A stretch of 64,000 nucleotides of DNA, taken from Thalia democratica (Eukaryota). The stretch spans positions 61,442,001 through 61,506,000 of the forward strand of contig OZ241827.1 of NCBI GenBank assembly GCA_965202585.1, in the 5' to 3' direction. Below the pieces are notes generated by a model that saw only the letters and a program-made list of their open reading frames with translations, had not been told where the DNA came from and did no database searches. Positions 1 to 64,000 of this stretch are shown here, in pieces (within the stretch, counting starts at the first letter, position 1; the number at the start of each line of letters is the position of its first letter). Both the position numbers and the translations under genes were made by a program.

Positions 1-64
1 GAAGTTCTTACCTGCAGGAAAGATGGCACCTGGAGTCATAAAAGCGCTCCTGAATGCAGACAGA
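1..64 (+). CDS. CCP exon A1 (3' part, class P')
   Basis: EVLTCRKDGTWSHKSAPECRQ then GT; full copy at 50807-51004. Confidence 0.85.
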
Positions 65-3000
65 GTTTGCTTTTTGTTGATAATTTTTGATAAAAACTAC
101 GTTAAATGCTATAAACAGCCAGTTTATAGTTTGAAAATTGTACAAGTTATATCTTTAAAATTTACTTCAAAGAGTTTTTAAAATCAAGTAGTATATAAGT
201 TTGTTTATTCAAGAAAAGTATGATATTTTTGGTACCTACTCTTTGTTACAGTAAGATATTTGAAAATCACTCACAGAAAACAATTTTTTGTATTTCGCTA
301 AAAAATTTAAAAGTTCAAGTTCTGATACTGAACTTGCTTTAAACATTTTATACTTATTAATTTCTAACAGCATGTTCGGTAATTCCACTCGTGAACAACA
401 GCAGACGAGTAGTAGAGTCCTATGAAAGTTCCGACAACGGGATTATTCAGAGCATAGTAATTAGGTATGAATGTCTTCGCGGGCATGTTTTTAATCGAAA
501 AGAAGACGCTGGTAAAATTTTTCCTTGCACATCAAAGTACGGGTGGAGCTTTACAAGATTACCGCAGTGCGTTAAAGGTTTAATTATTGCAGTTTAAAAA
601 GAAATCGTTATAAAAATAATTTTTAGAGTTTAACGTGGATCAATTTTATTTTAAGTTTAATTTGTAATCAGAATTATCGTTACTAAAAGCCTGAAACTAA
701 AACTCATTAAAAAATATAATAAAAACAACGTAGGTAAAACTACAATCTTTTTTTAGTCTTATTTGACAACTTTAGAAACGAATTTTGCTTATTTTTGACA
801 TTGTTTATGATGTATAAGTATTAATACTCTGATGAACGTTATCCAACTTAAGTAGAAAACAATTTATAATTTATATTTCAATAGGTTACATGGCTATAAG
901 TCAGAAAACTAAAAAGAGTCATTTTTTCCATACATACAACAAAGTTATAATTTAACAGCTATTAATTGTTTTACTTACTTTTAGAAGTTAAAACTTAGCT
1001 GCCTAAACAAACAATAAAAAATTTATTCAAACATATCAAAACCTACCATTCTTCAAGTTAAATGTGCATGGATAACAGTTTCGTTATTTTAAACAGAGTG
1101 TGACAAAATACCGTCTGTCGAAAACAGTGCTCCTACAAACGCGCCATCGCTGCTCATTCCCGGTACAGTCGTGTCTCATAAATGCTTTGAAAACTTTGTG
1201 CAAACGGCAGGCAATATAACTTGCGGATCAGACGGAAAATGGAGACCTACTATGGAGTGCATTCCCGGTAATTTGGCTTGAAATAATATTTTCAGTAAAT
1301 AAGAGTTTTTTATACCTAATCATTATTTGTAGTATAAATTAAAATTTGACCGTTCAAATTCTTTAAACGATTTTTAAATGGCCATAACTCAAAAAGTAAC
1401 ACACATTTAAAAAATTAAAATCTTATTTTAGATCTAATTAACACCTAAAAATACTTTTTTTAATTTTGCAAAATCTTTCATATTTTTTGAAATATCACTA
1501 AAACAAGTTTTAAAATATAGTAACTTTAATTAAATTTTTAAATTCTTTTTAAAAATCCTTTTTTTTTCAGTTTACTTTTTACTATTACAATCTTATAAAT
1601 AAGACATACAATTGTTCTTTTGATTTATTTTAATGTATATATTTTTATGAGTTGTGGCCTCCTTAACATTTTTTAAGAATTTAATTGTCGGAATTGGAAT
1701 AGTCATGTAACAAAGTTGAACATACTTTTATTTGCTGCTTAACAGTATAAGTTTTTATACGTTTTAATCCTTATCAAAATCAAAAAAGTACTTCGTCAAA
1801 GTGTTTTAATTCAATAGAAAAAAAACACAGATTGTGGGTCTTCACCAACCTTTCCACAAACTTATAAGTTGGTAAACTACCGCAACATCAGTAAAGGTAT
1901 CAGCTTAGAAACTTCAGTTGAGTACTTTTGTGAGGAAGACTGTTACATGATGCCTGATCCTAGGGTAACCTCACAAATATTCACGTGCGATACTGGTGGA
2001 CCTTGGGACATTGCTTCAATTAATTGTTTAAAACGTGAGACCATAAAGCTTTTAGACCACAGTTTGTAAATATTCTGTAAAAAATTTGAAACTTTTGAAT
2101 AGTTTGTTTTATGTAGTCAAACACAGTTTACACTCGTTCACAAAGTAAACCTGTATGAATTTATACTCATCTGTATATCAGAAAGTAGTGCGTAAAATAA
2201 TCAGTGCTTGATCTTAAGACTGCTAAAAGTTTGATCTTATAGTTTATAACTGATATGATTAATTTTTTTATTGGTTAAGAGTGCACTTTATAAGAATAGT
2301 CAAATCGTTTTTTACTTTATGAATACCAAATGAAGATCATAAAATATTAAAAAAAAAATTTAATTTTTGCATTAGAATTCTACAAACTTTTTACAGAGTG
2401 CCCGAAAGTAGAAATTTCTAGCAAAGTCATCATGGAGATTTTAAATGTTATCCACGACGATGTATCTTACTTAACCGGCACCGTTTTGAAATTCACATGC
2501 CCAGCTGGATACGTCATTGATAACCCTGAACTTTCTCAGGCAACGTGCACCGACCAAGGTTCATGGAACTCAACTTTTCCCACTTGTCACATAGGTAAGT
2601 TTAACTTAAAAACGACTCAAAAACGTGCATGCAAAAGATATAAATTCCAACTTATAACAGAAATTCGTATAATACCGTGTGTTATCTCTTTTAGCTTGTT
2701 CGAAACTGGAAGCCATACCAAACGGAAAACTAGTCAGTCATAGCCAAAAACGTAAAGGATTCTACTTGGATGGTGATGTTTTTAATTATGCTTGTAATGA
2801 TGGCTACATTTTTCACTTTGGAGCATCAGATGATTACATTTACAAGTGTTTAGATGATGGGAATTACGACAACATTATAACACCTCTCTGCATTACAAGT
2901 GAACACATTTTATATGAATATAAACTTTGTAATACATAGAAAATTGATGTACAAGTTATACTTTCAAGTTATCATTATTATTATTTTATTTGTTCTGAAA

Positions 3001-6000
3001 GCAAATTTTATTTGAGGTTCCGCAACAAACTTGGTAGCTTTTTCTACGTACGGAAACACTCTAGATTATTTATTGTAAAATATTAGAATATTAAGATGTT
3101 ATTATTAAAAAAATGCTATTAAACTATTATATTTATGTGCTTTACAACCAAACTTATTTATTATGAAATGTGTGTTATAACTTATATTAACCTTACTTTA
3201 ATTTAATTAAAAAAAAAAAACATTTTTTAGATTTCTAAAAACTATTTTTAACTTTAAAATGTTACTCATGAATAAAATTGTTTGGTGTATGTAAATTAGA
3301 CAGTTTATTTTAAACCTCAAGATAATTTTTTAAATAAAATACTACGTAAAACTGTGTTAAATATAAGAAATCGGAATTTGTTGTTTACCCTGTATTTTAT
3401 GGTTTGCTTAAATGTTATCTAACACGTTTTGATGCCTACTTATGTTGCTAGCTTTTCTTATAAGTTCCTTGAAACACAAGATGTTGAGTAGTTACATAAA
3501 CTATTTAACTTTATCTTATTCTAGTTATTTTCGTACCGCAATAAAACATCTGACTGAAGCACATTATACTTTGACAAAACTAGCTTAATCTTACAAAGTA
3601 AGATTTCATTTGCACCATAACTTTGTCTAACAACTATTTTTCTTTTGCTTAATACACGTCTAATATTTGTAGGATGTCCTTCACCTCCTGAAGAAGAATA
3701 TGTAAGTTGGAAAATAGAGTTCAGCTACAGAGAAGACGAGTTTTGGAGTTATACTGAAGTAACCTACAAGTGTAAACCTTCTCATAGTTTTCTGTGGGGT
3801 GAAAATAAAATGCGAATTTGTGGAATAAATGGAACTTGGGACTTTCAAAATGCTCCCAAATGTGCTCCAAGTAAATTAGAATTAAAAATATTAAGAAAAT
3901 GTAGCTGATACTCTAAAGGCAAATGTATTTTTTCTTTAATAGTAACGAGTAATGATACAAGTAAAAAAGAACAAAAATAATCGTAACTTATTGTATTTCT
4001 TAAGTTTTCTTTTTTATCTCCTTATAACTCTCATTTTAACTTACATAGATTACTCTAATAAGTATTATTAAGTGTAGAATTAGATTTTTTTTTAATATAT
4101 CATTTTTATAAACATTTAATATTTGATCTAATTGTTATTATAATCAATATTTTAGAAGATTGAATTTTAGTCTTACATATTGAAGTTTCAAAAAGTTCTT
4201 AGTTAAGGCATACAATCAACTAAATACATTTCAACAAAAATAAATCTAAACTTATACTTTCTTCATATTAATACTAAACTAACTAATTTTGACATCTTTA
4301 ACAAAAAACAAAAAATAATAATTAATATCCATTAAAAAAAATGAACAATTAAAGTTATATATTTTCGAGAATTCGGAATAATAGTTAACAAGATAATAAC
4401 TATCAGAGGTATGATAATTTATAACTATATCATGTTTTGTTTTTGTAAGTATTTCACAATCATAAAAGTTTAGCTTTAATATGGAGAATTCTTATTAAAC
4501 ATCGCTTTTTAAAAAAAACATTCTAAAAATGAAACAGATCTTTTAAAATAGATACAACCAGTTTCGAGTTACAGTTTAAACCAAAATCTGTGTTATCCCA
4601 ATAATTTAAATAACCTGTAATCTAAAGTTAAGATTAAACGATCAAGTTAACAGCTTATTTATTAAAAAAAATATGTAACAGTCTACTGTGCACAGCTTAA
4701 AAAGTTATCAGATATTCAATTAAATAATAAATTAAAGACAAAAAACATTTTCTTTTTTTTAGTCTGTGAAGTTCCTCCATATGTTCCAGACGCGAACGTA
4801 ACTACAATTAAAACCGTAAGGCTTGAAAATGGAGAAGTTGAAGAAAGCACAATTGATTATCACTGTAATCCTGACTATTATCTGGCTAACGAAACTGCAA
4901 ATGTTCGATTTCAGTGCAGTGTAGGAGCATTTTGGACGCCTAAAAAGCTTATAAGTTGTGTTAAAAGTAAGTTTAATAAGCTTATTGACTTAAACCACTA
5001 AATACAGATTACAAATGTTAACTTAATATTTTAATATATTTTGTCACTTATTGTTTACTTGTGCAAACTTAAATAAGAGAAAAATAAGCCGTACTTACAA
5101 TAAAGACGTAACTTTTAAAAACTCAGAGTGCAATCGAATACCAACCATAACAAATGCACACTTTTACAATATTACTTACCTAAATCAAAGAAGAGACGTT
5201 TATTTAAATAGAACAGAAGTTGAATACAAATGCATTGAAAACTTTGTGCCAAAAAAGTCTAAAATGACTTGCATTGAAAATGGTGAATGGACCCCAACTT
5301 TTCAGTGTTATCCAGGTTTTTAATTTTGTATCTAATAAAAGTTTCAGTTTAAAATAATCATCTAAGTTATCTTATTATCAATACACAATTTTAGATTAGT
5401 TATTTAATACAATTATATAACATCTAAAGTTTTGTAAATTCAATTTAAACTAATTTGTGGAAAATTTATAACTTTTAAGTTTTTACAGATTGTGGTCCAT
5501 CACAAGATATACCAAACACAGTGAAAAGTTTGGATAGGATAGGTAACGTCGATTCAAATACTACAGTTGAGCAAATTGTATCTTACACTTGCAAACATCC
5601 GTACTTTTTACTACCACAGTCTGTAGATACCACTCGTAATTGTGTAGATGGATCCTGGGTCTACAACGACTTTAAGTGTTTACAAAGTTAGTTAAAACAG
5701 ATTGGTAATAATGTAAACTTGGTTCTTTCTTGGATCTTTGCGTTTTTAACAAAAGTGAAATGAACAATTTCAGAGTAGTTTTTAGATACTAGTTTGCTAA
5801 AAGTTTGTTACAAAAATTAACTTATTTTATCTGTTTGTGCAATAGTAGTTATATTTACTCTTACATATACTCTTTTATATACTCTTTAAAGAGTGTAATA
5901 TCTTCTTTTTAATTTAAGCATGAACATGCTTGAATCACATATATTTGTTGCTACTTTTTAATGAACTTTCTTTAAATACATCAACTAAGTAAATATAGTT

Positions 6001-9000
6001 ATATAATATATATTTTATCTTAAAATGTGTCTTTATTATTACTTTTTAAATACAGAATGCCAGAAAATTATATTAAGAGACAAACTAAAGTTTGAAATTA
6101 TCCAGAAAGTAAGCTATGAGGATAGAACACTTTTTGAAGGTTCGATAATCGAGTTTAGTTGTGAAGACAACTTTATTCTTAGTGATTCAGATAAAACACA
6201 CGCTGAATGTGTTAATAATGGAGAATGGAACGTAACTGCACCTTACTGTGTAAGAGGTAGGCACTTTTTAAAGTATTATCTGGAAAAACAATCTAACTAA
6301 GTTTTAAAAAGTGGTTGTTTGTTAGTATTTCATATTTTAGTTCATCTATTATTCTTATATACTAAAGCTTTAGGTTCACTTGATATTAGTCTTGTTTTAA
6401 GTTTTTTGAAAATTTAGATTGTGGATTTCCTAAAAATATTACAAACGGTTCTTTTGAAGTCAACTTGTACTCAATTATTAACAACACTGAAAATGGTTCA
6501 GTTATGAAAGTACCTCAAAAAGTCACATACTACTGTAATAATGGCCACGTCATTTCACCACATTCAACAGCAGTTTTAAACTGCGATGAAAACAGCGGAA
6601 GTTTAAATGCTCCAAAATGTGTGACAGGTTTGTTTTTGCCTTTATACTGTTCTCTAAAACTCATTAAGTATAGATCTAATAACTAAGAACAAAATCTCTC
6701 ATTAGTTTTTAACTTGTTTTGTAACCAACAATTTATTAATCAATAGAAACTTTTTTTTTCTGCTAATGAATATAGTTTAGTACCTTTATTTATACTTTAT
6801 TTTTGATGAAGGTGATTTAAACGATCTCAATAAAGATAACCACTACTTTAGACTGCGGTGCACCACCAAAGAAAGACAATATGACGTATTCAGAAGACAG
6901 TGAAAAACCTTACTATTTAAACGGAAGCGTTGTGACTTACTACTGCGTAAACGGGTACGAAATACTCCCCACGGATCAAGACGAAATAGTTTGCGCAGAT
7001 GGATCTTGGCAGGGAGTTGTAGGAAACTGTTATTCAGGTAGCGCGTTACGCATGTATGCATGGTATATGACTTGACAAGCATTTGCGGTATACAGACTGT
7101 ATGATTATAATTTTTTAAAGGTGTAAGTTTAAGAAAACTTTTTAAGTTTTTTGTTAGTCATAGAGGTACTAGTTTGCAAAATCAAAAAGTAAACAATAAA
7201 AGGCTTATAAAAGCAATACAAAGTGTAATTTATTATTTATAAATTAAATTTACTGCTTTTATTTACAAAAAAACTTGATCTTTACTTGAGTGAACAATTT
7301 TGAAAAACTTCATTCTATTTGCTTTTTCAGTTTTAATTATTAAGTACTTGTTCAACCATTAAAAATATGAAACAATACTTCTATTGTTTTCAGTTCACCG
7401 CTGCATAGAAGTTCCGTCCGTAACAAACGCCGAATACGAAGTAACGAAATGGATACACGACGGATCGTTGCTGCCAGGTACCGAAGTCAGGTACACCTGC
7501 GGGAACAACCTGACCATGATACCTGAAAATTTTGTGGGCAGGATTTGCGAGGAGTTCGGAACGTGGAGGAGTGTGCCTGCTACGGCTGTTCCAATGTGTG
7601 GAAAAAGTAAAAATATGTTGCGATTTAGCTTAGGAGTAACACCGTTTGTGTTAAAATTTGTTAAGAAAAAGCTGTCTCAGATTTATTCAAAACATTTAAA
7701 TGTAGATCTTTCGTTTATTTAAACTCTTAAAATCATTTATATAATATTATTTTGTTTTTAATATTTTTCTTAATGGTTTAAAACATTAATAATATTGTAG
7801 AACTTTATAAGCTGTCCCAACTATTTTCTAAACCCCTTGTACCTGACATTTTATTTAAGAGAAATTAGTAGTCGTCTTTTTATAAAAAATCAAAACAACT
7901 TTTTAGTTGATCTACGCAGCATATAAAATACACTAAAGCTGTTCTTTGCTTTAACAATGTCATTGGCTGTAAAAAATAGTCAGACATGAGAATTTAAAAA
8001 ACTTTGTTGGTATATTATTTTTCAAAACTAAGTTTGTATCGAATTTTTAAGCTTTTGTTTTTCAACAACTTTTGTTTATAGTGTGCCATAAACCTGATAA
8101 CATACCCTACGGAGAACTAGTGAGTATTGACCAGAAACGTAAAGGTTTTTACTTGGAAGGTGATATTTTAAGTTATACTTGTATTGATGGCTATATATTT
8201 CATAATGGAACAGCAAGTGATTATGTTTTCAAGTGTTTAAACAACGGATCTTACAACAACAATAGAAAACCTCTCTGCATCACAAGTTACTAAGCCTTTA
8301 TATAAATACGAATTTTTAATACTTACACCTTATCTGCTATTACTTTTATATTTTTAAGATTTATTAATTATTCTAAAATACTAATTTATTTCAATCAAAT
8401 ATTAAGGTGGAATTAGGGTTGTTTTTTATAGAATAAACTTTAGTAATAAGCTTTTTTAACATAAAATGCAAAAATTTGATTTGTAAGAAAAAATAGCAAT
8501 GATATTAATTTTGTCATAAAAAATGTCTTTACTATACAAATAACTTCACAAACAATCGCAACTAAATCAAAAGTAGTTTTTTTTAATTTAAAGTAAAGTA
8601 GTTTATTGTCCTTGAATCAATATTCTACTTTCAAGTTAAATATAAATTATAATAAACACTGTTTACAAATACTTAAAAATCAAGGCATCTTAAGAAGCAA
8701 ACTTAGTTTCTGAAGGCAGTTTGATTGTACTACGTTTGACTTCAAACGTTGGTAAAACAGCGTTTATCCTTATACTAAAAAAAATGTTCTGTTTTAGTTC
8801 TGTAAAACTATGCACTTTAAAACCTAGATTTTGTAATTTTATCATAAAAGTATAAATACTAAACTTAATCGTTCATTTTAAGTGTATTATTTTCTAAATT
8901 ACTATTGTCTTTTAATACTATAAACTTTATACAGTAATTAAGTAAATCCATTTATAGATTTAGTTTTGTGAATGGTTACTAGATTAACTTGCTAGAAACT

Positions 9001-12000
9001 GTTGTTTTAAAGGATATTGAGTTAATGTATTTTAAAAATTTAAATTACTTTTAGTTTAACAATCGTTCTGTTAGGTTTTTTTTTACTATATGAAAGTTAC
9101 AAATAAGTACGTTCTTAAAACTATACAGCTGATTAATTTAAAAAATATCTGTTATTCATTACCAAGCAACAAGTTTACGTTACAATAGGTTGTCCTTCGC
9201 CTCCTACAGGAGATAACTTGAGTTGGAAAATAACATTCAGCCACAAGAAAGACGAGTTTTGGAGTGAAACTGAAATTACTTATAAATGTGCTTCTACGCA
9301 TAGTTTTTTGTGGGGGGAAAACAAAAAGCGGACGTGTGGATTTAACGGAAGTTGGGACTTTCAAAATGCCCCTAAATGTATTCCACGTTAGTAAAATAAA
9401 ATGAGTTAACCACTCACTTAACAAAACATTTATATCCATTTTCTTAAAGATAATTATTGTTCAGTGTATTTGTTATTTTTTTTTTTTTAGTTTGTCGTAA
9501 ACTCGATGACATACTTAACGGAAAATTAAATGCTCTCGACCAAAAAACAAGCGGTGTATACATAAATGGTGATACTTTCAGTTATACTTGTAATGATGGC
9601 TATATATTTCATAATGGAACATCAAGTGATTATATTTACCAGTGTTCAGATGACGGATCTTACAACAACACTAAAGAACCTCTCTGCATTACAAGTTAGT
9701 TCACATTTCGTACACTTTTAAAAAACTGTTATTTATCTGCTGTTTTGTTGAAATTAACAAAGTTTATAGTTTCTAGAGTTTTATGTTGTTACAATCAAAT
9801 ACAATGTTTAAATTTTTATATCTTATTGACAGTTTTACTAAAGTTAAGCCTAATATCTTATAACATCTTTACCATATTTAAGTCAAATTTTATTATTAAC
9901 TGATGATCTCTTTTTTGAGTGAAGTATTGTTTTTATAATAAATCTTAAAATATTTGAAGTTATATCATTCTCAGGGTTCGTGCGCATCAGGCTTAATTAG
10001 GCCAAATCAGGCTAAATCAATTTTTTGAAAAAAGTTGAAAAACATCAGGCTAAATCATTTTTTTTATTCAAAAATTTGAGATTCTCATTTTTCAAAGTTC
10101 AAACGCTTAAAAATTATTGTTTAAAATAATTGAGAATTATTTAAAGATCAAATTGAGATGTGAATTTATTTCTCAAAATAAATTTAGGTATGAAAGACAA
10201 AATCAGTCAGTAATTGTAAAAATAAATGCTTAAATCCTTTTGTTGAATCTCTAAAAAAAAATTAAGAGTCTTCATTATTTTGTTTTGAGTAGATTATGTA
10301 CGTCATATGAAAATTCATAAATAATTATACAGTTTAGACATTACAGTTTAGATCAACAACTTAGCTGTTTGTTTGAATTTGTTTACATCAGCTATGTTTT
10401 TCAGAGCTTAGTTGGTTGAACTGTTTTAATTTATAATTTTAAGGCTTTATAACAAATACCTTTTAGATCAAAACTCTTACTAGTTTATTCATACAGTTTA
10501 CTATTTATTTATTTAAAATTATTAGAGATATTCACAACACTAAAACTTACCTTTAAGGTATAAGTACTAAGTTTGAGGGAGTACAAATTTTAGGTACAAT
10601 TTATTTTTCTTTACAACAACAAACTATTAAAGGTTTTTTTTTTTTATTTAAGTGTAAGCTTTTTAAATCTGATATGAAATCAACAATCACTGTATATATT
10701 TAGAGTTTAGGATTTATAACTATATATCAATTTTAAGTATTAATCTAAATACTATAATAAACATGTTGTACTTATTTTAATACTTGTGTAACCTTTAATT
10801 TTAAATGTTAATAAAACACTACAATGCACGTCGTTTTGTTATAAATTTTCTAGTTATAATGTCTTTATTTAATGCTAAACTAAATTGAACAATTGTGTTT
10901 TGTAATATATATTACATTTTTACACTAGTAATAGATTAGATATAACACTTATTTTAAAACTTATCACTGATTTTTTCATCTTAAGGGCATAGGGGAGTGG
11001 GAGTCACTAACTTTTTTTATAATTTAGTCTTATTTTATTGAGTTGTAACTAAGCTATGAGTTGCTTTTTGGAGATATTTAAAGCTCAAAATAATCTTGCC
11101 ATAAAGCCGTTAAAGTCAGAGACTACAATAGTACTAATCAAGACCCCCCATACCCAAAATTACTTCTAAAATGATTTTTTCCTACTTTAAAAAATATCAG
11201 GCTTAATCGGTCTCAATCAGGCAAATTAAAAAAAAATTGCGCACACAAACCCTGTATTCTCCTAATCGATAAGTTGAGATCATTCATTGTTTTTTTAAAG
11301 ACACAAATTTTACAAAATTGAGCTATGTCATAAAACAAATAAAAGTACTAGTTTTTTATTCTTTCAAAATAGATAGGTGTCCAACAAACGCGGAACGTCA
11401 CTTACACATCGAGCGCTAATTTCGCACGTCCTTGCTTTTTCACGGTATTTATTTTCGCACGAGTCGTTACTATGTACAAGCCTGACGACTCATGTAACAT
11501 GACACACGTGACATGAAGTTACTCCGTGGGAAAGTGACAACGTTTTGAACTCTTTGTAGTTTAATTTGTTAATAACTTTTCAATATTGTAAATATTGATT
11601 TAGTGGGCTCAAGAGCTATTTGTTTTAGTAAGATTACTGTTAAGTTGGTTTTACAAACTATCTCTTATTTCAATACTGGAGTGCATTGTCGTTAAAAGAA
11701 ATTATGAATTTTACAAGTTAAATTATCACATTGTAAAAGGATGTCCATCGCCTCCTGTAGGAGATTACGTCACTTCAGATATAACATTCAGCCATAAAAA
11801 AGACGAGTTTTGGAGTGAAACTGAAGTTACCTACAAGTGTGCTCCTTCACACAGTTTTTTGTGGGGTGAAAATAAAACACGGATTTGTGACTTTAATGGA
11901 AGTTGGGACTTTCAAAATGCCCCAAAGTGTGCTCCAGGTTAGTAAAAAAGACAATAAAAATTTTAAACATGTTTACATAATTATCAAAAAAATTGTCGTT

Positions 12001-15000
12001 TTTTATTTACTTATGTATTCAAATAGTAAGTTTTGACACATTTAAATTAAAAGTTTTTACCGTGTTTATGTATGATAACAAAATAGAAAACACAAAAAAT
12101 AATAATACCATCAATTCATTAAATAAAATTCTTAACACTTTAATCTGCTGTAGGTATTGAAATATAATTTTAATTTTATTGGAACAAAATTTATATTTCA
12201 AGTTTGTGAAGTTCCACCCTATGTTCCAAACTCGTATACAACTACAAATAAAACCGTAAGGCTTGATAATGGAAGCATTGAAGAAAGTGTAGTTGATTAT
12301 AGCTGTAAACCTAATTACTATCTGGTAAACGAAAATGCAAATGTTCGATTTGTTTGTGAACTGGGAGCAACGTGGGAACCTAAAAAACTAATAAGTTGCA
12401 TTAAAGGTTTAACAAATTTAATTACTAACAATACTTTTATTTAGGTACATAACAGGTAAATAAAACTCTCTCCGATTCTTTTTTTTTGTGGCGATTTAAG
12501 ATACATTTCTCTATTTATCTCCAGAAACTAACAATAGAAACAGAACATAAAACTATGAACAGTTTATAACAAAAACAAAAAAAAACTCTTTTTCATTAAG
12601 TTTTTATTATAAAGTTTCTAATTTATACGCAACTAATTTAAAACACATCAGTTTTAAACCAATTTAAGTTTCAACATTTAGAATGCAATGAAATAATAAC
12701 CATTAATAACGCCAAAACTCCCAAAGTTTTTAATCCAAATAAAAGAGGAGATGTTTATTTGAATAGTACTGAACTTGTGTACACATGCAATTCTAATTTC
12801 GTGTCAAATGTGTCGAAATTGACTTGCGGTGAAAACGGTGAATGGACACCATTTATCCAGTGCTACCCAGGTCATAAAGTCTATTATTTGCAATATTTTT
12901 ATGTGTTTAGTTCTTAACTATCATTTGTATGTTCTTTTTTTAATATGCACTGACAACTAACAACTTTTGTGGAGAGCTTTTCTAACTTTTTAATTATTAT
13001 TTAGTGAAGTTAAGTATATAGATGTTTTTATACTCAGTCTATTTATAAACATTCTTTTCATCTACAGATTGTGGATCATCACCAAGTATATTAAACTCAG
13101 TGAAAAGTGTAGACATAGTAGTTGACGTTAATTCAGATACAACAGTTGAGCAAATTGTATCTTATAAATGCAAAGATCAGTACTTTATAGTACCAGAGTA
13201 TGCAAACACTTCTCATATTTGTGTAAATGGATCTTGGGTCAATGAAAAGTTTGACTGTTTAAAAAGTAAGTTGATAAATAAAATCACTTTTTTATCAAAC
13301 TTATGTTGTTATTATGCAGGAAGTAAAACTATTGTAAATTATAATTGTTTTGAATCAGAGTTGATTATAACTTATAATGTTTTACAACAAAGTATGCATT
13401 AAATGATTTTTTTTTTGAACGAAACATTTCATAAATATTTTAGTTTGTGTTAACGTTATTTGATATTTACAGAATGTAAGCAAGTTGAATTGTCTCAAGC
13501 TTTAAAGTTTGAAATTACCCAGAAAGTAAGCTATGAGGATGGAACACTTTTTGAAGGTTCGATAATCAAGTTTAGTTGTGAAGACAACTTTATTCTTAGT
13601 GATTCAGATAAAACACATGCTGAATGTATTTACAATGGAGAATGGAACGTAACTGCACCTTACTGTGAAAGAAGTAGTTTATTCTTTAATAGTATTAAAG
13701 TCATAGAAGATTAAAATGTTACGTGTTAAACTATAAAAAAAGTATAACTATTTGTAAAACATAAAAATGTTTGAAAACTATACAGAGTGCAAAGAAATAC
13801 CAAAGATAACCAACACTCAACTTTACATTATTACTAATCCAATTCAAAAAGGAGATGTTTATTTAACTGGTACTGAAGTTGAGTACAAATGCAGAGAAAA
13901 TTTCGTGCCAAGAGTTTCAAGAACGACTTGCGGTAAAAACGGTGAATGGACACCAACTTTTGAGTGCTATCCAGGTTTTTGAATTTAACTTAAATTCTAA
14001 GAAAAATAAGAATTTTTACATAATCGTAAGTTAAGAGTCCTTGGATTAATTTAAATAATTGTTTTTAACATCAGTAACTTTATATCTTTAATATTTTGTA
14101 TTACTATCTTCAAATATAGTAGTGTTATTTAAACTGGTTTTATTTTCTAAAAAAACAACCTGAAAATTTATACTGAATACAAGAATCGATGATTCAAAAT
14201 GACGATAAACATATCTTTCTAAAAAAAATTATAATTGTTATTGTTAATTTGTATTATAATTCTAACCATAGTGACTCATAACTCATAATTTGTTCTTGTA
14301 AAATTAATAATCAATTTAATAGAGTACATTATTGAACATATCACCCAGCATTCGATATAAAAGTACATTTTATCTTAAAGTTGCTTTGAGTTTTAAAAAT
14401 CTGTAAAAAGCATATTGTAGCTTAGTTTAAACTCAATGAAATAAGACTAAGTTGTGAAAAAGTTGATTCAAATTCAAAGGGAGCCCTTAATAAAATAATA
14501 TTTTCACCTTATTCTTAGAAAAGTTTTATTACTGTTTCTGTTAGTTAAGTTTATTATATATATGTTATATATATTAGTTATAATTATTTATTGGCTTAAT
14601 TACAGTTACCTTACATTTTAAAAAAAAGTTTGTTGTTGTTTCAGTTTTGCTTCTATAAAAGATTTATTTGAATATTTAAGATACCATTTACCTTAGTTAG
14701 TTAACTTAATTATGCATAAAAATATTTTTAAAGTTAAGTAAAATTTTAGGATAACATAAAAAAAATTATTTGTTTTTATAAACACAAACTAATACAGTTA
14801 TTTTGTATATTGCGCTTACATTTAAAGTTTATCTAACTTCGGTTAAAATAAAACTAAAACTATTTTTAGATTGTGGATCATCACCAAATATAGAAAACAC
14901 TGTAAAAAGTGTGGGTGAAGTTGTTAACGTTAATTCAGATACAACAGTTGAGCAAGTTGTATCTTACACTTGCAAAGAACAGTACTTTAAAGTACCAGAG

Positions 15001-18000
15001 TCTGCAGACACTACCCATACTTGTGTAAATGGATCTTGGGTTACCAATGAAAAGTTTGAATGTCTGAATAGTAAGTTAAGCAACAAAATACTATTTGCTA
15101 CTAAGTTACTTTAACAATCTACGTACAAAAGTATAAAAAAATTAACTTTTTAAGTGAAAAAGAAAATAAATCTTTCAAAGTGAATTTAAATTGCTTTAAC
15201 ATCATAACTTAGAATGCAATGAAGTACCAACTATACTAAACACTCAATCTCACACTATCACTAATCCAATAAGAAGTGGAGGCTACGATTTAAGTGGATC
15301 TGAACTTGATTATTCATGCAGAGAAAATTTCGTGCCAAAAGTTTCAAGAATGACTTGCGGTAAAAACGGTGAATGGACCCCAACTTTTGAGTGCTATCCA
15401 GGTTTCTGAACATAACTTAATTTCTAAGTGTGATTTTTTTATTAATGAAAATATAACAAATTTTCACATAATCGTAAGACAAAAGTCCTTGAATTAATAT
15501 AAATAGTTTCTAACAGAAGTAAATTTATAACTTAAATATTTTGTATGACTATCTTCAAATATAGTAGTGTAATTTAAACTATTTTTGTTTTCTAATAAAA
15601 AACCTGACTACTTTTACTGAATATAAGGTTCAAGGATTCAAAATGACAATTTAAAATATTTCTAAAAAAATAATAATGCTGTTACTGTCAATTTGAATAA
15701 AATATTTTAACCATAATGATTCATAATTGGTACTTCTAAAACTAAGATCCATTCAAATAGAACACATTATTGAATAAATCACCAAGCATTCGATATAAAT
15801 TTAAAGACATAATTTGTTCACCCTTTTATAAAATAAGCTCAAATTACTACTTCAGTTAGTTTAGTTTTTCAAATATATTTGGTAAATTATGTATAGTTAT
15901 TTATTAGATCATCAAAAGCAGTTTTTTAAAGCAGTATTTGCCATTTTTAAAACTTCTCACTTCAATATATTGGAAATAGTTACGATGCATTGTGACATAT
16001 TGTCGGTACAGAGCAAATAAACCAACTTAAATGCAGTAACCTATAAAATCTAAATTTCCCCTTTTTAGCGTTTTTAAGATATTGATTATTTTGACATAAA
16101 AAAAAATTAGAGCTAACTTTAAATTTTTTCACATGCCATATGACGGTATCACGCTTCGCATTAGTTGCATACTTTTAATCATCCTTCAAAGCGACTTTAA
16201 TAAAACGGTTGAAAGTCTTAATATAGAAATTTATATATTTTTTTTAAATAACTATACTTTTTGTAAAAAGTTATATTATAAAAATTTTAGTTTATTTTAA
16301 GTCTAACAACCTCTGTAAAATAACTATTAATCTAAATAGAATATTTTCTTCCCTTTTGTTTATAATGCTAGTCTAATCAACACGTAAAAAAACAATTCAT
16401 TTTAAGTTATACACTACCTACTGCGTATTAAAAGTTTACCATATTGCCTATTGAGAAACTTGATTTTTTTTTACTTAACAAAAGTTTTGTTACTATTTTG
16501 TAACTTTATTTACGTTATGCTTAACTTCGTGTTTTATAACTTACAAATTATTTCTAAAAATCCTAGTGTTTTTCCAGATTGTGGCCCATCACCAACAATA
16601 CCAAACGCAGAAAAAACTATTAACTTAGAATATCAAGTTAATTCAGAAACAATTGAGCAAAGAGTTACTTACACTTGCAAAAATTCGTACTTTTTGGTGC
16701 CAGAGTCTGTTAATACAACTTACAACTGTGTAAATGGTGGAGACTGGGAGAAGAATGAGTTTGAATGTTTAAAAAGTCGGTCAAATTGTTTATTTTCATA
16801 TAAAACATTATTTTTTCATTTATGTTGTTATTAATGAAAATAAATAATTTGAACATGTTATAATGTAAAATAAAACTGAAGTTTCATAAATTGTAAGTGT
16901 AAAACCTAATTGTTAACATATTATGTTTGCTTTTACTTGTCAACAAAATTCAAAACTAAAAATATATAATATTTTAATCATTGATACTAAATTCCTGTTT
17001 TTCCAGACCTTTTTCTAAAAAACTTAAATTTTAGGTTTGTGAGTTAATATTTTTTTTTTTTTTTTAAAGATAGACATAATAAACTTAGATATATTTTTAC
17101 GATTTTGGTAAACCAATGTTTATTGTCGAACTTATCAGGCAACTAGTGACCACAGCGTTATAATATTTATTTTATTTAGGTTGTTCTAAACTCGATGACA
17201 TACCAAACGGAAATTTAAATATTCTTCACCAAAAAAGAAACAAAGTATACGTAGATGGTGATATTTTAAGTTATACTTGTAATAATAACTATATATTTCA
17301 TGATGGGACATCAAGTGATTATGTATACAAGTGTTTAGAAAATGGATCTTATAACAACACTAGAGAACCTCTCTGTATCACAAGTTAATACGCGTTATGT
17401 AAAAACTTATTTTTTTTAACTAAAACTTATAAGTATAATATTTGCTTTAGTTTAACTTACAAGATTTCATATTTTTTAAAGTACAAAAAGTTTTACGATT
17501 AAGTAAAAAAACTAATTAAGTTAAATCTCTCGTTTTAAGTCAAACACTCGCAATTAATTTTAAAGACATAAAAACATAGAAACTAAATTTGATAATTTGT
17601 AGCTGTCACAGCATAATTTTGTATAGACGACTTCATAAAAAGAGAATTATTAGTTTATATGTAATTTACAAGATAGATTTGGATTTTATAAAGTTAAGTT
17701 ACCTTAATTTTTGGCTTAAATACAGTCTTACTAGATATAAAAAAAAAGTCAGTTATGTTCTTTTATTTAAAATAATACTTTTAATTACCATCTTGATTTT
17801 TTTTTAGTTTTATTTTTAATTATGAACCAACTGTGTTTTTTTTTTTAATTCTTTCATAAACTTTAACTGACCTAATTTGCTAGATTAATTTAGTTTTGTG
17901 GAGGTTTTACAAATGTGTTCAAATGCAGTCAAAATCAGTAATTTAGTTTATTTTATTTTTTTAAGCTTTGTTTTTAAATTTTTTGAATCAGCTTGTTTAT

Positions 18001-21000
18001 TTCGAAAATAGATGTCCTTATTTTTAATATTATAAGGGAATAACAATTAACATTCCTTTAGGATGTCCATCGCCTCCTGTAGGAGATTACGTCACTTCAG
18101 ATATAACATTCAGCCATAAAAAAGACGAGTTTTGGAGTGAAACTGAAGTTACCTACGAGTGTGCTCCTTCACACAGTTTTTTGTGGGGTGAAAATAAAAC
18201 GCTGACTTGTGACTTTAATGGAAGCTGGGACTTTCAAAATGCCCCTGAGTGTGCTCCACGTGAGTAAAAACAAAACAACAAGCAAAGAATAAACAAAAAC
18301 TATACGATTTTTATAGTTTGGTGCTAAATACTAAATTTTGACAAATTTAAATTAAAAATTAGAAAATACTTTCAAATATTTAATATTCAAAGTGTGTTTA
18401 TAAAAAAAGTTTCAAAAATAAATAACGATTACATCTTTTAAATACCGATTAGTAGTCATTATATAAAATACAAACTGGTTGCTTAAAATATTCTTTGAAC
18501 CATCAAGTCTAGTTTTATTTGCAAGTGATATGACTCATATACACGTATTTTTAGTCTGCGAAGTACCTCCATACACTCAAAACTCGTATACAACTCCATA
18601 TAAAACTGTGAGGCTTGATAATGGAAGCATGGTAGAAAGTATAGTTGATTATAGCTGTAATCCTAATTACTATCTGGTAAACGAAAATGCAAATGTTCGA
18701 TTCCGTTGTGAACTGGGAGCAACGTGGGAACCTGAAGAAATAATAAGTTGCATTAAAGGTTTGTGTGAAACTTGTGTGTAGATTTTTAAAACGATTAGAC
18801 GATTGAAAAAAGGTTTTTTCAGTATTCTCAATGCTGTTCTTTTTTTTTTAATAATTTGTAGTTTATGCGACAATTGTTTCAAACAAACCAAAATTAAACT
18901 ACCTCAAATGTTAATATTCAGAATGCGATGATATACCAACAGTTAAAAACGCTCAAAATCCCGAAATTTTCAATCCTAATAAAAGAGGAGAGGTTTATTT
19001 GAATGGTACTGAAGTTAAGTACACATGCAATGCTGATTTCGTGTCAAATGTGTCCAAATTAACTTGTGATGAAAACGGTCAATGGACGTCAATTTTTCAG
19101 TGCTACCCAGGTTTTAATCTCATTTCTTTTAGTTACAATTTAAGTTTGTGAAAAATGCTATACTGATAGTAATATTTGGTTAATGATTTTATCTAATGTC
19201 TTTGTTTTAGGTTCTGTTTCTGAAAAGAAAGTATAATCTAGATGCTATTTAAATCGGTCAATATTACTAAAGTGTTATATTTTTTGCCATGTTTATATTT
19301 TGTAAATTTTCTTGATAATGCTTTGAAAAACTATATCATAACGTAATTGTTAAACTTGCTTGTTTCCAAACCAGTTTGCCCATACCCACCTCTCGAAGGC
19401 CGGTCCAACTACAAGATAGTGTACAGCACTGACGACAAATTGATGATTCCCGGCACAAAAGCCGTCTACTCATGCGATGCTCACCACACCCTGGAAGGTT
19501 CCGACACGATCACTTGTCAGGACTCAGGCGATTGGGATCGCTCCACACCTCCCGCCTGCACGCCAAGTCAGTTGAAGTTTTATTCTGTTTGTTTAAGAGT
19601 ATGGTTAGAAAAACTATTTGTTTCTAGTTTTATGTTTTGTTTCAATTTACTCTCCAAGTCAGTTTAGTTGAGAGTAAGCTTAAAATAGTAGTCATTACAA
19701 CTATTTACAAAAAAAACATTTTTTGTTTTGAAGTTTTATTTTCTTTTTAGATACTAATTATTAAATATTTGCATTCATAAAATACGTTTAAAGTATAAAT
19801 TGATACCTAATATATACAACTTGAATTTATTTCAAGGAATAAAAAAAGTTATGTAGTTATTAAAACAGGACTCTATTACTACATATATAAACAAAACTTA
19901 ACGAGTTGTAATCAAAGTCAAACTTCTAGTTATCCATTGTGCGCAGGTTTTAAAAAAGCTAATTTGCTTTATATTTGTACGCGCGGCAGTTTTATTTGCA
20001 TTAAAGGTGGAAGCAAAACACGACAAGCCAAAACGCTCGGATGAAATTTAAGAAATTCTGTTAAAAACGGTGAGCTAAGGTTTAAATCAGGCACCAGTTT
20101 GGGATAGTTCTAAAAATATGTTATACAAACAGCACGTATATATCATACAATAGATTAAACTAACAATAGGTTAACCACATTTTAGGTAAAACAAGTACAT
20201 ATGTGGTCTACTGACTTACATATGTTCTGGAAATATTATAAATATACAAGTTAGGAACATATTAGATCAAACACTACAAACAAAGCTTGTTATATAAGAG
20301 CAAAGAGCAGCACGTTTCAACAAGCTTCTTTGAAAGATCTCACACAACATCCCACTGTGACTTCAAACCATAAAAAAACAGCACTTTTTAGAGATTTGCT
20401 TGGCAACGAAGAAAATGCAATAATAAGTTTTACTGAAAATCAGTCAGTTTACATTGTAGGACAAGTCAACCTAACAGAACAAATTTTACTTAATACCAAA
20501 TTAATGTTAAAATTAAAGTTAGTGAATATCACTAAACAACTTACATAAACGGTCACAATTAAATACATTTTTTATAGTTTTGTTATAAGATCAATTGTTA
20601 GTAAGTTACTTTTAAAACTAGTAAGGGTTTTTATTGATCTTTATAGTACACTTTTTAGTTTTTGTTATTCTTACATTTTTCATAGTATTCTACCTTCTCT
20701 GTATAATAAACTAAATAAAACAATTAATTATAAGGACTAGTACACAAAACTAAAAAAGTTAACACATCAAGATTTTAGTGAAAATAAACCTTTATCTGAT
20801 TTAAAGTATTTCAAAAAAAAATCGCTGAATCTATTAGTTTTTATTTTGGCAGAGACTTTCCACGTTTACGCATTATCAGCGGGCTATGGTGCGTCAACGC
20901 AAAGGAACGGAATCATAAAGTGGCAAGGATCCGATAATTTGTTCGGGAGCGAAAGAGGCACTGGCGTTGCAATCATAAACCCTTTGACCGACACTGTCCA

Positions 21001-24000
21001 ATACAAGAGGTTCGACACCATGCTGGATGAAATTATAGTGGGTCATTTTGAATTTATTAGTACATTGATTAAAACTTAAAGTAAGAATAAACTATTATGC
21101 TATAACAATTTCGAAGTTGTTTGTCAGTTTTAGATAAATTGTTTGTTTTTATTTTTTAGAAGAGAATGAAATTATATGAGACTGTTGAAATAATTTAACT
21201 TAAAGTCTAAAATGTAATCTTAATTAGATTTTACTTGGTTTAACAAATTTTATCTATGATACCGTAATATTGAAAACGGTTTATCATCGAAGACTTTTAA
21301 TCAGCTTGAACGCATGGCTGCTTTCATCGAAGACAATTCGAATTACGGTGACGTGATAGTCATGGCAGTTAGAGGAGCGCAAAAACTCCGTCAAAAGTTT
21401 TCACAAAATTCCAACAATATAATGGCGAAAATCGGAGTAGACAGAATTGATAGATGCTCATTGGAAACCCTCGGTTATTACTTGTTGTATCATTTCACTG
21501 TACTTTTAAGAGTCTAATAACTTAGTTTATTTTTGAATCGTCAAATAAACTCGTATTTAAACTTAAAATGCAACTACTTGGCTATTTTTTTTTAGTTATG
21601 TTTTTAAAAGTTTATTTATTAATTTATATTCATACTTTAACTGCTTATAAATATTGCTCATTAACAATAAAAGTTTTGCAAACACTATAGTTTATGTATA
21701 ACTTTCCTATAACATATAGTAGTATAAATTTTTTAATTACATTTTACTTTAGTACTTGTGGAGTTTTAAAAAAACATTTATTTCTAAAGAAAAATTACAA
21801 AAAGATGAACTATTCTTTCAAATATAATATTTTCTACACAATCCTATAACTAAAAGCTTGAAAACAGATAACTCAATTTCATCACTAAACTTAATTTATT
21901 GGTAATAAAAAATATATATCTACAAGGACAGCAAATGTAAGAATTAGATATTTTATATTAATACAGATGTTGAAACGTTTTTCCAAAAAGAGCGTTTTCG
22001 ATAATATTATAATAAATGACTATGTAAAACTTTACATTTCATTGAAAACCACAGTTATTAATACCTGCTTCAACACAAGTATCATTTCAAACAGACACAC
22101 ACCACTCTTGGGTTGTGGTAACCGGCAGATTTCCAGAACACGCCCCCGTTCCCAGCTGGGCAGAATGCAAAACGAACAGTCTTGAAGCTCTTGAGATCAA
22201 CAAAACGTTCTCCTTTGACGGTGAGATTTTTGTTGAACTTCGTACTGTACATTTTCGGCTGGCACAGGCAGTTTTTGTATTTGTAAAACAGAAATATAAA
22301 ATTTTCATTTAAGTTTTATAAAGCCTGGTATGACAGACGTCACGATTAACATATGATGACGTCATAGCGACTACGAGGAAAGTTGAACTACTTTGAACTT
22401 TGTTAAAATTTGTATATCAAAACTATACTGTATTAAAACTGTAATAAAAATTAACATGGAATGTATCAGAGACCCATGTACTTTTGTTGCTCTGCACTTT
22501 TATGACATCATCTCGCGTATATTGTCATCACTGACAGTAAATTATTTCAAGCTCTCAGCTCCACCTAAAACTTTGACCCATTCGAAAATTATTTAATAAA
22601 GTAGACTTTTAAACTACTTGTTTTCAGCTTGCGAAAATCCGCCGCCAGTGCTGTACAACGGAGTGTACAGTGACGTAAACCCGGATGAAGAATACTTTGA
22701 CGGTGAGCTCCTGAACTTCGCCTGCAACACTGATGCTACTCCCCATCCGTTGAACAACCAAGTCGTCTGCACCACGATGGGATGGAAACACGCTGTCGGC
22801 TGTCTCAGAGGTCCTTTTTAATTTCAATACTTTTCTTTGCAACTTATTAAAAACATCATGCTTAAAGCTAAAGAAATGGCTTTATTTAAATGCTACAGCA
22901 ATTATAAAGACAGCTTTTTTACGTTTACTTAAATAACCACAACAGAATGCGCTGACCCACCAAAGGGACAAAACGTAGACGTGACAATCACCAAAAAGCT
23001 GGAAGGGAAGTGGTTGCCGATGCCAGAGGCCACCTACCGCTGCACAAACGGTTTGGTGGCTGTCCCCGGTACCACCTATACATTCACTTGCAATGAGGAC
23101 AGAAGCTGGCCTCACACTGAGGCTCCTACGTGCTTAAGAGGTTGCTGGTTTATCTATTACGTTTTTTTTTTGAGCTATCTTCTTTAGAGTTTTGCTTTTT
23201 GAGTGGTTTTGGCTCGGTGCTCTTGTTAAGATTATTGCATAAATACCACTTTAGTTGACTATTTTAGTTAATTTTCTTTTTAATTTATTGCAGTTTGTTA
23301 TTTATTATTTATAATTATTAATTTTTATAAAGAGTTTTTTTTTTTAATTAGCTAACTTCTTATGGTTTTGTTATAGTAGAAGTTAACTTTTTGTTAAGAA
23401 ACATAATTTTTTTATGTGAAATTTTCTTCTTTTATAAATGAAAACAAGATTGTTTATTTTCCTTAACTTTTTCTTTTTAACGGTGTCACCTTAAATAAAT
23501 AAAAATATCTTTATCAAATTAAAACTAGTCAACAAATAAGTAGTTCATTAAACGATTTTACTAAACTGGTTTTTTTCTGTGACTTTTATTGTCTTCGCCG
23601 TTGTTAAGTTTTATTAGATTTTATTGATTCACTAACTAATGGTTCATGTTTTATTTTTGTTCAAAATAGATTACAAACGTAAAAACTAAATTAAAAAACT
23701 TTGCAATACAAATTAAACAGTTGAAATAACCTCATTTATATAGCGACGTAATTATTAGATGTAATAAATGTATTTCGTTCATTCATTAACAACAGTAAAT
23801 TTGAATTAGTTATTCTTTCCATTTAACGTGAGTGCTTTATTTATGTTATGATTTGTTGTTTTGTTGTGTATTTTAGTTTACTTTACTTGTTTTAGATTTG
23901 ATAATTACAAATATTATATAGTTTTATAACAGTCGGATTTAATATTAAGTTTTTACCTATTATTAACTATTATCTGTAGAAATTATTTTATTTTAATGAA

Positions 24001-27000
24001 AAACATGTATACACCCAGTTTATTCTATGCTTCTATTCTTTCATTACAGTAATTTTTTTTTACAGAACCCAGTTGAAGTGTGTTGATTCATTAACACACA
24101 GAATTATATATTGGTACAATAAAGGAAGATTACTGTACAATTTGTTTTTATTTATATTCCAGTGAAGTTATTTCACTAGGATCTTTTATTAGCAAACGAT
24201 TAAACCTATATTTTGAACAGTTAAAATAAAATACTATATATATTCATATAAGAATGACCCAAAATAACAATATAAATGAAGTTATTAGACGGTAGTATTA
24301 GGAATAGATTACAAAACTTTTCATTTTAGTTTGGCAAATAACTTACAAATAAAAATTGTAAATTGTTAGTTATTTACTAATATTTACAGCAAAAGTATAC
24401 AATCATGTCAGATTTACAGTACAGATGTAAAATGCAGTTAACATAAGTTAACAAAAATAAATAGTTTATAAGCTTGTGCAAAATTGAAAAAAACTTACTT
24501 TTTGTCTTCTCATTGATTTAAAATATTATAGGTAGTTTCTTTTTCTATTAAATTTTAAAATAAGTTTAAATACTTATAGAAACAATGTGTGGTTAAACTA
24601 TAAAACGTTGTCAGTAGTGTCAGTTAAAATCACTTTTGTGAAACTTTAATTCTACAATACTCTAAATAACACATTCAATTTACAGATTGTGGTTTATCAA
24701 GAGCTATTACAAACGCGTTGAAGAGTGTGGATGTAACAGCTCCAGTTGATTCAGGAGAAGAAGTTGAACTTGAAGTTTCTTACACTTGCCAACAACCGTA
24801 CTTTTTAGTTCCATATGATCAGGACACCACTCATAGTTGTGTCAATGGAACCTGGGTTTTTAAAGAATTTGAGTGTTTGAGTGGTAAGTTGGAAAAATAA
24901 ATTATCAAAGTAGTTTTTATTCAAACAATGTGGTAAATGGTCAAGTATTACACTTTTTTAGTATTTTATTTTCAACAGTTTTTGACATTTTGTCACATTG
25001 ATAAATATAAAGATTTCTAATATATTATTATTATTATTATTAGTTTTGTATGTAATGTTGAATTCAGGCATCAGAATCTTGGCAACTTAAACAGGACACA
25101 CAAAAATAAAAATTTAGATAAAGTATTTTTTATTCAACGGTTTTTTTATAAAAAACAAACATAAACAAAAAAATTAAACTAAATTAAATTTATAAAGAAC
25201 TAATTAAAGCTTAAACTTAAATGTTTAGTTTAAAAGGCGACAACTTGGTTCATACAAAAAAGAAAGTACAACCAAATAGACGATTGTTTATATGACATAA
25301 AACATTTCTACAAGTTCAATAAAAGAAAAAAAAAGTCTGTTAGGGGGGAGGCGTAGGGAAATGAAAATAATTAATATTATACATTGAAAAAAAAAGATTC
25401 AGTAGTTAATTTCGATGAGTTAGATATTATAAAGATATCTTCTTTTTATTGGACAATTATTGAACTTTACTGGTATTTTTTAAATTTAGATTAATTCTTT
25501 TAGTTGTATGCAAAAATGTTCCACCCTCTCACACGACACCACTTCCTGTGGTAACTTGTTCCACATAGTCATTGCTACGTGAAAAAATGAACCTTGTCAC
25601 TAACTGTTACAATTACTAATTACACCACCTTGTGGTACTCCGCTGTATATCGTTAAAGGGTCTGACAGCGTATCATTAATTACCACACTTTGTTATCCCC
25701 TAACTAAAATATTTTTGAACCAATTCACTAAGGATTCATGTCGTACGTATTAGCTAAAAAAAAAACTTAATAATCGTTTGTGTGATACTGAATCGAAAGC
25801 TTTTTTTAATATAAGTGTAAACTACTTTAATATATTAGTTTTTGAGATAAGGAAATATCCATGAATGTAAGCATGCTAACAGACGAATATTTGACGAGCG
25901 GTTAGGGACAAAATCGAATTGTATTTTAGATAGTAAATTATAGTTAATAAGGTGCTTATGAATTTTTGTAGATATAATGTGCTAAGAAAATCTAGAAAAG
26001 GCACTAGTTAAAGATATTGGCCTATAGTTTAACGTGTTGTGTTTGTCACTCTTCTTATGGACTAGAATGACAAAATACATTTTTTTTTGGTACTTCAGCT
26101 AATAATATAAGCAATTTAAAACTAATGAAAATGTAAAAACTATTCATGAAATTGCATACTTAATAAAAAATAGGGCGGGATATTTTCTGGGGTTCTAATG
26201 ATTCATTTTTTAGGTGGTTAAATGAATTGTTAGTGTCTTCATAAGTTGTAAAAAAGTTTTCAATTTTACTATAATTTTTTTGAGCTAGTTTAAAACTTTG
26301 GTTGTTATCATCTTTTTTTAGTACTTTTTGGAAACTTCACCTTGAAATTGAGGCTACTTCAAAGTCCGAAATTACTGTTTTATCTTTATCATTGTCACAT
26401 GAAAAGGGGTTTTGCAGTACTTAATTTAATTTTAGATTTTACGTAAAATAAAACGTTTTTAAACTTGGGTTTTTGCGGAATTCTCTTAATGTTCAAAATT
26501 TTATTATTCAACGGCTAATTGATATTCTTTTGACTTATTTTTATAATCTTTAGAATATTATATGTTTGTCTTTTTTTTTTTTTAAGAATAATTTTTTCAT
26601 TTAATATTTTTTTAATGTGAGATGTATATTTTTAATTTTGTTGTTTTTAGAATAAAGTGATATAAAACCTTTAGTTGAGGTTTAAATTATGCTGATGAAT
26701 TGGTCATAAAAATGTTGGAGAATTCTTGACTTGTTAAATAACGAAGTCTAATTATTTTTTGACAAGTAATTATTGATGTTTTCAAAATCTACTTTTTTTT
26801 AAATCATATGAATGATTTTTAGCTTAAAATACTTTTTGACTTTCAATTTTAAATGAAATCAAGTTATGGTCACAAGCAGTGGCGTAGCGTGGTATTTTTG
26901 TCAGGGGGTGCGCAAATTTTTTTTTCAAAAAGTCCCCTAAATTAAAACCTTTGGGCCGCAAATTTTTCAGGGTCAATTTTCTCGGAAATTTAAAAAATTA

Positions 27001-30000
27001 CTAAAAACCTATCTCCCACTTCATTTTTCAAGCAATCTTCTTCAAATTTTAGAAACTCTTCCTTACATTACAAGAAAAAAATTTAATTTATGAATTTAAA
27101 TAATAAAAATAAATAAAAATTTTATAAAAAAAAATGAAAAAAAAAGTCTTTTCTTTTTCAAAAAATAAAAATTTTACTACAAATTTATAAAATCATAAGT
27201 AATGTTTTCAGCTATTGTACAAAGATTAAACTGTTAAAGTTTGAAGAAAATTGCTTGAAAAATGTATAAGGAGATAGATTTTAAACAAAGTAGCCTTTTT
27301 TCGCTGTTTTAGTTTTCCCTTCCCATAGGGAACCTATTATGCAGCCCGACTTTAACTGATCATATCTCAAAAAATAATTCGAACTTTTTAAAACAACAAA
27401 AAGCATCTTAAAGCTTAAAACAAAATCTATAAAATAAGATCAACTTCTAAAAAACATGGCTTACCCCCCCTATGGCCTTAAACTACAAATAAATAGTCAA
27501 CTAAGTATAACAACTAATACCTCAAAATATTTTTCTCTGTGCAATTTCTAAATAATGTTTAATATCTATTTTAAATCAACAAAAAAGAATTGTATTAAAC
27601 TCAAAATAATTCATACTTTTGGTTTGTTGCCGCTTTTAATATACTATTTTAATCTTATGTATAATAATATTAAATCTTCAGTATTAAAATTGAAAGTTTT
27701 AAATTTTTAATTTTTGTAGAAGAAATCTAAAGCGCTAGTTTTTTTTTTAACTTCTACATTTGTACCTATATTACAATATAAAACTGTAAAAATAAATCTT
27801 AAAAAATGAAGAAAATTTATAATATAAACAAAATTAAAAATCAAAATTTCATACCACTTGAGTTATCCTGAGTGTGTGGAAAGATTACTAAAGATACTAA
27901 ATGTTTTTGATACAAAACAAAATGTTTAAAAGATAAATTTTTTAAGGTTAACTTTTTCAATGCTTTTAAAAATTCACAGAAATATAACTTTTCACTTATC
28001 TTAAAATAAATTTTTATAAGATCTTTACAGAATAGTATTTTTTTAAATTAGATTTAAAACTAAATAAATTTAAATTTAAAATTAATCTATTTTGTCTTTT
28101 AGACTAAAAATTGATTGTAAAAATTTTGTTTAACAAGTTGCTTAATTTTTTATTTAATTTATTTACAAGGCTACAATGTTTCTCCCCTAAGGGATCTTCA
28201 GGCCTGTAAAATAAGATAAACATAATACGATGGACAACTTAAGAAAATACAATAATGCAAAAAATTATTATTGAATTCAAATTAAAATTAAAAATGTATA
28301 GCGCTATTACTAGATAATTAGTTAACAAAATTAAAAGTTTTATAACAATGAAAAAGACTTTTTTTTAAAATTTTAAATATGATTTATACTTACAATAGAT
28401 GATTTGTTCTATATAGATTTGGATTTAGCTTATAACAAAACAAAATGGCGCTTAACAAATGAGGGTACAAGTAATAACAAAAACAGAACTAAGTGATAGA
28501 AAAATTTATACGCTAAGTTTTAAAATAAAATTTCCTAAAGTGCGGGCAGGTGTAGAAGAGCTCTTGTCTTTTGTTTAAAATTCGTTTCTTATTAGCAAGT
28601 GCTATTTCTATCTTTTCCAAATTGCAAGTCTTACAGATTTTACCTATATTCTTCATTTCCCTGATCTTGTGCATTTTGCTCCATCTTAAATCGTAGCTGG
28701 TGTTATTGTTTTTTAGTCTCCAAATGTACTTGGAAAGCTCTGTTCCCTTGTTGTTTTCATTCTTAATATCACTAATGTGCGCATACCATCTCTTTTTGAA
28801 CTGGCTTCCTGTGGATCCTATGTATTCTTTTGTTTCGTTCTGACTGGTATAAGTTTAACAAGTTGCTATTAATTAATTCATGATGAAACTAAAGAAATTT
28901 TAAAATAACTTGCTACAATTTTTTTTTTTTTTTAACTTTCTGGCTGATAGAATAACAAAGTTTGATTTGTTTCTTATTTTAATAAAAAAAGAAACTAGTT
29001 TTAATAAAAATTTCAAGTTTAGATAATTTAAACAATACTTTTTGTATAGTAAAATTTAAACTGTAATCACAGTATGAACTGTTTGTTTGTTATTTATTTT
29101 AATTTATTATTTTATTTTTTTCTGTTTTTTGTTATTTTCTTTTAAATTATGTTGTTAATATTTTTTATTCTTATCATCAACTTATATTTATTTTATTAGC
29201 AGTTGTTTATTGCTATTTTTACTTCAATTTGTTTATTCTTGAATCATTATCACTATAAAACAGATTTAGCTCTATGGTTTGTTAACAAAATATTAGCATT
29301 TGTCCTTGTAAAAAAATCTGTCATAAGGTTATACTACTGCGGTGCACTAACTAGTTGCGTACTGTTTGAGTCTAAATTCTTATGAAGTTAATGAAGTTAT
29401 AAAATTTTTCCTTATGGAGTTTTTCATCAACATTAATGCACATTTGAAATTACGCATCGAATCAGTATACTGGGTAATTTCCCTAACTTGTCACTAATTG
29501 GTATTCGAAATTTCATTTTACTTTTCAAATACTAGAAATACATAGTTGAAAAAAGGCAAATTAAGCAGAAAAATAAACTATAAAGGATAAAAATACTGCA
29601 TTTTTTTTTTACTTTACTTTTTTTTTTTTTGGTGACACACATGCGCCAGCGTTCCTCCCCACGCTACGCCCCTGGTCACAAGTACTTGTTAATGGAAAAG
29701 TAATTGAATGACATATAATTCTATCTAGACTAAAATTGTTGCAAACTAAGAGATCAAGTATGTTTCCAATTTTATGAGTTGGACTCTCGATTACCTAGGT
29801 TAAAAAACTATCCGTGCAAAAATTTTAAAAACACTAATGGAATTCATTATAGTCTGTGGTAAGAATTGTCCAATCCATGTTAGGCAGATTAAAGTCCCCA
29901 AAAACAAAAAAGAGTAGTCATTTGGAAAAAGTACTTTAATTTTATTTATATTTTTAACAGTCAGTGCACATTTTGCAGACAGTTGGGGATGGTAGACACC

Positions 30001-33000
30001 AAAAAATCCCAGTTTTATCTTTTTTCAATTACTTCTATATTTATGTATTGAAAATTATGCTGTTAATAGACATTGAATCTCTTTAAACTTTTAACACTTT
30101 AAGGAATTTTCTGTAAAGGATACAACACCTTCACCCCTACTTTTCCTACCGTTACAGACTATATTATAGTTAGAAGGACAGACTTTGGCATCGTTGACTT
30201 TAAGAGTCAACCATGTTTCACTAAGAAAAAACAAATCAGTATTATTCGTGTACAAATAGCTCTCTAAAAAATCAACTTTATTTAAAACAGATCTTATACT
30301 AGTGTACACAATTCTTAAATGTTTACTATTACAATTATTATAATTATCAAAGAAAACTTACTATTGAATTTATCAGATAGTTTTAAATGTTTAGAAATAT
30401 TTAGAACTATTGACTTACAGTTTTTGTTACTAATCCAAGAGCTTCTAGGAGCTTAAACGAAACGAATGTCTTGTTGATTCCATAATTTTGTTGTTCCTGA
30501 TTACGTATTTCTCGTTTAGATTAATCTGACGTGCTTTATTTTAACTTCTTATCTCAAGGTTCTGAATACTCTTGCTCTAAGATGATTTTGTCAGGGTTGA
30601 TATAAACATTTGTTTCAATTTCATCGTTCATAACTTTCAGATTTACCAGCTTTAATAGTCTGTGTTTAGAGGCTACATCATTAAATTTGATTAAGATCGG
30701 TCTTTTTAGAGTTGTAAACAATGAATGCTTTGAACAATAATCTACAATTTACAAATTTAAAATTTTATAATGAAAAAAACAGAAATAAATAGCTTAATGG
30801 TTGTAAGTTTAATTAAAGTTAACTTCAACTAACTCTACTGTTTACAACATAAATAATCAATCAAAAGATTTTTATGATAACAAATCTACAATTTTTTTTT
30901 ACACAGCACAAGTTTAAAATGCTTTCGTGATAATCTTTTCTCAGTAAACTTCAAAAACAATTTTTCATTTAAATGTTGGCTTATCTCTAAAGCAAAATTA
31001 CGCAAAACATTTATCTTACCAAATAAAAAAACAAAGTTTTATTTTTTATTGTTAACAACAGATCAGTAATGGTAGACTTTTTTCAGATTTTTAAGAAACT
31101 TTTACTTTTCATTTTATGTATGCTATTTACAGATTGTGGTCCATCACAAGATATACCAAACACAGTAAAAAGTGTGGATAAGGTAGCTAACGTCGATTCA
31201 GATACAATAGTTGAGCAAATTGTATCTTACACTTGCATACATCCGTACTTTTTACTACCAGAGGCTGTAGATACCACTCGTAATTGTGTAAACGGATCGT
31301 GGGTCTACAACGACTTTCAGTGTTTACAAAGTTAGTTAAAATAGGATGTCAATAATTTAAACTCGGTTTTTTTTAGATATTTTAATTTCTTATTATTTCA
31401 TAAACTGATTTAAGATGGAGCGGATAAGCTTAATACACTTTATTAAAAAGCAGTGTTGTATTTGTTTTAACAACTAATTTATAACGATATACTTTAAAAT
31501 TTTATTATTTGCTTTACCTTGTATAGAATTGTTTAAAGCTGAATAATTTTTTTTTTATTTAAACAAAATATTTTCAAATAAGTTTAAAAAAGTAATTAGC
31601 ATGAAACTTGAAATGATACCGATTTTGGAAACGTTTTAGAATGCAGCGAAATACCGAACGTAGACAATACTGAGTCTCACAGTATTACTAAACCGGTAAG
31701 TAGTGGTGGTAGTTATTTTAGTGGCACTGAACTGGATTACAAATGTGATGAAAATTTCGCGCCAAAAGTTACGAAATTGACTTGCGGTGAAGATGGTGAA
31801 TGGACCCCAGCTTTTCAGTGTTATCCAGGTTTTCATTTTGATTAAAAAATATTTTTGCTTTTCTTTCTTTAGTTTATATTTTTGACAACATATTTTTTTA
31901 CAAATTAGCTAATATATGTTATTTTTAAATGCCTTGTAATACAGTCTCAGACCTTACTCTTGTTTTATTTTACAAGTCTAAGGTTGTGTTAAAATACTTA
32001 CATGCATGTTTTGTTTTATAGTTAGTGTAGAAAAGAACGACTCGGTCAAGAAATAATTTTAAACAAGTATTGTTCGTTTAAAACTTTACCATCTCTTAAA
32101 AAAGCTTTAACATATCTTTATCATATCTTTTTCTAAAAATACTCCTTATGCTAAAGTATACCTTCAGACTGTGGAAAATCGCCGAACATACCTGGCACTA
32201 TTAAAAATGTACCCGAGCAAGTGGTTTTGTCTACAATTACACTAGAGTTCGTTGCTGAGTACACTTGCAAAGAAAATCACACTTTAACTCCAGAAGCATC
32301 AAACACTACTTACAAATGCATAGAAGGCCCGGCTTGGACAAGCTACAGCAGCTTTCAGTGTTTAAGAGGTATATCATAATAATAAAAAAGTTAAACTATA
32401 AAACACAATTATTTTTTTTTCAGAGTGCGAAAAACCTCCCTCTCTGAATATTTCAAGAGCAAGCTCGAGAATAGAATGGATTTCGGATGAAGGCTTGTAC
32501 TTGCAAGGCACCAAAGTGCACTACACTTGCAGCGACGGTTTTCTGATGAGCCCACCCGGTTTTGATGGGATTGTATGCGACAAAACTGGATCATGGGTGA
32601 CACCTGGACTTGAATTTTCAGGAGATCATCTGTGCATAAGAAGTTAGAATTAATTTCACTGTGCTATCAAAAAACTATTAAAATTCAAAGTTGTTTTTGT
32701 TGATTGGAAATTTTAACAAGAAAATAAACTTTTTGGATAAAAATATTGATATATTAAAAATTAATCAGACTTAGATCTTCACGTACGCGCCTCGAGTTTT
32801 AGTGTAACAGAGGACGTGGCTGGAGAATACAAACAGACTTCTCGTTGCGAAGTCACGGTGAACGAAAACGAATCCTTTTGTGCTGATTCAAATAACAGAG
32901 GGTTCAACGTTATCATTTTGAATCCGTTCGAAAAATACCTCATGTATAAGTATGAAATTTTTGACACTTATACTGTTGACTTGGAAAATACTTCTGTCCG

Positions 33001-36000
33001 TGGTCAGGTATCAATTGAAAACTTTACTATTATGCCTTGTTTTTGATACTTATCACAACGTTTTTTAAGTTTTGTAGTGCTTTTATGTTTTATAAGTTGT
33101 AAACATTTTAATTTTTTTTGTTTTTTTTCTAACACTTGTTTATAAATTAATTAAAGTTGAAATATATTTTTTTTACCTTTTACACTTGGAAGTACTAAAA
33201 GAATTAAACGGTTAAATATTTAGTTATAATCACATATTAATTTAATTTTAGCCAAAATTTTTATTTGTTGATGTTCAAAGTTTAATAATGATTTATTATT
33301 ATTTTAATTTATAGCAATTTCGAATCAGTATTAACATTTACTTATTAATGTTATACTCTATTTTTTTCTAAAGCTAGTTTTAACACATATCTTTTTTGTT
33401 ACAGCTTGGAAGTATGTCTGATTATATAAGAAATAATGCTAAAGATTTTGAAGTGGTTATTATAGGTGTGGTTGATGCTATAGACTGGGGAGACTTTACA
33501 GCGAATCAAATGGACGAAGTAAATTACCTGATAGACAATTTAGGCGCATTACAAGATCGTTGTACTGGCTTTAGGTTTTATGGAGGTTTCTTTTTGTATT
33601 TTTATTTCGTTTATAGTTTCTTTTTTTGTTATAAACGACCTGATAGCACAATTGGTATAAATTTTATAAAGTAGTTTATTTTACTTTACAGGTGTACATT
33701 TAAACTGAAGTATACTTTTATAAATCAATCTACCCAAATTAAATTTAGTTTAGCAAACTGCAATCTGTTAAAGATAGTTTCTTAGAACAGCAATGTGTTA
33801 TATTGTATTTTAAGTTTAAAATATGTTGTTTATACAATAGTAAATAAGAAAAAGAGCTAACTTGCTAACTATTTAGTTTTGCAACATTATGTTTTTTTTT
33901 TTTATTTACACTAAACTCAACGAAACTATGACTGCCGGCAAACAATTATTTTAGTTTAATCTGATCATTGATCTATAAAATACACCCGTTGCTCATAAAA
34001 GGTGCCGATCCTCGGCTTAGTTCGACACCCAACCTTGTAGGGTTGCCTTTTTGATTGTTGTTATAATGAGTTTTTTAAACAGTAATTTTAGTAAAATAGT
34101 TACAGTCATTGATTTGTTTTATTAAACACATAAAAACCGTATAAATGCTTTTGAGTCTTAAACATACTATGATGAAACCATTAACACTATGTCATTTAAG
34201 ACTCCAAAAAACTTTAAATTATTATTTTCTAAATTAGTATATAGTTTTAATTGTAATAAATGTACTTGTAGGTAAAAGTTGTACTGTTTAATGTGAAGCG
34301 TTTTGATAGTTTATGTTTATTATTTATAACTTAGTCTAAATCTTCTATGAAGATCAACTGTAAGTAAATAGAATTAACTTTTATTTTTAATCCGAAGAAC
34401 GTCATCACAAGGCTTGAAATATGTTGTATATAACAAGTTTATTTCAGTCTTAATATAAATTTTACTAAACTATTAAGCTTTTTAGAATTCGTGTCACTGT
34501 CTGACCGTAAACATTTTATTCAAAATCAAATATCACAACCGTTACAACTGTTAAATCAATACAACCTAAACCTAAAAATTTAAATAAATTAGTTGAAGTT
34601 ACTTTTCATAGATATTTAAAAATGCACAGTTGAAAAAAAGTTTCAAAAACAACAACGGACAAAAATCAGACTTAAAAGTATCACCAGACATTATTTTCAT
34701 CGACTTTTTAATTGGAAATAATGATTTAATAGTTTAAAGCTGTCAATCGTGATTCAAACTAAGAATAATATCAAAAAGTAATTAAGGGTTTTTCATATTT
34801 TAGTTTTGTGCTTAATGTTTAAATGATTTAATTTATTCGTTTTTAGTAAAGCGTTTTTAATTATTTATTTTTTGCACTTTTAATAAATAGTTAAAAGACT
34901 TTCAAAAATAGTTTGGATGATTCCTTAGGTTTTGTTTAATAATTTCAACATAAAACTACTTTCAATTTATACATCAAGTATTGGTTTTTGTGAAATCAAG
35001 TCGTTTATTATTAAAAATGATTTTTTTTTTACAAACTCATAGTTAATGCTAAATTTTTGCATCCTGAACTGATTGTTTTTGATTTTGTGTGTAACTAATA
35101 TGTTTTACCACAGAAAGGCAATCATACGCCCTAGTGAGTCACAAACGTCCAGAAAATGGTCTCCGCGCCGAATGGACAAGGTGTACCAACCTAGCAGATA
35201 TTGCTCCGTACTCCAGTACACATGATCTAAACTTTAAGCCAATAGAAAGTTTACTTTTTTAATTGCATATTATTATTTTTCACTTGCCTAATATGTATAC
35301 TTTAGTTTCTACTAACTACATAACTTAATTACTTTTTATGTAAGCTGAGTTTAACGTTTAAAAATTTACTAATAGTAGTAAATATACTTACCAGTAATAA
35401 TTATGCGTTTGCTACCAATATTGTTATCAAATAATAACTAATAAAGAAAAAAAAAGCTTATATTAAAAATAAAATGCAAATTACGTAGTAAAGTCCAACT
35501 TTAACAAAAACATATTTAATTAATTTGAAATATTTTCTCATTTCTATTTCTAATGATTTGTTTGGAAGCAGTTCACAACACAACTGTTGTATCAGGTTAA
35601 CAACTAAATAATTTCGAGAAGCGGTTTAATATTTTTGTAAAATATCTTTTACAAACTTTCTATTCTACCAAGTCTTTACTTCACTTTTTCATAGCTTTAT
35701 AGAGTTTTTTCAATCACATTAAGGGCATAGAAGGGGAGGGGGTCAAACATTTTTTTTACAAAAACTAATGTTGGCTCCTGTTTTAAAGCTTAGAATATAC
35801 GATACATTTTATAGAAAATTAAACAAAAAAATTTCAGTTAACTATTGAAACATAAAAATTTTTGTAAAAATTTTCCGATACAACTGTATCGAAGCAAAAA
35901 TTTTCAAGGTTATGTAAGCTGATTCTTCATAATTTCTTCGCAATTTTGAAAAATTTACTAAAAATCTATTTCCTCCTTCACTTTCAAAATAATTTAATTC

Positions 36001-38651
36001 AAATTTTTAGAAAAAAAAAACAAATTTTATTTTATTGTGAAAAAGTCTTAAAACAGCTGCTCAAAAACTGTTGAAGGATATAGATTTTTAGTAAGTTAGT
36101 CTATTTTCATCTTTTAATTTCCGCCTCTCAGAAAGAGCCTATTGAACGCTCTAACTTTGATCGCTTATATCTAAAAACTACTTTGAATTTTAACAAGCGG
36201 TAAAAAGTAACAACTAGCTTATCTAGTTATGTAAAAAATAAGACTAAATTTAAAAAAGTGTTTCTCAACCCTCTTATGCCATCAATTTATGCGATAAAAA
36301 ACTTTACTTGACTTTTTCTTTAAACATTTTTTCCTCCAATTAACAGCTTTAGCCTTTTTTTTATCAAAGTTATTATCTAACTTGTCTAAACTTTTTAAAT
36401 AATATTGCCGTGTCTGTTTTCAGCAACTTTTACTTTGTAGCGTGTGGAGACCCTAAAGAAATAGAAAAGGGTCGTTGGACCCCTAGTAGCTCTGTTGAAT
36501 TATGGGATGAATACAGAGGAAGCATCACTGTTGTCCAGCAAGTGCAGTACTCTTGCGATCCGAGGTACAAGATTGAAGAGGGATCAGTTTCTTATGTAAA
36601 CTGCGATCACAACACCAACTCTTTTACTCCTGACCCGCCATCGTGTGTTTATATAGGTGAAACAAACGTTTTTGAGCTTGAAATTTTGTTTAGCTAACAC
36701 ACTTTCTTCTCAATATGTACTTGTGAAAAAGGTAGATTTTGAAATTAAATGTAGTGTAATGTTTGAAATATAGTAAATGAAAGTTTAAGTTTAGAAAGCT
36801 GTAAACTTACCGCTTTATAGTATTTTTTTTGAGTCTGACACAGTTTACAATCAAATAAATGGTCAAGTATTGCACTTCTGTAGATTTTTGTAAATACGAT
36901 CTAGAATTTTTCTTAAGTTGCTTGAAATACCTTTATTTAATAGGTTAAAAACTCTATAACTTTTATATTTTTCAATTAAAAAACAATATATCACATACAA
37001 CTACTATTTTTTATGTAACATTAATTTTACCAAATTTTCAAAACTAACCGCAGAATGTCCATCCTCACCAATAAGTGAAGACGATCTTAAACGGTACAAT
37101 TTGCTTAAAAAAGTCTTGAGCAGGGATCCAATCTACAACTCGGCTTTAATTTTGGAGTACGCTTGCAAGGAAAGCTACTCGATGCTGTATGAGGGCGATT
37201 TCGTTTATTATTGTCAGGAAGACGGAAGTTGGAATACCTCAAACATACCTCAATGTGTCAAAGGTAATTTCTAATCATTACAAGTTGCTATTGTAACACA
37301 AAGCTATAAAATGTATCTGAAAAAAATTAAACGCAATCTAGCTAACTTTTAGGGTTTTTAAGTTTTTTTTAATAATACAAAACATCAAAAAACCTATGTC
37401 TTTTTCGAAAAACTACGTTTAAGGCTACTTTCAACATTTATGTCCTTAACAGAATGTCCTGAACCACCTAAAGTAGATGAATACGAAGCGGAGTATGAAT
37501 ACAGCTTTGAAAACAACCGGTACTTCTTAAACACCACTGTCAACTACACTTCTTGCAAGGCCGACAATTACGAACTGTTTCCTGGAGACGTCAGAGACGG
37601 AAAAAGTCTTTTGACATGCGGCAGGACTGGCCAGTGGAGCCCGGAAACAGCTCCAGTCTGCGGTCTAAGTGAGTTTTTTTGATACAAAAATAAAGCAAAA
37701 TTTCAAAGTTATTTATAATACAAAAATAGATATAAAAATAATAATTTTCTTTGACTCCATTTTTTTTTTGATCCTTTCAATTTTTTAACCTCTAACCAAC
37801 TTTCTGTCACTTTCGCTAGTATTAACTGTTGATGTGTTGTAACAGGTTGCGACGTGGACCCTGCAGATGCGGTGGTTCCATATAGCTTTGTTAAACGGGT
37901 TCTTGAAAACGTTGACGACGGCAGCGAAGGAAACTGGGTGAGGCGCAAAAGGACGTTTTACTGCCTATTAAATTATCATATTGACGATGTTAATAACAGA
38001 GAGTTCACTTGCGAAACTGGAAGACCTTGGACGCCGTATCCGTTTCCAAAATGCCTTGCAGGTTGTATAATTGCAGCTAAATTTAAAGCCTTTTTTTTGT
38101 CATTGGTAATTTATAACTAGTTTTATGTAAAAACTTATTGATAAAAGTACTCTTATGTTTCAAACTTATGAGAACATTTAAAAAGCTATGTACAAATAAC
38201 CTTTATATATTTTACTGAATTTATAAAACTGCTACATTTCGAGTTTTGTAATGTTAAATAATTTTCTTGTTTTTTAAGAAATGTGGGAAAAAGATCATAG
38301 TTTTGTATTTACACAGAAAACAGTAAAGCAAAATGTTTTCTTTTTGTACAATCTTTTGAAAACATAACATTAGTATATAAAAGTAATATATATGAAGATA
38401 TTAACCAGCACAAAATAATTTTTTGTTTTTTCACAGCATGCAGAAGCGATTTTTCCGAATTTGAGAATATTGCCAGTAAGGAGTTTTCAAATGTAAACAA
38501 CTTCGCCGCGGGCCGAACACACTCTGATTTCTTTGTTGGAACTACGGTCAAGTACAGTTGTAGTGCTGGCTTTGTAGCTGCGAACGACGGCGAATCGACT
38601 TGCTCGGAACATGACGGTTGGCAACCGCCTGTTACTTGCAATGAGCTGTGA
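1..38651 (+). CDS. Gene A (5'-truncated): giant, apparently secreted multi-CCP/Sushi protein; 43 CCP modules plus 2 ILEI/PANDER-like domains in window
   Basis: 49 AG/GT-bounded exons (listed below) join into one 9498-nt frame ending TCNEL* (TGA 38649-38651). Each CCP exon has the C..C..C.xxG.W..C pattern. Confidence 0.85.
371..577 (+). CDS. CCP exon A2 (V-like)
   Basis: AG/GT, phase 1-1, CSVIPLV...LPQCVK. Confidence 0.9.
1097..1267 (+). CDS. CCP exon A3 (short I-like)
   Basis: AG/GT, phase 1-1, CDKIPSV...GKWRPTMECIP. Confidence 0.9.
1831..2034 (+). CDS. CCP exon A4 (S-like)
   Basis: AG/GT, phase 1-1, CGSSPTF...GPWDIASINCLK. Confidence 0.9.
2397..2594 (+). CDS. CCP exon A5 (class T)
   Basis: AG/GT, phase 1-1, CPKVEIS...GSWNSTFPTCHI. 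Confidence 0.92.
2695..2898 (+). CDS. CCP exon A6 (class L)
   Basis: AG/GT, phase 1-1, CSKLEAIPNG...PLCIT. Confidence 0.92.
3673..3870 (+). CDS. CCP exon A7 (class P)
   Basis: AG/GT, phase 1-1, CPSPPEE...GTWDFQNAPKCAP. Confidence 0.92.
4763..4966 (+). CDS. CCP exon A8 (class V)
   Basis: AG/GT, phase 1-1, CEVPPYV...GAFWTPKKLISCVK. Confidence 0.92.
5127..5315 (+). CDS. CCP exon A9 (class I)
   Basis: AG/GT, phase 1-1, CNRIPTI...GEWTPTFQCYP. Confidence 0.92.
5489..5686 (+). CDS. CCP exon A10 (class S)
   Basis: AG/GT, phase 1-1, CGPSQDI...GSWVYNDFKCLQ. Confidence 0.92.
6056..6256 (+). CDS. CCP exon A11 (class E)
   Basis: AG/GT, phase 1-1, CQKIILR...GEWNVTAPYCVR. Confidence 0.92.
6418..6627 (+). 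CDS. CCP exon A12 (class G)
   Basis: AG/GT, phase 1-1, CGFPKNITNG...APKCVT; lacks the canonical Trp. Confidence 0.88.
6852..7037 (+). CDS. CCP exon A13
   Basis: AG/GT, phase 1-1, CGAPPKK...GSWQGVVGNCYS. Confidence 0.92.
7394..7606 (+). CDS. CCP exon A14
   Basis: AG/GT, phase 1-1, HRCIEVPSV...GTW...PMCGK. Confidence 0.92.
8082..8285 (+). CDS. CCP exon A15 (class L)
   Basis: AG/GT, phase 1-1, CHKPDNIPYG...PLCIT. Confidence 0.92.
9189..9386 (+). CDS. CCP exon A16 (class P)
   Basis: AG/GT, phase 1-1, CPSPPTG...APKCIP. Confidence 0.92.
9491..9694 (+). CDS. CCP exon A17 (class L)
   Basis: AG/GT, phase 1-1, CRKLDDILNG...PLCIT. Confidence 0.92.
9972..11254. mobile_element. Non-autonomous hAT-like DNA transposon with 6-bp TSD
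   Basis: Termini CAGGGTTCGTGCGCA and TGCGCACACAAACCCTG; subterminal ATCAGGCT(T/A)AAT repeats; flanks cattct/tattct (cattct/cattct in the second copy). Confidence 0.65.
10981..11150 (+). mobile_element. TTAA-GGGCATA (Kolobok-like) MITE end nested in the hAT-like element
   Basis: TTAAGGGCATAGGGG... is homologous to element ends at 27481 and 36280. Confidence 0.55.
11740..11937 (+). CDS. CCP exon A18 (class P)
   Basis: AAG/GT, phase 1-1, CPSPPVGD...APKCAP. Confidence 0.88.
12203..12406 (+). CDS. CCP exon A19 (class V)
   Basis: AAG/GT, phase 1-1, CEVPPYV...ISCIK. Confidence 0.9.
12682..12870 (+). CDS. CCP exon A20 (class I, contains RGD)
   Basis: AG/GT, phase 1-1, CNEIITI...KRGDVY...IQCYP. 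Confidence 0.92.
13068..13265 (+). CDS. CCP exon A21 (class S)
   Basis: AG/GT, phase 1-1, CGSSPSI...FDCLK. Confidence 0.92.
13473..13673 (+). CDS. CCP exon A22 (class E)
   Basis: AG/GT, phase 1-1, CKQVELS...APYCER. Confidence 0.92.
13786..13974 (+). CDS. CCP exon A23 (class I)
   Basis: AG/GT, phase 1-1, CKEIPKI...FECYP. Confidence 0.92.
14870..15070 (+). CDS. CCP exon A24 (class S)
   Basis: AG/GT, phase 1-1, CGSSPNI...FECLN. Confidence 0.92.
15213..15401 (+). CDS. CCP exon A25 (class I)
   Basis: AG/GT, phase 1-1, CNEVPTI...FECYP; downstream intron homologous to that after A23. Confidence 0.92.
16578..16775 (+). CDS. CCP exon A26 (class S)
   Basis: AG/GT, phase 1-1, CGPSPTI...FECLK. Confidence 0.92.
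17180..17383 (+). CDS. CCP exon A27 (class L)
   Basis: AG/GT, phase 1-1, CSKLDDIPNG...PLCIT. Confidence 0.92.
18062..18259 (+). CDS. CCP exon A28 (class P)
   Basis: AG/GT, phase 1-1, CPSPPVGD...APECAP. Confidence 0.92.
18555..18758 (+). CDS. CCP exon A29 (class V)
   Basis: AG/GT, phase 1-1, CEVPPYT...ISCIK. Confidence 0.92.
18922..19110 (+). CDS. CCP exon A30 (class I)
   Basis: AG/GT, phase 1-1, CDDIPTV...FQCYP. Confidence 0.92.
19375..19566 (+). CDS. CCP exon A31 (canonical, GC-rich)
   Basis: AG/GT, phase 1-1, CPYPPLE...GDWDRSTPPACTP. Confidence 0.93.
20853..21037 (+). CDS. ILEI/PANDER-like domain 1, exon a
   Basis: Phase 1-0; ALSAGYG...RGTGVAIINP...KRFDT resembles the ILEI S-x-G and RG-x-NV-x-x-IN...FDT motifs. 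Confidence 0.8.
21305..21473 (+). CDS. ILEI/PANDER-like domain 1, exon b
   Basis: Phase 0-1; LERMAAFIE...GDVIVMAVRG...IGVD. Confidence 0.75.
22095..22220 (+). CDS. ILEI/PANDER-like domain 1, exon c
   Basis: Phase 1-1; HHSWVVVTG (ILEI SW-x-x-V-G motif); donor g|gtgag. Confidence 0.78.
22628..22810 (+). CDS. CCP exon A32
   Basis: AG/GT, phase 1-1, CENPPPV...GWKHAVGCLR. Confidence 0.92.
22946..23140 (+). CDS. CCP exon A33
   Basis: AG/GT, phase 1-1, CADPPKG...SWPHTEAPTCLR. Confidence 0.92.
24686..24883 (+). CDS. CCP exon A34 (class S)
   Basis: AG/GT, phase 1-1, CGLSRAI...FECLS. Confidence 0.92.
26960..27481 (-). mobile_element. Kolobok-like/foldback MITE remnant inside the hAT element
   Basis: Ends CCCCCCCTATGGCCTTAA; internal inverted arms at about 27009-27052 and 27236-27279; homologous to 35719-36285. 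Confidence 0.55.
28162..28210 (-). ncRNA. Minimal hammerhead ribozyme of the Penelope-like element
   Basis: Minus strand: TTTACAGGC-CTGAAGA-TCCC ttag GGGA-GAAAC att GTA-GCCTTGTAAA; complete catalytic core plus stems I-III. Confidence 0.8.
28513..28854 (-). mobile_element. Penelope-like element 3' fragment (GIY-YIG endonuclease C-terminus)
   Basis: Open 114-codon frame: EYIGSTGSQFKKRWYAH...TELSKYIWRLK...CKTCNLEK...LNKRQEL...CPH*. Confidence 0.82.
31133..31330 (+). CDS. CCP exon A35 (class S)
   Basis: AG/GT, phase 1-1, CGPSQDI...FQCLQ. Confidence 0.92.
31640..31828 (+). CDS. CCP exon A36 (class I)
   Basis: AG/GT, phase 1-1, CSEIPNV...FQCYP. Confidence 0.92.
32168..32368 (+). CDS. CCP exon A37 (S-like)
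   Basis: AG/GT, phase 1-1, CGKSPNI...FQCLR. Confidence 0.9.
32424..32642 (+). CDS. CCP exon A38
   Basis: AG/GT, phase 1-1, CEKPPSL...GSW...HLCIR; preceded by a 55-nt intron. Confidence 0.9.
32769..33007 (+). CDS. ILEI/PANDER-like domain 2, exon a
   Basis: Phase 1-0; HVRASSF...NRGFNVIILNP...FDTY. Confidence 0.8.
33405..33585 (+). CDS. ILEI/PANDER-like domain 2, exon b
   Basis: Phase 0-1; MSDYIRN...VVIIGVVDA...LGAL. Confidence 0.75.
35114..35248 (+). CDS. ILEI/PANDER-like domain 2, exon c
   Basis: Phase 1-1; RQSYALVS...WTRCTN; not in the ORF track. Confidence 0.75.
35719..36285. mobile_element. Kolobok-like (TTAA-GG) foldback MITE
   Basis: Left end TTAAGGGCATAGAAGGGG; degenerate right end CCCTCTTATGCCATCAA; internal inverted segments. 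Confidence 0.55.
36441..36656 (+). CDS. CCP exon A39 (class G)
   Basis: AG/GT, phase 1-1, CGDPKEI...PPSCVY. Confidence 0.9.
37054..37263 (+). CDS. CCP exon A40
   Basis: AG/GT, phase 1-1, CPSSPIS...GSWNTSNIPQCVK. Confidence 0.9.
37453..37668 (+). CDS. CCP exon A41
   Basis: AG/GT, phase 1-1, CPEPPKV...GQWSPETAPVCGL. Confidence 0.92.
37846..38061 (+). CDS. CCP exon A42
   Basis: AG/GT, phase 1-1, CDVDPAD...PWTPYPFPKCLA. Confidence 0.88.
38437..38651 (+). CDS. Terminal CCP exon A43 with stop codon
   Basis: CRSDFSE...GWQPPVTCNEL-TGA; no phase-1 donor before the stop. Confidence 0.85.
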
Positions 38652-38723
38652 AAATAACCAGCACTTTGATCATTTGTTGTTTTTTTATTAATTTCAATTT
38701 CTCTTTACTTGTTTATAGGTTTT

Positions 38724-38784
38724 ATGGTATTAAACTGGACGCTTGTTCTTATTTATACTTTGTTTAAGTTTGCATTATATATAT
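38724..38784 (+). CDS. Candidate signal-peptide exon of gene B (alternative readings in findings)
   Basis: ATG 5 nt after a pyrimidine-tract TAG; MVLNWTLVLIYTLFKFALYI; phase-1 donor t|gtttgt. Confidence 0.35.
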
Positions 38785-39146
38785 GTTTGTTTACTTTTTG
38801 TTATTTTTTATTTGTTTTTCAGTTAAACTAATTTCAACATGCTCTTATTTTTATAAAAAAGCTACTACTTCTAACTTCATGCTTTTTCAGTCAGAATTTT
38901 GCGTACACATGGTCGGTAAACTTCGAATGCAGAATATTGCCATATAAAAACTGCAGACAACGATGTACTTTTGCTGCTCAGAGCATGCTTTTTTGAAAAC
39001 AGTAATAAGGAAACTCATTGTAGTAAAAGCTTTCTATTATGCTCTTAATTTTATAATTATTAATTACTAGTGCTTTACTGTAGTTATTATCACTTTCTTG
39101 CTATAAAACAGTTTTTTTATGTTGGTCAGTACACTTTTTTTTATAT

Positions 39147-39243
39147 CTGCGGCCCGCAGTAGACTATTTTTATACAGTGCGGGCGGCGAGCAACTTTTTC
39201 AAGGAAAATTGGCACGCGACTTTAAAAAGGTTTTCAATCCCTG
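39147..39243 (+). mobile_element. hAT (Charlie-like) MITE 3' fragment
   Basis: CTGCGGCCCGC...AAAAAGGTTTTCAATCCCTG resembles hAT subterminal and terminal motifs. Confidence 0.5.
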
Positions 39244-40391
39244 GGTTATACACTTTTTGAAAATTTAATTGACACTTTACTACTAAAACAGCTAAAACCT
39301 TATGTTGAATGCAATTGACTCAAAACTTTTTTAACTGCGTAAAGCAATTATTACGTCATTTATAAATATGAGATAAACTTAAAAATTTATTGACATTACA
39401 CTTTGGTAAATACTACAAGTCTTTCTTGTATGAAATTTTTTTAAGTTTCTGTTTTTTTGATGATTGTAAACAAACGTTTAATCAAAAAGACCAAAGAAAC
39501 TAGGAAACATCAAAGTGGAAATACAAAGGTTGGTCTTTTATTGTACTTTAAGACTTTTAAGAAAAGTTTTTAACAAAATGTATACTTATTCAAACTTAAT
39601 TAAAAAAATATTTTTATATGAACAAACTATTTTGTGATTGTAAAATAAGGTTTATATTCTATGATATGATTAATATAAGTTGTTTGTTTTTGAAGTTTTA
39701 GCGATAAATATTCTATTTTGTAATATTTGTGCAATTAGTTTTTGAAATTCATAATTTTTTTAAGAAGCATATTATGATTAATAAGTTTAACACCTTTTCT
39801 TAATTTTTTTTGATTGTTTGTGATAAATTGAAGTTTAGAACCAAAGGTTTTTTTTATATCTTGAATAATGTAGCTATGCATGTAGTTATTTATACAGAGA
39901 CTAAATGATAAAACTGAATACTCTAAAATCATTTCTGCAACTTAATATTATTTAAGTTTGAGAAAATAATATGGAAAAAGCTAACTAAATGATAAAACAA
40001 ATTTTTATCTACTAGTAGTTGCTAATTGATTGAAAGTATTTTAAAGAAAAAATATAAAGAGTCAAAGATTTATTTTTATACTATATTTAGTATTTTTCAT
40101 TACACTGCTGATGGTTTAAGATGTGTTTAAATCAAACAAAATAACCGCTAAAATGTATCTAAATTAATCTATTTAGTTTAAAAAGCTTATTTTTAAATAC
40201 TGAATTTGAACTAGTGAAAGATCTTCATAAACTCTACAAAAAAATAACTTAAGCTTCATAATAAATTAAACTGTATACTGTAAAATCGTAGGATTTATAT
40301 ATTTACTTTTTTTTACTTTTAAACTATCTAACTAATTTAGGTGTAACTAAAACTGTCTGGAAAGTATCTTTTTTAACTTGGAATGAAGTAA

Positions 40392-40443
40392 ATGCAGTGC
40401 TCATCTTGTGGTATAATATCCATAGTTTGGCAAACTTTAATAA
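40392..40443 (+). CDS. Alternative candidate first coding exon of gene B
   Basis: MQCSSCGIISIVWQTLI, phase-1 donor a|gttagt; weak hydrophobic core. Confidence 0.25.
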
Positions 40444-40645
40444 GTTAGTTTAATATTACAATAAGTTGTTGTTTAATGTGATTTACGAAATAAATAAAAA
40501 ATATAATAACTTATGATAATGTTTTTTATGCTACAAAAGCCTTAGTCAAATCAAAGTTTAAATGCTTATTTTCATCTAGAACTAAATATAGTTTTTGAAT
40601 TTTAAATACGTTTAAATACATATTTTAATATCACAAATACTTTAG

Positions 40646-40837
40646 TTTGCAGTGAACCACCAAAACTTGAAAACGGGCATTATACTGGTCCAAATGTGCC
40701 CACAAACGGGTCTACATATAATTACGAGTGTAATCAGGGGTACTACATCAACCAAAACTCTTCTGATTTGTTGAGATGTTTGGAAAACGGAACTTACGAA
40801 TGGAATAAGGGATATCCGCCTGTTTGTTTAAAAATAA
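40646..40837 (+). CDS. CCP exon B1
   Basis: AG/GT, phase 1-1, CSEPPKLENG...PPVCLK. Confidence 0.9.
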
Positions 40838-43800
40838 GTGAGTTTTAAAAACAATATGTGTAATAAAAGTTGGTATTTGTTTAGTCTATGGCCTTATAAG
40901 TAAATTTACTATGTTATAAACTTAAATTATGTTGTTTTTAATGAACTTTTTTTTCAAGATTAAACCTTATAAATTGATGAACAAGCAAATATGTGTTATC
41001 AATTTTGTTTCTATAATTATTATTCATTCATAATTACAATTAAACATGCATGTACTTTTGAATTAACAGCCTGAATTATCCGAACTTTTAAAATCTAACT
41101 TTTTCGAATCTATTTTAAGTGGTATACTTTTTAAATAACTAAAATAAAGTTTTTTTTTTGTGCTTTACTTAAACAAGTTTGTACTATAAACATTTGTTTA
41201 TAGTTCTATCTAAGTCATTTAACACAAACAGTTATTCGAATTTTACAGAACAAAAGTTAAAACTGTTTGTATTTTTATTCAATGAGAAAATAATCAATTG
41301 TTTTTGTTCACTGTAGTTAGTTCGTATTTAAACAATCAGTAATCTTTATTCAAAGTGTTTATTGACTAAGCATGCACTTTTTTCAACAAAGGTAAACTCG
41401 TACCATTTTATCAGATGCTTTTTAAAAGGTTTATTTATTTAATAGCTAAGTTTGACCACAAATATAAAAAAGTAACCAATTCACCTATCCATCAGTTTTA
41501 AATTTAGATAAATAACTATTTTAATGTTTTGTTGAAACTAATTTTATGAACTAGTGATTAAAATACTTTTGATTTACAAAAGTAAATTCCTACTGTTAAA
41601 TCAATTAGGTTTAAATCATTTTTTTTGCTACTGTTTTAGTTTAAACTTTATTTAACAAAACAACATCCATTGTTTTTTTCCAGAGTGTCAACAACCTCCT
41701 GAAGGGCTGAACATGAGGTTGGTTGCTGATTACGGTTTTACTGAAGGGGAATTTTTGGAAGGCGCGGAAGTCAGGTACATGTGCGAAGAAGGTTTTAGTT
41801 TTAGCGACATCAACCCAGCTGTGCTGTCGTGTGAAAGTAACAGTCAATGGAGTAAATTTGATTTTGAATGCAAAAAAAGTAAGCATGCATTGTTTGCTTT
41901 TTAAATTAAACATATAATAATGCTTAATATTTAGAATTAGATTATTTATTTTTCTATTTATATATTCTGTTATGCTTAGTTAAGAAAAATTTTCTTGTTG
42001 TACACAGTTTTTAAAATAAATCTAATTCATGCATATTAGAATTATTAACAAAAATTTTTTTTATCATATCTGGTAAACACCATAGAGCAACTTGTTTTTT
42101 AACCGGTTAAATATGTCGTTGCAACTACATCTCAGTATTTGTAACTTGTTTAACTTTATTTATTATTAGATAATAATTAATGAATTTAACTAACACTTAT
42201 GCTAAGAAAATGTAACTGTTAGCTATTTAATCGTTTCTATTATAACTCTCTAAGGTATTATTTTACTTTTAGTTTTTATCTTTAAAGGTATATTTTGACA
42301 CTAAAACGTTTGTACACAAAATTTTTCGAAAAGTCATAATAAAATTTATATTCATATAAATAAAATAAATATTCACAATAAAAATAAGCTACATTAAATT
42401 CAACTCAATTTTAAGATCACTTTATTAATAACACTTTTGCTTAAGTAATGTTTACTTTGTAAATTAACTAGAAGAAAAAGAAAGCTACATACAGCTATTA
42501 TTACTGTTATTGTTGTTATATTGATTTTAAAACTTAACTAAAATCTAAAATTTACCTTAAACTCAGTCATAATATTAAAATTTGATTTGTTTAGTTTTTT
42601 AAGAAGAAATTTTGAAATTATTTAAGCACTGACGAGGTCTTTGACCGAAACTTAGTTTGTCAAATAAATTCTTGAAAGAATAAATTCATTATTTCTCCTC
42701 CAGTAGTTTAGATCTCTCTATTTATTTTCTTAAAACCAAAACATATAATAAAATTTATAGAGTTAAAACTTATCCAGTTATTTCTACAGTCAACATATAA
42801 AACTAATTTATTCGTACTATAAACTCGGTTAAAATTTTAATTGCATAGTTTTTGTTCGTAAAGATAAAATATCCGTTTAACTGTACAAAGCTTTGATTCT
42901 TTGCTTTAATTAAATGATGCTAAATTTTGTTTCTAAAACGTAATTTGATTGCTAAATTTGTTTCATTAAATTATTGCAGGATGTCCAACACTCCAAAAGG
43001 TGCAGGACGGAAAGTTACACTCTGTCAACCAAGCTCGTGCTAACTTCTATCTGAGTAATGACGTTTTTAGTTATGCTTGTGATGAAGGTTACATGTTTCA
43101 CAAGGGAAGTTCTGATGACTACATATACAAGTGTCTAGAAAACGGATCGTACAACAACACAAATGTTCCTATTTGCATCACAAGTAGTAAAAAAATATTT
43201 TAATTTGTAATAATTTCAAATAATCGCCCCTTGTGTTAAGCTAATTTGTAAGAAAAGTTTGTCTTTTTTAATAATACCTGGTATACTTTAACATTGAATT
43301 TTAGTTGTCTACAGTTGGCTTGAGTAAACGATAAAGTATATATGTTGTAAAATGAAATAACAAACCGATAGATTGCATCAGTCCACCCGAAGGTGATTCA
43401 GTCTACTGGAAGGTATCATTCAGCCACATAGATGGTGAAATGTGGACTGGAACCCAAGTAGTTTACGCTTGCAGCAACGCTTCGTTCACTCCCAAATGGA
43501 ACGAGCCTAAAAAGCTGACTTGCGACAGAAACGGACTTTGGGATCATGATTTCGCTCCTACTTGTGTTCCGGGTTAAAATTTAATAAATATATAAGAAAA
43601 ATACATATCTGTTAATATCAAAACTGGTTTAGCACTGCAGTTTTATTTTGTTTTGATCTCTTAGTTTCGTTAGTCGGTCTTATTATAAATATTTAATACT
43701 TATTTTGTTGAGTAATTTATTAGTTTTCAAAAAAAAAAAGTTTTAGGAAGTTTTTTAATGATACAAAAAACTTGTTTTATATAGTAGCTATATATAGTTA

Positions 43801-46800
43801 CTTGTCTTAATTAAAAAAGATTGCTCGATTTACTGAAATGTAAAGAACTTATAAAAATAAAAATGTGCAAATCAAAATGTGCAACATTGTTATGCGCAGT
43901 TTACTATTTTATTTTAGTTGAAAAGGTCGTATTTTTTTGCCACCTAAACCTGGTAGTAATTAAAATATTTAGTTTGCACATTTTTATTTATTCATGTAAC
44001 TATATTTAAAAATAAATAACTTTGAAAAGTTTGCTATTAAACGAACTTTATACTTACAACTATTTATATAGCTTTTTTTTTAATTATATTTTTTTTTTGT
44101 TTTTTAGCTTGCGAAAATCCTCCTTTTGTAGAAAACTCGAACATCATGACAATAGACCTTGAAACATCAGATAGTGGGGTTGTAGAGTTGTATGTTGTTG
44201 AGTATTCTTGCAAACCCGGCTACTATCTGAGCAATGAATCTGCTGTTGTTCGATCTGAGTGCAGCAACAGACAATCCTCATGGTTACCTAATGATCCGAT
44301 ATTTTGCATAAAAGGTAGATAAATAAGTTCACATTATACAAAATTTATCTTTTAGCTCATCTTTACAGATGTATTGTTAAGTCTTTGATAATAAGCTACT
44401 TCATTTAGTTTGAGATTTAGATATGAAAAGCTATGATGATAAACTGGAATATTTCTAAAATTTAGTTTTAAAGTTTTAAATATTTAATAAGTGTTTAAAT
44501 ATTAAGCAGAGAATAACTAATGAATGCAAATATTAACTTTTTTTTATCTAATAGAATTTTTCTCGTATTTGAAACAAACTTCGTAAGTATGTAGTATTTA
44601 TTTCTCTCTGTATATTTAAAAATTTTAAGAGTGTGATGATACTCCAGTTGTTGAAAAAACCAAATCCAACAAAACTACAAACACAAACGAAAGAAACGGC
44701 ATTCTTCTAAATAGTACTTCTGTTGAGTACATTTGCAAGGATAATTACGTACAAAACGCAACAGTTTCAACTTGTGGTGTTGATGGTAAATGGTATCCAG
44801 TCATAGAGTGCTATCCTGGTAAGAATTTTTTAAGATAAGTAGTAGTTAAAATTTAAAAGATAGTTATTCTATAACATAAAGTCTTTATTTATTTTCTAAA
44901 CAAACTAAAAAAGTTGTTTTAATTAAAAGAATGTGGTCCTTCACCAAATATACTAAACGCATTGAAAACTGTCAATGAAGAGTTTGAAGTTGATCTTGAA
45001 ACAAAAGTTGAGCTCAATGTGTCTTATATTTGTCGAGAGCCTTACTACTTAGTTCCTGAAAACGCCGGAACCACGTATAATTGCATCAATGGAGGGTCTT
45101 GGACTAAAGAGGAATTTAGTTGCTTGCATAGTAAGATATGTATTTTTTTGGTTGTATTATTAATCCTTTACATTGTTTTTGTTTCAGAGTGCGCCGAGAT
45201 AGTACCAACTGGAGGTCTGCTTATAAACTCTAGCAGCGAAACTCATTACGGCGGTAAGCTCTTCAGCGGAGCGACTGTCGAGTTTAGCTGCGTTGAAAAT
45301 TATATTCTCAGCGACTCGACAAATATGGTTGCTGAATGCTTACAAAACGGCGAGTGGAGCATTTCTACTCCTTTTTGTGTCAAAGGTCGGTTGAAGCGCT
45401 ATTAGTGACAAAATTAAAGCTTTTAATTAAACGTAGAATAGTTAATCTACGCAGGTAAAATAAGTTGTTACATAGAAAAAATAGTTGCCGTATTTGTTAT
45501 CTTGGTTTATTTTTTTCAGCCCTATCACAGCTTTAGTTTAATAATTTATATATAAACTATGTGCATTGACTTTAGTTTAAAGCTTATTTCCACCTAAGTG
45601 TTAAAGTTAGTAATTTCAAATGGCCTCAAAAGGTTTTTGTAATTTATACTGTTTTAATTCCTTTTTAATCTTATAAAATGAGTATATGCCAAGTCCATTA
45701 TGTAGATTGTGGCACACCTAAGCCCATCGAAAATGGAAAGTTCAAAACGACTTTGTATGAAAATGTCATTGTGTCCTACTCTGGATCGTCGTTTGAAATA
45801 GAAATTCCACATCAAGTTTTGTACTCTTGCAATGAAGGTTTCAGCAAACCATCTGAACTGCCGGCTGAATTGAATTGCAATGAAAAAACTGGAAAATTTG
45901 AGCCGTCATATCCTGTTTGTTTAAAAAGTTGGTAGTTTGTTGAAAGCTTATTAAGTTGGTTTTAGTCTTAATAAAATATTGCGCTAGTGTTTTATAGTCC
46001 ATGAATCAGTTATTTAGAAATTTCATTAATTTAATAACGAATATTACCTTATGCACCTTATTTAAAAGTAAACAATGTTTTTTGTTTGGTTTTTCTAATT
46101 AGAATTTAAGCAAAAGCATAAAATCTTTTTACATAAGGTATTTCTAAATGCAAAAAAAAAAAAAAACTAAACTTTAGTTTGTTAGAACTACTGATAGGAC
46201 CCAAATTATTTCACACTGATAAATTTTTCTTACATACATTTTATAACTAACAAAAAGTCAGGATTTAATGAGTACTAAATTTGCTTAAAATTAAATCTAC
46301 TTTTCCTGAGCTAAAAACTTTGCTTTCCAGAATGTCCGTCTCCACCAGAAGGTTCACTATCAACAATGACAGTAGACTACAGTTACCAAGCAGGCGTGTT
46401 TTGGAGCGGTACTAAGGTTACTTACACATGTGTTGTAGGATACTCTTTCAAGTACAACCAACCTGAAGTTCTTACCTGCGGTAAAGATGGCACCTGGAGT
46501 CACGAAACCGCTCCTAAATGCGGACAAAGTAAGTTTAGTTTTAGGTTGCTTTTTTTAGAACTTTTCCATAAAATTTAAAATTTTATCAACACAAAAGAGG
46601 AAATTATTTTACTTTCAAAAGAACTTTTAAATATATGTTAATGTATTAAGCGTTGCAGACTAGTTAACTAAAACTCAATATACAAACGTTTACTAAAGTA
46701 TATATTGTTAAAATCTCAATAAATTAAACTAACAGAATGTCCTAGATTTTATATGACAACTGGTTTACAAATGGCACCAACTAGTGTTTATGATGAACTT

Positions 46801-49800
46801 TTCGTAACTGACTTTGTTTTGTACATGTCTTGTGAAGAGGGGTATGCGATTGATGATCCTCAACTTTCAGCAATTAGGTGCAACGAAGACGGAGATTGGA
46901 ACTCAACTTTTCCGACTTGCTTGAAAAGTTTATTTTTTAATAATCATGACTTCCATTTTATTGATTTTTGAAACTTTTCAATTTATATATACTAAGTAAT
47001 AAGTATAAAGTGTCAAGAATCTAGATAAATTTTTTGACGTGTTATAATTGAGTATTTCGTGTAACAAAGTGATTTTATTATTTTTATAGAATGTCCAGCA
47101 CTCGATGAAATACCAGACGGAAAACTTATTGTTGTTATCCAAACTCGTGCTGACTTGTATGTGCAATCTGACGCATTCAAATTCGTTTGTGATGAAGGAT
47201 ACCAATTCCACACTGGCATGGCAGATAATTATGCCTTAGAATGTTTAAAAAATGGGTTATATAATAATTCTGTCGTGCCTATTTGCGTTAAAGGTATTTT
47301 TTCAAATACAGTATTTAAAGAAGTTTATGCACTTCTTTTTAAGTTAAAACCTAAAATTTTAAGTCTAAATTTTAAATAAATTTAAAGTTCTATCATTAAG
47401 TTTTAAATAATAAAACATAAAACATTATACACCATAGTATTATTTTTGATTTCATTAGTTTTTATTTATAACATGTTGTATCATAATAAAGTATATGTTA
47501 TAGTTTTCAATTGTTCTTTTTATTGAACATTTTTTTTTCTTTAACCATAAAACAGAGTGCGATGTTCTTCCCAAAAACAACCAAACTCGTTGGAACATCA
47601 CGTTCAGTCACAGAAAAGGGGAATTTTGGACCGACACCCGGGTGACCTACGCTTGCACCTCCGCTGCGCACAAACTGGCGCTGGGCGAAATTGGAGCAAC
47701 GACTTGTGGCAGAGATGGCAGCTGGGACGTGGATCGCGCTCCACGTTGTGTTCCGGGTGAGTGGTATTAACTTAAGATGTAAGAACCATGTTAAAAAACT
47801 TAATACTATAGCTTTACAGTATTAAGAAGTTTTACGAGTTAAAGAAGGTGAGAAAAATCTAACTTAAATATGTAAATTTCAAAACATATAAAAATAAAGG
47901 AGTAGGTCTAACAGTTATTTATAAAGTTTTACAAAACCAAAGATTCTTATTTCATATTTTATTACAAAATTAAAGCTTAGTGCCAAGTTTACTACGAACT
48001 TAAGCCAAAATTTTATTTAAGGTAAAACCTTTTTTAAGCTTGTGACCAGCCTCCTTTAATTGAAAACTCCAACTACAACACGCTTGAGCTCAATGTTTCC
48101 GCTACTGAAGATGTGGTACGCCATGTTGTTGAATTCGAGTGCATTGAGGGGTATCATCTCAGCGATGAGACTGCCAACATGAGGTTTGAGTGCAACTTGG
48201 GCGAACTATGGACCCCTAAAGAGCTGCCTACCTGTATAAAAGGTATGAACAATTTATAACTTGCAGCAAAATCTGTCATTTGTTAATGCCAAAGTGTTAA
48301 GATTTTCAGTTTTTGATTTTATGATAAGGCTTAAAGACATTAAAATACTACATTTACTACTTTAGTTATTAAAATCAGTATTTCATAAAATCGATGGATA
48401 CATCTGCTGCAGCTAACTTCCGTTTTAAAATTACAATAAAATTCCTTTTTATGCAGAATGCGGTGTAATTAGAAACTATGATCCATCAGGAAGATTCACC
48501 TTCCTCTACTCATTTATCAATGAGAACAAAAGAGACGGTGTGTATTTAGCAGGAACCGCAATAGAATACTGGTGTAACGAGGGTTACGATCAGAGCAACT
48601 ATGAATCTGCCTGCGGTGTCGATGGAGTTTGGGATCCGCCCATACAATGCTTTACTAGTAAATATAATTTGTACAAGTCAAAAACTTTTTTAGTTACGAC
48701 TGTTTAAAAATTTTAACCATCAACATTAAATTTTATAAAAGTTTTTACTCTTTTATTATTACTTTTTCTGCTTGTATTTATATTTGAAAAATGTAATTTA
48801 TAATTTAATAAAATGAAAAGATATTTACTAACCTTTTTATAGGTTGTGGTCGTTCGCCAAACGTACCTAACGCAGATAAACATGTACATAAAACGAACAA
48901 AGTAGGTGAGAATTTAGAAATAGAGCTAAAAGTTTCCTACACTTGCATAGAACCGTTTATAACAACACCTGCGTCTGCAAGTACCGATTACAATTGTTTA
49001 GAAGGCGGTTTTTGGAGTGGTGATGAGTTTAACTGTGTGAAAGGTTAGTTTTTTTATGATACAAAAAAGTAGTAAAACACACAGCTTTGCTTGAAAAGTG
49101 TAGTCGTTGTATAAAAATTAATAAAATTTTGTTAAGGTTTAAGCTCATAAAAGCTACAAAACTGACAGGCTTTATTAAAAAGATAATAAATTATTTAAAT
49201 TAGTAACGTTAATATTTGTCAAAGAGTGATACACGAAAACATCGGTGAAAGTCATCAGAGGCAAATGCTGGATTTTTATATACAAAGCTTACGAATAAAC
49301 TTAATTTAACAACATGATTTGATCATACCACTTGTATTTGTAGACCACAAGCTATTTGACAATAAATTTGAATTGCGACTGACTGATTAATATAAGTATG
49401 AACGAGGCTTAGGTCTCAGAGCTTGTGGTCTGTGATTGTCTAAGTGATAAAATCAAAACTTCATTTCAACTTAAGTTTGTTAAACAGTGTGCAATTAAAA
49501 TTCGTGTGTTTACTATAGACAAACTTATTCTTTCGAAATAGAAATATTTCTTATATAAAAAATCTTTTTTCTGAAGCGAAAATGGTGAAGCTTTTAAACT
49601 AAAAAGCTTTTAACATTATACTATTATACTATTTTAACATAAATTCAATAAATTTTATTAGTATTCCTACGTAAGAGTAGGTCGTGGAAACTATTTTTGA
49701 TTCAATATTTGTAACTAGATTTCATTTTCCTTATTAAATAAAAAAATATTTACAGCTGCAAAAACAAACAATATTGTGCTTTACAAAAACTTAACTAAAT

Positions 49801-52800
49801 TTTCAGAGTGCAAGGAAATTGAAGCAACCGAAGCGTTAAATGTAATTTTAGTATCAGGAGGTAACAAAATAAGCAATGGTGCAGTTATAAAATTTAGCTG
49901 CAATGAAAACTACGTCCTCAAAGATTCAACAAAGCTGTTTGCCAAGTGCTCAAACAATGGAGATTGGAATGTAACTGCTAACAGCTGTGTTAAAAGTAAA
50001 TGTTTCGTAAATGATAAAGAAATAGTATTTTTGATTGTTTTTTGAATATAGAAATACATGTTAGTTCTTTTAGTCAGTGACACATAAATTTTTTTTCATG
50101 GTATTTACTTTATTTACTATACTTAATACTATACTTTATTTATTTACTATACTTTAATACTCCTACAATAAACTAACAATTAGACTTTGGTTTATATTTT
50201 TATAGTCTTATATCTAGTATAAATGCTATTTAGTTCCTATTTTAGTAACTATAAAAGTTTCATTTCAAATTCTCTGGGCCTTTTGATTACCATATAATGC
50301 TTGAATTTAAAATATAGATTGCGGAGCTCCTGATAACATAGAAGACGGCCGTTACCGCATCAACCAGTACGAAGAAGTGGTAACCGGATTAGGATCAGTG
50401 ATCAGGATTCCTCAGCGCGTCACTTACATCTGCACCGAAGGATTCCAAACTCCGCCAGGGTTCGGAACCGTGTCTACGTGTGCGACGTCAGGAAAGTTCA
50501 GACCACGCCCCGTCTGCGTGAAAAGTAAGTTCTCCTTGATCATGCTTAAAGTTAAGTAAAATCACAGTTATTTACTACATTCTTAAAAATATATGCTGTG
50601 TTTCATTAGTAGTTTGACATCTTTTACTCTTTTGTAATTGAAAGTTTTATACTTAGATGTTACTTTTACTTTCTAGGAATGTTATTTTATAAATAAAATG
50701 CAAGTTCACAAAGTTAAGTAATAGGATGTCGTAACTTGTAGATATACAATTATTGCTTCTATATTCTATCTAGAAACTTAGAAGCTAACGTGATTATTGA
50801 TTCTAGAATGTCCCTCTCCACCAGAAGGTTCACTGTCAACAATGACAGTAGACTACAGTTACCAAACAGGCGCGTTTTGGAGCGGTACAAATGTTACTTA
50901 CACTTGTGTTGAAGGATACTCTTTCAAGTACAACCAACCTGAAGTTCTTACCTGCAGGAAAGATGGCACCTGGAGTCATAAAAGCGCTCCTGAATGCAGA
51001 CAATGTTTGTTTTTTGTTATCAATTTTTGACAAAAACTACGTTAAATGCTCTAAACAGCCAGTTTATAGTTAAAATTGTACAAGTTATATCTTTAAAACT
51101 TACTTCAAGGAGGTTATTTAAATCAAGTAGTATATAAGTTTGTTTATTCAAGAAAAGTATGATATTTTTGGTACCTACTCTTTGTTACAGTAAGATATTT
51201 GAAAATCACTCACAGAAAACAATTTTTTGTATTTCGCTAAAAAATTTAAAAGTTCAAGTTCTGATACTGAACTTGCTTTAAACATTTTATACTTATTAAT
51301 TTTTAACAGCATGTTCAGTAATTCCACTCGTGAACAACAGCAGACGAGTAGTAGAGTCCTATGAAAGTTCCGATAACGGGATTATTCAGAGCATAGAAAT
51401 TAGGTATGAATGTCTTCGCGGGCATGTTTTTAATCGAAAAGAAGACGCTGGTAAAATTTTTCCTTGCACATCAAAGTACGGGTGGAGCTTTACAAGATTA
51501 CCGCAGTGCGTTAAAGGTTTAATTATTGCAGTTTAAAAAGAAATTGTTATAAAAATAAATTTTAGAGTTTAACGTTGATCAATTTTATTTTAAGTTTAAT
51601 TTGTAATCAGAATTATCGTTACTAAAAGCCTGAAACTAAAACTCATTAAAAAATATAATAAAAACAACGTAGGTAAAACTACAATCTTTTTTTAGTCTTA
51701 TTTGACAACTTTAAAAATGAATTTTGCTTATTTTTGACATTGTTTATGATGTATAAGTTTTTATACTTTGATGAACGTTATCCAACTTAAGTAGAAAACA
51801 ATTTATAAATTATCTTTCAATAGGTTACATGGCTATCAGTCAGAAAACTAAAAAGAGTCATTTTTTCCATACATACAACAAAGTTATAATTTTACAACTA
51901 TTAATTGTTTTACTTACTTTTAGAAGTTAAAACTTAGCTACCTAAACAAACAATAAAAATTTATTTAAACATATCAAAACCTACCATTCTTCAAGTTAAA
52001 TGTGCATGGATTACAGTTTCGTTATTTTAAACAGAGTGTGACAAAATACCGTCTGTCGAAAACAGTGCTCCTACAAACGCGCCATCGCTGCTCATTCCCG
52101 GTACAGTCGTGTCTCATAAATGCTTTGAAAACTTTGTGGAAACGGCAGGCAATATAACTTGCGGATCAGACGGAAAATGGAGACCTACTATGGAGTGCAT
52201 TCCCGGTAATTTGGCTTGAAATATTTTTTTCAGTAAATAAGAGTTTTTTATACCTAATCATTATTTATAGTATAAATTAAAATTTGACCGTTCAAATTCT
52301 TTAAACGATCTTTAAATGGCCATAACTTAAAAAGTAACATACATTTGAAAAATTAAAATCGTATTTTAGATCTAACTAACACCTAAAAATACTTTCTTTA
52401 GTTTTGCAAAATCTTTTATTTTTTTGAGATATCTCTAAAACAAGTTTTAAAATATAGTAACTTTTATTAAATTTTTAAATTCTCTTTAAACATTTTTTTT
52501 TCAGTTCACTTTTTACTATTACAATCTTATTAATTAGACCTACAATTGTTCTTTTGATTTTTTTAATGTATATATTTTTATGAGTTATGGCCTCCTCAAC
52601 ATTTTTTAAGAATTTAATTGTCGGAATTGGAATTGTCATATATCAAAGTTGAACATACTTTTAACTGCTGCTTAACAGTGTAAATTTTTTATACGTTTTT
52701 ATTCTTATGAAAACCAAAAAAATACTTCGTCAAAGTGTTTTAATTCATTTGAAAAAAAAAACAGATTGTGGGTCTTCACCAACCTTTTCACAAACTTATA

Positions 52801-55800
52801 AGTTGGTAAACTACCGCAACATCAGTAAAGATATCAGCTTAGAAACTTCAGTTGAGTACTTTTGTGAGGAAGACTATTACATGATGCCTGATCCTAGGGT
52901 AACCTCACAAATGTTCACGTGCGATACTGGTGGACCTTGGGACATTGTTTCCATTCACTGTTTAAAACGTGAGACCATAAAGCCTTTAGACCACAGTTTA
53001 TAAATATTCTGTAAAAAATTTGAAACTTTTGAATAGTTTGTTTTATGTAGTCAAACACAGTTTACACTCGTTCACAAAGTAAAGCTGTATGAATTTATAC
53101 TCATCTGTATATCTAAAAGTAGTGCTTAAAATAATCAGTGCTTGACCTTAAGACTGCTAAAAGTTTGATCTTATAGTTTATAACTGATATGATTTAATTT
53201 TTTTTGGTTAAGAGTGCACTTTATAAAAATAGTCAAATCGTTTTTTACTTTATGAATACCAAATGAAGATCATAAAATATAAAAAAAAAATTTAATTTTT
53301 GCATTAGAACTTCTACAAACTTTTTACAGAGTGCCCGAAAGTAGAAATTTCTAGCAAAGTCATCATGGAGATTTTAAATGTTATCCACGACGATGTATCT
53401 TACTTAACCGGCACCGTTTTGAAATTCACATGCCCAGCTGGATACGTCATTGATAACCCTGAACTTTCTCAGGCAATGTGCACCGACCAAGGTTCATGGA
53501 ACTCAACTTTTCCCACTTGTCACATAGGTAAGTTTAACTTGAAAACGACTCAAAAACGTGCATGCAAAAGATATAAATTCCAATTTATAACAGAAATTCG
53601 TATAATACCGTGTGTTATCTCTTTTAGCTTGTTCGAAACTGGAAGCCATACCAAACGGAAAACTAGTCAGTCATAGCCAAAAACGTAAAGGATTCTACTT
53701 GGATGGTGATGTTTTTAATTATGCTTGTAATGATGGCTACATTTTTCACTTTGGAGCATCAGATGATTACATTTACAAGTGTTTAGATGATGGGAATTAC
53801 GACAACATTATAACACCTCTCTGCATTACAAGTGAACACATTTTATATGAATATAAACTTTGTAATACATAAAAAATTGATGTACAAGTTATACTTTCAA
53901 GTTATCATTATTATTATTTTATTTGTTCTGAAAGCAAATTTTATTTGAGGTTCCGCAACAAACTTTGTAGCTTTTTTCTACAAACAGAAACTCTCTAGAT
54001 TATTTATTGTATAATACAGTAACGTCTCGCATCTTTACGCACTCGTGACGTTACGCATTCTCGTTTAGTTACGCATTTTAGAACTCTAAAAAATTCAAAA
54101 AATATAAAACTTTAATATTGTTAAAAACTGCACAAAATAGGTTTATTGATTAATTTTACTTTAAAATATGTTTTTAAATGCTAACTCACATATCTATATC
54201 TTTAGGCTTTGTAAACTATGTTCCCTGACTAATCAATAAACATTTAGTTATACCTCAGTATATCAGAAATGTTGTTAACAATAAGAGGTTAAATTGAAGT
54301 TCTGAAAGAAATATAAATGAGTTAAATAATGAAAGTATAAAGAAAAAATGAGAGTTTACAACACAAATAAATAATACAGCGCTCTTGCCCTATATATGAA
54401 TAAACACTTAAAAAGAAATCTAATAAAATTTTGTGATACCTGATAAACATAATGCTTACACTTAAACAAATCTCAATTGTTTTTTTAGTAAATATATCAC
54501 TAAATCAAAATATAAATAAAGATAAACTCTACTTATTATTATTCTATATAAATTTAAATCCTGTTTTTAAATAAATGCATAGTTTTATGTTTTGTTTTCA
54601 TATTTATAAATAAAGTAAACAAATTTTTAAAAGTGTGCCCCCAGTCTGCTTTTAATTAGAAGCAATATCAAAAACTAGCCATTATAGTATGTATATTTGG
54701 TACCTTTCGTATCTTTACGATTTCTCGTATCTTTACGCGTTTTTTCTGTGGACACAATGTGCGTAAATAAGCGAGAGGTTACTGTATTAGTATATTAAGT
54801 TGTAATTATTAAAAATATGCTATTAAACTTTTATAGTTATGTGCTTTACAACCAAACTTATTTATTATGAAATGTGTGTTATAACTTATACAAACCTTAC
54901 TTTAATTTAGTTTATAAAAACTAACATTTTAGATTTCCAAAAATTGTTTTTAACTTTGAAATGTTACTTATGAAAAAAGTTATTTAGTGTATGTAATTTA
55001 GACATTTTTTTTTAAATCTCAATATAATTTTTTAAATTATAATACTACATAAAACTGTGTTAAATATAAGAAATCGGAATTTGTTTTTTACCCTGTGTTT
55101 TATAGTTTGCTTAAATGTTATCTAACACGTTTAGATGCCTACTTATGTTGCGACTTATAAGTCCCTTCAAACACAAAATGATGAGTAGTTACATAAACTA
55201 TTTAACTTTATCTTATTCTAGTTATTTTCGTACCGCAATAAAACATCTGACTGAAGCACATTATACTTTGATAAAACTAGCTTAATCTTACAAAGTAAGA
55301 TTTCATTTGCACCATAACTTTGTCTAACAACTATTTTTCTTTTGCTTAAAACACGTCTAATATTTGTAGGGTGTCCTTCACCTCCTGAAGAAGAATATGT
55401 AAGTTGGAAAATAGAATTCAGCTACAGAGAAGACGAGTTTTGGAGTTATACTGAAGTAACCTACAAGTGTAAACCTTCACATAGTTTTCTATGGGGTGAA
55501 AATAAAATGCGAATTTGTGGAATAAATGGAACTTGGGACTTTCAAAATGCTCCCAAATGTGCTCCAAGTAAATTAGAATTAAAAATATTAAGAAAATGTA
55601 GCTGATACTCTGTAGGCAAATGTATTTTTTCTTTAATAGTAACGAGTAATGATACAAGTAAAAAAGAACAAAAATAATCGTAACTTATTGTATTTCTTAA
55701 GTTTTCTTTTTTATCTCCTTATAACTCTCATTTTAACTTACATAGATTACTCTAATAAGTATTATTAAGTGTAGATTTAGTTTTTTTTTTATAAAAAATC

Positions 55801-58800
55801 TTAATGACATACTGTATATCATTTTTAAAACATTTAATATTTGATCTGATTGTTATTATAATCAATGTTTTAGAAGATTGAATTTTAGTCCTACGTATTG
55901 AAGTTTCAAAAAGTTCTTAGTTAAGGCATACAATCAACTAAATACATTTCAACAAAAATAATTCTAAACTTATACTTTCTTCATATTAATACTAAACTAA
56001 CTAGTTTTGACATCTTTAACAAAAAACAAAAAATAATATTTAATATCCATTAAAAAAAATGAACAATTAAAGTTATATATATCGAGAATTCGGAATAATA
56101 GTTAACAAGATAATGACTATCAGAGGTATGATAATTCATAATTATATCATGTTTTGTTTTTGTAAGTATTTCACAAACATAAAAGTTTAGCTTTAATATG
56201 GAGAATTCTTATTAAACATCGGTTTTTAAAAAAAACATTCTAAAAATGAAACAGATCTTTTAAAATAGATACAACCAGTTTCGAGTTACAGTTTAAACCA
56301 AAGTCTGTGTTATCCCAATAATTTAAATAACCTGTAATCTAAAGTTAAGATTAAACGATCAAGTTACAGCTTATTTATAAAAAAACTTATGTAACAGTCT
56401 ACTGTGCACAGCTTAAAAAGTTATCAGATATTCAATTAAATAATAAATTAAAGACAAAAATCATTTTCTTTTTTTTAGTCTGTGAAGTTCCTCCATATGT
56501 TCCAGACGCGAACGTAACTACAATTAAAACCGTAAGGCTTGAAAATGGAGAAGTTGAAGAAAGCATAATTGATTATCACTGTAATCCTGACTATTATCTG
56601 GCTAACGAAACTGCAAATGTTCGATTTCAGTGCAGTGTAGGAGCATTTTGGACGCCTAAAAAGCTAATAAGTTGTGTTAAAAGTAAGTTTAAGAAGCTTA
56701 TTGACTTAAACCACTAAATACAGATTACAAATGTTAACTTAATATTTTAATATATTTTGTCACCTATTGTTTACTTGTGCAAACTTAAATAAGAGAAAAA
56801 TAAGCCGTACTTACAATAAAGAGGTAACTTTTAAAAACTCAGAGTGCAATAGAATACCAACCATAACAAATGCACACTTTTACAATATTACTTACCTAAA
56901 TCAAAGAAGAGACGTTTATTTGAATAGAACAGAAGTTGAATACAAATGCAATGAAAACTTTGTGCCAAAAAAGTCTAAAATGACTTGCATTGAAAATGGT
57001 GAATGGACCCCAACTTTTCAGTGTTATCCAGGTTTTTAATTTTGTATCTAATAAAAGTTTCAGTTTAAAATAATCATCTAAGTTATCTTATTATCAATAC
57101 ACAATTTTAGATTAGTTACTTTATACATTTTTAAAACATCTAAATTTTTGTAAATTCAATTTAAAATATGTTGTGGAAAATTTATAACTTTTAAGTTTTC
57201 ACAGATTGTGGTCCATCACAAGATATACCAAACACAGTAAAAAGTGTGGAGAAGGTAGCTAACGTCGATTCAAATACTACAGTTGAGCAAATAGTTTCTT
57301 ATACTTGCAAATATCCGTACTTTTTACTACCACAGGCTGTAGATACCACTCGTAATTGTGTAGGTGGATCCTGGGTCTACAACGACTTTCAGTGTTTACA
57401 ACGTTAGTTAAAACATATTGTTAAGAATGTAAACTTGGTTCTTTCTTGGATCTTTGCGTTTTTAAGAAAAGTGAAATGAACAAGTTCAGAGTAGTATTTA
57501 GATACTAGTTTGCTAAAAGTTTGTTACAAAAATTAACTTATTTTTGGACGTTTTGTGCAATAGTAGTTATATTTACTCTTAAATATATTCTTTTATATAC
57601 TCTTTAAAGAGTGTAATATTTTCTTTTTAATCTAAGCATGAACATGCTTGAATCACATATATTTCTTGCTACTTTTGTATGAACTTTCTTTAAATACATC
57701 AACTAAGTAAATATAGAATTGTTATATATATTTTATCTTAAAATGTGTCTTTATTATTACTTTTTAAATACAGAATGCCAGAAAATTAAATTAAGTGACA
57801 AACTAAAGTTTGAAATTATCCAGAAAGTAAGCTATGAGGATAGAACACTTTTTGAAGGTTCGATAATCGAGTTTAGTTGTGAAGACAACTTTATTCTTAG
57901 TGATTCAGATAAAACACACGCTGAATGTGTTAATAATGGAGAATGGAACGTAACTGCACCTTACTGTGTAAGAGGTAGGCACTTTTTAAAGTATTATCTA
58001 GGAAAACAATCTAACTAAGTTTTAAAAAGTAGTTGTTTGTTAGTATTTCATATTTTAGTTCATCTATTATACTTATATACTAAAGCTTTAGGTTCACTTG
58101 ATATTAATTTTGTTTTAAGTTTTTTGAAAATTTAGATTGTGGATATCCTAAAAATATTACAAACGGTTACTTTGAAGTCAATTTGTACTCAATTGTAAAC
58201 AACACTGAAAATGGTTCAGTGATGAAAGTACCTCAAAAAGTCACGTACTACTGTAATAATGGCCACGTCATTTCACCACATTCAACAGCAGTTTTAAACT
58301 GCGATGAAAACAGCGGAAGTTTTAATCCTCCAAAATGTGTGACAGGTTTGTTTTTGCCTTTGTATTGTTCTCTAAAACTCATTAAGTATAGAAAATTAAA
58401 AATGTGTTAATCAATAAAATTTCAATAACTAAAAACAAAATCTCTCATTAATTTATATACTGTTTTATAACCAACAATTTATTAATCAACAATTTTTTTT
58501 TGCTAATGAATATAGTTTAGTACCATATATACTTCATTTTTAATGAAAAAGTTTTAAACGATCTCAATAAAGATAACCACTACTTTAGACTGCGGTGCAC
58601 CACCAAAGAAAGACAATATGACGTATTCAGAAGACAGTGAAAAACCTTACTATTTAAACGGAAGCGTTGTGACTTACTACTGCGTAAACGGGTACGAAAT
58701 ACTCCCCAGGGATCAAGACGAAATAGTTTGCGCAGATGGATCTTGGCAGAGAGTTGTAGGAAACTGTTATTCAGGTAGCGCGTTACGCATGTATGCATGA

Positions 58801-61800
58801 TATATGACTTGACAAGCATTTGCGGTATACAGACTGTATGATTATAACTTTTTAAAGGTGTAAGTTTAAGAAAACTTGATAAGTTATTTGTTAGTCATAG
58901 AAGTACTAATTTACAAAATCAAAAAGTAAACAGTAAAAGGCTTATAAAATCAATACATAGTGTAATTTATTAAATTTACTGCTTTTATTTACAAAAAAAA
59001 ACTTGATCTTTATTTGAGTGAACAATTATGAAAAACTTCACTCTATTTGCTTTTTTAATTTTATTTATTAAGTACTTGTTCAACCATTAAAAATATGAAA
59101 CAATACTTTTATTGTTTTCAGTTCACCGCTGCATAGAAGTTCCGTCCGTAACAAACGCCGAATACGAAGTAACGAAATGGATACACGACGGATCGTTGCT
59201 GCCAGGTACCGAAGTCAGGTACACCTGCGGGAACAACCTGACCATGATACCTGAAAATTTTGTTGGCAGGATTTGCGAGGAGTTCGGAACGTGGAGGAGT
59301 GTGCCTGCTACGGCTGTTCCAATGTGTGGAAAAAGTAAAAATATGTTGCGATTTAGCTTAGGAGTAATACCGTTTGTGTTAAAATTCGTTAAGAAAAAGC
59401 TATCTCAGATTTATTCAGAACATTTAAATGTAGATCTTTCGTTTATTTAAACTCTTAAAATCATTTATAAAATATTATTTTGTTTTTAATATTTTTCTTA
59501 ATGGTTTAAAACGTAAATAATATTGTAGAACTTTATAAGCTGTCCCAACTATTTTCTAAACAAGCAGACCATCCCTTGTACCTGACATTTTATTTAAGAG
59601 AAATTAGTAGTCGTCTTTTTATAAAAAATCTAAACAATTTTTTAGTTGATATACGCAGCATATAAAATACACTAAAGCTGTACTTTGCTTTTATAATGTC
59701 ATCGGCTGTAAAAAATAGTTAGACATGAGAATTAAAAAAAAATTTGTTGACACATTATTTTTCTAAACTAAAATTGTATCGAATTTTTAAGCTTTTGTTT
59801 TTCAACAACTTTTATTTATAGTGTGTCATAAACCTGATAACATACCCTACGGAAAACTAGTGAGTCTTGACCAGAAACGTAAAGGTTTCTACTTGGAAGG
59901 TGATGTTTTAAGTTATACTTGTATTGATGGCTATATATTTCATAATGGAACATCAAGTGATTATGTTTTCAAGTGTTTAAACAACGGATCTTACAACAAC
60001 ACTAGAAAACCTCTCTGCATCACAAGTTACTAAGTCTTTATATAAATATGACTTTTTAATACTTACACCTTATTTGTTATTACTTTTATATTTTTAAGAT
60101 TTATTAACTATTCTAAAATACTAATTTATTTCAATCAAATATTAAGGTGGAGTTAGGGTTGTTTTTTATAGAATAAACTTTAGTAATAAGCTTTTTAATA
60201 TAAAATGCAAACATTTGATTTGTAATAAAAAACAGCTATGATATTAATTTTCTCATAAAAAAATGACTTTACCATACAAATAACTTCACAAACAATCGCA
60301 ACTAAATTTAAAAGTAGTTTTTTATAATTTAAAGTAAAGTATGTAGTTTATTATCTTTAAATCATTTTTCTACCTACAAGTTAAATATAAATTATAATAA
60401 ACACTGTTAACAAGGATAAACAAATACTTAGAAATCAAGGCGTCTTAAGAAGCAAACTTAGTTTCTGAAGGCAGTTTGATTGTACTACGTTTGACTTCAA
60501 ACAATAGTAAAACAGCGTTTATCCTTATACTAAAAAAAATGTTCTGTTTTATTTCTGTAAAACTACGCACTTTAAAACCTAGTTTTTGTAATTTTATCAT
60601 AAAAGTATAAATACTAAAAATAATCATTCATTTTAAGTGTAGTATCTTCTAAATTACTATTGTCTTTTAATACTATAAACTTTATACAGTAATTGAGTAA
60701 ATCCATTTATAGATTTAGTTTTGTGAATGGTTACTAGATTAACTTGCTAGAAACTGTTGTTTTAACGGATATTGAGTTAATGGATTTCAAAAATTTAAAT
60801 TACTTTTAGTTTAACAATCGTTCTGTTAGGTTTTTTTCTATATGAAACTTACAAATAAGTACGTTCTTAAACTATACAGCTGATTAATTTTGAAAATATC
60901 TGTTATTCATTACCAAGCAACAAGTTTACGTTACGATAGGTTGTCCTTCGCCTCCTACAGGAGATAACTTGAGTTGGAAAATAACATTCAGCCATAAGAA
61001 AGACGAGTTTTGGAGTGAAACTGAAGTTACCTATAAATGTGCTTCTACGCATAGTTTTTTGTGGGGGGAAAACAAAAAGCGGACGTGTGGATTTAACGGA
61101 AGTTGGGACTTTCAAAATGCCCCTAAATGTATTCCACGTTAGTAAAATAAAATGAGTTAACCACTCACTTAACAAAACATTTTTCTCCATTTTCTTAAAG
61201 ATAATTATTGTTCGATGTAATTAATATTTTGTTTTGTTTTAGTTTGTCGTAAACTCGATGACATACTTAACGGAAAATTAAATGCTCTCGACCAAAAAAC
61301 AACCGGTGTTTACATAAATGGTGATACTTTCAGTTATACTTGTAATGATGGCTATATATTTCATAATGGAACATCAAGTGATTATATTTACCAGTGTTCA
61401 GATGACGGATCTTACAACAACACTAAAGAACCTCTCTGCATTACAAGTTAGTTCACATTTCGTACACTTTTAAAAAACTGTTATTTATCTGCTGTTTTGT
61501 TGAAATTAACAAAGTTTATAGTTTCTAAAGTTTTATGTTGTTACAATCAAATAAAATGTTTAAATTTTTACATCTTATTGACAGTTTTGCTAAAGTTAAG
61601 CTTAATATCTTATAACATGTTTACCATATTTAAGTCAAATTTTATTATTAACTGATGATCTCTTTTTTGAGTGAAGTATTGTTTTTATAATAAATCTTAA
61701 AATATTTGAAGTTATATCATTCTCAGGGTTCGTGCGCATCAGGCTTAATTAGGCAAAATCAGGCTAAATCAATTTTTTTGAAAAAAGTCATCAGGCTAAA

Positions 61801-64000
61801 TAATTTTTTTTTATTCAAAAATTTGAGATTATTATTTTTTAAAGTTCAAACGCTTAAAAATTATTGTTTAAAATAATTGAGAATTATTTAAAGATCAAAT
61901 TGAGATGTGAATTTACTTCTCAATATAAATTTAGGTATTAAAGACAAAATCAGTCAGTAATTGTAAAAACAAATGCTTAAGTCCTTTTGTTGAATCTCTA
62001 AAAAAATTTTAAGAGTCTTCATTATTTTGTTTTGAGTAGATTATGTACGTCATATGAAAACTCATAAAAAATTATACAGTTTAGACATTACAGTTTAGAT
62101 CAACAACTTAGCTGTTTGTTTGAATTTGTTTACATCAGCTATGTTTTTCAGAGCTTAGTTGGTTGAACTGTTTTAATTTATAGTTTTAAGGCTTTATAAC
62201 AAATACCTTTTAGATCAAAACTCTTACCAGTTTATTCATACATTTTACTATTTATTTATTTAAAATTATCAGAGATATTCACAACACTAAAACTTACCTT
62301 TAAGGTATAAGTACTAAGTATTGAGGGAGTACAAATTTCAGGTACAATTTGTTTTTCTTTACAACAACAAAATATTAAATGTTTTTTTTTTAATTTAAGT
62401 GTAATCTTTTTAAATCTGATATGAAATTAACAATTAATGTATATATTTAGGGTTTAGGATTTATAACTATATATCAATTTTAAGTATTAATCAAAAAACT
62501 ATAATAAACATGTTGTACTTATTTTAATACTTGTGTAACCTTTAATTTTAAATGTTAATAAAACACTACAATGCACGTCGTTTTATTATAAATTTTCTAG
62601 TTATAATATTTTTATTTAATGCTTAACTAAATTGAACAATTGTGCTTTGTGATATATATTACATTTTTACAATAGTAATAGATTAGATATAACACTTATT
62701 TTAAAACTTATCACTGATTTTTTTATCTTAAGGGCATAGGGGAGTGAGAGTCAATCACTTTTTTTATAATTTATTCTTATTTTATTGAGTTGTAACTAAG
62801 CTATGAGTTGCTTTTTGGAGATTTTTAAAGCTCAAAATAATTTTTGCCATAAAGCCGTTAAAGTCAGAGACTACAATAGAACTAACCAAGACACCCCATA
62901 CCCCAAATGATTTATAAAGTTATATTTCCTTAATTGGAAAAAAATATCACGCTAAATCGGTCTCAATCAGGCGAAATTAAAAAAACTTTTGCGCACACAA
63001 ACTCTGCATTCTCCTAATCGATAAATTGAGATCATTAATTGTTTTTTGAAGACACAAGTTTTACAAAGTTGAGCTATGTCATAAAACAAATAAAAGTACT
63101 AGTTTTTTTCACGGTAGTCATTTTCGCACGAGTCGTTACTATGTACAAGCCTGACGACTCATGTAACATGACACACGTGACATGAAGTTACTCCGTGGGA
63201 AAGTGACAACGTTTTGAACTCTTTGGAGTTTAATTCGCTAATAACTTTTCAACTTTGTGAATATTGATTTAGTGGGCTAGAGAGTTACTTGTTTTAGTAA
63301 GATTACTGTTAAGTTGGTTTTACAAACTATCTCTTATTTCAATACTGGAGTGCATTGTCGTTAAATGAAATTATGAATTTTACAAGTTAAATTATCACAT
63401 TGTAATAGGATGCGAATTGCCTCCTGTAGGAGATTACGTCACTTCAGATATAACATTCAGCCATAAAAAAGACGAGTTTTGGAGTGAAACTGAAGTTACC
63501 TACAAGTGTGCTCCTTCACACAGTTTTTTGTGGGGTGAAATTAAAACACGGATTTGTGACTTTAATGGAAGCTGAGACTTTCAAAATGCCCCAAAGTGTG
63601 CTCCAGGTTAGTAAAAAAACAATAAAAATTTTAAACATGTTTACATAATTAGCAAAAAATTTGTCGTTTTTATTTACTATGTATTCAAATAGTAAGTTTT
63701 GACACATTTAAATTGAAAGTTTTTACCGTGTTTATGTATGATAACAAAATAGAAAACACAAAAATAATAAAGTCATCAATTCATTAAATAAACTTCCTAA
63801 CACTTTGATCTGCTGTATATATTGAATTATAGTTTTAATTTTATTGAAACGAAGCTTATATTTCAAGTTTGTGAAGTTCCACCCTATGTTCCAAACTCGT
63901 ATACAACTCCAAATAAAACTGTAAGGCTTGATAATGGAAGCATGGCAGAAAGTATAGTTGATTATAGCTGTAATCCTAATTACTATCTGGTAAACGAAAG
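40646..64000 (+). CDS. Gene B (3'-truncated): tandem paralog of gene A; 37 CCP exons visible, one with a nonsense codon; first (signal-peptide) exon uncertain
   Basis: 19 CCP exons at 40646-51004, then a near-identical copy of gene A exons A2-A19. It begins after the gene A stop codon. Confidence 0.8.
41684..41878 (+). CDS. CCP exon B2
   Basis: AG/GT, phase 1-1, CQQPPEG...QWSKFDFECKK. Confidence 0.92.
42625..42662 (+). ncRNA. Minimal hammerhead ribozyme (solo Penelope pseudo-LTR type)
   Basis: GCA-CTGACGA-GGTC ttt GACC-GAAAC tta GTT-TGT, followed by AATAAA. Confidence 0.78.
42980..43183 (+). CDS. CCP exon B3 (class L)
   Basis: AG/GT, phase 1-1, CPTLQKVQDG...PICIT. Confidence 0.92.
43372..43572 (+). 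CDS. CCP exon B4 (class P)
   Basis: AG/GT, phase 1-1, CISPPEG...APTCVP. Confidence 0.9.
44108..44314 (+). CDS. CCP exon B5 (class V)
   Basis: AG/GT, phase 1-1, CENPPFV...IFCIK. Confidence 0.9.
44630..44818 (+). CDS. CCP exon B6 (class I)
   Basis: AAG/GT, phase 1-1, CDDTPVV...IECYP. Confidence 0.9.
44930..45130 (+). CDS. CCP exon B7 (class S)
   Basis: AAG/GT, phase 1-1, CGPSPNI...FSCLH. Confidence 0.9.
45188..45385 (+). CDS. CCP exon B8 (class E)
   Basis: AG/GT, phase 1-1, CAEIVPT...PFCVK. Confidence 0.92.
45706..45927 (+). CDS. CCP exon B9 (class G)
   Basis: AG/GT, phase 1-1, CGTPKPIENG...PVCLK. Confidence 0.9.
46331..46528 (+). CDS. CCP exon B10 (class P')
   Basis: AG/GT, phase 1-1, CPSPPEG...APKCGQ. 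Confidence 0.92.
46736..46927 (+). CDS. CCP exon B11 (class T)
   Basis: AG/GT, phase 1-1, CPRFYMT...WNSTFPTCLK. Confidence 0.9.
47090..47293 (+). CDS. CCP exon B12 (class L)
   Basis: AG/GT, phase 1-1, CPALDEIPDG...PICVK. Confidence 0.92.
47556..47756 (+). CDS. CCP exon B13 (class P, GC-rich)
   Basis: AG/GT, phase 1-1, CDVLPKN...APRCVP. Confidence 0.92.
48039..48242 (+). CDS. CCP exon B14 (class V)
   Basis: AAG/GT, phase 1-1, CDQPPLI...PTCIK. Confidence 0.9.
48457..48657 (+). CDS. CCP exon B15 (class I)
   Basis: AG/GT, phase 1-1, CGVIRNY...IQCFT. Confidence 0.9.
48843..49043 (+). CDS. CCP exon B16 (class S)
   Basis: AG/GT, phase 1-1, CGRSPNV...FNCVK. Confidence 0.9.
49807..49995 (+). CDS. 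CCP exon B17 (class E)
   Basis: AG/GT, phase 1-1, CKEIEAT...NSCVK. Confidence 0.9.
50318..50524 (+). CDS. CCP exon B18 (class G)
   Basis: AG/GT, phase 1-1, CGAPDNIEDG...PVCVK. Confidence 0.9.
50807..51004 (+). CDS. CCP exon B19 (class P', = A1)
   Basis: AG/GT, phase 1-1; close paralog of B10. Confidence 0.9.
51310..51516 (+). CDS. CCP exon B20 (= A2)
   Basis: Duplicate of 371-577. Confidence 0.9.
52035..52205 (+). CDS. CCP exon B21 (= A3)
   Basis: Duplicate of 1097-1267. Confidence 0.9.
52765..52968 (+). CDS. CCP exon B22 (= A4)
   Basis: Duplicate of 1831-2034. Confidence 0.9.
53330..53527 (+). CDS. CCP exon B23 (= A5)
   Basis: Duplicate of 2397-2594. Confidence 0.9.
53628..53831 (+). 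CDS. CCP exon B24 (= A6)
   Basis: Duplicate of 2695-2898. Confidence 0.9.
54017..54784. mobile_element. Tc1/mariner (pogo/Tigger-like) MITE, 768 bp
   Basis: 25-bp imperfect TIRs CAGTAACGTCTCGCATCTTTACGCA and TGCGTAAATAAGCGAGAGGTTACTG; TA TSD; empty TA site at 3081-3082 in copy 1. Confidence 0.9.
55370..55567 (+). CDS. CCP exon B25 (= A7)
   Basis: Duplicate of 3673-3870, silent changes only. Confidence 0.9.
56479..56682 (+). CDS. CCP exon B26 (= A8)
   Basis: Duplicate of 4763-4966. Confidence 0.9.
56843..57031 (+). CDS. CCP exon B27 (= A9)
   Basis: Duplicate of 5127-5315. Confidence 0.9.
57205..57402 (+). CDS. CCP exon B28 (= A10)
   Basis: Duplicate of 5489-5686, unusually divergent. Confidence 0.9.
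57774..57974 (+). CDS. CCP exon B29 (= A11)
   Basis: Duplicate of 6056-6256. Confidence 0.9.
58136..58345 (+). CDS. CCP exon B30 (= A12)
   Basis: Duplicate of 6418-6627. Confidence 0.88.
58589..58774 (+). CDS. CCP exon B31 (= A13)
   Basis: Duplicate of 6852-7037. Confidence 0.9.
59122..59334 (+). CDS. CCP exon B32 (= A14)
   Basis: Duplicate of 7394-7606. Confidence 0.9.
59822..60025 (+). CDS. CCP exon B33 (= A15)
   Basis: Duplicate of 8082-8285. Confidence 0.9.
60940..61137 (+). CDS. CCP exon B34 (= A16)
   Basis: Duplicate of 9189-9386. Confidence 0.9.
61243..61446 (+). CDS. CCP exon B35 (= A17)
   Basis: Duplicate of 9491-9694. Confidence 0.9.
61724..63006. mobile_element. Second copy of hAT-like element with 6-bp TSD (nested TTAA-GGGCATA end at 62728)
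   Basis: CAGGGTTCGTGCGCA...GCGCACACAAACTCTG, flanked by cattct/cattct. Confidence 0.65.
63409..63606 (+). pseudogene. CCP exon B36 (= A18) with in-frame TGA at the conserved Trp
   Basis: aat gga agc TGA gac (63573-63575) versus aat gga agt TGG gac in copy 1; splice sites intact. Confidence 0.85.
63868..64000 (+). CDS. CCP exon B37 (= A19, runs off the window)
   Basis: AAG acceptor, CEVPPYVPNS... Confidence 0.85.

Follow-up and report, generated by a model that had tools for sequence, protein, structure and literature searches.

A giant CCP array with two embedded ILEI domains in Thalia democratica, a possible glycan-binding head on a long extracellular stalk

Introduction

CCP (sushi, SCR; PF00084) modules measure ~60 aa and carry four invariant Cys in a C1-C3, C2-C4 pattern, most often with a Trp between C3 and C4; in CCP genes, each module is typically encoded by one exon of symmetric phase 1-1. 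CR1 and factor H are beads-on-a-string arrays of these modules, of which factor H has 20 and the common CR1 allotype 30, and the number of modules varies between relatives. In CR1, a multi-module unit has been amplified in tandem to give the long homologous repeats, and the protein has a transmembrane (TM) segment; members of the RCA family (factor H, CR1, DAF, MCP, C4BP), which bind C3b or C4b and have cofactor or decay-accelerating activity, are essentially CCP-only in their extracellular part. Other very long extracellular proteins dominated by sushi modules, SVEP1/Polydom and CSMD1-3, are interrupted by further modules, their partners being CUB (CSMD) or other non-ILEI modules (SVEP1), and the selectins present a carbohydrate-binding module, a C-type lectin at the tip of the protein, on a CCP stalk with a TM anchor. 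Tunicates possess C3 and factor B as well as numerous CCP proteins, and some Oikopleura house proteins contain one or two CCPs.

ILEI/PANDER (PF15711, GG) domains are known from FAM3A-D, small single-domain secreted proteins of ~230 aa with a signal peptide, from the stem of POMGnT1, which couples the domain to a glycosyltransferase, and from CEMIP and CEMIP2 (TMEM2), large extracellular proteins that act on the glycan hyaluronan, CEMIP having two GG domains and CEMIP2 carrying PF24606, PF10162 and PF24605 in addition. The POMGnT1 stem binds beta-linked GlcNAc via Arg129, Asp179 and Arg207, and this triad is conserved in the FAM3 proteins and in the sugar-binding Fam3L2 domain of C. elegans FAMP-1, whereas it is absent from the non-binding Fam3L1 domain of the same protein (PMC9802357).

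Here we describe a locus in which these two well-known building blocks are joined, the pairing of CCP and ILEI being the new element. The locus lies in a stretch of 64,000 nucleotides of Thalia democratica DNA, all of which was analysed (the window). It resembles CR1 and factor H in its long CCP array and in the variation of module number between relatives, and CR1 also in the tandem amplification of a multi-module unit. However, it differs from both in its 61 modules and its two embedded ILEI domains, and from CR1 in having no TM segment, and sequence comparison yielded no evidence of orthology to either protein. The SVEP1 and CSMD proteins have lower CCP counts than this one, and none of the Oikopleura house proteins resembles a CCP + ILEI giant. 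The likeness to FAM3A-D and the POMGnT1 stem resides in the two 165-aa inserts, which align in order with PF15711-positive domains, and in the second of them, ILEI-2, which appears to keep the Arg/Asp/Arg GlcNAc-binding positions (PMC9802357); the first, ILEI-1, is like Fam3L1 of FAMP-1 in that triad residues, two of them, are missing. Unlike in FAM3, the domain occurs twice inside a CCP array, and unlike in CEMIP2, no further non-CCP family domain was found in the window. The arrangement is selectin-like in its principle, but with ILEI in place of the C-type lectin, in an internal position near the C-terminus and with no membrane anchor.

Results

The window is eukaryotic DNA of 25-31% G+C, and no N runs were seen across its whole length. 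All of the exons assigned in it encode CCP or ILEI modules, and their G+C content is 40.5%, as against 23.7% elsewhere in the window. Gene A (1-38651, plus strand) is truncated at its start, the window opening inside a CCP exon (1..64, with a GT donor after 64) that matches the gene B exon 50807-51004 and corresponds to module 19 of the composite protein described below. This is followed by 30 CCP exons detected with the CCP HMM (371..19566, modules 20-49, one phase 1-1 exon per module), the exons of ILEI-1, seven CCP exons (22628..32642, modules 50-56, including a 6.2-kb intron at 24884-31132), the exons of ILEI-2, and five unique CCP exons (36441..38651, modules 57-61), the last of which, the terminal exon 38437-38651, ends in ...VTCNEL and the TGA at 38649-38651. 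The spliced frame reads CCPx31 - ILEI - CCPx7 - ILEI - CCPx5, as in the first-pass annotation, and encodes 3,163 aa with a single terminal stop. An ATTAAA 78 nt past the stop (38729..38734, plus strand) is a candidate poly(A) signal of gene A. The C-terminal end ...TCNEL, encoded by 38637-38651, is in its last three residues loosely like an ER-retention ending; we take ...NEL to resemble the [DENQ]-E-L type, although the Cys at position -4 is off the usual pattern.

Gene A contributes the 3' three quarters of the gene to the window, and a second copy, gene B, contributes the 5' part. Gene B begins at about 40646, after an intergenic spacer of ~2 kb (38652-40645), with 18 further N-terminal modules (40646-50524) and then the counterpart of the truncated module at the window start, which makes 19 plus-strand CCP exons in all (40646..51004, modules 1-19). 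From 50941 to the end of the window, gene B duplicates both the exons and the introns of window 1-12334 with a nucleotide identity of 94-96% (50941..63999, plus strand, running off the window end), and indels shift the A/B offset gradually from 50,940 to 51,746. The duplication is head-to-tail, measures ~51 kb and covers the whole giant gene, and it may represent a tandem paralogue or else a mis-join of haplotypes. Over 16 full-length A/B exon pairs, the copies are 98.1% identical, with dS 0.040, dN 0.0145 and dN/dS 0.36, which indicates that both are under purifying selection. Adding the 18 extra modules of gene B to gene A gives a composite, built from these two 94-96% identical tandem copies, of 61 CCPs and 4,409 aa in the order 49 CCP, ILEI, 7 CCP, ILEI, 5 CCP, in agreement with the earlier estimate of about 61 CCPs and about 4400 aa. 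Each of the two genes would encode a protein of this length. The composite protein is acidic (pI 4.8, ~490 kDa) and contains 71 N-x-S/T sequons.

Only eight G+C islands lie beyond the exon set, all of them small; those tested gave no Pfam match, and Rfam at the gathering threshold gave no match over the whole window. One island, without a Pfam match, occupies part of the intron that precedes exon 11740 and occurs in copy A (11351-11590) as well as in copy B (63091-63300), copy B being without ~80 nt of it (11358-11435). The 6.2-kb intron contains, on the minus strand at 30091-30721, two ORFs that resemble retroelement endonuclease fragments, again with no Pfam match. A 97-aa ORF between CCP 49 and ILEI-1 (20255-20545) was rejected as an exon, as it has the wrong phase for any nearby AG, is not conserved on the metagenome contig L009 and has no Pfam match.

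The CCP modules were located with an HMM built from the window's own C..C..W..C segments, which gave 77 matches on the plus strand and none on the minus strand of the whole window. Each CCP exon is one module of 171 to 222 nt, and since the lengths of the complete internal exons are divisible by three in 73/73 cases, every CCP exon is of phase 1-1. The splice sites are equally regular: the AG acceptor lies 2 nt 5' of the C1 codon in 71/73 complete exons, and 8 nt 5' of it in one module type in both gene copies (7394 and 59122), and the GT donor follows C4 by 3 codons + 1 nt in 71/73 exons and by 4 codons in the other two. The four Cys are invariant in all 61 aligned distinct modules, the Trp being replaced by Tyr in some, and 55 of the 61 match PF00084 at E<=0.01; single exons reach 40.2 and 24.3 bits against a cut-off of 20.7. 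By family match, cysteine pattern and one-module phase 1-1 exons, these are CCP modules, and a run of such exons of this length is far beyond chance. Some introns between neighbouring CCP exons are very short, measuring 57 nt (45131-45187) and 55 nt (32369-32423); the former is stop-free and in frame, so that ORF 44923-45402 spans two modules.

When modules were clustered at >=42% identity, the types in the N-terminal array recurred in the order E-F-G-H-I-J(-K-L-M), the whole string being ..EFG.IJ.a.EFG.IJKa ABCD EFGHIJKLM EF EFGHIJ HI HI EFGH. [ILEI-1] ..IIHI. [ILEI-2] ..... A unit of ~6-9 modules, repeated in successive copies, makes up most of the N-terminal 49 modules, and the modules flanking and C-terminal to the ILEI domains are mostly unique.

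Each of the two ILEI inserts, of ~165 aa, is encoded by three plus-strand exons, a, b and c, whose phases (1-0, 0-1, 1-1) together leave the reading frame intact. ILEI-1 comprises exon a (20853..21037, phase 1 to 0, RGTGVAIINP...FDT motif; orthologous exons on contigs L001, L009 and L010), exon b (21305..21473, phase 0 to 1) and exon c (22095..22220, phase 1-1, containing HHSWVVVTGRFPEH, between AG and GTGAGA; L001 73%, L009 61%). ILEI-2 comprises exon a (32775..33007, phase 1 to 0, RGFNVIILNP...FDTY motif; orthologues on L004, L005, L007 and L008), exon b (33405..33585, phase 0 to 1, containing VVIIGVVD) and exon c (35114..35248, phase 1-1, containing RQSYALVSHK; L004 89%). The earlier model of two exons per domain was superseded, since comparison of Tara Oceans contigs with the window exposed a conserved stretch in the presumed intron, with good splice sites, that revealed the third exons; with its exon c, the HMM match of ILEI-1 lengthens to position 120. 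The two inserts are homologous to each other, being 30% (exon a) and 26% (exon b) identical and sharing the intron position.

The profile of exon a gave 16 matches among 1.84 billion representative proteins. The long ones were P0005 (E 1.7e-9) and P0008 (E 7e-8), each of which scores ~450 bits on PF15711 with five or six ILEI repeats; P0008 is a Microcoleus protein that carries the NCBI name 'interleukin-like EMT inducer domain-containing protein'. The remaining matches were mostly single-exon ORFs, which, where traced, belong to short contigs of marine metagenomes, including several Tara Oceans contigs, and P0011 and P0015 were rejected as low-complexity or repeat false positives. By hhalign, the three exons aligned in order, exon a with ILEI columns 6-67 (probability 96%, E 2e-9), exon b with columns 72-94 and exon c with columns 118-138, exons b and c taken singly being weak matches (E ~0.003-0.004). 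A reverse HMM, for which P0005 and P0008 supplied the bona fide ILEI repeats, matched the spliced gene A protein at two sites, exactly the two inserts, with 25.6 bits (E 5.5e-10, model positions 3-120) and 16.6 bits (E 3.3e-7), and nowhere else in the window on either strand. PF15711 itself gave no match to single ILEI exons with or without flanking residues. Among PDB sequences, phmmer found no match for ILEI-1a and, for ILEI-2a, the POMGnT1 stem at a marginal E of 1.3 only; four of the six weak matches of the exon a family profile were the POMGnT1 stem and FAM3B, the matches to 5ggj and 2yop being weak (E 0.19-1.3), and the exon c profile gave no match. In the ESM Atlas, the 61-aa exon was poorly recognised and led to irrelevant bacterial DUF4249 clusters, a result that was discarded. 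The exon a profile, hhalign and the reverse HMM support the assignment of the inserts to the ILEI/PANDER (PF15711, GG) family, which upholds the ILEI/PANDER-like call of the first-pass annotation.

Among long proteins, the closest relatives of the ILEI exons are bacterial, with 5-6 ILEI repeats in tandem and the Microcoleus protein among them, and fusions of ILEI to further Pfam families occur in bacteria, in fungi and in other eukaryotes (for example PF00431 with PF00082, PF00656, PF00723 and PF03198). These bacterial matches had prompted the idea of horizontal transfer, which we did not adopt because their scores sum 5-6 repeats and cannot be matched by single-domain animal proteins.

We also compared the two domains at the sugar-binding positions. 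The first Arg, in the RG motif, is invariant in the alignment of all 13 window and metagenome sequences. In ILEI-2, the aligned triad reads R (RGFNV), D (VVD) and R (RQSY; RKSY in L004), and ILEI-2-type domains have VVD or VID at the Asp position. In ILEI-1, the R is kept, Gly (VRG) stands at the Asp position, and the third position of ILEI-1-type domains is His, Tyr or Thr (HHSW/YYSW/TTSW) in three species. By alignment, ILEI-2 appears to retain equivalents of Arg/Asp/Arg and ILEI-1 to lack two of the three.

Four metagenome contigs carry the CCP and ILEI exons in the order of the window, each on one strand: L009 (CCP, CCP, ILEI-1 a/b/c, CCP), L001 (ILEI-1 a/b/c, CCP), L004 (CCP, CCP, ILEI-2 a/b/c) and L005 (CCP, ILEI-2 a), with amino-acid identities to the window from ~40% to 91%. 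Since the contigs share this exon order, the CCP-ILEI-CCP joins are conserved among several planktonic relatives and are no assembly accident. Related plankton genomes preserve both the sequence and the order of the C-terminal part, which consists of the two ILEI domains and the unique CCPs. The N-terminal 49 modules follow a recurring multi-module unit, and the number of these modules varies between relatives. Module turnover was seen in L004, from a close relative, where positions 268-1552, compared with window 24686-32642, are without the three modules at 31133-32368 and without the 6.2-kb intron, and where 1228-1266 encodes a 13-residue remnant of one missing module. Furthermore, the module at 31133-31330 is 89% identical to the gene B module 57205-57402, which is itself 86% identical to its positional partner in gene A (5489-5686). 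The three missing modules and this likeness indicate that module number changes by unequal exchange; the L004 region shows module gain or loss that probably occurred through such exchange between I-type modules, and gene conversion between distant modules and between gene copies A and B is also suggested.

No 19-residue stretch of the composite protein exceeds a Kyte-Doolittle value of 1.22, so that the protein has no TM segment, as had been noted before, and no hydrophobic C-terminal tail was seen in it. The search for a signal-peptide exon gave weak candidates only, for example 39119-39158/39176; this low-confidence candidate for the first coding exon of gene B (39119..39176, plus strand, beginning MLVSTLFFISAAR...) has an AG 7 nt before the ATG and phase-1 GT donors after 39158 or 39176. 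From the missing TM segment, we infer that the protein is probably secreted or otherwise exported. The candidate start exon of gene B lies, together with the palindrome CTGCGGCCCGCAG, in a G+C island of the A-B spacer (39101-39310), and this island could represent a promoter or a first exon.

Finally, we searched elsewhere for the architecture, which the first-pass annotation had not recognised. In the literature consulted, no description was found of ILEI/FAM3/PANDER joined with sushi/CCP in one protein. PF00084 occurs in none of the best 120 ILEI proteins of 532-1694 aa from a 5.8-billion-protein collection, a set limited by length and word seeds, and the partner families listed among those 120 are PF00431, PF00082, PF00656, PF00723, PF03198 and the CEMIP2 set.

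Discussion

The sushi and ILEI modules are genuine, and the protein lies outside the RCA, FAM3, CEMIP and selectin families: two ILEI domains interrupt what would otherwise be a CCP-only extracellular part, and CCP exons adjoin the ILEI exons in phase, both in the window and on L001, L004, L005 and L009. The exon and module anatomy, taken alone, we hold with high confidence. Since all of the exons are frame-neutral, however, the open joined frame is no proof of one mRNA, and the exon run might represent several shorter CCP genes or a locus with heavy cassette-exon choice, in which case the 61-module protein would never be made. Indeed, any subset of these phase-symmetric exons would splice in frame, some introns are long (1.3-6.2 kb; 19567-20852 and 24884-31132), G+C islands lie outside the assigned exons, and exact spliced-junction patterns had no match in the metagenome contigs, where no cDNA was found. 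Nevertheless, we consider such a division quite unlikely, because the exons share a single strand and a single phase rule, none of the internal exons seen carries a stop or is of start type, the sole terminal exon is 38437-38651, the sole 2-kb CCP-free gap comes after its stop, and the joining of CCP to ILEI exons recurs in this order on short metagenome contigs. It is likewise unlikely that the tandem pair is an assembly error in which two haplotypes of a single locus, and hence of a single gene, appear as genes A and B. An identity of 94-96% that extends to the introns would fit this explanation, as would the dS, a value of ~0.04 being within marine tunicate heterozygosity; but the repeat is cleanly head-to-tail with a complete intergenic spacer, and the offset drifts by indels, as expected of diverged paralogues. 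A mis-join of this kind would leave the protein architecture unchanged.

As to function, the first-pass annotation had proposed an RCA-like complement regulator, a glycan-recognition scaffold or a structural/adhesive matrix protein. As a humoral or cell-associated complement regulator or receptor, the protein would bind C3b-like fragments through its CCPs and be targeted to surfaces by its ILEI domains, and its almost wholly CCP composition, with long-homologous-repeat organisation as in CR1, speaks for this role. However, no similarity was seen past the generic CCP fold, known regulators such as factor H are essentially CCP-only without ILEI, whereas two domains of ~165 aa are embedded here, and the A/B dN/dS of 0.36 carries no diversifying signal; we therefore judge this role improbable, its case being CCP content alone. 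The scaffold proposal receives some support from the ILEI-2 triad, and the matrix/adhesive idea is not separable from it on these data.

Our best reading, held with moderate confidence and resting on sequence analysis, is a long extracellular CCP stalk that bears a glycan-binding head. The protein would be exported and work as a beads-on-a-string stalk that, at ~3.6 nm per CCP, might reach ~200 nm, and that would be glycosylated, flexible and variable in length. The carbohydrate-binding head would be presented near the C-terminus of the stalk, with ILEI-2 binding glycans via its Arg/Asp/Arg positions, and ILEI-1, two of whose triad residues are lost, would probably be a structural or protein-binding partner. 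As no membrane anchor is present, the protein may be a soluble agglutinin, or else a tether or cross-linker in a matrix, mucus net or tunic; it would tether or cross-link glycans in the extracellular matrix, mucus net, tunic or body fluid. The ...CNEL ending, with its loose likeness to an ER-retention signal, speaks against this reading. More tentatively, and as a possibility that we hold with low confidence, ILEI-2, framed by unique CCPs, could be a working lectin of beta-GlcNAc/mannose type on an adjustable 200-nm stalk.

The locus illustrates exon-module gain and loss, with a repeat unit amplified and three modules absent in a relative. If ILEI-2 binds sugars, a FAM3/POMGnT1-type domain would be displayed as a lectin on a CCP stalk, which would add to the evidence for carbohydrate binding as a general activity of the poorly understood ILEI fold. 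If the lectin reading is true, the protein would found a class, new to pelagic tunicate biology, of scaffold or pattern-recognition proteins with an ILEI lectin, with a stalk length tuned by module gain and loss, and it could organise the cellulose/mucus feeding filter or the tunic, or agglutinate microbes.
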